Below, piece by piece: positions 1-64,000 of a stretch of DNA of 64,000 bases. The DNA lies in the NCBI GenBank assembly GCA_017435905.1, contig JAFSEB010000046.1, positions 1,186 to 65,185 on the forward strand, written 5' to 3'. This DNA is from Clostridia bacterium (GTDB lineage: Bacteria; Bacillota; Clostridia; Christensenellales; CAG-138). How positions within the stretch are numbered: the stretch's first letter is position 1; each line of letters starts with the position of its first letter. The position numbers were made by a program, and so were the translations under genes. The notes under the pieces were generated by a model. The model searched no databases. It saw only the letters and a list, made by a program, of their open reading frames with translations, and was not told the origin of the DNA.

Positions 1-1780
1 CGTTGTCACCGGTGAGCATGACGACCTTGATGCCCATCTTCTGGAGTTCACGCACAGCGCGGGGGCTGTCTTCCTTGATAACGTCAGCAACAGCGATGAT
101 ACCTTCGAGCTTGTCGTCCTTTGCGAAGAACAGCGGGGTCTTGCCCTGCTCGGCGAGCTTCTCGGAAGCGGCCTTGATCTCGGCGGGAACGGGGGTCTTG
201 GTGCTGATGTACTTGTAGTTACCGCCGTTGAGCACGGAGCCGTTCCACTTTGCGGTAAGACCGTTGCCGGGCAGCGCCTGGAAGTCATCCACGGGATCGG
301 CGGTCATGCCGAGCTCGTCAGCCTTCTTCAGGATGGCACGGGCAAGGGGATGTTCGCTCTTGCTTTCAAGTGCAAAGGCCATCTTGAGGAGATCGTTCTC
401 CTTGACGCCCTTGGCGGGGATGATATCGGTGACCTTGGGTTCGCCGCTGGTGATGGTACCGGTCTTATCGAGGGCTACGATATCGACCTTACCGGTCTCT
501 TCGAGGGAGACAGCGGTCTTGAAGAGGATACCGTTCTTGGCGCCCATGCCGTTACCGACCATGATGGCAACAGGGGTAGCAAGACCGAGTGCGCAGGGGC
601 AGCTGATAACGAGAACGGAGATGCCGCGTGCAAGGGCAAAACCGAAGGTCTCGCCGAGGATGAGCCACACGATGGTGGTCACAACGGCAATGGAGATAAC
701 GACAGGAACGAACACGCCGGAAACCTTATCGGCAACCTTTGCGATGGGAGCCTTGGTGGCGGCAGCGTCGCTGACCATCTGGATGATCTGGGAGAGAGTG
801 GTGTCTTCGCCGACGCGGGTAGCCTGGCACTTAATGAAGCCGGACTGGTTGAGCGTAGCGGCGCTGACCTGGTCGCCTTCGGCCTTATCCACAGGGATGG
901 ATTCGCCGGTGAGGGCGGCTTCGTTCACAGCGCTGTGGCCTTCGATGACAACGCCGTCAACGGGGATGTTTTCGCCGGGGCGGACTACGAAGATGTCGCC
1001 CTTGATGACCTGATCGATGCCGACGGTCATCTCTTCGCCGTCACGGATGACGTTGGCGGTCTTGGGAGCGAGCTTCATGAGGCTCTTAAGAGCATCGGTG
1101 GTACGGCCCTTGGAACGGGCTTCGAGCATCTTACCGACGGTGATGAGGGTGAGGATCATCGCGGCGGCTTCGAAATAAAGGTCATGCAGGTAGGCGTGCT
1201 TGTCGGCAAACTCGGTAGCAGCGGTCATGGCGAACACGCAGTAGGTGGAGTACACGAACGCCGCAGAGGAACCGAGGGCGATCAGAGTATCCATGTTGGG
1301 TGCGCCGTGGAGCAGCGTCTTGAAACCGGAAGTGAAGAACTTCTGGTTGATGATCATAACGATGATCGCAAGGAGCATTTCGGTAAGGCCCAGTGCGATG
1401 GGGTTCTTGTCAAAGAAAGCGGGAACCGGGAAGCCCCACATCTTGGAACCCATGGAGAAATACATCAGGACGAGAAGGAAGCCAAGGGAGGTCCAAAGGC
1501 GCTTCTTGAGCTTCGGGGTCTCGGTATCCTTGAGGGCATCCTCGTTGGCGGCGGCGCTCGGAGCACCTGCAGCGGGGCCAGCGCCCTTTTCGGTAGCACC
1601 ATAGCCGGCCGCAGTAACGGCGGCGATGACGTCGGACGGGTTGGCGCTGCCTTCCACGCCCATGGAGTTAGTCAGCAGGCTGACGGAGCAGGACGTGACG
1701 CCGGGAACCTTATTCACGGCTTTTTCGACCCTGGCAACGCAAGCGGCACAGCTCATGCCAGTGACATTGTATTGCTTCAT
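1..1780 (-). CDS. copA: Copper-translocating P-type ATPase, N-terminal ~593 aa. The C-terminus lies beyond the window start
   Basis: Absent from the supplied ORF track because it runs off the edge. Reverse-strand translation from the ATG at 1780-1778 gives MKQYNVTGMSCAACVARVEKAV (GMSCAAC metal-binding domain). Further on come SCPCALGLATP (CPC motif) and DKTGTIT. GGAGG RBS at 1794-1798. Lies directly downstream of csoR. Confidence 0.9.
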   Translation of the reverse strand, partial: MKQYNVTGMSCAACVARVEKAVNKVPGVTSCSVSLLTNSMGVEGSANPSDVIAAVTAAGYGATEKGAGPAAGAPSAAANEDALKDTETPKLKKRLWTSLGFLLVLMYFSMGSKMWGFPVPAFFDKNPIALGLTEMLLAIIVMIINQKFFTSGFKTLLHGAPNMDTLIALGSSAAFVYSTYCVFAMTAATEFADKHAYLHDLYFEAAAMILTLITVGKMLEARSKGRTTDALKSLMKLAPKTANVIRDGEEMTVGIDQVIKGDIFVVRPGENIPVDGVVIEGHSAVNEAALTGESIPVDKAEGDQVSAATLNQSGFIKCQATRVGEDTTLSQIIQMVSDAAATKAPIAKVADKVSGVFVPVVISIAVVTTIVWLILGETFGFALARGISVLVISCPCALGLATPVAIMVGNGMGAKNGILFKTAVSLEETGKVDIVALDKTGTITSGEPKVTDIIPAKGVKENDLLKMAFALESKSEHPLARAILKKADELGMTADPVDDFQALPGNGLTAKWNGSVLNGGNYKYISTKTPVPAEIKAASEKLAEQGKTPLFFAKDDKLEGIIAVADVIKEDSPRAVRELQKMGIKVVMLTGDN

Positions 1781-1825
1781 AGTTGTTTGTTAACCTCCAA
1801 ATTCCGGTTTGTTTTCTTCCCGCAA

Positions 1826-2134
1826 TTATTTCATAAGTTTCTGAAGAGTTGCTGTCAGTTCATCGATGACCTCATCTTTTCCTTCCCTGATGTCGTGCAC
1901 TACACAGGTGTGGATGTGATTGGTCAGCAATTCCCTGTTGAACGCATTGATCGCTGCGGTAACAGCGGCAGACTGCATCAGAATATCGGTGCAGTAAGCA
2001 TCACGTTCAAGCATCCCTTTGATGCCTCGGATCTGTCCTTCAATTCGGTTCAGCCGGTTTACCAGCTTTTTATACTCCGCCTCAGACCGTTCCTTGGTCT
2101 TATGGGAGCAGCAACCCCCTTCACGTTTCGCCAT
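1826..2134 (-). CDS. csoR: CsoR-family copper-sensing transcriptional repressor
   Basis: MAKREGGCCSHKTKERSEAEYKKLVNRLNRIEGQIRGIKGML...YCTDILMQ...HIHTC carries the CsoR C-H-C ligand pattern. Start taken at MAKREGG inside ORF 1826..2167. Confidence 0.85.
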   Translation of the reverse strand: MAKREGGCCSHKTKERSEAEYKKLVNRLNRIEGQIRGIKGMLERDAYCTDILMQSAAVTAAINAFNRELLTNHIHTCVVHDIREGKDEVIDELTATLQKLMK

Positions 2135-2197
2135 AGAAGTACTTCCTTTCAAAAAACATGCATGCAATTAACTGATATCAGAAGTGTACGTCTATAT

Positions 2198-2225
2198 GTT
2201 ATACCCCGTATAGGTATCATGTCAA
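2198..2225 (-). promoter_or_regulatory. csoR-copA promoter with an embedded CsoR operator (box D, 2201-2217)
   Basis: Minus strand reads TTGACA-tg-ATACCTATACGGGGTAT-AACAT. The -35 TTGACA is at 2225-2220 and the -10 TATAAC at 2203-2198 (16-nt spacer). ATACCC-N5-AGGTAT pseudo-palindrome at 2201-2217. Confidence 0.7.
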
Positions 2226-2359
2226 GGGCTGTGGAAGCGAAAAAAGCCATTTTATCCCGTAATTTATATTTACGTTTTCGCGGTCTTAACATGCATATTT
2301 TGCATGGTTTGTTCACGAAGGGCAAAAGTGGTTTTTCCGCTCACAAAAACGTATTCTTG

Positions 2360-3562
2360 TTACTCTGCCGTGCAGCGAAGAGCGCCGCCGCCAAAGTAGT
2401 ACGCATCAATGCCATCCTTGCTGAGTGCGTGGAGCGCAGCTTCATCAAAGGTATCGGCAATGAAGATCTTTGCCGCTTCAATGGCAATTTTTGCACAGGA
2501 TGCATCCTCCGAAAAAGCGATCAGCTCCGGCAGTGCGCATTTGGGAAGCCCGCTGCGGGCATCGATATACGGCGGAAGGCAGGAACCGTCCTCCCTGACG
2601 AAATAATACCCAAGTTCGGCGCTTTCCGCAGGATAATCACGCAGCTGCACAACGCTGATGCGCCCTGTAAGGGGAAGTGTTTCAAGCAGGAACACGCCTT
2701 CTTCGCCCCTGTGCAGGAAGGGCACGGCGGTAACGGCTTCGTCCGCATCACGCAGCTGGCGGACAAATCCGTCCTCGCTGATGAGCGAACCGTTGACATA
2801 ACCCTTTGCTGTCAGTTCATCCGCAATATAATCGATGATAAAGGCGTTGTTCAGCCAGAAAAAATCCAGGAAGCGGTCGAAGTCATTTTCTTCCGCAAAG
2901 CGAAGATATGCATCCGAAACATGAAGCACAATCATGTTTCCGTCAAGAAATTCCAGTGATACGGCACCGGGATCGGCGGCATAGGCTGCCGCTTCGGCGA
3001 AAAATGTTTTCAGCGCTTCATTTCGGTACGGATCGTATTCCGCCGCTTCCGGTTCCTCGGAAAGGAACAGGGAACGGTACAACCCGTATACCGGCGCAAG
3101 ATAGTGGTATCTGACGCCTGCATCCTCCAGCAGCATCAGCGCACCGTAAAGGGCAGGATCGACTTCGATCACTTCGTTGACATGTGCGTTGATGTAGCAG
3201 AGGTTTTTATGATCCTCATACTCCGCTTCCGCATTGAAGATGCGGTATGCGGCAATGCACGATTCGCTGTAAAGCTTTGTCAGGGCTTTCTTTTCCTCGG
3301 TGGCGGAGGTCTCCCCCGCCCCGAGGTCATAGACAAAGCTGAAATCGTCACCGCAGGTCATCTCTCCCCCATCGGATACGGTGATCTCCATCACCCCCGG
3401 TTCCGTTGTCAGCAGGGCGTTAAGCCCATACCCAAAGGAACCGACGGCGACGATGAGCGCAACTACCAGGAGGGCGATCCTGAGTTTGATCCGCCCTTCC
3501 GGTATTTCGATATGGGTGACCCGCTCGATGAGGGGCCTGTCGTTTGCAAGCGGCCTCTTCAT
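2360..3562 (-). CDS. Membrane-anchored hypothetical protein with distant ApbE (FAD:protein FMN transferase)-like sequence pattern
   Basis: N-terminal TM helix (IALLVVALIVAVGSFGYGL). By-eye resemblance to ApbE blocks: YLAPVYGLY, LDFFWLNNAFIIDYIADELTAKGY, GYYFVREDGSCLPPYIDARSGLP. The ATG at 3562 lies 2 nt after the upstream stop. The longer TTG start at 3583 is less likely. Confidence 0.6.
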   Translation of the reverse strand: MKRPLANDRPLIERVTHIEIPEGRIKLRIALLVVALIVAVGSFGYGLNALLTTEPGVMEITVSDGGEMTCGDDFSFVYDLGAGETSATEEKKALTKLYSESCIAAYRIFNAEAEYEDHKNLCYINAHVNEVIEVDPALYGALMLLEDAGVRYHYLAPVYGLYRSLFLSEEPEAAEYDPYRNEALKTFFAEAAAYAADPGAVSLEFLDGNMIVLHVSDAYLRFAEENDFDRFLDFFWLNNAFIIDYIADELTAKGYVNGSLISEDGFVRQLRDADEAVTAVPFLHRGEEGVFLLETLPLTGRISVVQLRDYPAESAELGYYFVREDGSCLPPYIDARSGLPKCALPELIAFSEDASCAKIAIEAAKIFIADTFDEAALHALSKDGIDAYYFGGGALRCTAE

Positions 3563-3563
3563 C

Positions 3564-4880
3564 TTAGAACGCAGCGGATGCAAGCAGCAGCAGGAACACG
3601 ATGATCAGCAGCAGGATGCACCCGAAGGAAGCGATGAAGCCCTTTCTGCATGCCTTGAAATTGCGGATGTAGTTCTTCTTGCGGAAGATGATCGCCGCAA
3701 TGATGCCGATGATGGGCAGCAGGAAGGAAAGGATCACATAGATGGCGCTGCCGGTATCGTGGATGGGTCTGTCAAGGATGACCTCGCTGGTGGCAAGGTT
3801 CTCTTCTTCCACATCCTCATCCGGAGCTTCCGTGTTCACGCCGATGATGGAAAGGGTCTTGAGCGGCACATTGCGCTCACGGATCTTCTTATACTCGGCG
3901 ATCTCCTCTTCGCTGCCGTACACATAGTGGTCATGACCGATGAGCGTGAGCTCCGGCTCTTTTCCGTTGCTGTAATCGTGCTGGGAAGGATCGTAGGTGA
4001 AAAGCGCCTTGTGCTTTTCAAGCTTGGGATCCGGCAGCGGAATGGCGGAAATGAGCGCACGGGTGTAGGGGTGCAGCGGGTAGTTGAACAGCTCTTCCGA
4101 GGTGGCGATCTCCACGATCTTACCTTTGTAGATAACGCCGATGCGGTCGGAAATGTAACGCACGATGGAAAGGTCGTGGGCAATGAACAGGTAGGTGGTG
4201 TTGCGCTCCTCCTTGAACTTGTTCATCAGGTTGAGGATCTGCGCGCGGATGGATACATCAAGTGCGCTGATGGGCTCGTCCGCCACAACAAATTCCGGTT
4301 CCATGACCATGGCCCTTGCAAGGCCGACACGCTGGCGCTGGCCGCCGGAAAACTCATGGGGATAGCGGGTCAGGTGCTCGGGCAGCAGACCGACATCCTC
4401 GATGATCTTTTCCACCTTGCGGACACGGTCGGTGTCGTCTTCATAAAGATGGAAGTTGTAAAGGCCTTCGGAAATGATGTATTCCACGGTGGCACGCTCG
4501 TTAAGGGAGGCGGCAGGATCCTGGAATACCATCTGGATGTTCCTGACCACTTCACGGTCCAGCGAATGAGGGATCTTGCCGGAAATGCGCACGCCCTTAT
4601 ACTGGATCTCGCCCTTGGAGCAGGTGTTGGCACGGATCACCGCACGGCCGATGGTGGTCTTACCGGAGCCGGATTCGCCCACGAGGGAGAACGTTTCGCC
4701 CTTGTAGATATCAAAGGAAGCATCCTTGACCGCACGGACGATGTTATCGCCCTTGCCGAAGTTGATATCCACATTTTTCACGGAAAGAAGGATCTCTTTT
4801 CCGTTCTCGGCGATGGGCCCATGCTCGGGGAAATGGCCGGTTCTGATCTCCGAAACCTTATTGTTTTTCTCTTTTCCCAT
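3564..4880 (-). CDS. Opp/Dpp-family ABC ATPase (OppF-like) with a ~100-aa C-terminal extension ending in a 2-TM hairpin
   Basis: Walker [18 protein letters not shown] signature and [12 protein letters not shown] oligopeptide C-terminal motif, then the tail ...[25 protein letters not shown]...[23 protein letters not shown] at 4880 is preceded by AGGTGA. Confidence 0.85.
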
Positions 4881-4890
4881 AGCAGTCACC

Positions 4891-6639
4891 TTAAATATTG
4901 AATACTTTTCTCAGGGTACCGTGGATATCGCGGATGATCTCAGGCTTTTCGATCTTCGGTGCCCGGGGGTCAAGCAGCCAGGTCTTGGCATAATGCGTAT
5001 CGGATACCTTGAACATGGGCGGTTCTTCCAGCGTATCCACCGTGAGGCAGTAAGGATTGCGGGGGGCAAAGGCATCGCCCTTGATCCTGTTGTACAGGGA
5101 GGGCGGCGTGCCGCCGATGGAGTAAAGCTTCATACCGCGGTCCATCAGCTGCGGCAAGGAGGAAAGCAGCACCCAGGTATAGGGGTGACGGGGATCGTAG
5201 AAGATCTCCTCCGTGGTGCCGACCTCGATGATCTGGCCCGCATACAGCACCGCAACACGGTCTGCCACGTTGGCAACAACGCCAAGGTCGTGGGTGATGA
5301 ACACGATGGTATACTTGAATTCCTTCTGCAGATCCTTGATGAGCTTCAGGATCTGTGCCTGAATGGTCACGTCAAGAGCCGTGGTGGGCTCGTCGCAGAT
5401 GAGGATCTTCGGATGGCAGGAAAGCGCAATGGCGATAACGATACGCTGGCGCATGCCGCCCGAATACTGGAAGGGATAATCGTCAAAACGCATCTCCGCA
5501 TTGGGGATGCCCACCTTCTTCATCAGCACGATGGCACGCTTCTTCGCTTCCACCTCGGAAACGTTCTGGTGCTTCATGATGACGGAGGTGATCTGGTGGC
5601 CGATGGTCAGGATCGGGTTCAGGGACGTCATCGGATCCTGGAAGATGGTGGCGATCTTGCGGCCGCGGATCTCTGCCCAGTTGGCAACGCAGGAGGTCTT
5701 TGCCACATTCAGTACGGAGGAACCGTAGAGCTTGTTGTTCTTGCCCTGATCGTAGCGCACACGGAACATGACGTTTTCAAAGACGCCGTTGCGCTGCTTT
5801 TCATCGTTCAGATCCACGCCGATGGTGAGAGCGGTCTTCATGCACTTCATGAGCTTGCGCATGAGCGGCGCCCACTTTGCGGAGGGATAGCGGTACAGGG
5901 AAAGATACACTTCCTTGGCAATGACAGCGTTGCGCTTCTTGGTCTCTTCGCTGATCTCGCCGGCGCACTCGGTCCTGTACTGTGCCTTGAGGGCTGCCAT
6001 CTTTTCCGCATATGCCTTGTTGTAGGCCGCATCGTTCTTGGTTTTCGCAGTGTGATCTTTGACAAGTGCCTTGCGCTCGGCGTCAAGCGCCTTGATCTTG
6101 CGGTCGCACTCATCGATCTCCGCCTGCGCCTCGCGGATCATGCCTTTTTCCGTGCGGCGGTCATAAGCCTGCTTGCGGTTGAAAGCTTCCGTGCGGCGGT
6201 AAACGAGTTCCTTACGGGTGGTTTCAAATTTGGTCTGCTCTGCCTCGTCAAGGGTCAGGCGCTCCTGCTTTTCCTTTTCAAGGGCACGCATGGCCTGATA
6301 GGTCTTGGCGCCAAGCTCCAGCTTGGAATACTCGTTGAGCTTCTTTTCCGCCTGTGCCATGATCTTCTCCGCAAGGGAGTGCACGGGGGCAACGGTCTCG
6401 GTGAATTCGTCATCGTTGAAGATGATGTCACCCTGATCGATAAAGCCGTTGTTATCCAGCATGCCGGCAAAGGTCTTGGTAAGAACGGATTTGCCGCAGC
6501 CGGATTCGCCCACGATGGCGATGGATTCGTTTTCGTAAATATCCAGCGATACGCCGCGGATGGCGGTCAGGATCCTGCCGCGCACACGGAAGCGGACGTA
6601 AAGATCGCGGATGGAGAGCAATACTTTCTTTTCTTCCAT
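4891..6639 (-). CDS. Opp/Dpp-family ABC ATPase (OppD-like) carrying a ~240-aa charged insertion
   Basis: Walker [40 protein letters not shown]. Residues ~79-320 are a K/E/A/R-rich segment absent from the paralog at 48743-49804. AGGGAGGG RBS. Confidence 0.9.
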
Positions 6640-6653
6640 TTAAAAGCCCTCCC

Positions 6654-7643
6654 TTACAGCATGTGGGTACGGGGGTCGGCAGCGTCGCCAAGGCTCTGGC
6701 CCACGAGGAACAGAACGATGGAGATGAAGGCCGACAGCATAACGGGGCACCAGAATTCCCAGCCCCAGCCGGGGGTGACCATGGCAGGCTGTGCGTTGTA
6801 AACGAGCTTACCGAGGGTGGTATCGGAAATACCGAGGCCGATGTAGCTGAGGAACGCTTCGGAGCCGATGTAGCCCGGCAGGGAGTTCGCCATCATGGTC
6901 ACGATGAAGGAGATCATGAAGGGCAGGATGTTCTTCGTTGCAATGCGCAGCGTTGAGGTACCGAGGCACTTGGAAGCAAGGTTGTATTCACGGTCACGGA
7001 TAATGATGACCTGCGTACGGATGGAGTAGGCGATACCGATCCAGCCGGTAACACACATGGCGAACACGAGCGTTGCAAAGTTCGGGGAGAATACAAGAAC
7101 GAGAACGGAGGTAACGAGGGTGCCGGGAACGTTGGCAATGACGTTGCGGATCTCGTTCATGATGATATCCACTTTCTTTGAGAAGCCCCACAGCGCACCG
7201 ATCATGATACCGATGGAGAAGTTGATGATGGTGCAGAGGATCGCAAGAGAGATGGAGATACGGGAGCCGTACCACAGCGCATCGAAGGTGGACTGGCCGG
7301 ATTCGCCGGTGCCGAAGATCCATTTAATATGGAAGCCATACTTTTCGATCGCCGCTGCGGGGGTCAGGTGCTTCGAGAGGGGATCCATGATGTTCTCAAA
7401 CTTGTCATAGCCGGTGAAGGTGGGATAGATGTAGGTGAACACAAGGATCAGCACCATCATGGCAATGACAAGGATGTTGGACTTCTTGGAGAAGAACACG
7501 CGGCCTACGCTGCGCCAGTAGGAATAACGGGGCGCAACGATCTTTTCCACCGCCGCCGCATCCTGCGGCGCCCTTTGGAAGAGCTGTTCATCCGTCAAGC
7601 CGGTATGCGCAAGATCAAAAAGCTTTTCTTTTGTTTCTGTCAT
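6654..7643 (-). CDS. Opp/Dpp-family ABC permease (OppC-like)
   Basis: Typical OppC layout (RYSYWRSVGRVFF N-terminus, multiple TM helices, EAFLSYIGLGI block). ATG at 7643 is preceded by AGGTGA. The GTG at 7652 overlaps the upstream stop. Confidence 0.85.
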   Translation of the reverse strand: MTETKEKLFDLAHTGLTDEQLFQRAPQDAAAVEKIVAPRYSYWRSVGRVFFSKKSNILVIAMMVLILVFTYIYPTFTGYDKFENIMDPLSKHLTPAAAIEKYGFHIKWIFGTGESGQSTFDALWYGSRISISLAILCTIINFSIGIMIGALWGFSKKVDIIMNEIRNVIANVPGTLVTSVLVLVFSPNFATLVFAMCVTGWIGIAYSIRTQVIIIRDREYNLASKCLGTSTLRIATKNILPFMISFIVTMMANSLPGYIGSEAFLSYIGLGISDTTLGKLVYNAQPAMVTPGWGWEFWCPVMLSAFISIVLFLVGQSLGDAADPRTHML

Positions 7644-7648
7644 CTTGA

Positions 7649-9220
7649 TCACCTTGCCTTAGTCGTAAAGGAGATACGCGGGTCCATAATGGCCATCGTG
7701 ATGTCGCCGAGAACGGCGGAAATGATGGACAGTACGCCGTAGAACAGCGCAACGCCGACGATCACCTGGTTGTCATAGGCACCGATCGCTTCCACAAGGA
7801 GGCCGCCGACGCCGGGGATGGTGTAGATACGTTCCATCATGATGGAGCCGGACAGCGCCATGATGATGGTGTTGGGGAGACCGTGGGTGATCGGGATCGC
7901 CGCATTCTTGAAGATGTGCTTTGCGAAGATCTCAAACTCGCTCAGGCCCTCTGCACGGGCGAACTTCACGTAATCGGAGTTCATCTGGTCCACCATGTAG
8001 CGGCGCATCCACTTCATGGTACCGGCAACGGAGCTTGCAAGGCTTGCCACCACCGGCGTGATGTACATCAGCACCGTGGGGTTGTCCAGCGAGAAGATGA
8101 CCGGCAGGCCGATCTTCACCGCCACCGCCTTGAACATGAAGTAGTACGCAAGGGACGGCACGGCGATCATGAAGATCACGTATGCGTTGCCGAGGTTGTC
8201 CACCCAGGTATCCTTCTTCTTCGCCATCAGGATGCCGAGGGGCAGGCCGAGGAGGTAGGTAAAGAAGGATGCAAGGATACTGATGATAAAGGAATAGAAG
8301 ATCTTGGACTTGCTGTCCTTATGGAGGTTGATGTTGGTGTAATCATCCGTATAACGGTCGGCAAGAACAAGGTTCAGCTCACGGGAACCGGGAGCATATA
8401 TTGCGCTGTGCAGGTCATCCGCACTTTCCGCCACAAGACCCGTGGGGTAATAGGTGGTGGTAGGCACGTAGGTACCCTGCCGCTGTGTCATCGTCTGGAA
8501 TACATCCACGCCCTTGTTGACGCTGAAGGATGTACCAAGCGTAAGTTTCACGAAGTTCTGGTGTACATAGGGGAAGTACTGATCGAAATAAAGGAGATAC
8601 TTATGCAGCGTGCCGTTACCGAGAATGGCCGGGGAGAATTTCTCGCCGCCGTAAGCAGGGTCATACCAGGTAAAGGTCAGGCCGCGCTCGCCGATGTCCT
8701 CTTCCACATAGTTGATGTCGTCAAAGGTGAGAAGGCTCGAAAAGAAATCCCATACCCTCTCGTGCACCGGCGTATTGATGTAGGCAAACAGCATAGCTGC
8801 GCCGCCCGTTGCAATGCGCTTGGAGTTTGCCATAACGGCATCAAGGCGTTTGACGGTATAGCCGTTTTCTTCGCAGTAATCCAAATACTGCTGGATGTAA
8901 GGCTTTGCAGCCTCGGGATCCTGTTCTGCAGTCCTGCCGATAGAAGCGATGGTGGACTTGAATTCCTCATCCATTTCGCCCTTTGCAACAAGCTCGTTCA
9001 GGTAATCGTTATAGGAGATAAGGTCAAGATAGCCGTATTTCTCCCAGGTAGTATACATGTAGCTGATCTTCTGGTTGTTAGCCAGCTTTGCATACTGTTC
9101 ATCTTCCGAGAAGATGAGCGTATTATCCATCGCATAGAACAGAAGAACCATGATGATGGAGACCGCGATCACCACGGATACACAGCCGCGGCCAACGCGT
9201 TTAAAAAAATACTTTAACAT
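7649..9220 (-). CDS. Opp/Dpp-family ABC permease (OppB-like) with an enlarged first extracytoplasmic loop (523 aa)
   Basis: MLKYFFKRV N-terminus, then TM1, then a ~270-aa loop before TM2, then the conserved permease core (YVKFARAEGLSEFEIFAKHIFKNA, IDPRI C-terminus). AGGGAGAA RBS. Confidence 0.85.
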   Translation of the reverse strand: MLKYFFKRVGRGCVSVVIAVSIIMVLLFYAMDNTLIFSEDEQYAKLANNQKISYMYTTWEKYGYLDLISYNDYLNELVAKGEMDEEFKSTIASIGRTAEQDPEAAKPYIQQYLDYCEENGYTVKRLDAVMANSKRIATGGAAMLFAYINTPVHERVWDFFSSLLTFDDINYVEEDIGERGLTFTWYDPAYGGEKFSPAILGNGTLHKYLLYFDQYFPYVHQNFVKLTLGTSFSVNKGVDVFQTMTQRQGTYVPTTTYYPTGLVAESADDLHSAIYAPGSRELNLVLADRYTDDYTNINLHKDSKSKIFYSFIISILASFFTYLLGLPLGILMAKKKDTWVDNLGNAYVIFMIAVPSLAYYFMFKAVAVKIGLPVIFSLDNPTVLMYITPVVASLASSVAGTMKWMRRYMVDQMNSDYVKFARAEGLSEFEIFAKHIFKNAAIPITHGLPNTIIMALSGSIMMERIYTIPGVGGLLVEAIGAYDNQVIVGVALFYGVLSIISAVLGDITMAIMDPRISFTTKAR

Positions 9221-9241
9221 ATTTCTTTCTCCCTTTTTTGA

Positions 9242-9269
9242 CAGGGCAGGGGGCGAACCCCCTGCCCTG
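9242..9269. other. GC-rich stem-loop in the oppA1-oppB1 spacer
   Basis: CAGGGCAGGGGG-cgaa-CCCCCTGCCCTG, a 12-bp perfect stem. No U-tract follows it in the sense (minus) orientation. Confidence 0.6.
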
Positions 9270-9317
9270 CAAGTTTGCCTCTAAGGTTTTGTTTGAAGCG
9301 TGCGCTTCAGCCGGTTA

Positions 9318-11528
9318 TTACCAGAGACCCATCTTGGGAGTCAGATAACCGTCGCCGTAGGGCAGGAGCGCTTCGGTGTAGCACTGCGGATCGCCGTGGT
9401 CGGAACCGATGGCGCCGAGGCCGCCCATGTCGGTGTTGTGCTCAGCACCGCAGGTGGTGTTGTTCTGTACATTGAGGAACTCGGTGGCGTTGTTCAGCGG
9501 GATCAGGTCGAAGCGGACGCAGTCGCCAAGAGCAGCTTCGATGCAGGTCTTGAGGACGTAGGCCTGGTTTTGACCGGTCTCATTGTAGCCAACGTGCGGA
9601 TAGTCGATGACGATCGGGTTGTCAGGGCTGACTTCAAAGCCAATGGTCTTCAGGTCTTCGATGGCAAGAGCCAGTTCCTGAGCGGCGAGTTCCGGATTGT
9701 ACCAGCCATCCCAACCGTCGGTGGAGAGGTTGGCTTCGTCCCAAACAACTACGGGGAACTCATCGGCGGTCAGCTGAGCCTGCACGATCTCACCGTACCA
9801 GGTGCCGGCGGGGAAGGTAGTGGCTTCACCGTTGATGTCGATGGTCACTTCTTCTGCCAGGGAAGCATAGGTGCCGGGAGTCATGGTGTTGCGGATGCTG
9901 ACAGACTTCAGATCCTCACCAACGCTCTGGGAGATGTAGGAAGCACGGTCGATGGCGAAGTTCAGAGCAAGACGGAAGTGCCTGTTCTGGAACGCAGCGC
10001 AGCTGAGCTCCTTCTCGGCATCGGTCTTCATGGAAGCGCCGGCGCCGTCAGCCATGTTGGCGTAGGTCTGGCGATGGAGGTTGAACCAGAAGAGGAAGGT
10101 CGCACGGCCGGTCTCGGAAGTGGTGGCATACTTTTCAAAGTCGCCGTTGGCCTTTGCGGTCTCGATCTGGGCAGCGCGGAGATACATGTAGGTGGTCAGA
10201 CCGTTCATGAAGTTGTCATAAGCGCGGGAAACGTCGCTGCCATCATCATAAACGAGGCTGAAGTTCTTGAGGGTAACGTTGGCAGCATTCCAGTAGCTCT
10301 CGTTGAGCACGTAGTTGACGGAGTTCTTCTCGGTCATGTTGGTGCAGAGGAACTGGCCGCTGTAGGGGATATGGTTCTGGTCGATACCGTAGGTGTAGCT
10401 GGAGGAAGCAGCAGCTTCGGAATACTCAGCAACGCCGAACGCACCGCCCTGGGAGAGGAAGTAGCTGCGGCAGAGGGGCAGGAAGTCGATGGACTGCCAC
10501 ATGGAATCGAAATAGGTGCAGGGGGTGTTGAGGGTGTACTGGAGGGTGAGGTCATCAAGCGCCTTGACGCCGACGGTGGAGAAGTCGGTGGTCTCACCGG
10601 TGAGGTAAGCAGTCATGCCCGCAACGTAGCTGCCGAGGGTGTAGGCATCCTGAAGGTCAGCCTGATGCTGTGCAGCGGCTACCCAGTCGTCAGCAACGAT
10701 GTCCGCAACCTTACGGCCCTGAGAGTCGACCCAGACCATACCGGGGCGGATCTTGATGGTGTAGGTGAGGCCATCGGGGGAGATCTCATAGCTCTCCGCA
10801 AGGTGGGGAGTGAGAACGCCTTCGGGATTGTAAACGTAGAGAAAGTCGTAAGAGGGGCCGATCAGCTTGCTGTCGTTGGAGGTGGCAGCAGCGAAGATGT
10901 CCCAGGTGGTGGCGTTGTCAACGAAGGTGTCAACAACGGTGTCGCTGAAGGTGTAGCCCTTGCCGGCAAGGTATTCCTTGACCTTGGTGGCATAGGTGCC
11001 GGTGCCGAGGCACTCGAGGTAGATCTTCTTGGTCTCTGCGTAATCCTCAGCGGTGATGATCTCGTTGGTGAGGATGTAGTCGCAGTAGTTGGTCATGCCG
11101 CCGCGCCAGGGAGCATAACCGCCGCTGCGGTAGACCTGACGGGTCATGATGTAGCCGGCAACGGGGCCGTACATGGGAGCACCGGTGGAAGCCTGAAGAG
11201 CCTTTGCTTCCGCAACGGCGAGGAGGGCATGGCGCTCGGATACGGTCGCAGCTTCCATGGCGGCGTTGTAGTACTCATAGAACTCGCCAAGGTTGGCCAT
11301 GTAGATCTCTTCGTCAGTCTCGTAGATGGCGAAGGGTTCCTCTACCTCTTCAGGCTCTTCGGAAGCTTCGGGTTCGGTGGAGGCTTCGGGAGCGGTGGAG
11401 GTTTCGGGAGCGGTGGAGGTTTCGGGGGCAGTGGAAGCTTCGGGAGCGGTGGTGTTATCGCCGCCGCAAGCGACCAGCAGGGGGAGCATCAGAGCCAGAA
11501 TAAGGGTGATTGCTGCCAGTTTCTTCAT
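9318..11528 (-). CDS. Family-5 (Opp/Dpp-type) extracellular solute-binding lipoprotein, 736 aa
   Basis: Signal peptide plus lipobox LLVAC(21)GG, a PEAST-rich linker, then a large SBP body. First gene of the five-gene transporter operon. AAAGGAG RBS. Confidence 0.85.
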   Translation of the reverse strand: MKKLAAITLILALMLPLLVACGGDNTTAPEASTAPETSTAPETSTAPEASTEPEASEEPEEVEEPFAIYETDEEIYMANLGEFYEYYNAAMEAATVSERHALLAVAEAKALQASTGAPMYGPVAGYIMTRQVYRSGGYAPWRGGMTNYCDYILTNEIITAEDYAETKKIYLECLGTGTYATKVKEYLAGKGYTFSDTVVDTFVDNATTWDIFAAATSNDSKLIGPSYDFLYVYNPEGVLTPHLAESYEISPDGLTYTIKIRPGMVWVDSQGRKVADIVADDWVAAAQHQADLQDAYTLGSYVAGMTAYLTGETTDFSTVGVKALDDLTLQYTLNTPCTYFDSMWQSIDFLPLCRSYFLSQGGAFGVAEYSEAAASSSYTYGIDQNHIPYSGQFLCTNMTEKNSVNYVLNESYWNAANVTLKNFSLVYDDGSDVSRAYDNFMNGLTTYMYLRAAQIETAKANGDFEKYATTSETGRATFLFWFNLHRQTYANMADGAGASMKTDAEKELSCAAFQNRHFRLALNFAIDRASYISQSVGEDLKSVSIRNTMTPGTYASLAEEVTIDINGEATTFPAGTWYGEIVQAQLTADEFPVVVWDEANLSTDGWDGWYNPELAAQELALAIEDLKTIGFEVSPDNPIVIDYPHVGYNETGQNQAYVLKTCIEAALGDCVRFDLIPLNNATEFLNVQNNTTCGAEHNTDMGGLGAIGSDHGDPQCYTEALLPYGDGYLTPKMGLW
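11335..11465 (-). repeat. Tandem ~18-bp coding repeats for the (T/S)APE(A/T)S linker of the SBP
   Basis: Plus strand shows GCTTCGGGAGCGGTGGAGGTTTCGGGAGCGGTGGAGGTTTCGGGGGCAGTGGAAGCTTCGGGAGCGGTGG. The protein reads TAPEASTAPETSTAPETSTAPEASTEPEASEEPEE. Confidence 0.8.
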
Positions 11529-11691
11529 TGACGTTCTCCTTTCGCAATTTGTTTCTTATCATTTCCGCGTGGTTTGGGATTGCGCGGAAACGGCTGCAAT
11601 AATTCGGCAAAGCCGAAATCAAGATCGAATTTGGAAATCGGGCAGAATTGTGAATAAATTCTTAAATTCGAAAAATGCGACGCCCTTCGTA

Positions 11692-11720
11692 TTGACAAAT
11701 ACCCGACGGGGGTATATATT
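11692..11720 (+). promoter_or_regulatory. Consensus-like promoter on the plus strand with an embedded CsoR-type operator (box A, 11699-11715)
   Basis: TTGACA (11692-11697)-a-ATACCCGACGGGGGTAT-ATATT. The -10 is TATATT at 11715-11720 with a 17-nt spacer. Perfect ATACCC-N5-GGGTAT palindrome. Confidence 0.5.
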
Positions 11721-11905
11721 GTGTTTGTCGGGATGGTTGCCGGACAAACAGGCAACCGTTCCATCCTGCCTCACGTTTCAAAAAAACGAAGAAAGCCGCC
11801 TTGCGTTTGCATAACAACATTGGCGAAATCTTTTGCTTCAACAGGATTCACTTCAAATAAACATTTTTATTTATATGCCCATGCGGAACCGCACGGGTAA
11901 AAGAG

Positions 11906-11922
11906 ATACCCAAATAGGGTAT
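11906..11922. promoter_or_regulatory. CsoR-type operator (box B), perfect palindrome
   Basis: ATACCCAAATAGGGTAT. The extended palindrome AGATACCC-aaata-GGGTATCT spans 11904-11924. It lies just downstream of the minus-strand promoter at 11927-11955. Confidence 0.55.
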
Positions 11923-11926
11923 CTAA

Positions 11927-11955
11927 ATGTTATACCCCTTCCGAGTATTTGTCAA
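11927..11955 (-). promoter_or_regulatory. Minus-strand promoter with an embedded CsoR-type operator (box C, 11932-11948). Candidate promoter of the Opp1 operon
   Basis: Minus strand reads TTGACA-a-ATACTCGGAAGGGGTAT-AACAT, the same layout as the csoR promoter, and both share the 12-mer GGGGTATAACAT. It lies 427 nt upstream of the oppA1 ATG. Confidence 0.5.
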
Positions 11956-12242
11956 TAGGCTTTTCACGAAGTTTTTGCTTTTTTGTCGTTTTTTACAATC
12001 AAACGCTGAAAATATTTGCATTGTTCCTGATACACATTACATTTCTTCATGCATGCACCTGTTTTTTCACTTGCATGCATGCTTTTTTTCTGTTGTCCGC
12101 ATGCATTCGCTTTCGCTTCACTTCACTGAAGCCATCCTGAAAAAAGTGCCGAAATCAGCCACCTTTCTTTCGTTCCTGTTTCAGCTTTTGCAGTGTGCGG
12201 GATGCGATGAGCGAAGGGCTGTTTTTTGCCGAACATAAAGAA

Positions 12243-12282
12243 AGCAAATGACCTTTTCTTTTATTTACAAAGGTCATTTGCT
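12243..12282. terminator. Bidirectional rho-independent terminator
   Basis: AGCAAATGACCTTT-12 nt loop-AAAGGTCATTTGCT, a 14-bp stem with an A-run on one side and a T-run on the other. It lies downstream of the minus-strand lipoprotein gene. Confidence 0.75.
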
Positions 12283-12420
12283 TCTTTATTATGGTTTTGC
12301 TAAATTCAGCTTGCTGAAAAGCCGTGCTTTTCGAGGCTGTTTCTTTCCATATATGGGGGGTATATCCGGAATATCCTTGTATTCAGGGCGTTTTCAGACC
12401 CCGTTTTCATATATTGCGCA

Positions 12421-13137
12421 TTATGCCCAGCGTCCGCCCCTGCGTCCGCCCCGGCAGCCGCCGCTGTAGCTTCCGGAATTTTCGCTGTAATCCCAGCTGC
12501 CGCCAACGGCATTTCCGTTTTCATCGGCACCCCAGCAGCCGTACCAGCCGTTGCCGTCCCAGCAGTAGTATTCACCGCTGAAGCAGCCATTCCTGTTGCT
12601 GTTCCAGCAGCCTTCCCAGTTTTCACCGTTCCAGCAGTAGTACGCATCGCCATCCCAGCAGTAATAGTCGCCGTTCCAGCAATAGTACTCCACATCGCTG
12701 CTGCCTTCAAAGGCAGGGATGCCGCCCTCATAGGTAAGGGTGCTGACATAGCTGACAGTCTCTTCCTGCGCTGCGGTGATCTGCGGTGCAGCTGCTGCCG
12801 CAGGCGCTTCGTAGCTTTCTTCCACAGGTGCGGCAGGCACACCGGGATCGGCAGCAGCATCCTGTACGGATGCCGCAAACTGTTCCTGCTGCGCTTCGGC
12901 GGAGGTTTCCCCATCTCCATCGGCCGCATACAGGTTATAATATGCCGCCAGCGCATCAAGATCCTCGACGCCCGTTGCGGCTGCAATTTCCATCACATCA
13001 TTTACATTGACTTTGCTCAGCAATTCCTCACTCACCCCGGGCAGGAGCGCACCCGTTTCGGTGCAGGCAGCCATCATGGGGACCGCCGCCAGGAACAGTG
13101 TGAGTGCCACGATCCGTTTCATCCAATCCCGTTTCAT
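12421..13137 (-). CDS. Cys/Trp/Tyr-rich repeat lipoprotein, hypothetical (no family recognised)
   Basis: MKRDWMKRIVALTLFLAAVPMMAAC lipobox, an acidic Ala/Pro linker, then a C-terminal region with four YYCW(N/D)G repeats plus GCW and GCF variants, ending in a GGCRGGRRGGRWA tail. AAAGGAG RBS before the ATG at 13137. Confidence 0.75.
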   Translation of the reverse strand: MKRDWMKRIVALTLFLAAVPMMAACTETGALLPGVSEELLSKVNVNDVMEIAAATGVEDLDALAAYYNLYAADGDGETSAEAQQEQFAASVQDAAADPGVPAAPVEESYEAPAAAAAPQITAAQEETVSYVSTLTYEGGIPAFEGSSDVEYYCWNGDYYCWDGDAYYCWNGENWEGCWNSNRNGCFSGEYYCWDGNGWYGCWGADENGNAVGGSWDYSENSGSYSGGCRGGRRGGRWA

Positions 13138-13192
13138 TTTTTCTCTCTTTTCTCCTTTCGTTTTTGATCTGCCTTGTTTTGGCATGCCTGAT

Positions 13193-13220
13193 TGTATACC
13201 CCACACAGGTATTTTGTCAA
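13193..13220 (-). promoter_or_regulatory. Promoter of the Cys/Trp-rich lipoprotein gene with an embedded CsoR-type operator (box E, 13196-13212)
   Basis: Minus strand reads TTGACA-aa-ATACCTGTGTGGGGTAT-ACAAT, nearly superimposable on the csoR promoter TTGACA-tg-ATACCTATACGGGGTAT-AACAT. Confidence 0.6.
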
Positions 13221-13444
13221 CGCAGCACGGACATCTTTTAATAAATCTTAATAAACGGCGAACAGCTGTTTTACATGTCCGTGAGAAGTTTCCCGTGCCG
13301 GCCGTTCTTCGCTCCCATTTTTCGCCGCGGTCAGGAGTTTCTTCCTTTTATATAATATATACTTTCATGTCAAGTATCAGGTTTCCTTATCCTTTGCAAT
13401 ACATTTTATGCTCCGTAAAAATATATTATTTTCCACCATGCGGC

Positions 13445-13473
13445 TTGACAATATATTGATGTTGTGTTATGAT
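13445..13473 (+). promoter_or_regulatory. Promoter of the ilv-leu leader
   Basis: TTGACA (13445-13450), 17-nt spacer, TATGAT (13468-13473). Confidence 0.6.
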
Positions 13474-13479
13474 TCTCTG

Positions 13480-13770
13480 CAATTGGTCATACTATAAAAA
13501 TGCGCAGACGGAATTATGCCCGCATCAGAAGGTCAAGAGAGCCGGCGGCTGCTGTGAGCCGGTCCGGAAGATGCTGCGGCAGCCTCCTTCCCGAGCAGAG
13601 CGCCCCAACAAAACAGTAAGGCGTTCCGGTCGCCCCGTTACAGGCTATAAGCTTGACTGAGCTTTGAATTTGAGTGATCGCCCGTTTGCATTTGGCATGC
13701 AGCGGCGATAATCAGGGTGGTACCGCGATTGATTCGTCCCTGAAGCCGATAACGGCTTCAGGGATTTTTT
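13480..13770 (+). promoter_or_regulatory. T-box riboswitch leader of the ilv-leu operon (candidate Leu CUC specifier)
   Basis: AGAGAG bulge and GCUGUGA distal loop in stem I. F-box-like CCGTTA. Canonical T-box AATCAGGGTGGTACCGCG at 13710-13727 overlaps the terminator stem. CTC at 13584-13586 sits in the predicted specifier loop. Confidence 0.85.
13738..13770 (+). terminator. T-box leader terminator
   Basis: CCCTGAAGCCG-ataa-CGGCTTCAGGG followed by ATTTTTT. Confidence 0.85.
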
Positions 13771-13843
13771 AAAACCGTTAAAAAAACATTTAGAATACAT
13801 CATCCCCCGGCAAGAACCGGGCGGAAGCAGGAGGTTTGAACAC

Positions 13844-15550
13844 ATGCAACTGACTGGCGCAGAGATCCTGATGGAATGCTTGATGGAGCAGGGCGTCGAT
13901 ACCATTTTCGGTTACCCCGGCGGCACCATCCTCAACGTTTACGACGCTCTTTGCAGCTACAAAGGCAGGGTACGCCACATTCTCACATCCCATGAGCAGG
14001 GCGCTGCCCACGCAGCGGACGGTTATGCCCGTTCCACCGGCAAGGTGGGCGTATGCTTCGCCACTTCCGGCCCCGGCTGCACCAACCTGACAACCGGCAT
14101 CGCCACCGCTTATATGGATTCTTCCCCCGTCGTCTTCATCACCTGCAACGTCAGCGAAAACCTGGTGGGCAAGGATTCCTTCCAGGAAGTGGACATCACC
14201 GGCATCACCATGCCCATCACCAAGTGTAATTATATGGTAAAAAGTGCCGATGACATCGCAGACGTGGTGCGGCAGGCCTTTGCCATCGCCCGTGGCGGAC
14301 GCCCCGGCCCCGTCCTCATCGACATCGTGAAAAACGCCACCGCACAGAAGGCGGAATACATCCCCCTTACCCGTGAACAGCACGGCAGCGAAGGCCGCCT
14401 CGGTGCCCTCATCAAGCGTGCTTCCCACGACCTCAAGGCACCCGAACCCAACATGGCGGATGTGAAAAAGCTGGCGGAGATGATCCGCAAAAGCGAAAAG
14501 CCCCTCCTCATCTGCGGCGGCGGTGTGGTGCGAGGCAGGGCGGATAAAGAGCTTCTTGCCTTTGCGGAACGGATCGATTCCCCCGTTTGCGTCACCGTGA
14601 TGGGCGCCGGCGGCTTCAGAGGCAGGAATCCCCTCACCACCGGCATGATCGGCATGCACGGTTCGCAGGCTTCCAACATGGCCTGCGACAGCTGCGATCT
14701 TCTCATCGCCATCGGCTGCCGCTTCTCCGACCGTGTGGCACTTGACCCCGCAAGCTTCGCCAAGCAGGCCCAGATCGTGCAGATCGACATCGACCGTGCG
14801 GAGATCAACAAGAACGTGCAGACAGATCACCACATCATCGGCGATGCGAAGCAGGTGCTGCAGCTGCTCCTTGACGAGCTTGACCAGATGGATCATACCC
14901 CCTGGAAAGATTATGTATTCTCCTTCAAGACGGAGACCGAATACGAAGAAGAAAGCGATACCCTGACACCCAAGCAGATCAGTGATTCCATCGCAAGGCT
15001 GATGCCCGAGGATACCATGGTCGCTACCGATGTGGGCCAGCACCAGATGTGGGTCATCCAGCACTTCCACTACGATTATCCCGGCCAGCTGATGACTTCC
15101 GGTGGTTTTGGCACCATGGGCTTCGGCCTTGGCGCAGCCATCGGCGCAAAGGTGGGCAACCCGGAAAAGACGGTCATCCACATCACCGGCGACGGCAGCT
15201 TCCGCATGAACTGCAACGAGCTTGCCACCGAGGAGCATTACGATATCCCCGTCATCACCTTCATCTTCAACAACAGGACCCTCGGCATGGTGCGCCAGTG
15301 GCAGACGCTCATTTATGACAAGCGCTACAGCGAGACCACCCTTGAACACGGTCCCGATTTCGTGAAGCTTGCCGAGGCATACGGCCTCAGGGGCAGGCAT
15401 GTATGCACCGTGGAACAGCTGGAAGATGCCATCCGTGAGGCGCTTGCGTGGAACCACGGCTTCGTCATCGACTGCGCCATCGAGCAGGACGAGATGGTCC
15501 GCCCCATGGTGAGCGGCGGCAGCCGTATCACCCAGTTCATCATCGACTAA
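13844..15550 (+). CDS. ilvB: Acetolactate synthase large subunit
   Basis: MQLTGAEILMECLMEQGVDTIFGYPGG..., ThDP-enzyme motifs (GDGSFRMN), 568 aa. Confidence 0.95.
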   Translation: MQLTGAEILMECLMEQGVDTIFGYPGGTILNVYDALCSYKGRVRHILTSHEQGAAHAADGYARSTGKVGVCFATSGPGCTNLTTGIATAYMDSSPVVFITCNVSENLVGKDSFQEVDITGITMPITKCNYMVKSADDIADVVRQAFAIARGGRPGPVLIDIVKNATAQKAEYIPLTREQHGSEGRLGALIKRASHDLKAPEPNMADVKKLAEMIRKSEKPLLICGGGVVRGRADKELLAFAERIDSPVCVTVMGAGGFRGRNPLTTGMIGMHGSQASNMACDSCDLLIAIGCRFSDRVALDPASFAKQAQIVQIDIDRAEINKNVQTDHHIIGDAKQVLQLLLDELDQMDHTPWKDYVFSFKTETEYEEESDTLTPKQISDSIARLMPEDTMVATDVGQHQMWVIQHFHYDYPGQLMTSGGFGTMGFGLGAAIGAKVGNPEKTVIHITGDGSFRMNCNELATEEHYDIPVITFIFNNRTLGMVRQWQTLIYDKRYSETTLEHGPDFVKLAEAYGLRGRHVCTVEQLEDAIREALAWNHGFVIDCAIEQDEMVRPMVSGGSRITQFIID

Positions 15551-15565
15551 AGGAGGAAAAGCATT

Positions 15566-17117
<1,552 letters not shown>

Positions 17118-17145
17118 ACGCACTTCACTTTTGAATCCTCTTGTG

Positions 17146-17167
17146 GCGGGCGAAGGCTTCGCCCGCC
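17146..17167 (+). other. Intra-operon GC-rich stem-loop between ilvC and ilvD
   Basis: GGCGGGCGA-aggct-TCGCCCGCC with no U-tract after it. Confidence 0.5.
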
Positions 17168-17208
17168 GCAACCCTAAAGCAATCCTTCCCAACACGAGGT
17201 AAACCGCC

Positions 17209-18870
17209 ATGCTTTCCAACAACATCAAAAACGGCGTGGAACGCGCCCCCAACCGCAGCCTTCTTTATGCGCTCGGCTATACTCAGGAAGAGCTTTCCCG
17301 CCCCATCATCGGCGTCGTCAGCTCCCATAACGAGATCGTCCCCGGCCACATGGATCTTGACAAGGTCGCCGAGGCGGTCAAAGCAGGTGTGCGCGCCGCC
17401 GGCGGCACGCCCGTCATGTTCCCTGCCATTGCCGTATGCGACGGCATCGCCATGGGACACATCGGCATGAAATACTCTCTCGTCACCCGTGACCTCATTG
17501 CGGATTCCACCGAGGCCATGGCCATGGCCCACCAGTTTGACGGCCTTGTGATGATCCCCAACTGCGATAAAAACGTGCCCGGCCTGCTGATGGCGGCGGC
17601 ACGTCTCAATATTCCTGCCATCATCTGCTCCGGCGGCCCCATGCTTGCAGGCAAGCTGAAGGACGGCAGGCGCACCTGCCTCAGCCACATGTTTGAGGCC
17701 GTCGGTGCATTCCATGCCGGCACCCTTGATGCAAAGGGCGTTCTCGATTACGAAGAAAATGCCTGCCCCACCTGCGGCAGCTGCTCCGGCATGTACACCG
17801 CCAACTCCATGAACTGCCTTGCGGAAGCCATCGGCATGGCACTGCCCGGCAACGGCACCATTCCTGCCGCCTACAGCGCACGCCTTCGCCTTGCCAAGCA
17901 CGCCGGCATGAAGATCATGGAGCTTGTGGAAAAGAACATCCGTCCCCGTGACATTATGACCGCAGCGGCGTTCCGCAATGCGGAAACCGTGGATATGGCC
18001 CTTGGCTGCTCCACCAACACCATGCTGCACCTGCCTGCCATCGCCCATGAAGCCGGCGTGGAGGTCAGCCTTGACGGCTGCAACCAGATCAGCGCACGCA
18101 CCCCGAACCTCTGCCACCTTGCCCCTGCCGGCGATACCTTCATGGAAGACCTTGACCTTGCAGGCGGCGTTCCGGCGGTCATGAAGGAGCTTGCGAAGCG
18201 TGACCTTCTGAACCTTGATGTGATGACCGTCACCGGCAGGCCCATGCGTGACACCGTAGAAGCTGCCGAAAACCGCAACAGCGAGATCATCCGCCCCATT
18301 GAGAACCCCTACAGCGAAAACGGCGGCATCGCCGTGCTGAAGGGCAACCTTGCAAAGGACGGCTGCGTGGTAAAGCAGGCTGCCGTTGCCCCCAGCATGA
18401 TGGAGCACGAAGGCCCTGCCCGTGTGTTCAACAGCGAGGAAGAGGCCATCACCGCCATTTACAACAGGAAGATCAACCCCGGCGATGTGGTGGTCATCCG
18501 CTACGAAGGCCCCAAGGGCGGTCCCGGCATGCGTGAAATGCTCAACCCCACCAGCGCCATCTGCGGCATGGGTCTTGGCGAAAGCGTTGCCCTCATCACC
18601 GACGGCCGCTTCTCCGGCGCTACCCGGGGCGCTTCCATCGGCCATGTGAGTCCGGAAGCTGCGGCAGGCGGCACCATCGCCCTTGTGGAAGAGGGCGACA
18701 GGATCCACATCAACATCCCCAAGTGTGAGATCACCCTGCTTGTTTCCGAGGAAGAGCTTGACCGCCGCCGCGCAAACTGGGTCTGTCCGGAACCGAAGGT
18801 GAAGACCGGCTACCTTGCCCGGTATGCAAAGCTCGTCAGCTCCGCCGATAAGGGCGCCATCCTGCAGTAA
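17209..18870 (+). CDS. ilvD: Dihydroxy-acid dehydratase
   Basis: [23 protein letters not shown]...CDKNVPG...[15 protein letters not shown], 553 aa. Confidence 0.95.
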
Positions 18871-18885
18871 ACGAGGTAAGTGTGC

Positions 18886-20430
18886 ATGAAGCAGATCAAG
18901 ATCTTTGATACCACCCTCCGTGACGGCGAACAATCCCCCGGCTGCAGCATGAACCTGCGGGAGAAGATCGAAGTGGCACGCTGCCTTGAACGGCTGAAGG
19001 TGGATGTCATCGAAGCCGGCTTTGCCATCTCCTCCCCCGGCGATTTTGAATCCGTACAGACCATTGCCCGTACGGTAAAGGAATGCTCCGTTGCATCCCT
19101 TGCCCGTGCTGCGGTGAAGGATATCGACACCGCATGGGAAGCGGTGAAGGATGCCGTGGATCCCCGTATCCACCTTTTCATCGCCACAAGCCCCCTGCAC
19201 ATGGAATACAAGCTGCGCATGAAGCCCGAAGAGGTGCTCGCACGCACCGCAGAAATGGTGAAGTATGCGAAGCATTACTGCAGCAACATCGAGTTTTCCG
19301 CAGAGGATGCCACAAGAAGCGATCCCGCCTTCCTTGCAAAGATTGTGGATGTTGCCATCCGCAACGGTGCCACCACCGTGAATATCCCGGATACCGTGGG
19401 CTACACCACCCCCTCCGAGATGCGCTGGCTGATCGAATATCTGCGTGAAAACGTGGAAAACAGCGACACGGTGGATTTCTCCGTGCACTGCCACAACGAC
19501 CTTGGCATGGCATGCGCCAACTCCCTTGCGGGCGTGCTTGGCGGCGCCACCCAGATCGAGTGCACCATCAACGGCCTTGGCGAGCGTGCCGGCAACACCT
19601 CCATGGAGGAGGTCGTCATGGCCATGCGCACCCGGGGCGATATCTACAAAGCCACCACCCGTATCGATACCACCCAGATCTACCGTGCCAGCAAAACGGT
19701 CTATGACATCATCGGTCAGAGTGCGCCCCTCAACAAGCCCATCGTGGGCAAAAATGCCTTCATGCATGAATCCGGCATCCACCAGCACGGCGTGCTTGCC
19801 AACAAGCAGACCTATGAGATCATGACCCCCGAATCCATCGGCATCCGGGCGGACAACATCGTGCTCGGCAAGCACAGCGGCAAGCATGCCTTTGAGACCC
19901 GCCTCAAGGAACTGGGCTACGCCCTTTCCACGGAAGAGCTGCTGCGCTGCTTCGAGGAATTCAAGATCCTCTGCGACAAGAAAAAAACCGTCAGCGATGC
20001 GGACCTTGAAGCCCTTGTTGCCCACAGCGCCAAGAAGGAAGCGAAGGCGGTGGGCGGCTACGAGCTTGACTGGTTTGCGGTGCACACCTCCAACTTCACC
20101 ACCGCCACCAGCACCATCAGCCTCAAACGGGGCGAAGAACGCTTTGAAGCGGTCTGCCTTGGCGACGGCCCCATCGATGCTTCCTTTAAGGCCATCGATG
20201 CCATCATGAAACCCGTTCCCCATTCCTTTGCGGAGTACACCATCAACTCCATCTCCGAAGGTAAGGATACCCTCGGCAGCGTTACCCTCAGGCTCTGCGC
20301 ACAGGGCCGTGTATTCCCCGGCAGGGGTCTTTCCACGGACATCATCGAGGCGAGTATCCTTGCCTATATCGATGCGGCAAACCGCCTGCAGGATACCTTC
20401 CCCAACAGCGAAACCGATAAGGAGGCATAA
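18886..20430 (+). CDS. leuA: 2-Isopropylmalate synthase
   Basis: MKQIKIFDTTLRDGEQSPG...HCHNDLGMA, with a C-terminal regulatory domain. GAGG RBS 9 nt before the ATG at 18886. Confidence 0.95.
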   Translation: MKQIKIFDTTLRDGEQSPGCSMNLREKIEVARCLERLKVDVIEAGFAISSPGDFESVQTIARTVKECSVASLARAAVKDIDTAWEAVKDAVDPRIHLFIATSPLHMEYKLRMKPEEVLARTAEMVKYAKHYCSNIEFSAEDATRSDPAFLAKIVDVAIRNGATTVNIPDTVGYTTPSEMRWLIEYLRENVENSDTVDFSVHCHNDLGMACANSLAGVLGGATQIECTINGLGERAGNTSMEEVVMAMRTRGDIYKATTRIDTTQIYRASKTVYDIIGQSAPLNKPIVGKNAFMHESGIHQHGVLANKQTYEIMTPESIGIRADNIVLGKHSGKHAFETRLKELGYALSTEELLRCFEEFKILCDKKKTVSDADLEALVAHSAKKEAKAVGGYELDWFAVHTSNFTTATSTISLKRGEERFEAVCLGDGPIDASFKAIDAIMKPVPHSFAEYTINSISEGKDTLGSVTLRLCAQGRVFPGRGLSTDIIEASILAYIDAANRLQDTFPNSETDKEA

Positions 20431-20433
20431 CAT

Positions 20434-21705
20434 ATGGGCATGACCATGACAGAAAAGATCCTTGCCGCCCATGCAGGCCTTGATTCCGTCAAGGCGGGCG
20501 ACCTGATCGAAGCGAAGCTGGATCTCGTTCTTGGCAACGATATCACCACCCCCGTTGCCATCACCACCTTTGAAAAGGCCGGTTTGACCAAGATCTTCGA
20601 CAAGGACAAGATCGCCATCGTTCTCGATCACTACACCCCCTGCAAGGATATCAAATCCGCAGAGCTCTGCGCACAGGCCCGTGCCTTCGCCGCAAAGCAT
20701 AACATCACCCATATTTACGATGTGGGCGAAGCCGGCATCGAGCATGCGCTCCTTCCCGAAAAGGGTCTTGTTGCCCCCGGCGACTGCGTGATCGGCGCTG
20801 ACTCCCACACCTGCACCTACGGCGCTCTCGGCGCCTTCTCCACCGGTGTCGGCTCCACGGATATGGCTGCCGGCATGGCCATGGGCGAAAACTGGTTCAA
20901 GGTGCCTGCCGCCATCAAGGTGGTGCTCAAGGGCACGCTGCAGCCCTATGTGAGCGGCAAGGATGTCATCCTGCACCTCATCGGCATGATCGGCGTGGAC
21001 GGTGCGCTGTACCAGTCCCTTGAATTCACCGGCGAAGGCGTAAAAGCCCTTTCCATGGATGACCGCTTTACCATTGCCAACATGGCGATCGAAGCCGGCG
21101 CCAAGAACGGCATCTTCCCCGTGGATGAAAAGACCATTGAGTATGTAACGGGCCGTGTTGAGCGCCCCTACACCGTATACGAAGCGGATGCGGATGCGCA
21201 GTATGTGCGTGAGGTGGAGATCGACCTTTCCGCCCTTGAACCCACCGTATCCCTGCCCCACCTGCCCTCCAACACCAAAACGGTGAAGGAAGTGAAGGGC
21301 ATGCCCATCCAGCAGGTGGTCATCGGCTCCTGCACCAACGGCCGCATCAGCGATCTTCGTGAAGCGGCAAAGATCCTTGCCGGCAAGCGTGTTGCCAAGG
21401 GCGTCCGCTGCATCGTGATCCCTGCCACCCAGCAGATCTACATGCAGTGCATCAAAGAAGGGCTTGCAGAGACCTTCATTTCTGCCGGCTGCGCCCTTTC
21501 CACCCCCACCTGCGGCCCCTGCCTCGGCGGTCACATGGGCGTGATGAGCGCCGGTGAGCGCTCCGTTTCCACCACCAACCGCAACTTCGTGGGCCGCATG
21601 GGCCATGTGAAGAGCGAAGTGGTGCTCGCTTCCCCGGCAGTTGCCGCCGCAAGCGCCGTGATGGGCTATATTGCAGACCCCCAGGAGATCATGAAAGGAG
21701 AATAA
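20434..21705 (+). CDS. leuC: 3-Isopropylmalate dehydratase large subunit
   Basis: Aconitase-family motifs ([28 protein letters not shown]). Confidence 0.95.
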
Positions 21706-21711
21706 GCAGCT

Positions 21712-22212
21712 ATGGCAAAAGGCATCGTGCATAAATTCGGCGACAACATCGATACCGATGTGATCATCCCTGCAAGGTATCTCAACGCCCCCTCCCCGGA
21801 AGAGCTTGCCAAGCACTGCATGGAAGATATCGATCCCACCTTTGCAAGCCGTGTGCAGCAGGGCGAGATCATCGTGGGCGGCGCCAACTTCGGCTGCGGT
21901 TCCCCCCGTGAGCATGCGCCCATCGCCATTCAGGCCAGCGGCGTTGCCTGTGTGATCGCAGCAAGCTTCGCCCGTATCTTCTACCGCAACTCCATCAACA
22001 TCGGCTTCCCCATCCTCGAGTGCCCGGAAGCCGCCGAAAAGATCAGCGCCGGCGATGTGATCAGTGTGGACTTCACCACCGGCGAGATCGTCGATGAGAC
22101 CACCGGAGAGACCTTCAAAGCCACCGCTTTCCCGGCCTTCATCACCCGCATCATTGAAAACGGCGGTCTTCTCCCCTACCTCAAAGCCCGTCAGGAGGCG
22201 GAAAAGGAATGA
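21712..22212 (+). CDS. leuD: 3-Isopropylmalate dehydratase small subunit
   Basis: [24 protein letters not shown]...[13 protein letters not shown]. Confidence 0.95.
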
Positions 22213-23282
22213 ATTACAACATCGCACTCATCAAGGGTGACGGCATCGGCCCCGAGATCGTATCGAGCGCCGTGCGTGTGCTTGAAAAGATCGGCGAGCG
22301 CTTCGGCCACACCTTCACCTTTACCGATTACCTGATGGGCGGCATCGCCATCGATACCTGCGGCACGCCCCTGCCCCGGGAGACCGTTGACGGCTGCCGT
22401 GCCTCCGACAGCGTGCTGCTTGGCGCAGTGGGCGGCCCCAAGTGGGATAAGAACCCTGCTGCCCTCCGCCCCGAAAAGGGTCTTCTCGGCATCCGCAGCG
22501 CCCTCGGCCTTTATACCAACCTGCGCCCTGCAAAGCTTTACAGCGCCCTCAGCGAAGAATGCCCCCTGCGTGCGGACATCGTGGAAAAGGGCTTTGATCT
22601 GATGATCGTCCGTGAGCTGACCGGCGGCATCTACTTCGGCGAGCGGGGCCGCCGTGAAGGCAAATACGGCCCCGAAGCCTACGACACCGAAGCCTACAGC
22701 GTGATGGAGATCGAGCGCATTGCCCGTGTTGCCTTTGAAACGGCGCAAAAGCGGGGCAAAAAGCTCATGAGCATCGACAAGGCCAACGTGCTTGAAACAA
22801 GCCGCCTGTGGCGTGAGATCATGCACCGCATGGCGGAAGAATATCCCGATGTGGAGCTTTCCGACATGCTGGTGGACAATGCCGCCATGCAGCTGGTGCG
22901 CTGCCCCTCCCAGTTTGATGTCATCGTTACCTCCAACATGTTCGGCGACATCCTTTCCGATGAGGCATCCCAGATCACCGGTTCCATCGGTCTTCTGCCC
23001 TCCGCCTCCCTCGGCGACAGCAAATGCGGTCTTTATGAGCCCATTCACGGCTCCGCACCGGATATTGCCGGGCAGGATAAGGCAAACCCCATTGCCACCA
23101 TCCTTTCCGCAGCCATGATGCTCCGCTATTCCTTCGGTCTTGCAAAGGAAGCGGACGCCATCGAAGCGGCGGTGGACAGCGTGCTGAAAGCAGGTCTTCG
23201 CACGGCGGATATCATCGGCTCCAGCGACAAGGCGCCCCTTGGCTGCACCGCCATGACCGATGCCATCCTTGCCGCCATCTGA
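22209..23282 (+). CDS. leuB: 3-Isopropylmalate dehydrogenase
   Basis: [18 protein letters not shown]...[12 protein letters not shown]...[14 protein letters not shown]. Its start overlaps the leuD stop. Confidence 0.95.
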
Positions 23283-23295
23283 CAGGAAGCAACAT

Positions 23296-24609
23296 ATGGA
23301 TCGCCTTGTATCGAATTTGATCTTATACCGTGACCTCGGTGAGGGAAGCATTCTTGCTTCCCTTGCCGCCGTTTTCCGCAACCACCGGAACGGCGCCGAC
23401 AGGCAGGAAACGGTCTGCCGCATTTACGGCGAAGTGAAGCGGCTGCTTGGCCTTGCCACCAAGTATGGCTTTGACACCAACCTGTGGCACAATTACCTCA
23501 CCTTCCTGCTCATTACAAACGAAAACTCCTTCACCCTTACCGCAGAGCGCCGGGGTGCCAAGGAGGGCAGCGTGAACCGCTTTGCAAAGGCGGATTTCCG
23601 CATTTTCAAGCAGCTTTTCGACTATGACTTTTCCGCTGTCGAAGCGGAGCTTGGCATTGACTGCTTCAGCATCCTTTCCGACTATCACGCCGTGGAAAAG
23701 CCGGAAAAGAGCTATTACAAGAGCGTCAGCGATGAGGTGCGTGCCCTGTCCCTTGCCCTTTCCTCCGCAAAGGATGAGGAGGCGTTTTTCAGCACCATCA
23801 CCGACTTTTACAGGGATCATGGCGTGGGCATGTTCGCCCTCAACAAAGCCTTCCGCATCCGCAAGGCAGAAAACGGTGTGGAATTTATCCCCATCAACAA
23901 TGCGGATAAGATCGCCCTTTCCGACCTTATCGGCTATGAGGTACAGAAAAAGGAGCTCATCGCCAACACGGAGGCCTTCGTTTACGGGCGCAGCGCCAAC
24001 AACGTGCTCCTTTACGGCGACAGCGGCACGGGCAAATCCTCCAGCGTGAAGGCGGTGCTCAACGAGTATGCCGGAGAAGGTCTCCGCATGATCGAGATCT
24101 ACAAGCACCAGTTCCGGGAGCTTTCCGCCGTCATCGCCGCCATCAAGAACCGCAATTACCGCTTCATCATCTTCATCGATGACCTTTCCTTTGAAGAGCA
24201 CGAGGTGGAATACAAGTTCCTCAAGGCGGTCATTGAGGGCGGTGTGGAAACACGCCCCGATAACGTGCTGCTTTACGCCACCTCCAACCGCCGCCACCTT
24301 GTAAAGGAGACCTGGAACGACCGCAATGACATGGAGTTTCAGGGCGATATCCACCGCAGCGATACGATGGAAGAAAAGCTTTCCCTTGCAAGCCGTTTCG
24401 GCGTTGCCATCAACTATTCCGTTCCCAACCGGGAACAGTACCACGACATCGTGCGCGGCCTTGCCAGGCGCACGGGCAGGGTAGATATGGATGAAAAGGA
24501 GCTCCTGCTTCTCGCCAACCGCTGGGAGATCCGCCACGGCGGCGTTTCCGGCCGCACGGCACAGCAGTTCATCAATTACCTTGCCGGAAAGGACAATAAC
24601 GAATGCTGA
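23296..24609 (+). CDS. DUF815/COG2607-type AAA+ ATPase of unknown function, embedded in the ilv-leu operon
   Basis: LLYGDSGTGKSSSVKAVLNEY (Walker A), IIFIDDLSFEE (Walker B), LLYATSNRRHLV. An N-terminal ~200 aa has no recognisable motif. Start at MDRLV with an AGGAAG RBS. Confidence 0.8.
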   Translation: MDRLVSNLILYRDLGEGSILASLAAVFRNHRNGADRQETVCRIYGEVKRLLGLATKYGFDTNLWHNYLTFLLITNENSFTLTAERRGAKEGSVNRFAKADFRIFKQLFDYDFSAVEAELGIDCFSILSDYHAVEKPEKSYYKSVSDEVRALSLALSSAKDEEAFFSTITDFYRDHGVGMFALNKAFRIRKAENGVEFIPINNADKIALSDLIGYEVQKKELIANTEAFVYGRSANNVLLYGDSGTGKSSSVKAVLNEYAGEGLRMIEIYKHQFRELSAVIAAIKNRNYRFIIFIDDLSFEEHEVEYKFLKAVIEGGVETRPDNVLLYATSNRRHLVKETWNDRNDMEFQGDIHRSDTMEEKLSLASRFGVAINYSVPNREQYHDIVRGLARRTGRVDMDEKELLLLANRWEIRHGGVSGRTAQQFINYLAGKDNNEC

Positions 24610-25799
24610 CCCTCGATAAGATCTACCATGCGGCATATGTTCTCAAGGAGGTCGCCAGAATGACCGACCTTATTGCCGCCCCCAAACTGCCCACAAAGGC
24701 GGAGCTGTACCTGAAGACCGAAAACCTGCAGGTAACGGGCAGCTTCAAGCTGCGGGGCGCATACTACAAGATCAGCCAGCTCAATGAAGAGCAGAAGGCT
24801 GCCGGCATCATCGCCTGCAGCGCAGGCAACCACGCCCAGGGCGTTGCCCTTGCCGCCACACGGCAGGGCGCAAAGAGCGTTGTTTACATGCCCGACAGCG
24901 CCCCCATCAGCAAGGTGGAAGCCACAAAAGCCCTCGGCGCAGAGGTATGCCTCACAAAGGGCACCTATGACGATGCCTATGAAGCTGCCGTGAAAAAGCA
25001 GCAGGAGACCGGTGCCACCTTCATCCACCCCTTCAACGATGACGAGGTGATCGCAGGTCAGGGCACCATCGGCCTTGAGATCATGGAACAGATGCGGGAT
25101 GTGGAAGTCATCATCGTACCCATCGGCGGCGGCGGACTCATCAGCGGCGTTGCCTATGCGGCAAAGCACCTCAATCCCAACGTGAAGGTATACGGCGTGC
25201 AGGCGGCAAATGCCCCCAGCATGTACGAAAGCGTCCGCACCGGCGATACCGTCACGCTGCCCAAGGTTGCCACCTTTGCGGACGGCATTGCCGTGAAGCG
25301 CCCCGGCGACAATACCTTCGCCCTTGTGAAGGAATATGTGGATGAGATCGTTACCGTTTCGGAGGATGAGATCGCCGCAGCCATCCTTGCCATGATGGAA
25401 AAGCAGAAGCTCGTTGCAGAAGGCGCAGGCGCCGTTTCCGTGGCGGCTGCCATGTTCGATAAGCTGCCCATTGAAGGAAAAAAGACGGTGTGCATCGTTT
25501 CCGGCGGCAATATTGATGTAAGCATCCTTTCAAGGGTCATCACCAGGGGTCTTATGACCAGCGGCCGCAGCAGCACGCTGCAGATCGCCCTTGAGGATAA
25601 GCCCGGTCAGCTTGTGGGCGTCAGCGAGATCATCGCCCGCTGCGGCGCAAACGTGGTGCGTGTGAACCACGAGTACAGCGACCCCAACATGGCCATCACC
25701 AGCTGCTTCCTGACCGTTGCCATGGAGACCCGTGATTTCGCCCAGATCAACGAGATCAAGCAAGAACTAACGGAAGCGGGCTTCAAAATCGTTGGCTGA
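24603..25799 (+). CDS. ilvA: Threonine ammonia-lyase (threonine dehydratase) with a C-terminal ACT-like domain
   Basis: SFKLRGAYYK PLP-lysine motif, GNHAQGVA, 398 aa. Its ATG overlaps the upstream stop (ATGCTGA). Confidence 0.9.
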   Translation: MLTLDKIYHAAYVLKEVARMTDLIAAPKLPTKAELYLKTENLQVTGSFKLRGAYYKISQLNEEQKAAGIIACSAGNHAQGVALAATRQGAKSVVYMPDSAPISKVEATKALGAEVCLTKGTYDDAYEAAVKKQQETGATFIHPFNDDEVIAGQGTIGLEIMEQMRDVEVIIVPIGGGGLISGVAYAAKHLNPNVKVYGVQAANAPSMYESVRTGDTVTLPKVATFADGIAVKRPGDNTFALVKEYVDEIVTVSEDEIAAAILAMMEKQKLVAEGAGAVSVAAAMFDKLPIEGKKTVCIVSGGNIDVSILSRVITRGLMTSGRSSTLQIALEDKPGQLVGVSEIIARCGANVVRVNHEYSDPNMAITSCFLTVAMETRDFAQINEIKQELTEAGFKIVG

Positions 25800-25812
25800 T
25801 ATAAGCTGCCTT

Positions 25813-25846
25813 GCGCCTTCCGCACATTGCCGAAGGCGCTTTTTTC
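25813..25846 (+). terminator. Terminator of the ilv-leu operon
   Basis: GCGCCTTC-11 nt-GAAGGCGC followed by TTTTTT. Confidence 0.8.
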
Positions 25847-25918
25847 TGCTTACATAGCACCGTTTTTCTGTGGTAAAATCAGTTTGAGGCATCATATTTC
25901 CAAAGAAGGAGACTTTCC

Positions 25919-26422
25919 ATGTACAAGGAAGGCGATTTGATCATCTATGGCGGCGACGGCGTGTGCAAAGTCGTCTCCATCGGCCCGGCGCCCTTTTCAT
26001 CCCTTGATCAGACAAAGCTTTACTATACCCTTGCACCCCTTTACCGCAGCGGCACCGTTTATGCCCCTACGGATGTTTCCGTTACCATGCGCCCCATCCT
26101 GACGGAGGAAGAGGCGCTTGCCCTCATCCGCCGCATTCCTTCCATGGAACCGGAACAGCTTTCCTTTTCCGGCAGCCGTGAAGCGCAGCAGGGATATAAG
26201 GCAATGCTGCAGACCTACGACATCGAAAACCTCGTGAAGCTCATTCGCATCATCTACACCAAAAATGCGCAGGCCATCGCATCAAAAAGAAGCTACAGCC
26301 ATGTGGAGGAGCGGTTTTTGAAGCGTGCGCAGGAGCTGCTGCACGGCGAGCTTGCCGCCGCCCTTCACATCCCCGTGGGCGAGGTAGCGGCTTTCATCAC
26401 AAACGCCGTAAAGGGCGAATAA
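25919..26422 (+). CDS. CarD/CdnL-family RNA-polymerase-binding regulator
   Basis: MYKEGDLIIYGGDGVCKVVSIG Tudor-like N-terminus typical of CarD_CdnL_TRCF, 167 aa. Confidence 0.75.
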   Translation: MYKEGDLIIYGGDGVCKVVSIGPAPFSSLDQTKLYYTLAPLYRSGTVYAPTDVSVTMRPILTEEEALALIRRIPSMEPEQLSFSGSREAQQGYKAMLQTYDIENLVKLIRIIYTKNAQAIASKRSYSHVEERFLKRAQELLHGELAAALHIPVGEVAAFITNAVKGE

Positions 26423-26445
26423 TGCCTTTTGTTTCTTTTGCAAAA

Positions 26446-26475
26446 AGTGCCGGAAACCGGCGCTTTTTCTTTTTT
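26446..26475 (+). terminator. Rho-independent terminator
   Basis: AGTGCCGG-aaa-CCGGCGCT followed by TTTTCTTTTTT. Confidence 0.7.
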
Positions 26476-26493
26476 ACACTTCCGCCATTTTAA

Positions 26494-26522
26494 TTGACAG
26501 GAGCGAACGCAAAGTGTATAAT
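26494..26522 (+). promoter_or_regulatory. Perfect-consensus sigma-A type promoter upstream of the glutamine synthetase gene
   Basis: TTGACA (26494-26499), 17-nt spacer, TATAAT (26517-26522). Confidence 0.7.
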
Positions 26523-26563
26523 TCCGGCAAAAGTATTACCTTTTCATTCTCAGGAGGAACCCG

Positions 26564-28660
<2,097 letters not shown>

Positions 28661-28672
28661 CGAACAGCTTCA

Positions 28673-28705
28673 ATCCCCGGCACATTTTGTGTCGGGGATT
28701 TTTTA
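28673..28705 (+). terminator. Rho-independent terminator
   Basis: ATCCCCG-13 nt-CGGGGAT followed by TTTTTT. Confidence 0.75.
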
Positions 28706-28740
28706 TGGTATACTGAAACAAATCACGAAAGGAGCGCACC

Positions 28741-29622
28741 ATGCGTACCCTCACACTCGTTGTGACAGAAGCCCTTGCAGGGCGTGATATCAAAAGCCTG
28801 CTGCAGCGTGAAATGCGGATATCGGAATCGCTGACACGCAGGCTGAAGCTGCGTGAAACGGGCATTATGCTCAACGGGCGCCGTGCCTTCACCACCGCAC
28901 GGGTGCAGACGGGCGATGTGCTCACCGCAGAGATCGGAGATGCACCGGATGCGCCGCGGCCAAAGCCCATGCCGGCAGCGCTTCCCGTGCTGTATGAGGA
29001 TGAAGACATCCTGATCCTCAACAAGCCTGCAGGGCTTGCGGTGCACCAATCTACCCGTGATCCCGAGGAGCTGACCCTTGAAAACGCCCTTGCGGCCTAT
29101 CTTCCCCCGGAAGACTTCCCTCACCCCGTAAGCCGCCTTGACAGGGGCACCACGGGCGTGATCACCTTTGCGAAAAACGGCTATATGCACGAGCTTCTCC
29201 GGCAGCAGCTGCACACCGCCGATTTTTATCGGGAATACAGGGGCATCGCCTGCGGCAATGTGGAAAGCGGCAGCGGCAGCATCTCTTCGCCCATCGGCCT
29301 TGCGGAAAACTCCACCTACAAACGGGCAGTCCGGGCGGACGGTGCTCCGTCGCTGACGGAATATGAAGTCCTTGCCCGAAAAAACGGCTTCACGCTGCTC
29401 AGGCTCATCCCCCACACGGGGCGCACGCACCAGCTTCGGGTGCACATGGCTTCCCTCGGCCATCCCCTTGCAGGGGATTGGCTTTACGGGGAACGGCACC
29501 CCCATATCGAAAGACCGGCGCTCCATTCCCATTTACTGCACCTTAAGCACCCCCTGACGGGCGCTGTGCTCGACATCACCGCACCGCTGCCGGAGGATAT
29601 GGCAAATTTGCTGCAGGAATAA
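28741..29622 (+). CDS. RluA-family 23S rRNA pseudouridine synthase (RluD/RluC-like)
   Basis: S4-like N-terminus, HPVSRLDRGTTGVITFAK catalytic Asp motif, HTGRTHQLRVH. Confidence 0.85.
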   Translation: MRTLTLVVTEALAGRDIKSLLQREMRISESLTRRLKLRETGIMLNGRRAFTTARVQTGDVLTAEIGDAPDAPRPKPMPAALPVLYEDEDILILNKPAGLAVHQSTRDPEELTLENALAAYLPPEDFPHPVSRLDRGTTGVITFAKNGYMHELLRQQLHTADFYREYRGIACGNVESGSGSISSPIGLAENSTYKRAVRADGAPSLTEYEVLARKNGFTLLRLIPHTGRTHQLRVHMASLGHPLAGDWLYGERHPHIERPALHSHLLHLKHPLTGAVLDITAPLPEDMANLLQE

Positions 29623-29627
29623 AACAA

Positions 29628-29656
29628 ACGCCCTTCCGGATAAACCGGAAGGGCGT
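29628..29656. terminator. Bidirectional terminator between convergent genes
   Basis: ACGCCCTTCCGG-ataaa-CCGGAAGGGCGT flanked by A-rich and T-rich runs. Confidence 0.8.
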
Positions 29657-29678
29657 TTGTGTATATGCGTATATGCGC

Positions 29679-30701
29679 TTATTTCTTCAGATCGAGGATG
29701 GAGACCTGCTTGGCAAAGCTCATATCGAGCATGCGCTGGGGCGCATAATCGAACATGTTGCTGACGGGCTCACGGTCGTGGATGCGGCGAACGGCTTCCG
29801 CAAACATGGGCGCAGCGGAGATGATGTCGATCTTGTCGCTGTGAAGCGCAGGCTCGCACTCAACGGAGTCGGTGGAAACGAGCAGGGAAATGGGGCTGTC
29901 TTCAATGCGCTTGACGGCCTTTTCGTTCATGACAACGTGGGAAAGGAAAGCATAAATGTTGTTGGCGCCCTTTTCCTTCAGGCCGGTCGCCACGTCTACC
30001 AGCGTGCCGCCGGAGATGGTGAAGTCATCCACCACGATGCAGTCCTTGCCCTTAACATCGCCGATGATCTCGAGGACCTTGGCGTTCTCATCGTGACCGG
30101 AGCGCATCTTGTCGCCGATGGCAACGGGGCAGCCGATCTCATCCGCCATGGCACGGGCACGCTTGGCGCTGCCGGCATCGGGAGATACCACAACGGTGTT
30201 GGGGGTCACGATACCCTTATGCTTTGCATAGGCGCAAAGGAGGGAGTTGGCATACAGGTTGTCCACAGGCTTGGTGAAGAAGCCCTGGATCTGCGCTGCA
30301 TGAAGGTCCATGGTCACAATGCGGTCTGCGCCGCACTGCTCGATGGCATCTGCGCAAACACGGGCACGGATGGAAACACGGGGTTCATCTTTCTTATCGC
30401 CCTTGGCATAGCTGAAGAAGGGCATGATGACGGAAATAGAGTTGGCGCTGGCACGCTTTGCTGCATCGATGTAGAACAGCAGCTCCATGAATTCATCGTT
30501 GGAATGAAGGCCGATCGTCTGAACGAAGTAAACGTCCATGTCACGGATGCACTCGTCAAAGCGCACATAGGTATTGCCTTCGGAGAAATGGATCGTGGTG
30601 CTGTGGCCCATGGGGCTGCCGAGGTAATCACACATTTTCTGCGCAAACTGTTTGCTTGCGCTGCCCGCAAAAATCTTGATATGATCGTTTCCGACAAGCA
30701 T
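29679..30701 (-). CDS. prs: Ribose-phosphate pyrophosphokinase family protein (non-canonical variant)
   Basis: IKIFAGSASKQFAQKMCDYLG, VSPDAGSAKRA, VVDDFTISGGT. The flexible-loop motif reads FSYAKGDKKDE rather than the YARQDRK I recall for canonical Prs. Confidence 0.75.
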   Translation of the reverse strand: MLVGNDHIKIFAGSASKQFAQKMCDYLGSPMGHSTTIHFSEGNTYVRFDECIRDMDVYFVQTIGLHSNDEFMELLFYIDAAKRASANSISVIMPFFSYAKGDKKDEPRVSIRARVCADAIEQCGADRIVTMDLHAAQIQGFFTKPVDNLYANSLLCAYAKHKGIVTPNTVVVSPDAGSAKRARAMADEIGCPVAIGDKMRSGHDENAKVLEIIGDVKGKDCIVVDDFTISGGTLVDVATGLKEKGANNIYAFLSHVVMNEKAVKRIEDSPISLLVSTDSVECEPALHSDKIDIISAAPMFAEAVRRIHDREPVSNMFDYAPQRMLDMSFAKQVSILDLKK

Positions 30702-30769
30702 TGTTTCTTTCCCCTATCGATCGTTATGTATTTGGTGCACCGGAAAGAATCCCGTTTTTCACCGCTTAA

Positions 30770-30798
30770 ATTATAACAAAAATCCACAAAAGAAGCAA
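30770..30798 (-). promoter_or_regulatory. prs promoter
   Basis: Minus strand reads TTGCTT, 17-nt spacer, TATAAT. The spacer ends in TGT just upstream of the -10. Confidence 0.55.
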
Positions 30799-30902
30799 CT
30801 TGCGCTGCAATCAAAGCAACACCTTTCGCCGTTTTCGATAAGTTTTGTTTATATCCGCACGAAAGCCGCTGAATGGCGTCTTTCAAAAACTTGCGTTTGG
30901 GG

Positions 30903-30947
30903 AAAAATTAACGCCCGTCCTGCGTGAAAGCGCAGCGAAGCGGGCGT
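30903..30947 (-). terminator. Terminator downstream of the PHP gene
   Basis: ACGCCCG...CGGGCGT outer stem with an inner CTGCG/CGCAG stem, followed on the minus strand by TAATTTTTCC. Confidence 0.65.
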
Positions 30948-30990
30948 GTGTTTTGCATGACGTCTCCTGCATTTGCGGCAAAAAAGCATT

Positions 30991-31803
30991 TTATGCCATA
31001 AACCTTTCGAATATGGGGCGGAGCACCTCCACATCCTGAAACGCACAGCCCAATGTGGCTGCCGGGCGGTTTGCCCCGTGGTGGTCGCTGCCGGAGGATA
31101 CAAGCAGCCCGTACTGGGCGGCAAGGGACAAATACAGCACCCTTTCCCCATCGGTGGTGCCGGGGTAATAGGCTTCAATGCCGTCAATGCCGCCTTCCAC
31201 CGCTGCAAGGATCGCCTTGTGCTTGTCGCCCCGGATCTGGCAGGGATGGGCAAGCACGGCAATGCCGCCTGCCTTGTGGATGACCTCCACCGTTTCCCGG
31301 ATGGGCAGATTTTCCGCCCTGACGAAGGCCGGACGCCCCTTGAGCATATACTTGTCGAAGGCTTCGCCCCAAGTGGCAGCGTAGCCCTTCCTGACAAGCG
31401 CCTCCGCAATGTGCAGCCGTGTTTTGAGCCCCACGCTGTGCACATCCTCCATGGAAATATCCATGCCGAGGGCACGGAGCTTTTCGATCATGACGTGGTT
31501 GCGGATATCCCGTTTCCGTGCGCTTTCCCTGACCGCTTCCTGCAGCGCAGGGGCGTTTACATCGATCCCAAGGCCAAGGATATGCATGGTGACATCGTAA
31601 TCCACATCAAATTCCACACCGGGGATCACCTTCATGCCGATGCGTTCCCCCTCGGCAAGGGCTTCATTGACGCCATCCGCCGTATCGTGATCGGTGATGG
31701 CCACCATGGCAAGGCCAAGGCGCTGCGCTTCCCGTACGATCTCCGCCGGGGATGCGGTGCCGTCGGAATAAAGGGAATGGGTGTGAAGATCAAAGGGCTG
31801 CAT
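30991..31803 (-). CDS. PHP-domain metal-dependent phosphoesterase (TrpH/YciV-like)
   Basis: MQPFDLHTHSLYSDGT...AITDHDT...AHP. AAAGGAGAG RBS before the ATG at 31803. Confidence 0.8.
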   Translation of the reverse strand: MQPFDLHTHSLYSDGTASPAEIVREAQRLGLAMVAITDHDTADGVNEALAEGERIGMKVIPGVEFDVDYDVTMHILGLGIDVNAPALQEAVRESARKRDIRNHVMIEKLRALGMDISMEDVHSVGLKTRLHIAEALVRKGYAATWGEAFDKYMLKGRPAFVRAENLPIRETVEVIHKAGGIAVLAHPCQIRGDKHKAILAAVEGGIDGIEAYYPGTTDGERVLYLSLAAQYGLLVSSGSDHHGANRPAATLGCAFQDVEVLRPIFERFMA

Positions 31804-31860
31804 AAACTCTCCTTTTCTCATATGGGAAGGGGCGGCACATGCCGCCCCCGGTTCTTTGTG

Positions 31861-33933
31861 TTATTCGTCTTTCTTATCCTCTTCGGAGGCTTCCGCATCC
31901 TCACGCAGCTTATCCCACATGGGCTTTTCCTTGGCGGCTTCGGCGGCTTTGCGCTCCGCCTCTTCCGCTTCCTTCTGCCTGCGCTCCGCTTCTTCCGCTG
32001 CGAGCACTTCGGGATCCGCCTTCTCAAGCTCCTGCTGCTTTTCACGGTAGGAAACAAGCTGCACTTCTTCGCCGTCGTAGATCTTCTCGAACTCTTCGCC
32101 GGTGATGCGCTCGTATTCGATCAGCGCCGCCACAACACGCTCCATGGCAGGCAGATCGGATTCAATGGCTTCCTTTGCACGGGCAAACTGCTCATCAAGA
32201 ATGCGGCGCACTTCCGCATCCACCTTTGCCGCCACCTCTTCGGAGAAGTTGCGCTGGTGGCCCCAATCCTTGCCGATGAACACTTCCGCCTGACCGCCGA
32301 GGAACACGGGGCCGATGGCATCGGTCATGCCAAATTCCACGACCATTTTACGGGCAAGGGCGGTAGCACGCTGCAGGTCGTTGTAAGCGCCGGTGCAGAT
32401 ATCGTCAAGGGCTACGGTCTCCGCCACACGGCCGCCGAGCATCATGGCGATCTCGTCAAGGATCTTACCGCGGGACATATGGTTGTCATCGTTCTCGGGC
32501 ATGGTCATGGTGTAGCCTGCCGCCATGCCGCGGGGAATGACGCTGACTTCATGCACGGGATCGCAGTTCTTGAGCTTCTTTGCCACGATGGCGTGGCCTG
32601 CCTCATGGTAAGCGGTGATGCGCTTATCCTCGGGGGTGATAACACGGCTGCGCTTTTCGGGGCCCACCACCGTGCGGGTGATGGCTTCTTCCAGCTCGAT
32701 CATGGAGATCTTCTTCTTCTTGAAACGGGCAGCAAGAATGGCAGCCTCATTGAGCACGTTGGCAAGATCCGCACCGGTGAAGCCGGGGGTACGCTTGGCA
32801 AGCACGGTAAGGTCCACATCGTCCGCCAGGGGCTTGCCCTTTGCATGGAGGCGAAGGATGGCTTCACGGCCCTTCACATCCGGGGTGTTGACGGTGATCT
32901 GCCTGTCAAAACGGCCGGGGCGCAGCAGCGCCGGGTCAAGGATATCCGGGCGGTTGGTGGCAGCCAGCACAATGATGCCTTCATTGGCGGCAAAGCCGTC
33001 CATTTCAACGAGAAGCTGGTTCAGCGTCTGTTCACGCTCATCGTGACCGCCGCCAAGACCTGCGCCGCGCTGACGGCCCACCGCATCGATCTCATCGATG
33101 AACACAACGGCAGGTGCGCACTTCTTTGCGGTGGTGAACAGGTCACGCACACGGCTTGCGCCGACGCCCACGAACATTTCAACAAAGTCGGAACCGGAGA
33201 TGGAGAAGAAGGGTGCGCCCGCTTCGCCGGCCACAGCCTTGGCAAGCAGGGTCTTACCGGTGCCCGGAGGGCCCACCAACAGCACGCCCTTGGGGATCCT
33301 GGCGCCCATTTCGGTGAAGCGCTTGGGGGAGCGCATGAATTCCACGACTTCCTTCAGCTCTTCCTTTTCCTCCTCGGCGCCCTCCACATCCGCAAAGGTG
33401 ACCTTGTTATTGGGGTCAATGTGGGTGCGTGCACGGGATTTGCCGAAGCTCATCATCTGGTTGCCGCCGCCCTGAGAGCGGAACATGAAGTAGTAGAATA
33501 CCGCAAACACACCGAGGATGATGATGTAGGGCAGGATCAGCTCGAAGATGGAAGCCTCCGGCGGCGGATTGTAGGTATACTTAAAGCTGTAATCCGCTTC
33601 GGTGATGGCATCCGCATCCTTGCCGGTCTTTTCCGCCGCCACGGCGTTCATGGTGCTGCGGAAGCTCTGCTCGGAAGGAATGTAGCAGTAGAAATCATAC
33701 CTTGCCGGGAAAAGGGTCTTATCGATCTCGGAATTGGTCTTGAGGCCGATGAGCTCACGCTCGGTGATCTCCACCATGGCGACCTCGCCCTTCCTGACCA
33801 TCTCCACAAAATCGGTGTATTCCACCTTTTTCGTTTCGGCGTTCCTGTCGCCTTCAAGCCCGGTGATGGCAAGCACGATCACAAGGATGATGGCAAGATA
33901 TATCAGCGGTGTCTTAAACTTTTTCAAAAACAT
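31861..33933 (-). CDS. ftsH: ATP-dependent zinc metalloprotease FtsH
   Basis: Two N-terminal TM helices, [18 protein letters not shown] Walker A, HEAGHAIV zinc site. Extra charged C-terminal tail ([23 protein letters not shown]). AGGAGG RBS before the ATG at 33933. Confidence 0.95.
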
Positions 33934-34125
33934 ATCCTCCTGTGGGTCCAACACGATTAGCATACCTCTTGCGAGGATAACTATCCTTGTGATTTTACCA
34001 CAAAAAGCAGCACTGTTCAAACACCATTTCGCTCTTTGTTGTGAACTTACGGAAAACCTGCCGCATATTTCCGGGCGTCTGCCGTTTTGCACGCATTTTC
34101 ATAGGAAGAACAGGCTTTCTTTCCC

Positions 34126-34154
34126 TTTACAAACTCTTTCTTTGCCGCTATAAT
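34126..34154 (+). promoter_or_regulatory. Promoter of the ileS leader
   Basis: TTTACA (34126-34131), 17-nt spacer, TATAAT (34149-34154). Confidence 0.6.
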
Positions 34155-34159
34155 AAAAT

Positions 34160-34396
34160 AGTTAATGCGATGAACGGGACACACGGCAAACAACCGCCCC
34201 CAAGCGAGCTGCGGCACGGTGAGAGCGCAGCGGGAAACGGGTTCTGCACGCATCCCCCGTGAGTGCGCAGCCGAACTTTTATCAGTAAGCTGCGCCGTGA
34301 GCGCACGTTACAGCGCAAATGGAGCGGGCGGCGTATGCCGTCAATCCGGGTGGTACCGCGCAGCGTCCTGCGTCCCGTTTTGGGACGCAGTTTTTT
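34160..34396 (+). promoter_or_regulatory. T-box riboswitch leader of ileS (candidate Ile AUC specifier)
   Basis: GGUGAGA distal loop, F-box-like CGTTAC, T-box AATCCGGGTGGTACCGCG at 34343-34360. Terminator CTGCGTCCC-gtttt-GGGACGCAG plus TTTTTT at 34368-34396. ATC at 34252-34254 in the predicted specifier loop. Confidence 0.85.
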
Positions 34397-34424
34397 ATTT
34401 TCAATAACGCTTAGGAGTGAAAGC

Positions 34425-37400
34425 ATGTACAAAAAAGTTTCTACCTCGCTGAACTTCGTGGAACGTGAAAAGGAGACCCTTGCGTTCTGGAAGGAAAACA
34501 AGATCTTTGAAAAGAGCGTGGAACTTCGCAAGGGCGCAGAGCCCTACACGTTCTACGACGGCCCGCCGACCGCCAACGGCAAGCCCCACATCGGTCACAT
34601 CCTGACCCGTGCCATCAAGGACATCATTCCCCGTTACCGCACCATGAAGGGCTACGATGTGCTCCGCAAGGCCGGCTGGGATACCCACGGCCTGCCCGTT
34701 GAGCTTGAAGTGGAAAAGATGCTTGGCCTTGACGGCAAGGAGCAGATCGAAGAATACGGCGTGGAATCCTTCATCCAGAAGTGCAAGGAATCCGTATGGA
34801 AGTATAAGTCCGAATGGGAGCAGATGAGCGACCGTGTCGGCTATTGGGCCGATATGGACGATCCCTACGTCACCTATGAGGACAACTACATCGAATCCGA
34901 ATGGTGGGCCATCAAGAAGATCCACGAAAAGGGGCTTCTTTACAAGGGTCACAAGATCGTGCCCTACTGCCCCCGCTGCGGCACCGCCCTTGCCTCCCAC
35001 GAAGTGGCGCAGGGCTACAAGGATGTCAAAGAAGTTTCCGCCACGGTGCGCTTCCGCTGCGTGGATGAAGACGCTTCCTTCCTTGCCTGGACCACCACCC
35101 CCTGGACCCTTCCCTCCAACGTCTGCCTGTGCGTAAACGCAGACGTGGTTTACTGCCGTGCGGAAAAGGACGGCGAGGCCTTCATCCTTGCGAAGGATCT
35201 TGTTCCCTCCGTTCTCGGCGAAGAGGGTGTGACCATCGTGCGTGAATTCCCGGGCAGCGAGCTCGTTGGCCGTGATTACGAACCCCTCTTTGACTTCACC
35301 GCAAAGGCCTGCGGCAAGAAGCGTGCCCACTACATCGTGGCGGATGATTATGTCACCACCACCGACGGTACCGGCATCGTTCACAACGCCCCTGCCTTCG
35401 GTGCGGACGACCAGCGTGTCTGCGCAGAAAACGATATGCCCTTCATCCAGCTGGTGAACACCCGCGGCGAAATGTGCGGCGGCACCCCCTGGGACGGCGT
35501 TTTCGTAAAGGAAGCGGATCCCATGATCCTCGAGGCGCTCAAGGAAAGCGGTCACCTGTTTGCCGCTCCGCCCTTTGAGCACAGCTATCCCTTCTGCTGG
35601 CGCTGCGACACCCCCCTCATCTACTACGCCCGTGAAAGCTGGTTCATCCGCATGACCGCCATCAAGGACAGGCTCATCGAGTACAACCGCCGGGTCAACT
35701 GGATCCCCGAGACCATCAAGGAAGGCCGCATGGGCAATTTCCTTGAGAACGTCATCGACTGGGGTCTTTCCCGTGAGCGTTACTGGGGCACTCCCCTGCC
35801 GGTATGGGTATGCGAAGAGTGCGGCGAGGTGCACGTTGTGGGCAGCCGTCAGGAGCTTTGCGAACTGAATCCCGAAGTTCCTGCGGATATCGAGCTGCAC
35901 AAGCCCTTCCTTGATCCCATCACCTTCCCCTGCAAAGCCTGCGGCGGCAAGATGAAGCGTGAACCCGTCGTCATCGACTGCTGGTTCGATTCCGGCTCCA
36001 TGCCCTTCGCCCAGTGGCACTATCCCTTTGAAAACAAGGAGCTCTTCGAGCGCCGCTACCCCGCCAACTTCATCAGCGAAGCCCTTGACCAGACCCGTGG
36101 CTGGTTCTACACCCTGCTTGCCATCTCCACCTGCCTGTTCGATGAGCCCAGCTTCAAGAACTGCGTGGTGCTCGGCCTTGTGTGCGATAAGGACGGTCTC
36201 AAGATGTCCAAGCACAAGGGCAACGTGGTCGATCCCTGGACCGTTCTCAACAACCAGGGTGCCGACGCCGTCCGCTGGTATTTCTACACCGGTTCCATGC
36301 CCTGGCTGCCCAGCCGCTTCTCCGCAGAAGCCGTTTCCGAAGCACAGCGCAAGTTCATGGGCACCCTGTGGAACACCTATGCCTTCTACATCCTCTATGC
36401 GGAGATCGACGGCTTTGATCCCACCAAGTATGCGCTCAGGTCCGAAAACCTCACCGCAATGGATAAGTGGGTGCTCTCCCGTCTCAACACCCTCGTGAAG
36501 ACCGTGGATGAAGACCTTGCCGCCCTCAAGATCACCGAGGCCGGCCGTGCCCTTTCCGCCTTCACCGATGAGCTTTCCAACTGGTATGTGCGCCGCTGCC
36601 GTGAGCGTTACTGGGGCAAGGAAATGACGGCCGATAAGGAAGCCGCCTACATGACCCTTTACACCGTGCTCAAGACCATGACGCTGCTGAGCGCACCCTT
36701 CATCCCCTTCATGGCGGAAGAGATCTACCAGAACCTCGTCCGCAGCGTGGATGAAACCGCCCCCGAAAGCGTACACCTTTGCGACTTCCCGGCGGTGGAA
36801 GAATCCTTCATCGATCCCGCCCTTGAAGAGCACATGGCAGCCGTTCTCAACATCGTGGTCCTCGGCCGTGCGGCCCGCAACGCTGCGAATGTGAAGAACC
36901 GCCAGCCCCTTGCAAGGATGTATGTGCAGGGCAGCGAGCTCCCCGAAATGTATGTGAACATCATTGCGGACGAGCTGAACGTGAAGGAAGTGAGCTTCGT
37001 TTCCGATGCCAGCGCCTTCATCAGCTACAAGGTGAAGCCCCAGCTCAAGACCCTTGGCCCCCGTTACGGCAAGGTGCTGCCCAAGATCAACGCCTACCTG
37101 CAGGGCGAAGGCATCGGCGATCTCGTCGTGGCTGCCCACAAGGCCGGCAAGAACTACGAGTTCGACCTGGAAGGCGTGGCCGTTTCCCTGGCGGAAGCGG
37201 ATGTTCTCACCGAGCCCATGCAGAAGGCAGGCTTCGTGAGCCAGACCGACCGTGATCTTTCCGTGGTGCTCGACACCAACCTCACCGCAGAGCTTATCGA
37301 AGAGGGCTTCGTGCGTGAGCTTGTGTCCAAGCTGCAGACCATGCGTAAGGAAGCCGGCTTTGAGGTCACCGACCACATCGCCGTCACCTATGCAGGCACC

Positions 37401-37550
37401 GAGCGTATCGCCGCCATCTTTGCCGCCCACGGCGAAGAGATCGCCGCCGATACCCTTGCTGACAGCGTAGCCGCCGGTGAAGCCGCCGGTTATGTCAAGG
37501 AATGGGATGTCAACGGCGAAAAGGTCATCCTTGGCGTGGAAAAGAAATAA
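34425..37550 (+). CDS. ileS: Isoleucine--tRNA ligase, long (~1041 aa) form
   Basis: MYKKVSTSLNFVEREKETLAFWKENKIFEKS, PPTANGKPHIGH (HIGH motif), LKMSKHKGN (KMSKS motif). AGGAG RBS. Start is the ATG at 34425, not the ORF-track start at 34263. Confidence 0.95.
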   Translation: MYKKVSTSLNFVEREKETLAFWKENKIFEKSVELRKGAEPYTFYDGPPTANGKPHIGHILTRAIKDIIPRYRTMKGYDVLRKAGWDTHGLPVELEVEKMLGLDGKEQIEEYGVESFIQKCKESVWKYKSEWEQMSDRVGYWADMDDPYVTYEDNYIESEWWAIKKIHEKGLLYKGHKIVPYCPRCGTALASHEVAQGYKDVKEVSATVRFRCVDEDASFLAWTTTPWTLPSNVCLCVNADVVYCRAEKDGEAFILAKDLVPSVLGEEGVTIVREFPGSELVGRDYEPLFDFTAKACGKKRAHYIVADDYVTTTDGTGIVHNAPAFGADDQRVCAENDMPFIQLVNTRGEMCGGTPWDGVFVKEADPMILEALKESGHLFAAPPFEHSYPFCWRCDTPLIYYARESWFIRMTAIKDRLIEYNRRVNWIPETIKEGRMGNFLENVIDWGLSRERYWGTPLPVWVCEECGEVHVVGSRQELCELNPEVPADIELHKPFLDPITFPCKACGGKMKREPVVIDCWFDSGSMPFAQWHYPFENKELFERRYPANFISEALDQTRGWFYTLLAISTCLFDEPSFKNCVVLGLVCDKDGLKMSKHKGNVVDPWTVLNNQGADAVRWYFYTGSMPWLPSRFSAEAVSEAQRKFMGTLWNTYAFYILYAEIDGFDPTKYALRSENLTAMDKWVLSRLNTLVKTVDEDLAALKITEAGRALSAFTDELSNWYVRRCRERYWGKEMTADKEAAYMTLYTVLKTMTLLSAPFIPFMAEEIYQNLVRSVDETAPESVHLCDFPAVEESFIDPALEEHMAAVLNIVVLGRAARNAANVKNRQPLARMYVQGSELPEMYVNIIADELNVKEVSFVSDASAFISYKVKPQLKTLGPRYGKVLPKINAYLQGEGIGDLVVAAHKAGKNYEFDLEGVAVSLAEADVLTEPMQKAGFVSQTDRDLSVVLDTNLTAELIEEGFVRELVSKLQTMRKEAGFEVTDHIAVTYAGTERIAAIFAAHGEEIAADTLADSVAAGEAAGYVKEWDVNGEKVILGVEKK

Positions 37551-37570
37551 AAAATCGACTGATGCAAAAC

Positions 37571-37600
37571 AAAGCCAAGCTGCAAATGCAGCTTGGCTTT
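37571..37600. terminator. Bidirectional terminator between ileS and the convergent XRE gene
   Basis: AAAGCCAAGCTGCA-aa-TGCAGCTTGGCTTT. Confidence 0.8.
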
Positions 37601-37618
37601 CTTATTGCCGCTGTATGC

Positions 37619-38230
37619 TTACTCTTTGGTAAGCTTCTTTTTCTGCCAGGATCTTTGCCCGCACTCGGGGCAGCGCATATAGCGTGTTCTGCCCACATGC
37701 ATTGCAAGATTCACAGTCTTATAGGTGGGCACATAGCGGTGTCCGCATTTTCCGCACTCGTAATAGCCTGCCACCTGCTCGATCCGCAGGGCAAAAAAGG
37801 CTCCCACAAAAAACAGGATGAAGCCAAGCACGATAAGCGCGACACGCAGCCCGGTCTCCATCTGCACATAGGAAGCAACGCCGACCAATGAAAGCAGAAT
37901 GACCACCGTCATGATGCCGATCACCCACTCCAAAGCCAGCAGGTGTTTATCCGCCTGTTCCTTTTGGCGTATCATTTCCAGCAGGTTATTTTCCAGTTCC
38001 CTGTTATAGTTTTCCACGGTTACGACCTCCCCACACAATAAGTCATTGACGCTGATGTTGAGCACATCACACAGCGCAAGCATGATCGAGGAATCCGGCA
38101 TCGCTTTGCCCCTTTCCCATTTCGATACCGCCCTGTCGGTGATGTTCAGTTTTTCCGCCAGCTGCATTTGCGTCAGGTTTTCCTTTTTTCTGCATGCGGC
38201 TATGAATTTTCCGATTTTGATCTGATCCAT
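37619..38230 (-). CDS. Membrane-anchored XRE-family HTH regulator with a C-terminal zinc-ribbon
   Basis: HTH block LTQMQLAEKLNITDRAVSKWERG, two TM helices, then CGKCGH...CPECG. AAAGGAGAA RBS before the ATG at 38230. Confidence 0.8.
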   Translation of the reverse strand: MDQIKIGKFIAACRKKENLTQMQLAEKLNITDRAVSKWERGKAMPDSSIMLALCDVLNISVNDLLCGEVVTVENYNRELENNLLEMIRQKEQADKHLLALEWVIGIMTVVILLSLVGVASYVQMETGLRVALIVLGFILFFVGAFFALRIEQVAGYYECGKCGHRYVPTYKTVNLAMHVGRTRYMRCPECGQRSWQKKKLTKE

Positions 38231-38389
38231 TCCTTTTCTCCTTTCGCTTTCAGCATAGTGGATTTGGGAGAAAAAATACACATACCGTTGGTTGAGTGGG
38301 GGAAATTCAACCAACGGGAGGGTGAAAAAGCCGTTTTCTTCCGCAGCCGGATGGGATGCATACGCAAACCGCTCCCATCTTTAACGAAA

Positions 38390-38411
38390 CCCCCGGCAAT
38401 GCAGCCGGGGG
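38390..38411. terminator. Stem-loop or terminator downstream of dsdA
   Basis: CCCCCGGC-aatgca-GCCGGGGG with T-rich flanks. Confidence 0.6.
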
Positions 38412-38421
38412 TCTTTTCGTT

Positions 38422-39741
38422 TTACTTCAAATGCGTGTTCACATATTCCTGCCGCATTTCTTCCGGCACAAGGCGTCCGCCCGTGGCCCAAAGCACATGC
38501 ACGGCATTTTCCATGTGGGGTGCAAGGCCCTTTTCTGCGATATATGCCTGCATATCTGCACTGCCGCCCAGCATAGCCGGGGCAATGATGCCTGCACAGG
38601 CGGAAGGCTCAATGAAGATGCTTTCCGTGTCAAGCAGGGCGCGCATCAGGTCATACAGCCTGTAATCTTCCACCGTGTATTCGCCGGCAAGCAGCTCCTT
38701 CACCACGCTGCCCACGAAACCGGATGGACGTCCCACCGCAAGACCGTCCGCATGGGTGCGGCCGTGAAGACCGATATCCTGCACGCTGATGTCGCTGTTT
38801 TTGCCGCTGGCAAGGCCGAGCAGCATGCAGGGACACTGGGTAGGTTCCGCATAAAACACATGCACATTGTCACCGTAAAGCAGCTTCAGACCGAAGGTAA
38901 TGCCGCCGGGTGCACCGCCTACGCCGCAGGGGATGGTCACAAACAAGGGATGCTGTGCATCCACCGTGATGCCCTGTGCTGCGAACTGGGCGTCAAGCCG
39001 CTCTGCCGCCACCGCATAACCCATGAAAAGATCCACGGAGTTTTCATCATCCACGAAATAGCTCATGGGGTCCGCATCGGAAATGGCACGGCCCTGCCGT
39101 ACAGCTTCGGAATAATCGCCGTCGTATTCCATGACGGTAACGCCCTTGCTGCGAAGAAGATCCTTCTTCCACTGCTTTGCATCCGCACTCATATGCACCG
39201 TGACACGGAAGCCGAGGGCTGCGCTCATGATGCCGATGGAAAGGCCAAGGTTGCCGGTGGAGCCCACCGCCGCCTCATGCTGTTTGAAAAAGGCTTTGCA
39301 TTCGGGGGAAAGAAGCTTCGTGTAGTTTTCCTCTGCGCTGAGAAGCCCTGCAGCCATAGCAAGGGTCTCCGCATGCTTCAGCACCTCATAAATGCCGCCC
39401 CGTGCTTTCACGGAACCGGCCGCCTGCAGGTCGCTGTCACGCTTGAGGAACAGCCTGCCGGGCAGGGTCTCCGGCATTTCGCTGCGAAGCCATGCCGCAA
39501 AATGCGGTATCTCCGTCAGCGGCGATTCGATCAGACCGCCATTCTCCTCCGTTTCCGGGAACACCTCCCGAATATAGGGGGCAAAGCGCAGCAGGCGGTC
39601 TGCCGCATCCTTCACATCCGCTTTCCCGTAGGGAATGGCGGCAAGGGCAGCCGCTGCATCCGTAAGGGCGGGGTTGATCCACACGCATTCCTCCGCTGCG
39701 GCAAGTTTTTTGATAATAGCCTGTTCCATAGGATCTTTCAT
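38422..39741 (-). CDS. dsdA: D-serine ammonia-lyase (D-serine dehydratase)
   Basis: 439 aa. WINPAL..., SVKARGGIYEV PLP-lysine motif, overall DsdA layout. Confidence 0.85.
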   Translation of the reverse strand: MKDPMEQAIIKKLAAAEECVWINPALTDAAAALAAIPYGKADVKDAADRLLRFAPYIREVFPETEENGGLIESPLTEIPHFAAWLRSEMPETLPGRLFLKRDSDLQAAGSVKARGGIYEVLKHAETLAMAAGLLSAEENYTKLLSPECKAFFKQHEAAVGSTGNLGLSIGIMSAALGFRVTVHMSADAKQWKKDLLRSKGVTVMEYDGDYSEAVRQGRAISDADPMSYFVDDENSVDLFMGYAVAAERLDAQFAAQGITVDAQHPLFVTIPCGVGGAPGGITFGLKLLYGDNVHVFYAEPTQCPCMLLGLASGKNSDISVQDIGLHGRTHADGLAVGRPSGFVGSVVKELLAGEYTVEDYRLYDLMRALLDTESIFIEPSACAGIIAPAMLGGSADMQAYIAEKGLAPHMENAVHVLWATGGRLVPEEMRQEYVNTHLK

Positions 39742-39753
39742 CTTGATCTCCTT

Positions 39754-40566
39754 TTATTTACTGCGATAAATGCGGCAAAGCCACTTCCAGCATACCGCCA
39801 GCGCAGCCAGCGACAGCACAAAAAGCACCACGCTTGCCGGCAGGTATTCCGTCAGGTAGCCGCCCACAAGGTTGAATGCCACATGCATGATGACGGTCGC
39901 CCAAACGGTGCCCGTGCGTTCCATCACAACGGCGAACAGCACGCCCAGCACGAATGCATAGGCGATCCAGAGGATCTGCCCGTGCAGCAGGGCAAACACA
40001 AGGCTTGAAATCAGGCAGGCAGCCCAAACCGGCATGCCCCGGCGCAGCCTTGTGTAAACGAGACCGCGGAACACCACTTCCTCCGCAATGGGGGCAATGA
40101 GCACCGTGGATACCGCATCAAGGAAGGTGGGCGACCCGAGGGAGGCTGCCGCATCCGCATATTCGAGCATCATTTCTTCCGGAATGGGGAGAAGCGACAG
40201 CAGCAGCGTTACGCCAAACACGGAGCTGATGCCAATGCCGATCAGCGGCCAAATGGCGCCCTGCGCCAAGGGGTACAGGGATATTTCGTTGAAATAGCTC
40301 TTTTTCTGCGTTGCAAACACGGGCCACAGCATGAGAAGCGTCAGGATGCCGGAAACAAGCGCCAGCGTGCCCGTGGACTCCATCAGCTTTTCCGTCAGCG
40401 CCGTTTCGATGGCGGTCATGTCCGGCATGGTACCGGACATGCCTGCCTCCACACCCATTTCGATGCCAAAGGCAAACATCATTGCAAAGCTGACGAGGAA
40501 CTGCATGCCCACAAACAGCAGCGCATAGGCCAGCGCCTTGAGGAAAGCCTGAAAAAAGCGTTTCAT
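39754..40566 (-). CDS. CPBP-family intramembrane glutamic endopeptidase (CAAX protease-like)
   Basis: Polytopic membrane protein with EEVVFRGLVY and ALLHG motifs. Confidence 0.8.
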   Translation of the reverse strand: MKRFFQAFLKALAYALLFVGMQFLVSFAMMFAFGIEMGVEAGMSGTMPDMTAIETALTEKLMESTGTLALVSGILTLLMLWPVFATQKKSYFNEISLYPLAQGAIWPLIGIGISSVFGVTLLLSLLPIPEEMMLEYADAAASLGSPTFLDAVSTVLIAPIAEEVVFRGLVYTRLRRGMPVWAACLISSLVFALLHGQILWIAYAFVLGVLFAVVMERTGTVWATVIMHVAFNLVGGYLTEYLPASVVLFVLSLAALAVCWKWLCRIYRSK

Positions 40567-40737
40567 TTTGGCGGATTACCTCCTCCGCAAATAATTTGTT
40601 TTGAATGTCATTTTATCACATTCGCATCTATTGTGGAATACCTTTTGATTCGGTATAATATAGGCAGAATGGATGATTTTTTGCTTTGCTTTCCATTCCT
40701 TCCAATGCATTTATTAACAGTAACAGGAGTATATACC

Positions 40738-41646
40738 ATGCTGAAAGACCATCTTCTTATTTCCCCCGAGGTGCAGGATGCCCTTGCCACCGGCAAGCCC
40801 ATCATCGCCCTTGAATCCACCATCATCTCCCACGGCATGCCCTATCCGCAGAATCTGGAGACCGCCCGTGGCTGCGAGGCGGTGGCCCGTGCCCACGGTG
40901 CCGTACCCGCTACCTGCGCCATCCTTGGCGGTAAGCTTTGCGTCGGCCTGACCGATGAACAGCTTGATTACCTTGCCCGTACCGGCACCAAGGTCATCAA
41001 AGCCAGCCGCCGTGATATCCCCCTGCTGGTCGCCCGTAAGCTTGACGGCGCCACCACCGTGACCGGCACCATGATCCTTGCCTCCATGGCAGGCATCCGC
41101 ATCCACGCCACCGGCGGCATCGGCGGCGTACACCGCGGCGCACAGGAGACCATGGACATCTCCGCCGACCTTGAAGAACTCGGCAAGACTCCCGTTGTTG
41201 TGGTCTGCGCCGGCGCCAAGAGCCTGCTTGACCTGCCCCTCACCATGGAATACCTTGAGACCCGTGGTGTGCCGGTCATCGGCTATGGCACCGATGAGCT
41301 GCCCGGCTTCTATACCCGCAACACCGGTCTCCCCGTTGATGCCCGTATGGACGATGTAAAAGAGATCGCCGCCGCCATCCGTGCCCAGTATGAGCTCGAC
41401 TACAAGGGCGGCATGGTTGTCGCCAACCCCATCCCCGAAGAGGATGCTCTTGATTCCGAGTACATCGAGAAGGTCATTCAGGACGCCGTAGACGAAGCCA
41501 AGGAAAAGGGCATCCGCGGCAAAGCCACCACCCCCTTCCTTCTCCAGCGCATCCACGAGATCACCGGCGGCAACAGCCTTGCCTCCAACATCAAGCTCGT
41601 TTACAACAACGTAGCCGTTGCATCCGAGATCGCAAAGCATCTGTAA
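40738..41646 (+). CDS. psuG: Pseudouridine-5'-phosphate glycosidase
   Basis: MLKDHLLISPEVQDALATGKPIIALESTIISHGMPYPQN. CAGGAG RBS before the ATG at 40738. Confidence 0.9.
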   Translation: MLKDHLLISPEVQDALATGKPIIALESTIISHGMPYPQNLETARGCEAVARAHGAVPATCAILGGKLCVGLTDEQLDYLARTGTKVIKASRRDIPLLVARKLDGATTVTGTMILASMAGIRIHATGGIGGVHRGAQETMDISADLEELGKTPVVVVCAGAKSLLDLPLTMEYLETRGVPVIGYGTDELPGFYTRNTGLPVDARMDDVKEIAAAIRAQYELDYKGGMVVANPIPEEDALDSEYIEKVIQDAVDEAKEKGIRGKATTPFLLQRIHEITGGNSLASNIKLVYNNVAVASEIAKHL

Positions 41647-41659
41647 AAACAGCGCAGCT

Positions 41660-41691
41660 GCGCCGCACGGGTCACCGTGCGGCGCTTTTTT
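41660..41691 (+). terminator. Rho-independent terminator after psuG
   Basis: GCGCCGCACGG-gtca-CCGTGCGGCGC followed by TTTTTT. Confidence 0.85.
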
Positions 41692-41798
41692 GTAAAGTTC
41701 ACATTTCCTCCCCATCTTTTTTGGCGGAAACACTTTCGTTTCATTCGCTTTTCTAATACAATATAGCTATAAGATTCATAATAAGGATTATTCTTTTC

Positions 41799-42278
41799 AT
41801 GGAATACACGAAAACCGATCAAGTCAATCTCGACTCTGCTGCTTCCGGGCAGGAAACGCCGGGCGTTGTGTGTCCAAACTGCGGCCATGTGCATGAGCAC
41901 CACAGTCTGTTTCACTTCGGTCACAAGCACGAAAAACCGGCAGAAATAAAGCAGGAACAACACTCTCACCATGCGCAGGAGGAGGAACCCGAACACCGCA
42001 AATCCCTGAGCGACCTCAGCCCCAGCTCCCTGTTCCTCCGCAATGCCCTTGCGGTCATTGCCGCATGGCTCTTCTTCCTTTCCATGATCTTCGATTATGG
42101 GCACATGACCCTCAAAGCCCTCGCCTACATCATCGGCGCTCTTGCCTACTTTGGCGAGATCCTGCTGTTAACGGACTGTTTCCGCCACAGACCCCAAAAA
42201 GGCGAAATGTTCATGCCCTACCTGTTCGGCGTCATGTACATCATGCTGGGCCTGAGCTATGCGTTTTCCAAGCACTGA
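41799..42278 (+). CDS. Small membrane protein with a His-rich, CxxC-containing N-terminus (hypothetical)
   Basis: CPNCGHVHEHHSLFHFGHKHEK...HSHHAQ, followed by three predicted TM helices. Weak RBS. Confidence 0.55.
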   Translation: MEYTKTDQVNLDSAASGQETPGVVCPNCGHVHEHHSLFHFGHKHEKPAEIKQEQHSHHAQEEEPEHRKSLSDLSPSSLFLRNALAVIAAWLFFLSMIFDYGHMTLKALAYIIGALAYFGEILLLTDCFRHRPQKGEMFMPYLFGVMYIMLGLSYAFSKH

Positions 42279-42294
42279 AATAGCATCATAAAAA

Positions 42295-42324
42295 AGACAA
42301 GGCAGTTTTTGCCTTGTCTTTTTT
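42295..42324. terminator. Bidirectional terminator
   Basis: AGACAAGGCA-gtttt-TGCCTTGTCT flanked by an A-run and a T-run. Confidence 0.8.
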
Positions 42325-42335
42325 GTTTGTGTTTC

Positions 42336-43034
42336 TTATTCTTTTACTTTCACGCCGGCGAATTTGAGCGCCGCTTCCGCCAGCACACGGGTGGGATCCA
42401 CCACCGGGTAAGGCAGCTTGTAGTCATCAAAGGCGATGGGCAGCTCCGTGCAGCCGAGCACAAAGCTTTCCACACCCTCTTCGAGCATGCTGTCAAGCAG
42501 GGCGCAGAAGGGTGCGGTGTCAAAATCCATGTTGCCGGCCTTGACGCCATCGTAAATGACGCCCATTACCAGCTTCTGGTGCTCCGCATCGGGCTTGATG
42601 ACCTTCACGCCGTGCTCCTCAAAGAGCTTTTCGTAAATGCCCGTGTTGATGGTGCCGTCGGTGGCAAGAAGGCCCACGGTCTTGATGCCCCGGCGGTCGA
42701 TCTCCTCCGCCGTCAGCTGCAGCATGTGCAGGATGGGCAGGCTCGTTGCCGCCTTCACGCCATCATAGAAGAAGTGCGCCGTGTTGCAGGGCATCATCAG
42801 CACATCCGCACCGGCACGCTCCAGCGTCCTTGCGGAGGTTGCAAGGGCAGGAATGGGGTTTTCGCCGCCGGAAAGAATGGCAGCGGTACGGTCGGGGATC
42901 TCGGTATTGCTGTCAATGAGCACACGGGGATGACCCTGATCGGAAGAAACATCCGCAAGGAGCACGATCTTGCGGAACAGATCCGCCGTGGCAAGCGGCC
43001 CCATGCCGCCGATGATACCGATTGTCTTTTTCAT
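42336..43034 (-). CDS. Aspartate/glutamate racemase family protein
   Basis: MKKTIGIIGGMGPLATADLFRKIV...MPCNTAH...LGCTELP (two catalytic Cys motifs). GGAAGGAA RBS before the ATG at 43034. Confidence 0.85.
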   Translation of the reverse strand: MKKTIGIIGGMGPLATADLFRKIVLLADVSSDQGHPRVLIDSNTEIPDRTAAILSGGENPIPALATSARTLERAGADVLMMPCNTAHFFYDGVKAATSLPILHMLQLTAEEIDRRGIKTVGLLATDGTINTGIYEKLFEEHGVKVIKPDAEHQKLVMGVIYDGVKAGNMDFDTAPFCALLDSMLEEGVESFVLGCTELPIAFDDYKLPYPVVDPTRVLAEAALKFAGVKVKE

Positions 43035-43057
43035 ACTGTTTTCCTTCCTGTTGAAGA

Positions 43058-43080
43058 GCCGGGGCGCAAAGCGCCCCGGC
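43058..43080. other. GC-rich stem-loop between the DcyD-like and racemase genes
   Basis: GCCGGGGCGC-aaa-GCGCCCCGGC, with no clear U-tract. Confidence 0.5.
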
Positions 43081-43098
43081 CTGTTTGTGTTGATGCTG

Positions 43099-44076
43099 TT
43101 ATGCTTCCACCACGTCTTCGGGATCGATGGCAAAGAGGCTGGCTGCGCCGCCGCTGTGCAGGAACACAATGTTTTCGCCCTCTTTGATCTCGCCCTTCTC
43201 GCACATATCGAGCAGGCCGGCGAAGGTTTTGCCGGTATAGACGGGGTCCACCATGATGCCTTCCTTCTGTGCCATCAGCTGAATGGCAGCAAGGCCTTCT
43301 CTGGAGGGCATGGCATAGCCGGCGCCGTAATAACGGCGAACGTCCACATCCTCCCTGGTGATGGAAACGTCCACGCCAAGGATCTTGGCGCACTCGTTCA
43401 CAAGCTCTTCGGTGATCTCTTCAAAGGGATCGTCGCACACGGCAATGCCGGTGACCTTTGCGCCCTCGCCATACAGCATGGTGCCAAGCAGGATACCGCC
43501 AAGGGTGCCGCCGCTGCCGGCGGTGCAGATCACACGGTCGATCTTCACGTTTGCGGCCTTCGCCTGCTCAAAGATCTCCTTTGCGCAATCCACATAGCCC
43601 ACGGTGCCAAGGGGCACGCTGCCGCCCACGGGGATCAGGTAGGGCTTTTTGCCTGCTGCACGGAGTTCCTCCGCCAGCTTATCCATTTCCTCATAAACCA
43701 CATCGTAGGAAGGGGTATCCACAAAGCGGACATCCACATCCATCAGCGCCTCAAGGAGAAGGTTGCCCTTGCGGCCCATGACGCCGCGCTTTTTGAGCAT
43801 CAGGATGGGTTCCATCCCCAGCATGCGGCAGCAGGCCGCAGTCAGCATGGCATGGTTGGACTGGGCACCGCCGGTGGTGATGACCACATCACAGCCCTGT
43901 TCCTTTGCATCTGCCAGCAGGTACTCGAGCTTTCTGACCTTGTTGCCGCCAAGGCTGACGCCGGTCATGTCATCACGTTTGATGAACACATTGCGGCCGA
44001 TGGCAGCGCTGACGTTGTTGAGCTTATAGAAGGGAGTCGGAAGCTGTGCAAGGGGGATACGGGAAACCTGATTCAT
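43099..44076 (-). CDS. PLP-dependent D-cysteine desulfhydrase / ACC deaminase family enzyme
   Basis: TPFYKLNNVS...IKRDDMTGVSLGGNKVRKLEYLLADA. Its start overlaps the upstream stop (TAATG). Confidence 0.8.
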   Translation of the reverse strand: MNQVSRIPLAQLPTPFYKLNNVSAAIGRNVFIKRDDMTGVSLGGNKVRKLEYLLADAKEQGCDVVITTGGAQSNHAMLTAACCRMLGMEPILMLKKRGVMGRKGNLLLEALMDVDVRFVDTPSYDVVYEEMDKLAEELRAAGKKPYLIPVGGSVPLGTVGYVDCAKEIFEQAKAANVKIDRVICTAGSGGTLGGILLGTMLYGEGAKVTGIAVCDDPFEEITEELVNECAKILGVDVSITREDVDVRRYYGAGYAMPSREGLAAIQLMAQKEGIMVDPVYTGKTFAGLLDMCEKGEIKEGENIVFLHSGGAASLFAIDPEDVVEA

Positions 44077-45344
44077 TATTTCACCTCATCAAGACGGGGC
44101 AAGCCCAGGAAATCAAAAGTAGCAAAGTAATCCTTGGTGGTTTCGGCACGGCGGATGAGCTTCACGCTGCCATCCTCACGGAGAAGGAGCTCGGCGCTGC
44201 GGAGCTTGCCGTTGTAGTTGTAACCCATGGAGAAGCCGTGGGCGCCGGTATCGTGGATGGCGATGATGTCGCCGATCTCGATCTCGGGCAGCATGCGGTC
44301 GATGGCAAAGCGGTCATTGCTCTCGCAGAGGGAGCCGGTGATGTCGTAAAGATGATCGCAGGGCGCATCTTCCTTGCCAAGGACGGTAACATGGTGGTAA
44401 GCGCCGTACATGGCGGGACGCATCAGGTTTGCAGCGCAGGCATCGCAGCCGATGAAGTCCTTATGGGTCTTCTTCTCATGGAGGACGGTGGTCACAAGGG
44501 TGCCCACGGGGCCGGTCACATAGCGGCCAAGCTCGGTAAAGATGCGGGGCTTGATGTTGGTGCCGGCGAATGCCTTTTCGTAGGCTTCCTTGACCTTATC
44601 GCCAACGAACTGGATGTCGGTCTCGGCATCTTCGGGACGGTAGGGGATGCCAACGCCGCCGGAAAGGTTGACGAAGCCGATCTTGATATCGAGCTCTTCG
44701 CTCAGTTCCTTGACGACCTCAAAGAGGAGCGCCGCAAGGGTGGGATAATACATGTTATCGATGTTGTTGGAGGACAGGAAGGAGTGGATGCCGAATTCCT
44801 TCACGCCCATTTCCTTCAGCTTACGCATACCCTCGGTAAGCTGCTCACGGGTGAAGCCGTACTTTGCTTCTGCCGGGTTGCCCATGATCTGGGTGCCGAT
44901 CTTGAACTCACCGCCGGGGTTGAAACGGCAGGAGATGACCTCCGGGATGCCGCCGTGCTTGGCGAGAAAGTCGATGTGGGAGATGTCATCAAGGTTGATG
45001 GTGGCGTTCAGGCGGCGTGCATACTCGAAATCCTCGGCAGGGGTAGCGTTGGAGGAGAACATGATGCCATCGCCGGTGATGCCCACGGATTCGCTCAGCA
45101 TAAGCTCTGCGTAGCTGGAGCAGTCCATGCCGCAGCCCTCTTCCTTCATGATCTGCATGAGGACGGGGTTGGGGCATGCCTTTACGGCATAGTACTCACG
45201 GTAGCCTTCGTTCCAGGAGAAAGCCTTCTGCAGCGCACGGATACGGGAGCGCAGGGCTTTTTCGTCATAGATGTGGAAGGGAGTGGGGTACTCTTTGATG
45301 ATCTCGCGGATCTGGGCCTCGTTGTAGGGAAGGGTCTTTTTCAT
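44076..45344 (-). CDS. Orn/DAP/Arg decarboxylase family 2 enzyme (diaminopimelate decarboxylase-like)
   Basis: YYAVKACPNP (PLP Lys), GSLCESNDRF, GAHGFSMGYNYNG. Confidence 0.8.
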   Translation of the reverse strand: MKKTLPYNEAQIREIIKEYPTPFHIYDEKALRSRIRALQKAFSWNEGYREYYAVKACPNPVLMQIMKEEGCGMDCSSYAELMLSESVGITGDGIMFSSNATPAEDFEYARRLNATINLDDISHIDFLAKHGGIPEVISCRFNPGGEFKIGTQIMGNPAEAKYGFTREQLTEGMRKLKEMGVKEFGIHSFLSSNNIDNMYYPTLAALLFEVVKELSEELDIKIGFVNLSGGVGIPYRPEDAETDIQFVGDKVKEAYEKAFAGTNIKPRIFTELGRYVTGPVGTLVTTVLHEKKTHKDFIGCDACAANLMRPAMYGAYHHVTVLGKEDAPCDHLYDITGSLCESNDRFAIDRMLPEIEIGDIIAIHDTGAHGFSMGYNYNGKLRSAELLLREDGSVKLIRRAETTKDYFATFDFLGLPRLDEVK

Positions 45345-45369
45345 TGATTTTTCTCCGTTCTATGCAAAA

Positions 45370-46758
45370 TTAAATTTCTTCGTGAGAAAGCACATTGAAG
45401 ATGCGCTTGTATTCGGGGCCGGTCAGACCGCGGTCTTCGTATTCCACTTCGCCTGCCTGATTATCGTAGGGATCCTTGCGCCAGTGGGTCTTCGGCGGAT
45501 CGAAAGCCGCCTGGAACTCACGGTTTGCCACCATGCGGTAGGGCTCAAGGTTGCCGAAGTAGTGCTGCCTGCGCTTCTCGTTATGGTTGCGGTATGCGCT
45601 GCCGCCGAAGGAGGGATCCGCATACATCCAGCCATGGGGGGCAATGTAGATCTGTACCCAGTCATGCATGCCGGCATCTCCGGGCTCCACATAAAGGCCG
45701 CTCTGCCAGCGTGCAGGGATGCCTGCGCAGCGGCAAAGGGTGATGAGCAGCAGTGCCTGTACGCCGCAGTCGCCGCGGAAGTTGCGTGCGCAGCTTTCGG
45801 CAATGTTTTCAAGGCCGAAGTATTCACGCATGAAGGAGTACTTCACCTTGGTGGTCACGAAATCGTAGAAGATGCGTGCCTTTTCAACGGGGTTCGTCAC
45901 GCCCTCGGTCAGCGTTTCCACAAGGGAACGGATGTAGGGAGTGAAGACGATGTGGGGTGCGATCTCCTCCGTATGGAAGGTGGGCTGTACCGCATTGGGC
46001 ACGATCTTGGCGGGGTCCACATAGGGTGCTTTGTGCACATAGGAATATTCCACCCAGAATTCGTGGTTCTCCTCCGTCACCTCTTCCCAGTAAACGGTGC
46101 GCTGCAGCGCATCTTCGGGGGCGATGTAAGTGGGTTCGGAAGAGAAGGCTTCAAAGCGGATCTCGCTCTGCTGGTCGCAGGCGGCCGGGATCGGCACATG
46201 CACACGCACAAGCTTGCCCTTCTCGAAGTATTCATCCTTGATGCGGACGCCTGCATGGATGCGGATGCGGCAGGTCATTTCACCGTTTTCACGCATCAGC
46301 CTTGCGCTGCGGTCGAGGATGCCCTCCTCGCCTTCCTTGGCGTTGTCTTCGCCGTCCACATGGCCCTTGTCCACGATGCCCGCACGCTTGGCAAATTCCG
46401 CATTGGTCTTGATGAGCGTGCCGTAAAAGGCGTCGAAATAATGGGGCTCGCCATTGATATAGATCCAGTCGATCTTGTTGTCGTCCACCATTTCATCGAA
46501 TTCTTCTTCGGTGAAATCCGCAATGGCTGCACGGATCTTTGCAAGGGCGGTCTCCCTTGTGTAGGAGTAATCATCCGGCAGGCGCAGGATCATTTCCCTT
46601 TCGCAGATCAGGCAGGCACGGAGTGCTTCCGGAATGTCCGTTGCAAGGTGCTTATCGATCAGGCGCACGGCACCTTCGAAATCGCCCCAGGTCTTCCTGC
46701 GAAGAATGTCCTCCGGCAGGCCCACATTGAGGTGCTTGAAGTTGCTGTTGATGTTCAC
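45370..46758 (-). CDS. Transglutaminase-like (Cys-His-Asp) domain protein, cytoplasmic
   Basis: GDCGVQALLLITLCRCAGIPARWQSG...GMHDWVQIYI...YADPS. No signal peptide. GTG start with an AAGGAGGG RBS. Confidence 0.75.
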   Translation of the reverse strand: MNINSNFKHLNVGLPEDILRRKTWGDFEGAVRLIDKHLATDIPEALRACLICEREMILRLPDDYSYTRETALAKIRAAIADFTEEEFDEMVDDNKIDWIYINGEPHYFDAFYGTLIKTNAEFAKRAGIVDKGHVDGEDNAKEGEEGILDRSARLMRENGEMTCRIRIHAGVRIKDEYFEKGKLVRVHVPIPAACDQQSEIRFEAFSSEPTYIAPEDALQRTVYWEEVTEENHEFWVEYSYVHKAPYVDPAKIVPNAVQPTFHTEEIAPHIVFTPYIRSLVETLTEGVTNPVEKARIFYDFVTTKVKYSFMREYFGLENIAESCARNFRGDCGVQALLLITLCRCAGIPARWQSGLYVEPGDAGMHDWVQIYIAPHGWMYADPSFGGSAYRNHNEKRRQHYFGNLEPYRMVANREFQAAFDPPKTHWRKDPYDNQAGEVEYEDRGLTGPEYKRIFNVLSHEEI

Positions 46759-46808
46759 GGTTCAGGCCCTCCTTTTTTGTTATTGGTGTTTGTTTCCGGC
46801 TTCAGCGA

Positions 46809-47633
46809 TCAAAAAATGGAACCGACCGCATTGATGCTCTTGGCAAGATCATCACGGTACAGGGGATGACCGGGGATGAGGCTGTTGAGCACAACGCCAT
46901 CGCTGCCGGCACGGCTGGTGGAATGGATGTACATGCCATCGCCAAGGTACATGGCAACATGGCCGGGGAAGAAGAGAAGGTCGCCCTTCTTCATATGGGC
47001 ACGGTCGATGGCGTGGCAGGGGAAGCCTTCACGGATGCTGGCGTTGCGGTAGATCTTCACACCGTTGAGCAGGTATGCGGTGCCCACAAGACCGGAGCAA
47101 TCGATGCCGCAGGGAGTCTTGCCGCCCCAGCGGTACTGGACGCCCATGTACATCTTCGCAGCTTCGCAAACGTTGTTGCGGAACTCTTCTTCGCCGGCGG
47201 AAGCTTCTTTGTAGTAGTTGCCCAGCTGGTTCTGGCGCACAAAGCCTTCACGGCCGTCAGCAAGGCGTACCTTCGCCCAGCCAAGAGGCTTTTCGGGATC
47301 CGCCACATACTCAACGAGGGCGCCGCGGCAAAGGGTGATGTGCTTGGAGAACTTCACGCCGTCGCCCATCTGGATGTCCGCAAAGGCAGCCCATACACGG
47401 CGCAGGTCGGCCTGTTCCCACTTTTCGCAGGCTTCATCATCCATCAGCAGATGGCAGCCTTCCACGTAGGTCACGTAGTTGTAGGGAGTGCGGATCTTAT
47501 AAAAACCGTTTTCCGCCTCTTCCAGGATCTCTACGATATGGCCGTACCAGCCTTCATCATCGGGTTCGCAGAGGGGCTTGGGTTCGCAGAAATAGGGAGC
47601 GATCATAGAGATGATAATTGCACGTTTGGACAT
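46809..47633 (-). CDS. Cytoplasmic SH3b-NlpC/P60 peptidase, YkfC-like (gamma-D-glutamyl-L-diamino acid endopeptidase family)
   Basis: GIDCSGLVGTAYLLNG catalytic Cys, GHVAMYLGDGMYIHS His, SH3b-like GWAKVRLADGREGFV. No signal peptide. Confidence 0.8.
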   Translation of the reverse strand: MSKRAIIISMIAPYFCEPKPLCEPDDEGWYGHIVEILEEAENGFYKIRTPYNYVTYVEGCHLLMDDEACEKWEQADLRRVWAAFADIQMGDGVKFSKHITLCRGALVEYVADPEKPLGWAKVRLADGREGFVRQNQLGNYYKEASAGEEEFRNNVCEAAKMYMGVQYRWGGKTPCGIDCSGLVGTAYLLNGVKIYRNASIREGFPCHAIDRAHMKKGDLLFFPGHVAMYLGDGMYIHSTSRAGSDGVVLNSLIPGHPLYRDDLAKSINAVGSIF

Positions 47634-47801
47634 GGTTATTTTCTCCTTTTTTCAGTCTGTATTTATCTTACCAAAGCAACAAAAAGACCGCAACCCGCCC
47701 TTACACAGCTGCAAAGATTTTTTTGCGCTGCGCAAGGGCGAATATCAGTCTTTTATTGTTTTGTTCGGTTCCCTTTAGGGTTCATATGCGCTGACCGTTG
47801 T

Positions 47802-48743
47802 TTAGTCCTTCAGGCGCTCGCGGTATTCCGCAAGTTCCTTTTCGTTGCCCATGATGAAGTGGCCTTCTTCGATCTCGGTCCAAACCGGCTTATCCACGGA
47901 ATAGTCGTGCATGGAGGGATCGTAGGTCTCAAGCTTCTTCTGCTTTTCGGAGATGGGATCCGGCATGGGGATGGCGGAAAGCAGAGCACGGGTATAGGGA
48001 TGCAGCGGATGTGCAAAGAGCTTCTCGGTCTCTGCAAGCTCCACGATCACGCCCTTATGGATAACGGCGATACGGTCCGTAATGAAGCGCATAACGGAAA
48101 GATCGTGAGCGATGAAGAGATAGGTAAGGCCGCGCTCCTTCTGCAGGGCGGAAAGGAGGTTGAGCACCTGTGCACGGATGGAAACGTCAAGAGCGGAGAT
48201 GGGCTCGTCCGCAATGATGAATTCCGGCTCCATGATAAGGCTGCGGGCAATACCGATACGCTGACGCTGACCGCCGGAGAACTCGTGCGGGAAGCGGCTG
48301 GCGAACTCAGGAAGCAGACCGACCTCGGAAAGCGCCTTGGAGACCTTTGCCTCACGCTGTTCCTTGGTAAGATCCTTCTGCACGTTCATGAGGCCTTCGG
48401 AGACGATGTAGTCTACCTTGGCGCGCTCATTGAGGGAAGCCATGGGATCCTGGAAGATCATCTGGATCTGCTGGGTGACCCGCTTGTCGAGTTCACGGGA
48501 GATCTTGCCGTTGATCTTCTCGCCCTTGAAGATGACTTCGCCGGCGCTGGTGGGGTTGATGCGGATGATGGCACGGCCGATGGTGGTCTTACCGGAGCCG
48601 GATTCGCCCACAAGGCCGAAGGTCTCGCCCTTGTAGATGTCGAAGCTGACGCCCTTGACCGCCTTGAAAGGCTTGCGCTTGCTGCCGAAGGTCACTTCAA
48701 GGTCTTTGACAGAAAGGAGGACTTCACGGTTGTTGTTTTCCAT
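47802..48743 (-). CDS. Opp/Dpp-family ABC ATPase (OppF-like), canonical length
   Basis: [29 protein letters not shown]. Its start overlaps the upstream stop (TAATG). Confidence 0.9.
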
Positions 48744-49804
48744 TATTCTTCGCCTCCGTCTTCAATCAGTTTTGCACCGCGGATCTTGCGGATGTTCTTG
48801 AGGGATGCCGGGGGTTCCACCTTGGGTGCACGGGGATCGAGCAGCCAGGTACGCGCCTTATGGGTGGGGCTCACCTCAAAATACGGCGGGCGGTGCAGGA
48901 AGTCGATCTTGAGCGCCTTGGGGTTACGGGGAGCAAAGGCATCGCCGCGAACCTTGTTGAACAGGTTCGGAGGAGTACCTTTGATGGAGTAAAGGTCTTC
49001 GCCCTTGATGCCAAGCTGCGGCAGGGAGCTGAGCAGCGCCCAGGTGTAGGGATGCTGCGGCTGATAGAACACCTCATCACAGGTGCCGATCTCCACGATG
49101 TCGCCGGCATACATGACCGCAATACGGTCCGCAACGTTGGCGACCACGCCGAGGTCGTGGGTGATGTAGATGGTGGTCAGCTGATACTTCTTCTGCAGCT
49201 CACGGATGAGGTCCAGGATCTGTGCCTGAATGGTAACGTCAAGCGCAGTGGTGGGCTCGTCGCAGATGAGGATCTTGGGGTTACATGCCATGGCGATGGC
49301 GATAACGACACGCTGGCGCATACCGCCGGAGAACTCGTGCGGATACTGCTTATAGCGGCGTTCGGGCTCCTGAATGCCAACGTCGGAAAGGATCTCGATG
49401 GCCTTCTTCCTGGCAGCCTCACCGGAAAGATCCTGGTGGAGCCTGAGGGCTTCTTCGATCTGCCAGCCAACGGTCTTCAGGGGGTTCAGGCTGGTCATGG
49501 GGTCCTGCATGACCATGGCAACTTCCTTACCGCGGATCTTGACCCATTCCTTTTCGGTCTTGAACTTGGCAAGGTCCATGCCGTTGTAGATGATCTCACC
49601 GCTGTCCACCCAGCCGTTCTTATCGAGCAGGCCGATGAAATTCTTGGTGAAAACAGACTTGCCGGAGCCGGATTCGCCCACGATGGCAAGGCTTTCGCCC
49701 TTGTAAAGATCAAGGGAGATGCCGCGGATGGCATGGAGCACCTGACCGCGGAGGCTGAACTTGACGTTAAGGTCTTTTACGGACAAAATGACTTCGCGTT
49801 CCAT
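48743..49804 (-). CDS. Opp/Dpp-family ABC ATPase (OppD-like), canonical length
   Basis: [49 protein letters not shown]. Confidence 0.9.
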
Positions 49805-49819
49805 AATGTTAAGACCTCC

Positions 49820-51508
49820 TTATACGTGGTTCTTCGGATCGGCGGCGTCAGAGAAGGCGTTACCGACCAGATAGAAGCAGATGGTGATGACGGACAGGAT
49901 GACCGCCGGGATGATCAGCTGATAACGAAGGGTGGGTGCCATCATGAGGGCACGGCCCTTGTTAACAAGGTTGCCGAGGGACGGGATGTTGATCGGCAGA
50001 CCAAGGCCGATGTAAGCCATGAACACTTCGCTGCCGATGGCGCCGGGAATGGCAAGAGCCATGCGGAGCATAACGACGGATACCATGTGGGGCAGCAGGT
50101 TCTTCATGATCACGCGGCGGGTCGGAGTACCGAGGCAGCGGGATGCAAGGTTGAAGTCACGGTCACGGATGATGATGACCTGGTTGCGGATGAAGCGGGC
50201 AAGGCCGATCCAGCCGGTGATGCACATTGCGATGATCAGCGTGATGACGCTCGGACGCATGATGTAGGTCGCAAGGATCAGGATGATGGTGCTGGGGATG
50301 TTGTTGATGATGTTGTAGATCTCGGTGAAGATGAAGTCCAGCTTGCGGACATAACCCCAAAGGAGACCGGCAAGAATACCGACAACAGCCTCAACAAGGG
50401 CAACCACGATACCGATAAGCAGGGAGGTACGGGTACCGCTCCACATACGGGACCAGAGGTCCTGACCGATATCGTTGGTACCGAACCAGAAGATCTCGTT
50501 GGGACGCTGGTTCTCAACGAAGCCCACCTGCGGTACGATCTCCATGGGATCGCCAACCTTGGCGATACCGTCGTTCTTGGTCTTCAGGGAGCCATCCTCA
50601 GAGGTGATCACAAGACGCATCTGCTCCACGGGAACGAAGGCGTAGTACCAGCCGGCGTTCGCAGGGTCTGCGGTGAGTTCAAGCTCTTTCTCTTCGCTGC
50701 CGCGGAGCATGCCGGCGGCAACAACATTGGGCTTGCCCCAGCTTTCGGGCAGGAAGAAGTAGGTAAGGATGTGGCCTTCGGGCACATCGGCAACAATCTC
50801 GCCGACAGTCTGCTTTACGCTGCGGGAGTAAACGCCGCCGGTGGGTTCATCGAAGGTCACCCAAACAGCCTGATGGTAGGTGGTCTCAACGCCGTCGGCG
50901 CTGGTCACATACATATGGGGCTGCTCTTCGGAAACAGCGGTATAGTACCATTCGGGGTTGGCAGGATCCTGATTTGCGGCAACCTCAACAGCTTCGCCGC
51001 CGGATTCCTGCACGAAGAACTTGGGGGTACCCCAGGTCTCGGGAACCTTGACGTAAGCGAGGGTCTCGCCCTCCTTGAGCTCCACGGCATAGTCTCCCTT
51101 GGTGTACTTTACGCCGGAGATAGTAGCGGTGCCGTCTTCGGTCACATCGATCCACACGGCGTGGGCATCGTAATAGTTGACCTGGTTGGCATCGAACTGG
51201 TTGGGGAGCAGGGGCTGGATGAAGGTAAATACCAACAGCACCAGCATGATAGTGAGCATTGCCACCGCCATCTTGTTCTTGAAGAACATGCGGAAAGTGC
51301 TGCGCCAGTAGGAATAGTTGGAGTAACCGATGCGCTCCGCTTCGGTCTCGTCATATTCCACGAAATCGAACATGTCGCTGTCAAGTGCTGCGATCTCTTC
51401 TGCGTTAAGATCGTCCTTCTCGCTGACAGCCAGCTCAGTAAGATTCTGCTCAACGCTCTCTTCCAGCTTGCGGCTGAGTTTTTCGTTCGGGGAGTATTTG
51501 CTGCTCAT
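49820..51508 (-). CDS. Opp/Dpp-family ABC permease (OppC-like) with a ~235-aa extracytoplasmic insertion made of two tandem repeats
   Basis: YSYWRSTFRMFF, TM1, insertion at residues ~100-335, then the conserved core (GTNDIGQDLWSRMW...EVFMAYIGLGLP). The ATG overlaps the upstream TGA (ATGA). Confidence 0.85.
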   Translation of the reverse strand: MSSKYSPNEKLSRKLEESVEQNLTELAVSEKDDLNAEEIAALDSDMFDFVEYDETEAERIGYSNYSYWRSTFRMFFKNKMAVAMLTIMLVLLVFTFIQPLLPNQFDANQVNYYDAHAVWIDVTEDGTATISGVKYTKGDYAVELKEGETLAYVKVPETWGTPKFFVQESGGEAVEVAANQDPANPEWYYTAVSEEQPHMYVTSADGVETTYHQAVWVTFDEPTGGVYSRSVKQTVGEIVADVPEGHILTYFFLPESWGKPNVVAAGMLRGSEEKELELTADPANAGWYYAFVPVEQMRLVITSEDGSLKTKNDGIAKVGDPMEIVPQVGFVENQRPNEIFWFGTNDIGQDLWSRMWSGTRTSLLIGIVVALVEAVVGILAGLLWGYVRKLDFIFTEIYNIINNIPSTIILILATYIMRPSVITLIIAMCITGWIGLARFIRNQVIIIRDRDFNLASRCLGTPTRRVIMKNLLPHMVSVVMLRMALAIPGAIGSEVFMAYIGLGLPINIPSLGNLVNKGRALMMAPTLRYQLIIPAVILSVITICFYLVGNAFSDAADPKNHV

Positions 51509-52446
51509 CTGGAGCCCTCCTTCTTTGCGAAGCTGATGCGCGGGTCAACAATGCCCATGAGGATGTCGCCCAGCAGCAGGCCGAGGATACTCATAGCCGC
51601 AAACAATACGACCAGCGCAAGCACCATGCTGTTGTCCTGGCGCTTGATAACGTCTACAAGGAGACCGCCCATGCCGGGGATGGAATAGAGGGACTCGGTG
51701 TAGATGGAACCGGAGATCGTCATCAGGACGCTGCCGGGGATCAGGTTCACCATGGGAACAACGGAGTTGCGGAACACGTGGCGGAACCAGATGGTGGTGT
51801 TGGGAACGCCCTTTGCACGGGCCAGCTTGATGTAGTCCTTGTTGGTCTCGTCGACCATGTAGCGGCGCAGCCACATGGCATAGCTGGAAATGGAGGGCAG
51901 CGCAAGGGAGGTAACGGGCAGGATGAGGGTGGTCCAGTCACCTTCCTGGTAGAGCATGTTCACACCCAGCAGGCTGGAGCCGTAAAGCTGGATGAAGATG
52001 AAGTAAACGGCGTTGGGAACGGCCTGGATGAACACGATGTAAGCGTTGCCCAGACGGTCGGCAAGACCGTTCTTTTTACGGGCCATCAATGCGCCAAGGC
52101 ACATGCCAAGCGGCAGGCTGACAGCCATGGAGATGAGACCGAGGCGCATGGAGACGCCGATCTTGGACTTCACGATCTCGGAAATGGGGTAGTTGACACG
52201 GTAACGGTAAGAAACACCAAGGTCACCCATGAGAAGGTTCTTGATGAAACGGCCAACCTGAATATACAGCGGATCCTTCAGACCCATATTGCGCAGGGCG
52301 GTATCGATCTGCACGCGGGACATCTTTTCATAGTTTTTGAAATAGCCCTCTTCCGGCATGAACTGCAGGAGCGCATAGATGATGGTGATGAGGATCACCA
52401 ACGTGAGCACCGAGCGCAGAAGTCGCTTCAAAGTATATTTCAGCAC
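51505..52446 (-). CDS. Opp/Dpp-family ABC permease (OppB-like), canonical length
   Basis: MLKYTLKRLLRSVLTL..., YIKLARAKGVP, VDPRI. GTG start with a GAAGGAGAAG RBS. Confidence 0.9.
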   Translation of the reverse strand: MLKYTLKRLLRSVLTLVILITIIYALLQFMPEEGYFKNYEKMSRVQIDTALRNMGLKDPLYIQVGRFIKNLLMGDLGVSYRYRVNYPISEIVKSKIGVSMRLGLISMAVSLPLGMCLGALMARKKNGLADRLGNAYIVFIQAVPNAVYFIFIQLYGSSLLGVNMLYQEGDWTTLILPVTSLALPSISSYAMWLRRYMVDETNKDYIKLARAKGVPNTTIWFRHVFRNSVVPMVNLIPGSVLMTISGSIYTESLYSIPGMGGLLVDVIKRQDNSMVLALVVLFAAMSILGLLLGDILMGIVDPRISFAKKEGSR

Positions 52447-52571
52447 TTTTGCTTCTCCTTCAATTTTCGATAAAAAAGACAGTAAAGATCAGTAAAACGA
52501 TAAGATTGATAAGCTCGAAAAAGGGCTCTACCCCGCAAAGACAGAGCAGAGCCGCTTCTTTTGAATGGTTT

Positions 52572-52591
52572 GGGGGGCGGTAAAGCCCCCC
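52572..52591. other. GC-rich stem-loop in the oppA2-oppB2 spacer
   Basis: GGGGGGC-ggtaaa-GCCCCCC. The T-run lies on the plus strand only, which is antisense to the operon. Confidence 0.5.
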
Positions 52592-52629
52592 TTTTTATAA
52601 GCAGCTTAGCTTATTGGAAAGTGTGTGGC

Positions 52630-54753
52630 TTATTCGGCAGCGCCGCCGTTGAGCCAAGCTTCATACTGGGCGTCGTACATATCCATGCTCATGGCAGTGG
52701 CATATACGTGCTGGCCCTTATAACGGCTGGTGGCCTGACCCATCATGGCGAACTGGCCTTCGAAGCCGTTGAGCTTGGTAGCCTGATAGGAACCGCCGGA
52801 GATGAACATCGGGACAACGATGGCGTGGTCAATGTAGAAGGCTTCGGCAGCGGCGAAGGCTTCGTAACGCTCATCGATATCGGTGACGCAGGTACGGGCG
52901 TGCTCGCAGAGAGCAAAGTACTCGTCGATCAGAGCGTGAGTTTCAGCAGACTTGGTATCCTTGAACACACGGTAGCCGGTGCTGTCGGGTACGAAGAAGT
53001 TGTAGCTCTGCTCAGGATCATGGAAGGGATCTGCCCAGGTCTCGGGATCCATGAAGTCGGCGCCCCAGTTGAGCTCCTGGATAGCATAGTTACCGTTGCG
53101 GCGGGTCTCGTTAAGGAAGCTGGTACCGGCATATTCAACGACGATGATATCGATGAAGTCGGCGCCGAGGAGGCCTTCAAGCTGCTGCTCGAGAACGACG
53201 GAGGCGTTGCCCCAGGCAGAGGTGGAGGGGTTGTAGTTGATGGGAGCCTGGATCGGGAAGACAGCGCCGGCAGCGGTCAGTTCTTCCACAGCCTTGGCCT
53301 TGTACTCAAGGGCAAGAGCCTCGTTGAAGGATTCGCCGGTGGTGTACTTGGCAAGCTCGCCGTACATGGTGAAGTCCTTACCGTTGTTGACGGAGAAGCC
53401 GGTGGGGGTCACGCAGTTGATCTTGTGGACCTCGGGATCGTCGCCGGGGTAACGGGCGGCAATGTAGTTGGTCCTGTCGATTGCGTGGAAGATGGTCTTA
53501 CGGAAGTTCTCGTTGTTAACGGCGATCACCCAGTTGTCGGGGTTGTAAGCTTCATCGAAGGTGGGTTCGAAGTTGAAGCCCATGAAGTAGGAGTAGTCAC
53601 CGGTAACACGGCTGGTGGAAACCATCTGGCTCTTTTCGGGATCGGCCAGCCATTCGGCGGCGATATCGGAGCTCAGGCCGGTACCGTCGATCTCACCGCG
53701 GAGGAAGAGCTCGGGGGAGATGGTGGCAGATTCGGTGTTGTAGGTCTGCTCGATGCGCTCGATGTAAACATGCTCGGCATCCCAGTTGTTCTCGTTCTTG
53801 GTGTAGATGCGCTTGGACTGGGGCTCAAAGGTGGAAAGGATGTAAGCGCCGTTGAACCACATGCTGTAGTTGTCCATACCGAAGTTTTTGCCAAGCTCCT
53901 CAAGGAGAGCAGCGGGGGCGGGCCAATAGGTACCGAACTGGAGAACGGTGAGGAAGTAAGGACGAACCTTTACGAGGTGATACTCGAGGGTGTAGTCGTC
54001 AACAGCAACAACGCCGACCTGGTCGGGGGTGACAACGGGAACTTCGACCCACTCGGTGTACTTCTCGGTGGCGTCGTCCCAGCTCCTGCCTTCCCAGATG
54101 ACGCCGTTTTCGTCGATGACAGCATCCTGATCCTTGCCGGACTCGGTGCCCTTTTCAACGGCGGCATTAGCATAAGCGGTGTAGTAGATGGACTCTTCAG
54201 CGTTTACGATCCAGCCTTCCATGAGGTAGGAGTTGGAGCACTCGGTGGTGGCGTCGCAAACATAGCGGGCAGCGGCTACGAAGTCATGCGCGGTAACGGG
54301 ATCCTTCTGGTTGCCGTCTGCATCGTACCAGTACTGGCCTTCACGGAGATGGAAGGTCCAGGTGAGGCCGTCGGGGCTGACTTCCCAGCTCTCGGCAGCG
54401 CTGGGAACGATGTTGCCGTAAGCGTCGTTCTCCACGAGGGAGTCAACGCAGTTTGCACCGACAACGAGTTCCGCAGTGGAACCGGAGTAGAGGTAGTTCA
54501 TGGTGTCGAGTTCGCCGGAGTACAGGGCACGGTAAACCTGCTCTTCAGCAAATTCGCGGCCGTCGGGGCCGGTGGTGGCTTCAGGCTCTTCGGAAGCTTC
54601 GGGGGCTTCGGAGGCCTCGGGGGCGGTGGAAGCTTCGGGAGCGGTGGAAGCTTCGGGTTCGGGAGCAACTCCAGGTTCGGTGTTGCCGCCGCAAGCAGCA
54701 AACACGCCCATGACCATCACGATGGCCATCAGGAGGGCAAGAAGTTTCTCCAT
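52630..54753 (-). CDS. Family-5 (Opp/Dpp-type) solute-binding lipoprotein, 707 aa
   Basis: MEKLLALLMAIVMVMGVFAAC(21)GG lipobox, APEPEASTAPEASTAPEASEAPEASEEPE linker, large SBP body. AAGAGGAGAG RBS before the ATG at 54753. Confidence 0.85.
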   Translation of the reverse strand: MEKLLALLMAIVMVMGVFAACGGNTEPGVAPEPEASTAPEASTAPEASEAPEASEEPEATTGPDGREFAEEQVYRALYSGELDTMNYLYSGSTAELVVGANCVDSLVENDAYGNIVPSAAESWEVSPDGLTWTFHLREGQYWYDADGNQKDPVTAHDFVAAARYVCDATTECSNSYLMEGWIVNAEESIYYTAYANAAVEKGTESGKDQDAVIDENGVIWEGRSWDDATEKYTEWVEVPVVTPDQVGVVAVDDYTLEYHLVKVRPYFLTVLQFGTYWPAPAALLEELGKNFGMDNYSMWFNGAYILSTFEPQSKRIYTKNENNWDAEHVYIERIEQTYNTESATISPELFLRGEIDGTGLSSDIAAEWLADPEKSQMVSTSRVTGDYSYFMGFNFEPTFDEAYNPDNWVIAVNNENFRKTIFHAIDRTNYIAARYPGDDPEVHKINCVTPTGFSVNNGKDFTMYGELAKYTTGESFNEALALEYKAKAVEELTAAGAVFPIQAPINYNPSTSAWGNASVVLEQQLEGLLGADFIDIIVVEYAGTSFLNETRRNGNYAIQELNWGADFMDPETWADPFHDPEQSYNFFVPDSTGYRVFKDTKSAETHALIDEYFALCEHARTCVTDIDERYEAFAAAEAFYIDHAIVVPMFISGGSYQATKLNGFEGQFAMMGQATSRYKGQHVYATAMSMDMYDAQYEAWLNGGAAE
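54568..54690 (-). repeat. Tandem coding repeats for the APEAS linker. Shares 23-24-nt identical stretches with the linker of the other SBP gene (11335-11465)
   Basis: Both loci contain TTCAGGCTCTTCGGAAGCTTCGGG and GGTGGAAGCTTCGGGAGCGGTGG (plus-strand reading). Confidence 0.75.
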
Positions 54754-54834
54754 GTTTGTTCTCTCCTCTTTTATTTTTTTCGCTGCCGTGGGGGACGGCA
54801 ACATAAAATGCACGCAATGGAATGCGCTTATTGT

Positions 54835-54863
54835 ATTTTATAATCTTACGGAAAATAATTCAA
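54835..54863 (-). promoter_or_regulatory. Candidate promoter of the Opp2 operon
   Basis: Minus strand reads TTGAAT (54863-54858), 17-nt spacer, TAAAAT (54840-54835). Confidence 0.5.
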
Positions 54864-54889
54864 CAGCTTTTCCGACATATGTTTATTAC

Positions 54890-54933
54890 AAAAAAGAAAT
54901 AAACGTGTATACAAAATACCTGTATACACGTTT
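54890..54933 (-). terminator. Rho-independent terminator after the DmpA-like gene
   Basis: Minus strand reads AAACGTGTATACA-ggtatttt-TGTATACACGTTT followed by ATTTCTTTTTT. Confidence 0.85.
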
Positions 54934-54953
54934 ACTTCATGTTTGTCTTTCCA

Positions 54954-56012
54954 TTACGGACATTTATGGCTGTTTTCAATATTCTGCATCCTTTCGGCCA
55001 GGGAAAGGCGCACATGGCCCGCTCTGCCCTTTGTGGTCTTCGCATGCAGCATGGAACTAATCACGGATTCCTCCACGCATTCGATCACCGCACGGAAGAT
55101 GACATCCATATCATCCTCGTAAAGGAGGCTGATGGTCTCCGCCTTGCCGCTGCCGTAATGGCTGAGCCTGTTGGCGGTGGTGAAGGCAAGGGCGATCTCG
55201 CCGCTGCCGTTGCCGCTGATGCTGCCCGTGCGGGCAAGACCGCTCTGGGCACGCTTTGCAGCCCTGCCAAGCTGCCTTGCGGAAAGGGGCGCATCCGTTG
55301 CGATGAGGATGATGACGCTGCCCTTATCCTGCTCCGCCTTGGCCTTTTCCGCCCGGTACATCCTTTCGCCCACCCTGTCGCCGCCGATGGCAAGATCCCT
55401 GAGGCTGCCGAAGTTGGTCAGAAGCAGCGTGCCGAGGGTGTATTTCTGCCCGTAAAGTTCAAACACACGGGAAGCGGAACCGATGCCGCCCTTGCAGGAA
55501 TAGCAGCTCATACCGGTGCCGGCGCCGACAGCGCCCTCTTCAAAGGTCTCCGCCGCCGCTTCGATGGCCTGACGGGCATGCTCTTTTGTGACATGCAGAC
55601 CGCGGATATCACTCAGATGGCCGTCGTTGCACTCCATGACAACGGAGTTCACAGTGCCGGTGGAAACGCCGATATCCTCGTTCTGCTCCAGCATATACTC
55701 CACGAGTGCCGTGGTCACCGTGCCGACGCTCAGCGTGTTGGTCAGAAGGATCGGCGTTTCAAGGGTGCCAAGCTCCTGCACCTGCAGAAGGCCGGCGCTC
55801 TTGCCGAAGCCGTTGATCACATGGGCTGCCGCCACGCATTTATCCTGAAACATGTTGCCGCCGTGGGGGATGACCGCCGTTACGCCGGTGTTGATCTCCT
55901 CGCCCTGCAGCGTCACATGACCCACGCGCACGCCGGGAACATCCGTGATCAGATTGCGCTCACCGGGTTCCATATAGCCGAATTTGTAACCGTACTTTTT
56001 CTCAACGCCCAT
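54954..56012 (-). CDS. DmpA/BapA-family (peptidase S58, P1) aminopeptidase
   Basis: GPGNLITDVPG-like NLITDVPGVRVGH, NTGVTAV, GAGTGMSCYSCKGGIGSASRV. AAGGAG RBS before the ATG at 56012. The ORF-track N-terminal extension was rejected. Confidence 0.8.
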   Translation of the reverse strand: MGVEKKYGYKFGYMEPGERNLITDVPGVRVGHVTLQGEEINTGVTAVIPHGGNMFQDKCVAAAHVINGFGKSAGLLQVQELGTLETPILLTNTLSVGTVTTALVEYMLEQNEDIGVSTGTVNSVVMECNDGHLSDIRGLHVTKEHARQAIEAAAETFEEGAVGAGTGMSCYSCKGGIGSASRVFELYGQKYTLGTLLLTNFGSLRDLAIGGDRVGERMYRAEKAKAEQDKGSVIILIATDAPLSARQLGRAAKRAQSGLARTGSISGNGSGEIALAFTTANRLSHYGSGKAETISLLYEDDMDVIFRAVIECVEESVISSMLHAKTTKGRAGHVRLSLAERMQNIENSHKCP

Positions 56013-56196
56013 GCATCCATCTCCTTGATATGAAAAAATAGATATATCCTGCGGCTGCTGTGCAGCCATGCTTTTCCATTTATTATCATAACCCGAACAT
56101 GGCGCTTTTGCAACACGGAACGTTTCGGGACATGATTCATATAAAAAAAGCCCGTCCTGCGCTGCGGCGGGAAGGGCGATTGTCTTATTCTGCCGG

Positions 56197-57132
56197 TCAT
56201 TTCTGTTTCGTGACCTCGTGGATGCCCACAAGGATCAGCACGGCGCCGATGAAGATGGCGACGGTGAGCGGCTCATCGAGGAAGATGACGCCGGCAAACA
56301 TGGAGCAGAGCGTTGAAAGCGAACCGAAGGAGGAATATTTGATCACGGTCATGCTCTTCACGGAATAGTTGACGAGCAGGTTTGCGCCGATGGAGCAGAA
56401 CACGCTGAGCACCAGCATGGGGATCAGGAACTGCGGATCTGCAAGGGGCGATACAAAGGCTTTGATGTCGAAGCCGTTGGAAACAAGCGCCATGATCACA
56501 TAGCCGACAGCGGAAGCCGCCAGCACGAAATAGCTGCGCTCGAAGGAGCTGAAGCTTTCCGCCGTTTTGCGGTTCACGGTCTTATAGGCACCGGAAACCA
56601 CGCAGGTGACGATCAGGCAGGCAAGGCCGATGGGCTGAATGATGCCGAGGGAGCTGCCCGAAAGCGTCATCACGATCACGCCGATCACGGGCAGGAAGCA
56701 GAACAGCACCTGCCGCCTTGAAGGGTATTCCTTCAGGAAGAGCAGCGCAAACAGGATGGACAGCACCGGCGATACCGCCAGCACCACGCCGGAAAACGTG
56801 GTGTTCGTATAGTAGACGCTGTAGCTTTCCGTGATGTAGTAGATCAGCTGCAGCACAACGAGCAGAATGGCAGGCCCCCACTGCTTGCCCTTAAAGGATA
56901 CATGTACCCTTTTTGTGAGCACGAGCACGGTCATGATCAGCGTCGCCACCAGGAAGCGCCACGCCAGCAGCACATCCGGATCCGCCACACGGATAGCCAT
57001 CCTTGTGAACAGCAGGCTGAAGCCCCAGATGATGTGCCCAAGGTAGGCGCACAGCATGGCAATGCGGTATTTTCTTTTTTCCGCTTTTTCGGTTTCCTGT
57101 TCCGAAAGCGCAGGGATATCTTTGGTCTCCAT
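56197..57132 (-). CDS. EamA/DMT-family transporter
   Basis: About 10 TM helices in two EamA-like halves. ATG at 57132 chosen. The start is uncertain. Confidence 0.75.
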   Translation of the reverse strand: METKDIPALSEQETEKAEKRKYRIAMLCAYLGHIIWGFSLLFTRMAIRVADPDVLLAWRFLVATLIMTVLVLTKRVHVSFKGKQWGPAILLVVLQLIYYITESYSVYYTNTTFSGVVLAVSPVLSILFALLFLKEYPSRRQVLFCFLPVIGVIVMTLSGSSLGIIQPIGLACLIVTCVVSGAYKTVNRKTAESFSSFERSYFVLAASAVGYVIMALVSNGFDIKAFVSPLADPQFLIPMLVLSVFCSIGANLLVNYSVKSMTVIKYSSFGSLSTLCSMFAGVIFLDEPLTVAIFIGAVLILVGIHEVTKQK

Positions 57133-57301
57133 GATAGCACGGTCCTTCCCTTTCAATATCCCCTACATTGTATTTCCACCGTGTATGATTGTAAAATTCC
57201 TTTTTATCAAAAATCTTATTTATATTTATCAATAACATAGATGGGCAGGATGTTTTTTTCGCCGTTCTTCGCCGGCTTGCCACACTTTTTTTGTATTATG
57301 C

Positions 57302-57333
57302 GAAAAACCGCCTGCCGGTCTCCCGGCAGGCGG
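57302..57333 (-). terminator. Terminator after the desulfoferrodoxin gene
   Basis: CCGCCTGCCGG-tctc-CCGGCAGGCGG followed on the minus strand by TTTTTCG. Confidence 0.8.
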
Positions 57334-57363
57334 TGCTGCATTTCTTTGTTTCTGTCCGTTTTG

Positions 57364-57747
57364 TTATTTGACTTCGCTCATCCACAGCCCGTGGAGATTG
57401 CAGTAAGCAAAGACCGCTTTGGGCTTCTCATCGCCAAGGTTGAACACTGCCTTGGGCGCTTCGCCGCTGACGAGTGCCCTGCGCAGTTCGCCTTTCTCCG
57501 TTTCCACGAACACCCACTCAATGTAGTGTTCCGGGATCATCGGATGATCCACCGCACCCACATTCACTTCAAGAACGCCGTTTTCGTACTTCACCACGGG
57601 AAGGTGCTTTTCGCCGCTCGCTTCCACTGTGTTGGGAACAAGCTCTTTCATCTTTTCGCCGCAGCAGAAGACGGGTACCTTTGAATCGTGGATCTTGGTG
57701 ATGATATTGCCGCAATGGCTGCAGATGTAGAATTTCGTTTTGATCAT
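57364..57747 (-). CDS. dfx: Desulfoferrodoxin (2Fe superoxide reductase)
   Basis: N-terminal desulforedoxin-like CSHCGN...FCCGEKM, then EKHLPV...HPM...C..H centre II motifs, 127 aa. Confidence 0.9.
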   Translation of the reverse strand: MIKTKFYICSHCGNIITKIHDSKVPVFCCGEKMKELVPNTVEASGEKHLPVVKYENGVLEVNVGAVDHPMIPEHYIEWVFVETEKGELRRALVSGEAPKAVFNLGDEKPKAVFAYCNLHGLWMSEVK

Positions 57748-57880
57748 GGTTTTTGTCTCCTTCCTTTTCCTTCAAGTCTCTTTATCTTTTTGTCATGCTC
57801 CTCTTTCCTTTGGGAGCCGTCTCTCTTTTGTTGTGCTTATGATAGCAGTTTTCCAACTGCGTTTCCGTGATAATGTCACA

Positions 57881-58627
57881 CTACGTTCTTGCCATGCCGT
57901 CCACGCTGAGCACCACGCCCGTGATATAGGAGGCTTCCTCCGATGCAAGGAACACGAAGGCGTTTGCCACATCCTCCGGCTTGCCGAGGCGGCGAAGGGG
58001 GATACGGGCGATCATCGGCTCGATGACCTCTTTGGGCACAGCCTTCATCATATCGGTCTCGGTGATGCCCGGGGCAACGGCGTTGACACGGATTCCCTTT
58101 GGGCCAAGCTCCCTTGCAAGGGACACCGTCAATCCGTTCACGGCGAATTTCGATGCCGGGTATGCAAAGCCGCTGGGCTGGCCGGAAATGCTCACCATGG
58201 AGGAGGTGGAAAGAATGACCCCTTCCCCCTTCGCCACCATGCATTCGCTGGCGGCACGGGTGGCGTTGAACACGCCCTTGACGTTCAGATCCATGACCCT
58301 GTCGAAGGTCTCCTCGGTGTATTCGGTGAAGGGCGTGCTTTCCGATATGCCGGCATTGTTCACAAGGATATCCACGCAGCCGTATTTCGCCGCCGTTTCC
58401 GCAAAGGCTTCCCGGACGGACTTCAGATTGGAAAGATCGGGGCTGATGCCCGCCACGGTGGCTTCCGGATACTTTTCCTGCAGCTTTGCCGCTGCGGCTT
58501 GTGCAGATTCCTTCGTGCTGGCGGTGAGGATGACGGTGGCACCCTCCTGCAGGAAGCGCTCTGCCGTTGCATAGCCGATGCCCCTGCTGCCGCCTGTGAT
58601 GATCGCTACTTTATCTTTTAACCTCAT
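57881..58627 (-). CDS. Short-chain dehydrogenase/reductase (FabG-like)
   Basis: TGGSRGIG, NNAG, YPASK. 248 aa. Confidence 0.85.
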   Translation of the reverse strand: MRLKDKVAIITGGSRGIGYATAERFLQEGATVILTASTKESAQAAAAKLQEKYPEATVAGISPDLSNLKSVREAFAETAAKYGCVDILVNNAGISESTPFTEYTEETFDRVMDLNVKGVFNATRAASECMVAKGEGVILSTSSMVSISGQPSGFAYPASKFAVNGLTVSLARELGPKGIRVNAVAPGITETDMMKAVPKEVIEPMIARIPLRRLGKPEDVANAFVFLASEEASYITGVVLSVDGMART

Positions 58628-58773
58628 ATCGGGTACCTCCGTTTGGCTGTTTTGTATTCTATGGTCATAGCATACCCGATTATTTCCCTTTCTTCCGTGA
58701 TGATGTTACGGAAAAAGTGCGAAAAACGACATAGCAGTTTTTCCTGCCGTGCCGAACGCACATTGCATTTACA

Positions 58774-59574
58774 TTACATAATAAACTGACCGCAGCGCAG
58801 CACTTCCATGAAATCATCGGACTCAAAGCGCACGGTGAGCGGATCGATGAGCCTGCAGCCCGGGTAGGCGGACATGCGTGCCGCCACCTTGTGCTCCTTG
58901 TAGGAGATCTCGAACACAAAGTGGTCGGGAAGCTCCGCAAGGGCATCGGAAAGATCCTGCCGGAGAGCTTCCTCCGCCGCAGCGCGGATCTTATCGCAGG
59001 CAACCTTCGGGTGCAGGCAGCGGATGGAACCGCCAAGACCGTCCTTCACAGCAACGGTCTTGAGTTTCGGGTGGATGCCCTGGCTGTCCTCGGTGAGCAT
59101 CTTATCGCCGGCGAGCATCACGGTGGGCACGCCCATCATGGCGCAGGCCCAGCTGTAAAGCAGGAACTCGCTGCACACCATGCCGTTGAGCCTGACGGAG
59201 GTGGACTGGGTGCTCTCCGTGTGGGAAAGGGGGTTGCCCTTGCGGCCGGCGGCACTGTGGTAGCCCACGAACATAGCGGCATCAAAGGTCTCATCGCAGC
59301 CGGAGGCCATGGAAAGAGGATCGCCCACCCAGTTGCGGATGAGCTTTGCGCACTCGGGCAGCTCGTTGATGTCGATGTTGATGCCGCTGCCGTGACCGTC
59401 CTTGATGAGGATCTCGGTGGCGCCGGCGGCAATGGCACCTTCGCAGGCAGCCTTGACCTCGGCGGTCATCTGCCTGCAGTGGGGCTTTGCCTGCGCATCG
59501 CTGAGGGTGCTGGTCTGGTTCCAGTATGTGGTCAGCGTGGTGCCTTCAATGTCGGCACTGATAAATACCTTCAT
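58774..59574 (-). CDS. M55-family D-aminopeptidase (B. subtilis DppA-like), copy 1
   Basis: MKVFISADIEGTT...DGHGSG...FVGYHSAAG..GNPLSHT. AAGGAGGAG RBS. Confidence 0.85.
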   Translation of the reverse strand: MKVFISADIEGTTLTTYWNQTSTLSDAQAKPHCRQMTAEVKAACEGAIAAGATEILIKDGHGSGINIDINELPECAKLIRNWVGDPLSMASGCDETFDAAMFVGYHSAAGRKGNPLSHTESTQSTSVRLNGMVCSEFLLYSWACAMMGVPTVMLAGDKMLTEDSQGIHPKLKTVAVKDGLGGSIRCLHPKVACDKIRAAAEEALRQDLSDALAELPDHFVFEISYKEHKVAARMSAYPGCRLIDPLTVRFESDDFMEVLRCGQFIM

Positions 59575-59584
59575 GGGCTCCTCC

Positions 59585-60382
59585 TTACAGGATGAACTGC
59601 ACGGCACGGAGCACATCCTCGAAATCCTTGGTCTCGAGCACCACGGTGCGGTCGCCCACAAGGCGGCAGCCCGGGAAGTAGGAGCGGCGCACCGCATCCT
59701 TATGCTCCTTGTAGCTGACTTCGAACACGAATTCTTCCGGCAGGGCGATCTTCGCCTCCGCAAGCTCTTCCTTCATGGCAGCTTCCGCCTGCTCACGGAT
59801 CAGCTTGCAGGAAAGCTTCGGGTTCAGGCAGCGGGTGGAGCCGCCGAAGCCGTCCTTCACCGCCACGGTGTGCAGTTTCGGGTGCAGGCCCTCGCTGTCC
59901 TCGGTGAGCATCTTGTCGCCGCAAAGAAGCACGGTGGGCACGCCCTTCATGGCGCAGGCCCAGCTGAAGAGCAGGAACTCGGAGCAGACCATGCCGTTGA
60001 GCTTCACGGAAGTGGTCTTGGTGGTAAAGGTATGGGAAAGGGGATTGCCGTTGCGGCCCGCTGCGCTGTGGTAGCCCACGAACATGGCAGCATCAAAGCT
60101 TTCGTCCACGCCGTCCGCCATGCCGAGGGGAGCGCCGCTCCAGCCGCGGATGACTTCCACGCACTCGGGCAGCTCGTTCACATCGAGATTGACGGCATAA
60201 TCATGGGCGTCGTTCACAAGGATGTAGTCCGCACCGGCGGCGATGGCGCCTTCGCAGGCAGCCTTGACTTCCGCAGTCATCTGCTTTGCGGCGGCAGCAT
60301 ACATATGGTGCCCAAGCTCGGTCTCATCCCAAAGGGTAGTAAAGGTGGTACCCTCGATATCGGCACTGATAAAAACACGCAT
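59585..60382 (-). CDS. M55-family D-aminopeptidase (DppA-like), copy 2 (tandem paralog)
   Basis: MRVFISADIEGTT...NDAHDYA...FVGYHSAAGRNGNPLSHT. Collinear with copy 1 over the full length. Confidence 0.85.
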   Translation of the reverse strand: MRVFISADIEGTTFTTLWDETELGHHMYAAAAKQMTAEVKAACEGAIAAGADYILVNDAHDYAVNLDVNELPECVEVIRGWSGAPLGMADGVDESFDAAMFVGYHSAAGRNGNPLSHTFTTKTTSVKLNGMVCSEFLLFSWACAMKGVPTVLLCGDKMLTEDSEGLHPKLHTVAVKDGFGGSTRCLNPKLSCKLIREQAEAAMKEELAEAKIALPEEFVFEVSYKEHKDAVRRSYFPGCRLVGDRTVVLETKDFEDVLRAVQFIL

Positions 60383-60595
60383 TTGAACGATCCTCCTGTA
60401 GATTTGGTTTACTTCTTCATTATCCGTATTTTACCATCCGAACACAAGCCCCATTTGTCGGTTTTTGCAACTTTCTTTCCAATGGGATACTTTTTCCCTC
60501 TTGAAAAAAACCGCACTTTGCAGCATGATTAACAGGATGCGCCCTTCCCCTTCCGGCCGAAGGCGCAGTATTTGAACAAAGAAAGGATATCCCCC

Positions 60596-60865
60596 ATGAG
60601 TATTTTTGAAGCTGTCATGCTGCTTTGTTTCGGCCTTGCGTGGCCCATTTCCCTCGTAAAATCCTACCGCAGCCGCTCCACAGGCGGCAAAAGCCCCCTG
60701 TTTTCCGTGGCGATCATCGTCGGCTATATCTCGGGCATCATCCACAAGCTCATGTTCAACCCCGATATCGTGATGGCGCTTTACATCCTCAACCTGCTCA
60801 TGGTCAGCGCAGACCTTGCGCTTTGGTTCCGCAACCGCCGCATCGAAAAGCGCCAGGCCGCATAA
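60596..60865 (+). CDS. Small 3-TM membrane protein, PQ-loop/SemiSWEET-like
   Basis: 89 aa. TM1 ends in GLAWPISLVKSYRSRSTGGKS, which resembles the PQ-loop pattern (FAPQ..K..R.R.T.G.S). Two further TM helices follow. Confidence 0.5.
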   Translation: MSIFEAVMLLCFGLAWPISLVKSYRSRSTGGKSPLFSVAIIVGYISGIIHKLMFNPDIVMALYILNLLMVSADLALWFRNRRIEKRQAA

Positions 60866-60877
60866 AAATTCGAAAAA

Positions 60878-60911
60878 GAGCCTCTGTCTCAAAAGAGAGA
60901 GGCTCTTTTTT
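60878..60911. terminator. Bidirectional terminator
   Basis: GAGCCTCT-12 nt-AGAGGCTC with an A-run upstream and TTTTTT downstream. Confidence 0.8.
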
Positions 60912-60920
60912 ATTATTTGT

Positions 60921-61658
60921 TTATGCCCGTTCGCCGAATTCGTGCTCCTTCACATAGGAAAGGAACAGCTGCATGGCATTGGAAAGCCATTTATCACGGT
61001 GATGGATCAGCTGCTTCCAGATCTCCGTTTTCACATCCACCACATCAAGGTACACAAGCATTCCCTCCCTTACCTGTTTCTCGGTGGTAAAGTCCGGCAG
61101 GTAAGAGATGCAGTCGTTTTCCTCCAGCAGCCTGATGATGATATCCGTTCTGCCCACCTCAAGGATGGGGGTGATCTCAATGGAACGCCTGGCAAGTTCC
61201 TTATCGAGCACACGCCTGTAGCCCATGCCCTTCTCCGTCAGGATGAAGGGCGCATCCGCGATATCCCGGATGGAGAGACCCTTTTTCCCCGCAAAGCGGG
61301 AACGGGGATTCGCCACAAAGTGCACCCCTGCCGCTTCTTCCTTTGCGATCACGTATTCCTTGCGGTAAATGTGGTTATCAAGGGTAATGACGGCATCCGC
61401 CTCGTTGCGGTCGAGCATATCGAACATCACCGCCGTGTCGGCGTTGGTGAACTTCAGGTCGATACCGGGATAGTGGCGGTGAAAATCCGCATAGTTGCGA
61501 AGAAGCATATCCTCACAGACGGAATCCGGCGTCACGAAATGGATGTAGCCCGCAGGCACCTCCGGCGAGCTGATGCGCTGCATGAAGGCGTCCGTCAGTG
61601 CGGTGATCTCGTGGGCATAGGCAAGAAGCTGCCTTCCCCTGTCCGTCAGGGAAATGGA
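60921..61658 (-). pseudogene. LysR-family regulator remnant lacking the N-terminal wHTH DNA-binding domain
   Basis: Homology begins at SISLTDRGRQLLAYAHEI, the LT..G..L segment that normally sits ~60 aa into LysR proteins. It continues through a full substrate-binding domain. The upstream 22 codons of the ORF are non-LysR sequence. Confidence 0.7.
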
Positions 61659-62184
61659 AGCGCTCACCGTGGGCTTTGAAGAGACCATGGATCTTGATGT
61701 GATCTCCCAGGGCCCCCGGTTCATCGATTACTGCGTGAAGGAGCTTGACTCCCTCGGCGTGCCCGTGATCACCCCCGGCGTCGGTCTTGGCGCCCACATC
61801 GATGCCAGCGACTTCGTTTCCCACATTCCGCAGGAACAGTACCCTGCCGGCGCCCTCGTGTGTGCGCTGTACCTTTGCAGCGGCATCCGCAGCATGGAGC
61901 GCGGCACCCTTTCCGAAGAGCGCAATGCGGACGGCAGTGAGCGCTTCGCTTCCATGGAGCTTGTGCGCCTTGCTCTCCCCCGCCGTGTGTTCACCCTTTC
62001 CCAGGTGGAATACGTCATTGACCGTGTAAAGTGGCTCTTTGACCACAGGGATCTCATCGGCGGTCTGCGCTTCGTGCATGAGCCCAAGACCCTCCGCTTC
62101 TTCACCGGCAGGCTTGAGCCCGTGTCCGATTGGCCGGAGAAGCTCGTTGCCGCATACAAGGCGGATTTCGGCGAGGATCAGTAA
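61654..62184 (+). pseudogene. tnaA: Tryptophanase / tyrosine phenol-lyase (beta-eliminating lyase) C-terminal fragment, ~176 of ~460 aa
   Basis: MEALTVGFEETMDLDVISQGPRFIDY...HIPQEQYPAGAL...ELVRLALPRRVFT...FVHEPKTLRFFTGRLEP aligns by eye with the C-terminal third of TnaA. The PLP-lysine region is absent. Confidence 0.7.
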
Positions 62185-62263
62185 AAAAAGACTTTCCACC
62201 CATAATTGACAGCGCAAAAGACCTCATTTATACTGTTTTTACGGATAAAGGAGGTCTTCTTTT

Positions 62264-62920
62264 ATGGATTTTCGGGATCATTTCCCCATGTGGGATAAGC
62301 TTACCGCTGCGCAGCAGCAGCGGCTTTCCGGCCCGTCTTTTTCCCGTACGGTGGGAAAAGGGACCATCCTTCACGACGGCAGCGAATGCACCGGTCTTCT
62401 GCTCATTCGCTCCGGGCGGATCAGGGGCTACATCCTTTCCCCCGAGGGGCGTGAGATCACCATTTACCGCCTGTTTGAACGTGACATCTGCATGGTGAGC
62501 GCATCCTGCATCATGAACAGCCTGCAGTTTGACATCACCATTGAAACGGAAACGGAGGCGGAGCTTTGCGTCATTCCGCCGGATGCCTTCCGGGATGTGA
62601 TGCAGGCAAGCGCACCCCTTGCCAACTACATGAACGAGATCATGGGTGCCCGGCTGTCGGAAGCCATGTGGCGCATCGAGCAGATCCTCTGGAAAAGCAT
62701 GGATAAGCGCATTGCCGCCCTGCTGCTGGAGGAATCCGTCATTGAAGAAAGCACCACGCTGCACATCACCCATGAAACCATTGCCAACCACCTTGGCACC
62801 CACCGTGAGGTGGTCACAAGGCTGATGCGCTATTTCCAGAGCGATGGGCTTTTGCGCCTTTCCCGGGGCACGGTGGAGCTGCTCGACGAGAAAAAGCTCC
62901 GTGAACTGTGCGATCAATAA
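62264..62920 (+). CDS. Crp/Fnr-family transcriptional regulator
   Basis: cNMP-binding-like N-terminal domain and a C-terminal HTH (ETIANHLGTHREVVTRLMRYFQSDGLL). Confidence 0.85.
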   Translation: MDFRDHFPMWDKLTAAQQQRLSGPSFSRTVGKGTILHDGSECTGLLLIRSGRIRGYILSPEGREITIYRLFERDICMVSASCIMNSLQFDITIETETEAELCVIPPDAFRDVMQASAPLANYMNEIMGARLSEAMWRIEQILWKSMDKRIAALLLEESVIEESTTLHITHETIANHLGTHREVVTRLMRYFQSDGLLRLSRGTVELLDEKKLRELCDQ

Positions 62921-62931
62921 TGCGAAATAAA

Positions 62932-62969
62932 CCACTGCCCCGCTTTCTTAGGCGGGGCAGTGGTTTTTT
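62932..62969. terminator. Bidirectional terminator between the crp/fnr-like gene and trxA
   Basis: CCACTGCCCCGC-tttcttag-GCGGGGCAGTGG followed by TTTTTT. Confidence 0.85.
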
Positions 62970-63007
62970 ATGTTCATGATGACAGAGGAGAGTGTTTCTG
63001 CTTTCTT

Positions 63008-63316
63008 TTATACGACCATCTCAAGGATCTCCTCCTTGGGCTTGGCGCCCACGGAGCGCTTCACGGCTTTGCCTTCCTTGACGACCACCAGCGTCGGGAT
63101 GCTCATGACACGGAACTGTCTTGCAAGCTCCGGTTCCTCATCCACGTTCACCTTGCCGACCTTGATATCCTGCCTTTCCTCGGCGATCTCCTCCACAAGG
63201 GGTACCACCATCCTGCAGGGGCCGCACCAGGGTGCCCAGAAATCGAGCAGCACCGGCTTTTCGCTGTTGAGTACTTCTTCATTAAAATTGTTTTTATTGA
63301 TGTTCAGAGCGGACAT
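63008..63316 (-). CDS. trxA: Thioredoxin
   Basis: WAPWCGPCRM active site, 102 aa. Confidence 0.95.
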   Translation of the reverse strand: MSALNINKNNFNEEVLNSEKPVLLDFWAPWCGPCRMVVPLVEEIAEERQDIKVGKVNVDEEPELARQFRVMSIPTLVVVKEGKAVKRSVGAKPKEEILEMVV

Positions 63317-63468
63317 TTTCTGTTCCTCCTTGGTCTCTTTCTTTTGATGGCCTTAGTATACCCGTTTTTTTGAAAGCCTTCCGTGATGAGATCACATTTC
63401 TCTTCGCCTTGCCGCCCTTTCACCGCTGTGCTATACTGGTTTTTGAATAAAAAAGGAGAGAACACACC

Positions 63469-64000
63469 ATGCTGCAGGATCTTTCATTCGGCACGCTCGA
63501 TAACCAGTACAAATATCAGCTGCCCGGGGAGGACGATATCGCCGTCTGCATCCGTGGCGGAGAGATCCTCGTCCGCCGGGATGAAAACGGTCTTCTTCAT
63601 CTGCCCACCGTGGGCGAAGCATCGCTTTGGCTTGCAGGCTGGCAGCTTTGGTTCGACGAGCCCTTCCGCTATGCCTTCACCATGCAGGAAAAGCGTTATT
63701 TCCTTTATTTCGGCGCAGCAGGCGACTGTGCGGACGAACGGTATGCATACATCCCTGCCGCAAAGCTCCGGGAGCCTGCCTCCAGGGATGCCTGCCACGC
63801 CATGATGACCGCATGGCACATTTACTGCTGGTACCGTAACAACCGCTTCTGCGGCAGGTGCGGCGCCCCCACAAAGCACGATGACAAGGAGCGCATGATG
63901 CGCTGCGCCGCCTGCGGCAACATGATCTTCCCCCGCATCGCCCCGGCTGCCATCATCGGCGTCACCCACGGGGACAAGCTGCTTTTAAGCAAATACGCCA
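63469..64000 (+). CDS. nudC: NADH pyrophosphatase (NudC-like Nudix hydrolase), N-terminal part. Continues beyond the window end
   Basis: Absent from the ORF track because it runs off the edge. The ATG at 63469 follows AAAGGAGAG. MLQDLSFGTLDNQY...NRFCGRCGAPTKHDDKERMMRCAACGNMIFPRIAPAAI (zinc ribbon preceding the Nudix fold). Confidence 0.75.
   Translation, partial: MLQDLSFGTLDNQYKYQLPGEDDIAVCIRGGEILVRRDENGLLHLPTVGEASLWLAGWQLWFDEPFRYAFTMQEKRYFLYFGAAGDCADERYAYIPAAKLREPASRDACHAMMTAWHIYCWYRNNRFCGRCGAPTKHDDKERMMRCAACGNMIFPRIAPAAIIGVTHGDKLLLSKYA

Follow-up and report, generated by a model that had tools for sequence, protein, structure and literature searches.

The analysed stretch, hereafter the window, is 64,000 nucleotides long and carries sixteen genes on its minus strand between positions 42336 and 60382, with dsdA further on (Table 1). 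All sixteen and dsdA lie where the first-pass annotation had placed them, and Pfam and NCBIfam searches returned the families it had named. The longest open reading frames overshoot the starts of the S58, M55b, racemase, OppA and EamA genes; these five starts were corrected and the corrected starts match independent gene calls on identical contigs, on which the OppA call is also repeated. By inspection, none of the enzymes has a signal peptide.

Table 1. Features of the locus, in the direction of transcription
Feature	Position	Strand	Evidence
M55a	59585-60382	-	Pfam 271 bits
M55b	58774-59574	-	Pfam 265 bits
SDR	57881-58627	-	family confirmed
Desulfoferrodoxin	57364-57747	-	family confirmed
Terminator after desulfoferrodoxin	~57302-57333	-	hairpin and T run, read by eye; missed by the scanner
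EamA	56197-57132	-	family confirmed
S58/DmpA-family aminopeptidase	54954-56012	-	Pfam Peptidase_S58 390 bits
Intrinsic terminator after S58	54896-54938	-	20-bp stem and T run
Promoter-like site ahead of oppA	54863-54835	-	downstream of the S58 terminator
OppA substrate-binding lipoprotein, 707 aa	52630-54753	-	Pfam SBP_bac_5 153 bits; lipobox VFAAC
OppB permease	51505-52446	-	Pfam BPD_transp_1, BPD_transp_1_N
OppC permease, 562 aa	49820-51508	-	Pfam OppC_N (residues 66-110), BPD_transp_1 (residues 377-559)
OppD ATPase	48743-49804	-	Pfam ABC_tran, oligo_HPY
OppF ATPase	47802-48743	-	Pfam ABC_tran, oligo_HPY
Cytoplasmic SH3b-NlpC/P60 cysteine amidase (P60)	46809-47633	-	Pfam NLPC_P60, SH3_3, SH3_16
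Transglutaminase (TGase)-like Cys-His-Asp hydrolase, 462 aa	45370-46758	-	Pfam Transglut_core 73.8 bits
Diaminopimelate (DAP) decarboxylase (Orn/DAP family)	44076-45344	-	TIGR01048 lysA 298.6 bits (cut-off 297.9)
DcyD/ACC-deaminase-family PLP enzyme	43099-44076	-	TIGR01275 310 bits (cut-off 289)
PLP-independent two-cysteine racemase (Asp racemase/CuyB-like)	42336-43034	-	TIGR00035 235 bits
Bidirectional terminator-like hairpin closing the module	42288-42326	.	18-pair stem
dsdA	38422-39741	-	638 bits (cut-off 246)

Extent of the conserved module

The locus was compared across 80 species-representative genomes, with the TGase-like gene as anchor. In 19–20 of them the families and their order recur: S58/DmpA aminopeptidase, OppABCDF, SH3b-NlpC/P60, TGase-like hydrolase, DAP decarboxylase, DcyD-family lyase and racemase, sometimes without Opp or P60. 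The carriers, about 20 species, are uncultured Clostridia of the gut or other anaerobes. Opp lies between S58 and P60 in L087 and L008–L010, a compact S58-P60-TGase-DAPDC-PALP-racemase architecture is found in L089/L090, and the P60-less architecture of L017, L018, L044 and L063 is flanked by M42 and NagA genes, which border the module in four species. The S58 gene, the first of the module, is linked to it in 11 of 80 loci, plus L087 and L089. Within the module, stop and start codons often overlap in relatives (OppF/P60, DAPDC/DcyD; the former in L020, L067 and L072), and in the window the lyase start and the decarboxylase end share one base. Because of this conserved order in 19–20 other species-level genomes and of the overlapping codons, the linkage of 42336–56012 is more than chance. 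These ~14 kb of the 18-kb cluster are a conserved module, built around the TGase-like gene, which most likely serves the import and degradation of murein peptides.

The distribution of the genes at 56197–60382 is different. The M55 pair, the SDR, desulfoferrodoxin and EamA genes accompany the module only in the window's own species, where their arrangement is stable in at least four assemblies, and relatives of M55, desulfoferrodoxin and EamA occur in 0 of 86 related loci, even at E<1e-5. In the nearest other species (L087, with 80% identity in S58), a metal ATPase, an AraC regulator and flavin reductases occupy the 10 kb upstream of S58. Similarly, dsdA is near the module only in the three closest relatives (L007–L009), and is inverted in two of them. 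From this distribution, we regard the genes at 56197–60382 and dsdA as chance, lineage-specific neighbours which lie outside the unit.

The first-pass annotation had joined all 18 kb and dsdA in a single system for murein-peptide and D-amino-acid salvage, in which the M55 proteins stand for DppA, and had asked whether the genes stay linked in related genomes. That system, which fits the single strand, the families present and the stable arrangement within the species, is the least probable of the readings considered here. M55 DppA is generally known as a D-aminopeptidase family and dppA heads the B. subtilis dpp operon (PMC2954226), but both M55 proteins, although assigned to their family by Pfam, are far under the NCBIfam DppA cut-off (143 and 123 versus 430 bits), neither the SDR nor desulfoferrodoxin serves peptide catabolism, and between desulfoferrodoxin and EamA lie a strong terminator and a site resembling a promoter, with another terminator after S58. 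Linkage thus holds for 42336–56012 and fails for the genes upstream and for dsdA. The salvage proposal as a whole is partly supported; what is supported is its core idea of a cytoplasmic catabolic unit, fed by Opp and ending in the conversion of meso-DAP (mDAP) to lysine. On balance we lean, by a small measure, towards a functional unit of ~13.7 kb (42336–56012, not the whole 18 kb) working by the mechanism proposed below.

Both terminators previously placed at 54890–54933 and 57302–57333 were borne out as hairpins followed by T runs, the first being refined to 54896–54938. In this genome S58 and Opp are separate transcripts, and the genes from P60 to the racemase probably form another. A regulator or riboswitch joining these transcription units was looked for and not found.

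Proteins of the module

The S58 protein matches PH0078 from P. horikoshii (2drh) with 381 bits and DmpA (1b65) with 183 bits; its homologues at ≤63% identity are found in unrelated gene contexts. In the importer, OppB scores 216 bits against NCBIfam Opp3B, under the 480-bit cut-off, and OppC has an insert of ~220 residues that follows its N-terminal transmembrane helix and precedes the permease core. The window contains another, similar Opp system at 3564–11528.

The best solved relative of P60 is YkfC from B. cereus (3h41). In P60 the catalytic Cys-His-His is retained, and so is the SH3b-domain specificity Tyr (equivalent to Y80 of BoYkfC), so its description as YkfC-like holds in these respects; it does not for the Asp that defines the subfamily, which has Tyr+Asp where P60 has Tyr+Asn (YRNA motif, in 13/13 linked homologues). 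The Asp of YkfC was reported to be essential for recognition of L-Ala's free amine (PMC2954226). The Tyr+Asn combination is that of the engineered A211Y mutant of DvLysin, which is reported to be an efficient recycling enzyme specific for stem peptides (PMC4600125).

The TGase-like protein has conserved C331, H365 and D381, and its structure model (pLDDT 90) matches the folds of 3isr and TgpA; no characterised close relative was found by sequence or fold comparison. The family occurs in no fewer than 578 species genomes and comprises two cleanly separated clades, each with a genomic context that excludes the other: type A, the module described here (19–20 loci), and type B (51–55 loci), with an overlap of 0. 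The type B operon, found in 51–55 other species, consists of a DUF819 transporter, the TGase, a PepV or M19 dipeptidase and a YkfB-type L-Ala-D/L-Glu epimerase; the epimerase matches B. subtilis YkfB (1jpm) with 378 bits and PepV is above its NCBIfam cut-off. Conservation reaches 95% or more in both clades at 98 positions, and 0 positions are fixed differently between them; the clade B enzyme is apparently isofunctional with that of clade A. The TGase-like protein is the hub of the module and a proposed murein-peptide amidase.

The best solved relatives of the decarboxylase are true DAP decarboxylases, and the motifs AVKA, ELGR, RPxxY and CES are kept. Stand-alone Clostridial genes annotated as diaminopimelate decarboxylase are ~66% identical and have the same motif variants. 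By these similarities the enzyme is assigned to the ordinary Clostridial LysA clade, and it may be a housekeeping lysA placed here by happenstance.

The DcyD-family enzyme retains the motifs GGNK, SN and DPVYTGK, with the Tyr for D-specificity among the kept residues, and is a probable D-specific beta-eliminating lyase. Its best NCBIfam match is CuyA, at 330 bits, under the 450-bit cut-off. The racemase is above the cut-off for CuyB, the NCBIfam cysteate racemase (235.8 versus 190 bits), and its closest solved relative is the Asp racemase of P. horikoshii (1jfl, 222 bits), with both catalytic Cys kept. The two genes form a translationally coupled pair. In Bilophila wadsworthia, CuyB and CuyA are a characterised module of a racemase and a D-specific beta-lyase (PMC11193023); there too the racemase, of PF01177, adjoins a PLP lyase of the DcyD family in which the D-specific Tyr is present. 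Since the architectures match, the lyase and racemase may constitute one two-step route; both families of D-amino-acid handlers annotated earlier are present, but their independence is weakened. Unlike the Bilophila pair, the one studied here is set in a peptide-catabolic module.

Proposed route and alternative readings

In the proposed mechanism, the Opp lipoprotein system would import stem peptides (L-Ala-gamma-D-Glu-mDAP with or without D-Ala), and the gamma-D-glutamyl-mDAP linkage would be opened in the cytoplasm by two cysteine hydrolases, namely the YkfC-like P60 and a TGase-like enzyme whose fold would suit gamma-glutamyl thioester chemistry. The TGase would be the indispensable partner, with P60 adding a second specificity that is optional. 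The decarboxylase, by its LysA family, would turn the freed mDAP into L-lysine, the S58 aminopeptidase, if tolerant of D-residues, would split L-Ala-D-Glu, the racemase would send the freed D-amino acid back to the L pool, and the DcyD-like lyase would remove some beta-substituted D-amino acid. The core idea of murein-peptide degradation is supported by the YkfC-like P60, the linkage of TGase with YkfB and a dipeptidase in more than 50 species, the LysA clade of the decarboxylase and the NagA/M42 flanks.

This explanation has its weak points. P60 and the TGase would be partly redundant, the lyase has no obvious murein-derived substrate, and the racemase exceeds the CuyB cut-off in a pairing which resembles the CuyB/CuyA route for sulfonates. 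The window encodes neither an LD-carboxypeptidase nor a MurNAc-L-Ala amidase nor a YkfB epimerase.

The redundancy would disappear if, with the same module and substrates, the TGase were a deamidase and not a peptide-bond amidase. It would then act on the amidated mDAP or D-isoglutamine of Gram-positive stem peptides, after which the decarboxylase (type A) or YkfB epimerase (type B) could follow, and P60 alone would cut gamma-D-Glu-mDAP. Glutamine deamidases are generally known among TGase-fold enzymes; many Firmicutes amidate the carboxyl group that DAP decarboxylase removes, and the alpha-carboxylate of Glu must be free for epimerisation of the YkfB type. The TGase always adjoins the DAP decarboxylase in type A, and adjoins or is near the epimerase in type B. 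However, type B operons and P60-less type A loci have no other candidate for cutting gamma-D-Glu-mDAP, so that the substrate would need to be imported as a dipeptide that had been processed beforehand. We consider a deamidase unlikely.

Somewhat less probable is an ordinary locus for oligopeptide uptake and amino-acid metabolism, devoid of murein specificity, in which Opp and S58 serve ordinary peptides, lysA is the housekeeping biosynthetic gene and the other amino-acid enzymes are loosely related. Opp systems are generalists and the window has two, the decarboxylase shares its clade with stand-alone lysA genes in housekeeping contexts, and the S58 homologues at ≤63% identity have unrelated contexts. 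Such a locus leaves unexplained the conserved cytoplasmic YkfC-like gamma-D-Glu amidase, the racemase and D-specific lyase, the tight translational coupling and the independent TGase-YkfB-dipeptidase linkage.

More doubtful again is the degradation of a sulfur-containing gamma-glutamyl or cysteate/cysteine peptide (e.g., glutathione-like or lanthionine-containing), with P60 and the TGase as gamma-glutamyl amidases and a CuyB/CuyA-type pair converting the L- to the D-amino acid and then to pyruvate, ammonia and the leaving group. The CuyB and CuyA matches, the kept Tyr, the Bilophila architecture and a sulfite-reductase-like gene 6 kb upstream in L089/L090 agree with this, but the lyase misses the CuyA cut-off, the nearest solved racemase is an archaeal aspartate racemase, the window has no sulfite exporter, reductase or other sulfite-handling gene, and the DAP decarboxylase and YkfB linkage would go unexplained. 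Moreover, the pair is missing in L084 and the racemase in L020, so the pair looks like an add-on and not part of the core.

Relation to known recycling systems

The dppABCDE-ykfABCD locus of B. subtilis likewise has an Opp/Dpp-family importer beside a cytoplasmic SH3b-NlpC/P60 enzyme, and stem peptides are dismantled inside the cell, as proposed here (PMC2954226). Its enzymes are the LD-carboxypeptidase YkfA, the L-Ala-D/L-Glu epimerase YkfB and the gamma-D-Glu-diamino-acid endopeptidase YkfC. The analogy drawn by the first-pass annotation holds for the importer and P60; it fails at dppA, because outside the window's own species the M55 genes do not accompany the module, and YkfA and YkfB have no counterpart. 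The TGase-like hydrolase, S58, lysA, the DcyD-family lyase and the racemase are additional here.

In Bacteroides thetaiotaomicron, also a gut anaerobe, recycling has been proposed for BT1313/BT1314, an NlpC/P60 stem-peptide amidase beside a YkfB-type epimerase (PMC4600125); in Clostridial type B operons the TGase takes the position beside YkfB. The B. thetaiotaomicron enzymes are periplasmic and have Tyr+Asp, whereas those of the module are cytoplasmic, with Tyr+Asn in P60 and the TGase fold as constant partner.

Recycling and catabolism of murein tripeptide in E. coli (MppA-Opp uptake, LdcA, the gamma-D-Glu-mDAP amidase MpaA, the epimerase YcjG, and PepD) comprises the same steps as proposed here, namely import, cleavage of gamma-D-Glu-mDAP and disposal of L-Ala-D-Glu. 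The amidase of the module would be a cysteine hydrolase of the P60 and/or TGase fold, whereas MpaA is an M14 zinc enzyme, and the linked decarboxylase would route mDAP to lysine. The mpaA-ycjG and pepD genes are paralleled by the type B operon with its transporter, TGase, YkfB-like epimerase and dipeptidase (PMC4600125), while in the window S58 and a free-amino-acid racemase would replace the epimerase route. The sister TGase of type B operons would carry out the same first step as that of the module, the dipeptide being epimerised in the former and the free amino acid racemised in the latter.

Gene content and extent of the module

The minus strand between 42336 and 60382 encodes 16 proteins, and their Pfam and NCBIfam assignments agree one for one with the gene list of the first-pass annotation. 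They are two M55 peptidases (M55a and M55b, Peptidase_M55), an SDR, a desulfoferrodoxin, an EamA transporter, a DmpA-family aminopeptidase (Peptidase_S58, hereafter S58), the five components of an Opp system (an SBP_bac_5 lipoprotein, two permeases and two oligo_HPY ATPases), an SH3b-NlpC/P60 protein (P60), a Transglut_core protein (TGase), an Orn/DAP decarboxylase (DAPDC), a PLP enzyme of the DcyD/ACC-deaminase family (PALP, or the lyase) and an Asp/Glu racemase. The presence of dsdA is also confirmed. Five starts were shifted inward from the longest ORF (S58 56012, M55b 59574, racemase 43034, OppA 54753, EamA 57132), and the corrected starts match independent gene calls on identical contigs.

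Features of the window discussed in the text
Feature	Position	Strand	Remarks
Second Opp-type ABC importer	3564-11528	-	SBP 736 aa; permeases 523 and 332 aa; ATPases 582 and 441 aa
T-box leader	13496-13744	+	Rfam, 95 bits
T-box leader	34161-34380	+	Rfam, 95 bits; directly upstream of an isoleucyl-tRNA synthetase-like gene (tRNA-synt_1 on identical contigs)
dsdA	38422-39741		638 bits, cut-off 246
His-rich predicted membrane protein	41799-42278	+	159 aa, no Pfam match; convergent with the racemase gene
Hairpin closing the cluster	42288-42326		bidirectional
Racemase	42336-43034	-	Asp/Glu type
Lyase (PALP)	43099-44076	-	start overlaps the DAPDC ORF end by one base
DAPDC	44076-45344	-
TGase	45370-46758	-
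P60	46809-47633	-
OppC	49820-51508	-	insert of ~220 aa at residues ~110-330
Terminator after S58	54938-54896		20-bp hairpin and T run
S58	54954-56012	-
Segment of lower G+C	56001-58000		G+C 0.52, ~0.57 elsewhere
Terminator after desulfoferrodoxin	~57333-57302		GC-rich hairpin and T run
LysR-family ORF	60921-61724	-	substrate-binding domain only, no HTH_1 match

The two terminators proposed in the first-pass annotation are both found. A promoter-like site and then the ribosome-binding site of oppA lie downstream of the one that follows S58, and the best promoter-like match of the region is ahead of eamA, after the other. At the Rfam gathering threshold, the only riboswitch or leader elements in the whole window are two unrelated T-boxes located elsewhere, and a search of 42000-61500 at E ≤ 1 returns sub-threshold noise only.

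The comparison with other genomes was anchored on TGase, the least characterised gene, which lies in the middle of the cluster. S58 was rejected as an anchor below ~65% identity: such homologues occur in unrelated contexts. A search of 90%-identity clusters at E ≤ 1e-10 yields 3574 relatives of TGase, and at least 578 species-representative genomes also encode relatives. The window comes from an uncultured Clostridiales MAG lineage; the closest species-level genome, SIG369, encodes a TGase that is 95% identical. The best 80 of these at least 578 loci were taken with 10-kb flanks and searched with all the window proteins by tblastn. The family counts are those of tblastn with defined queries, because ORF calling picks antisense shadow ORFs in GC-rich loci.

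In these best 80 loci, tblastn reveals two mutually exclusive TGase contexts, called type A and type B. Type A (19-20 of the 80 loci) is that of the window, in the order (S58)-(OppABCDF)-(P60)-TGase-DAPDC-(DcyD-like)-(racemase). Opp is present in the full form, carried by L008-L010 and L087, and absent from a compact six-gene form, S58-P60-TGase-DAPDC-PALP-racemase, carried by L089/L090. A third form has no P60 (L017, L018, L044, L063) and is flanked by an M42 peptidase, NagA (which passes TIGR00221), an M20 peptidase and a BadF/BadG-type kinase. The order is conserved and the genes are translationally coupled: the OppF stop overlaps the P60 start in L020, L067 and L072, and the DAPDC stop overlaps the lyase start in several type A loci.

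The genes upstream of S58 are not part of this arrangement. A threshold as loose as E < 1e-5 brings up no relative of M55, desulfoferrodoxin or EamA in any of 86 related loci. Among other species, the nearest has an S58 that is 80% identical, and there the 10 kb upstream of S58 carry genes for a metal ATPase, AraC, HxlR and flavin reductases. Only assemblies of the window's own species reproducibly show the M55-M55-SDR-Dfx-EamA block in that upstream position. Similarly, dsdA, PsuG and a CPBP protease stay close to the module in L007-L009 alone, two of which have this latter block inverted. These linkage counts define 42336-56012 as the conserved unit, with boundaries that we consider highly secure, and the upstream 4.2 kb and dsdA as lineage-specific neighbours. 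The first-pass annotation had read all 18 kb as one salvage system and proposed a comparison of genomes for linkage; the comparison retains the module, but neither the upstream block nor dsdA. Same-strand adjacency had thus stretched the unit ~5 kb too far, which is a lesson for annotation.

Several other features of the region were noted. The segment of lower G+C spans the EamA/desulfoferrodoxin segment, which is not conserved with the module. The LysR-family ORF, which lies directly upstream of the two M55 genes, is probably truncated or decayed; gene calls in other assemblies of the species give it 220-255 aa. The His-rich protein is conserved beside PsuG in L007-L009. In OppC, the insert separates the first transmembrane helix from the permease core; close relatives share it (their OppC has 557-562 aa in L010 and L087), and the Opp of less related type A loci lacks it (333-341 aa in L020, L033 and L084). 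The second Opp-type importer has unusually long subunits, several of which carry inserts, as in the Mycoplasma-type Opp models; the same models are the best match of the cluster Opp.

The transglutaminase-like protein and its two operon contexts

TGase matches Transglut_core (PF01841) with 73.8 bits for a cut-off of 23, and its triad (C331, H365, D381) is at least 95% conserved in 74 sequences. Its AlphaFold model (pLDDT 90.4, pTM 0.91) matches 3isr, an uncharacterised "putative cysteine protease", and the periplasmic domain of TgpA with a Foldseek probability of 1.0; eukaryotic transglutaminases are also among the matches. The fold search returned only uncharacterised or distant TGase-fold proteins, and the search of the PDB with the TGase profile gave a single marginal match (E = 0.01), which was disregarded. 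Since there is no characterised close relative, the function has to be deduced from the gene context. One source names a homologue "lasso peptide biosynthesis protein", a reading that we reject: PF13471 scores below its cut-off, and none of the loci has a linked gene for a cyclase or a precursor.

Type B accounts for 51-55 of the 80 loci (e.g., L012, L019, L049, L054, L068) and has no overlap with type A. TGase comes immediately after a DUF819 membrane protein in 51 loci. The dipeptidase partner is PepV in 17 loci (it passes NF005591, 486 bits for a threshold of 435) and an M19 dipeptidase in 16; an enolase-superfamily epimerase (25 loci) and a DUF3870 protein (23 loci) complete the set, all on the same strand. 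The epimerase is a YkfB orthologue: a representative scores 378 bits to B. subtilis YkfB (1jpm/1tkk), PFKTALR segment included. YkfB is an L-Ala-D/L-Glu epimerase. Cultured carriers of type B exist, such as Oscillibacter valericigenes Sjm18-20, at locus L049. Eight type B loci also have a GltD-like NADPH oxidoreductase. The CPA/AT transporter superfamily includes DUF819 (PMC8396727). Literature searches on DUF819, dipeptide epimerase and transglutaminase, or on peptidoglycan recycling, DAP decarboxylase and transglutaminase-like proteins, returned nothing relevant.

In a neighbour-joining tree, the type A and type B TGases form two clean clades. Conservation reaches at least 95% in each clade at as many as 98 positions, and there is no position at which the clades are fixed for different residues, so the two clades are treated as isofunctional, a working premise drawn from the alignment.

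The YkfB/YcjG epimerase gene of Bacillus, Bacteroides and E. coli has a neighbour that encodes a gamma-D-Glu-mDAP amidase, YkfC or MpaA (PMC2954226, PMC4600125). The Clostridial TGase occupies that amidase position in type B operons and adjoins the DAP decarboxylase in type A. Its neighbours thus provide two independent links, one to L-Ala-D-Glu and the other to mDAP, which belong to the same molecule. TGase-fold enzymes act through gamma-glutamyl thioesters, and the attack of a gamma-D-glutamyl amide would therefore be chemically natural. The main mechanistic alternative to an amidase is that TGase is a deamidase of amidated stem peptides. We tentatively propose, at somewhat less than even odds, that this family of ~460-residue proteins is a cytoplasmic murein-peptide amidase that anchors two salvage operons, the type A operon sending mDAP to lysine.

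The other enzymes of the module

The best solved relative of P60 is YkfC from B. cereus (BcYkfC, 3h41), ahead of YkfC-type enzymes from cyanobacteria and Bacteroides. The YkfC subfamily comprises amidases specific for stem peptides, which by definition cleave L-Ala-gamma-D-Glu-mDAP/Lys and spare peptides linked to MurNAc. P60 retains the catalytic Cys-His-His: the Cys of DCSG, the His of GHVAMY and the His of IHS(T) align with Cys238, His291 and His303 of BcYkfC (residues from PMC2954226). The SH3b domain is matched by Pfam SH3_3 and SH3_16. In a phmmer alignment, the Tyr of its PYNY motif aligns with the Tyr of DDYTGWV in 3npf (chain position 60, which is Tyr80). This Tyr, kept in 13 of 13 linked homologues, is the predicted counterpart of the S2-site Tyr with which it aligns in YkfC enzymes (BcYkfC Tyr118, BoYkfC Tyr80).

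The acidic residue that follows a conserved Arg in YkfC (Asp256 in BcYkfC) neutralises L-Ala's free amine and has been called essential (PMC2954226). The corresponding residue is an Asn in P60 and in all 13 linked homologues (motif YRNA), while 3h41, 2hbw, 2evr and 3npf read PRD. P60 therefore lacks one of the features by which the YkfC subfamily is defined. At the two specificity positions, native DvLysin carries Ala and Asn, and its A211Y variant, which has the Tyr and Asn pair of P60, still behaved as a recycling enzyme (PMC4600125). The "YkfC-like" label of the first-pass annotation is thus supported by the triad and the SH3b Tyr but not by the Asp256 position; P60 probably shares the mode of action of YkfC and constitutes a subfamily apart.

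DAPDC passes TIGR01048 marginally (298.6 bits for a curated cut-off of 297.9). It keeps AVKA and the DAP-binding motifs ELGR, RPxxY and CES, and has FLSS for HIGSQ and GAHG for GAYG. These variants do not mark a special, non-LysA decarboxylase: stand-alone homologues that are ~66% identical carry them too, are named diaminopimelate decarboxylase by the sources and occur in housekeeping contexts, e.g., after smpB. DAPDC belongs to the LysA clade and, from its motifs, reads as an ordinary Clostridial LysA-type enzyme placed in the module, with a predicted meso-DAP to L-Lys activity. It is possibly the only lysA of these genomes.

S58 clearly groups by sequence with the DmpA/BapA family of Ntn-type self-processing aminopeptidases (390 bits in Pfam, 381 bits to PH0078 from P. 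horikoshii, 183 bits to DmpA 1b65). Its NGSGEIALAF segment, which aligns with NGSGDIAVAF of PH0078, presumably contains the self-cleavage and nucleophile site, Gly249-Ser250 in DmpA.

The racemase is ~50% identical to its nearest solved relative, the aspartate racemase from P. horikoshii, and keeps both catalytic Cys. It passes the NCBIfam cut-off for cysteate racemase, CuyB (235.8 bits for 190), with a score equal to that of the generic asp_race model (235.0). The lyase has the same Lys, Ser-Asn and Tyr as D-cysteine desulfhydrase, but fails the CuyA equivalog cut-off (329.8 bits for 450) and passes only the broad TIGR01275 subfamily (310 bits for 289). A racemase beside a D-specific lyase of the DcyD family is the characterised CuyB/CuyA architecture (PMC11193023). 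By analogy, the two enzymes may act in succession on a beta-substituted amino acid, as the two steps of one route, instead of being a D-Glu/D-Asp racemase and an unrelated lyase. The pair is accessory to the core, since among type A loci L084 lacks both genes and L020 lacks the racemase.

In L089/L090, the minus-strand segment 3367-5984, located 4-6 kb upstream of the compact module, encodes a sulfite-reductase-like protein (NIR_SIR and 4Fe-4S) and a pyridine-nucleotide disulfide oxidoreductase with a rhodanese domain. This neighbourhood is a weak hint in favour of the CuyB/CuyA-like reading of the pair.

Proposed pathway and significance

In the pathway suggested by these assignments, Opp would import stem peptides and TGase, together with P60 where it is present, would open the gamma-D-Glu-mDAP bond. 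The mDAP released would be converted into lysine, S58 would split L-Ala-D-Glu and the racemase would bring D-Glu (or D-Asp) back to the L pool, so that S58 and the racemase would stand in for the epimerase and dipeptidase of type B. The lyase would act on a D-amino acid. The core of the salvage reading given in the first-pass annotation is plausible and has independent comparative support, but its 18-kb extent and its dppA analogy are not supported. We lean slightly towards a murein-peptide function of the module.

The module has the same logic as B. subtilis dpp-ykfABCD, E. coli MppA/Opp-LdcA-MpaA-YcjG-PepD and the proposal made for Bacteroides BT1313/BT1314. It differs from these three systems in that non-homologous parts are added or substituted (the TGase-fold hydrolase, and S58 plus racemase for the epimerase route), lysA is embedded, a CuyB/CuyA-like pair is present, and YkfA, YkfB and a conserved DppA are missing. 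Pfam finds no MR_MLE or S66 match (YkfB, or the LD-carboxypeptidase YkfA) among the 16 genes, and YkfB-like genes are confined to type B TGase operons, which belong to other species. As for dppA, M55 genes adjoin the module only in the window's own species, and both M55a and M55b score below the NCBIfam DppA equivalog cut-off. No description of the module was found in the searchable literature.

The tripeptide, iE-DAP and muramyl dipeptide are major peptidoglycan signals to host NOD1 and NOD2, and peptidoglycan fragments are a shared nutrient in dense anaerobic communities. To our knowledge, the gut-dominant Clostridia lack the E. coli enzymes, and their consumption of these fragments is for this reason poorly known. 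The location of lysA inside a module for uptake and catabolism would hint that scavenged mDAP can be turned into lysine; such a route would matter for amino-acid cross-feeding and for auxotrophy among uncultured Christensenellales-like organisms.

Of most interest is the TGase-like family, a candidate for the missing murein-peptide amidase of Clostridia. If this is true, its members would be gamma-D-glutamyl-mDAP isopeptidases or would deamidate amidated stem peptides, and the family would be a previously unrecognised, non-homologous Clostridial counterpart of MpaA and YkfC. D-Glu would then be handled in two ways, by a dipeptide epimerase and a dipeptidase, or by a D-tolerant S58 peptidase and a racemase. 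The type B operon provides a candidate functional context for DUF819 and DUF3870, the use of murein dipeptides and tripeptides. The family also spans thousands of metagenomic protein clusters, and its identification as the missing amidase would give a testable function to thousands of proteins annotated as "transglutaminase domain-containing protein".
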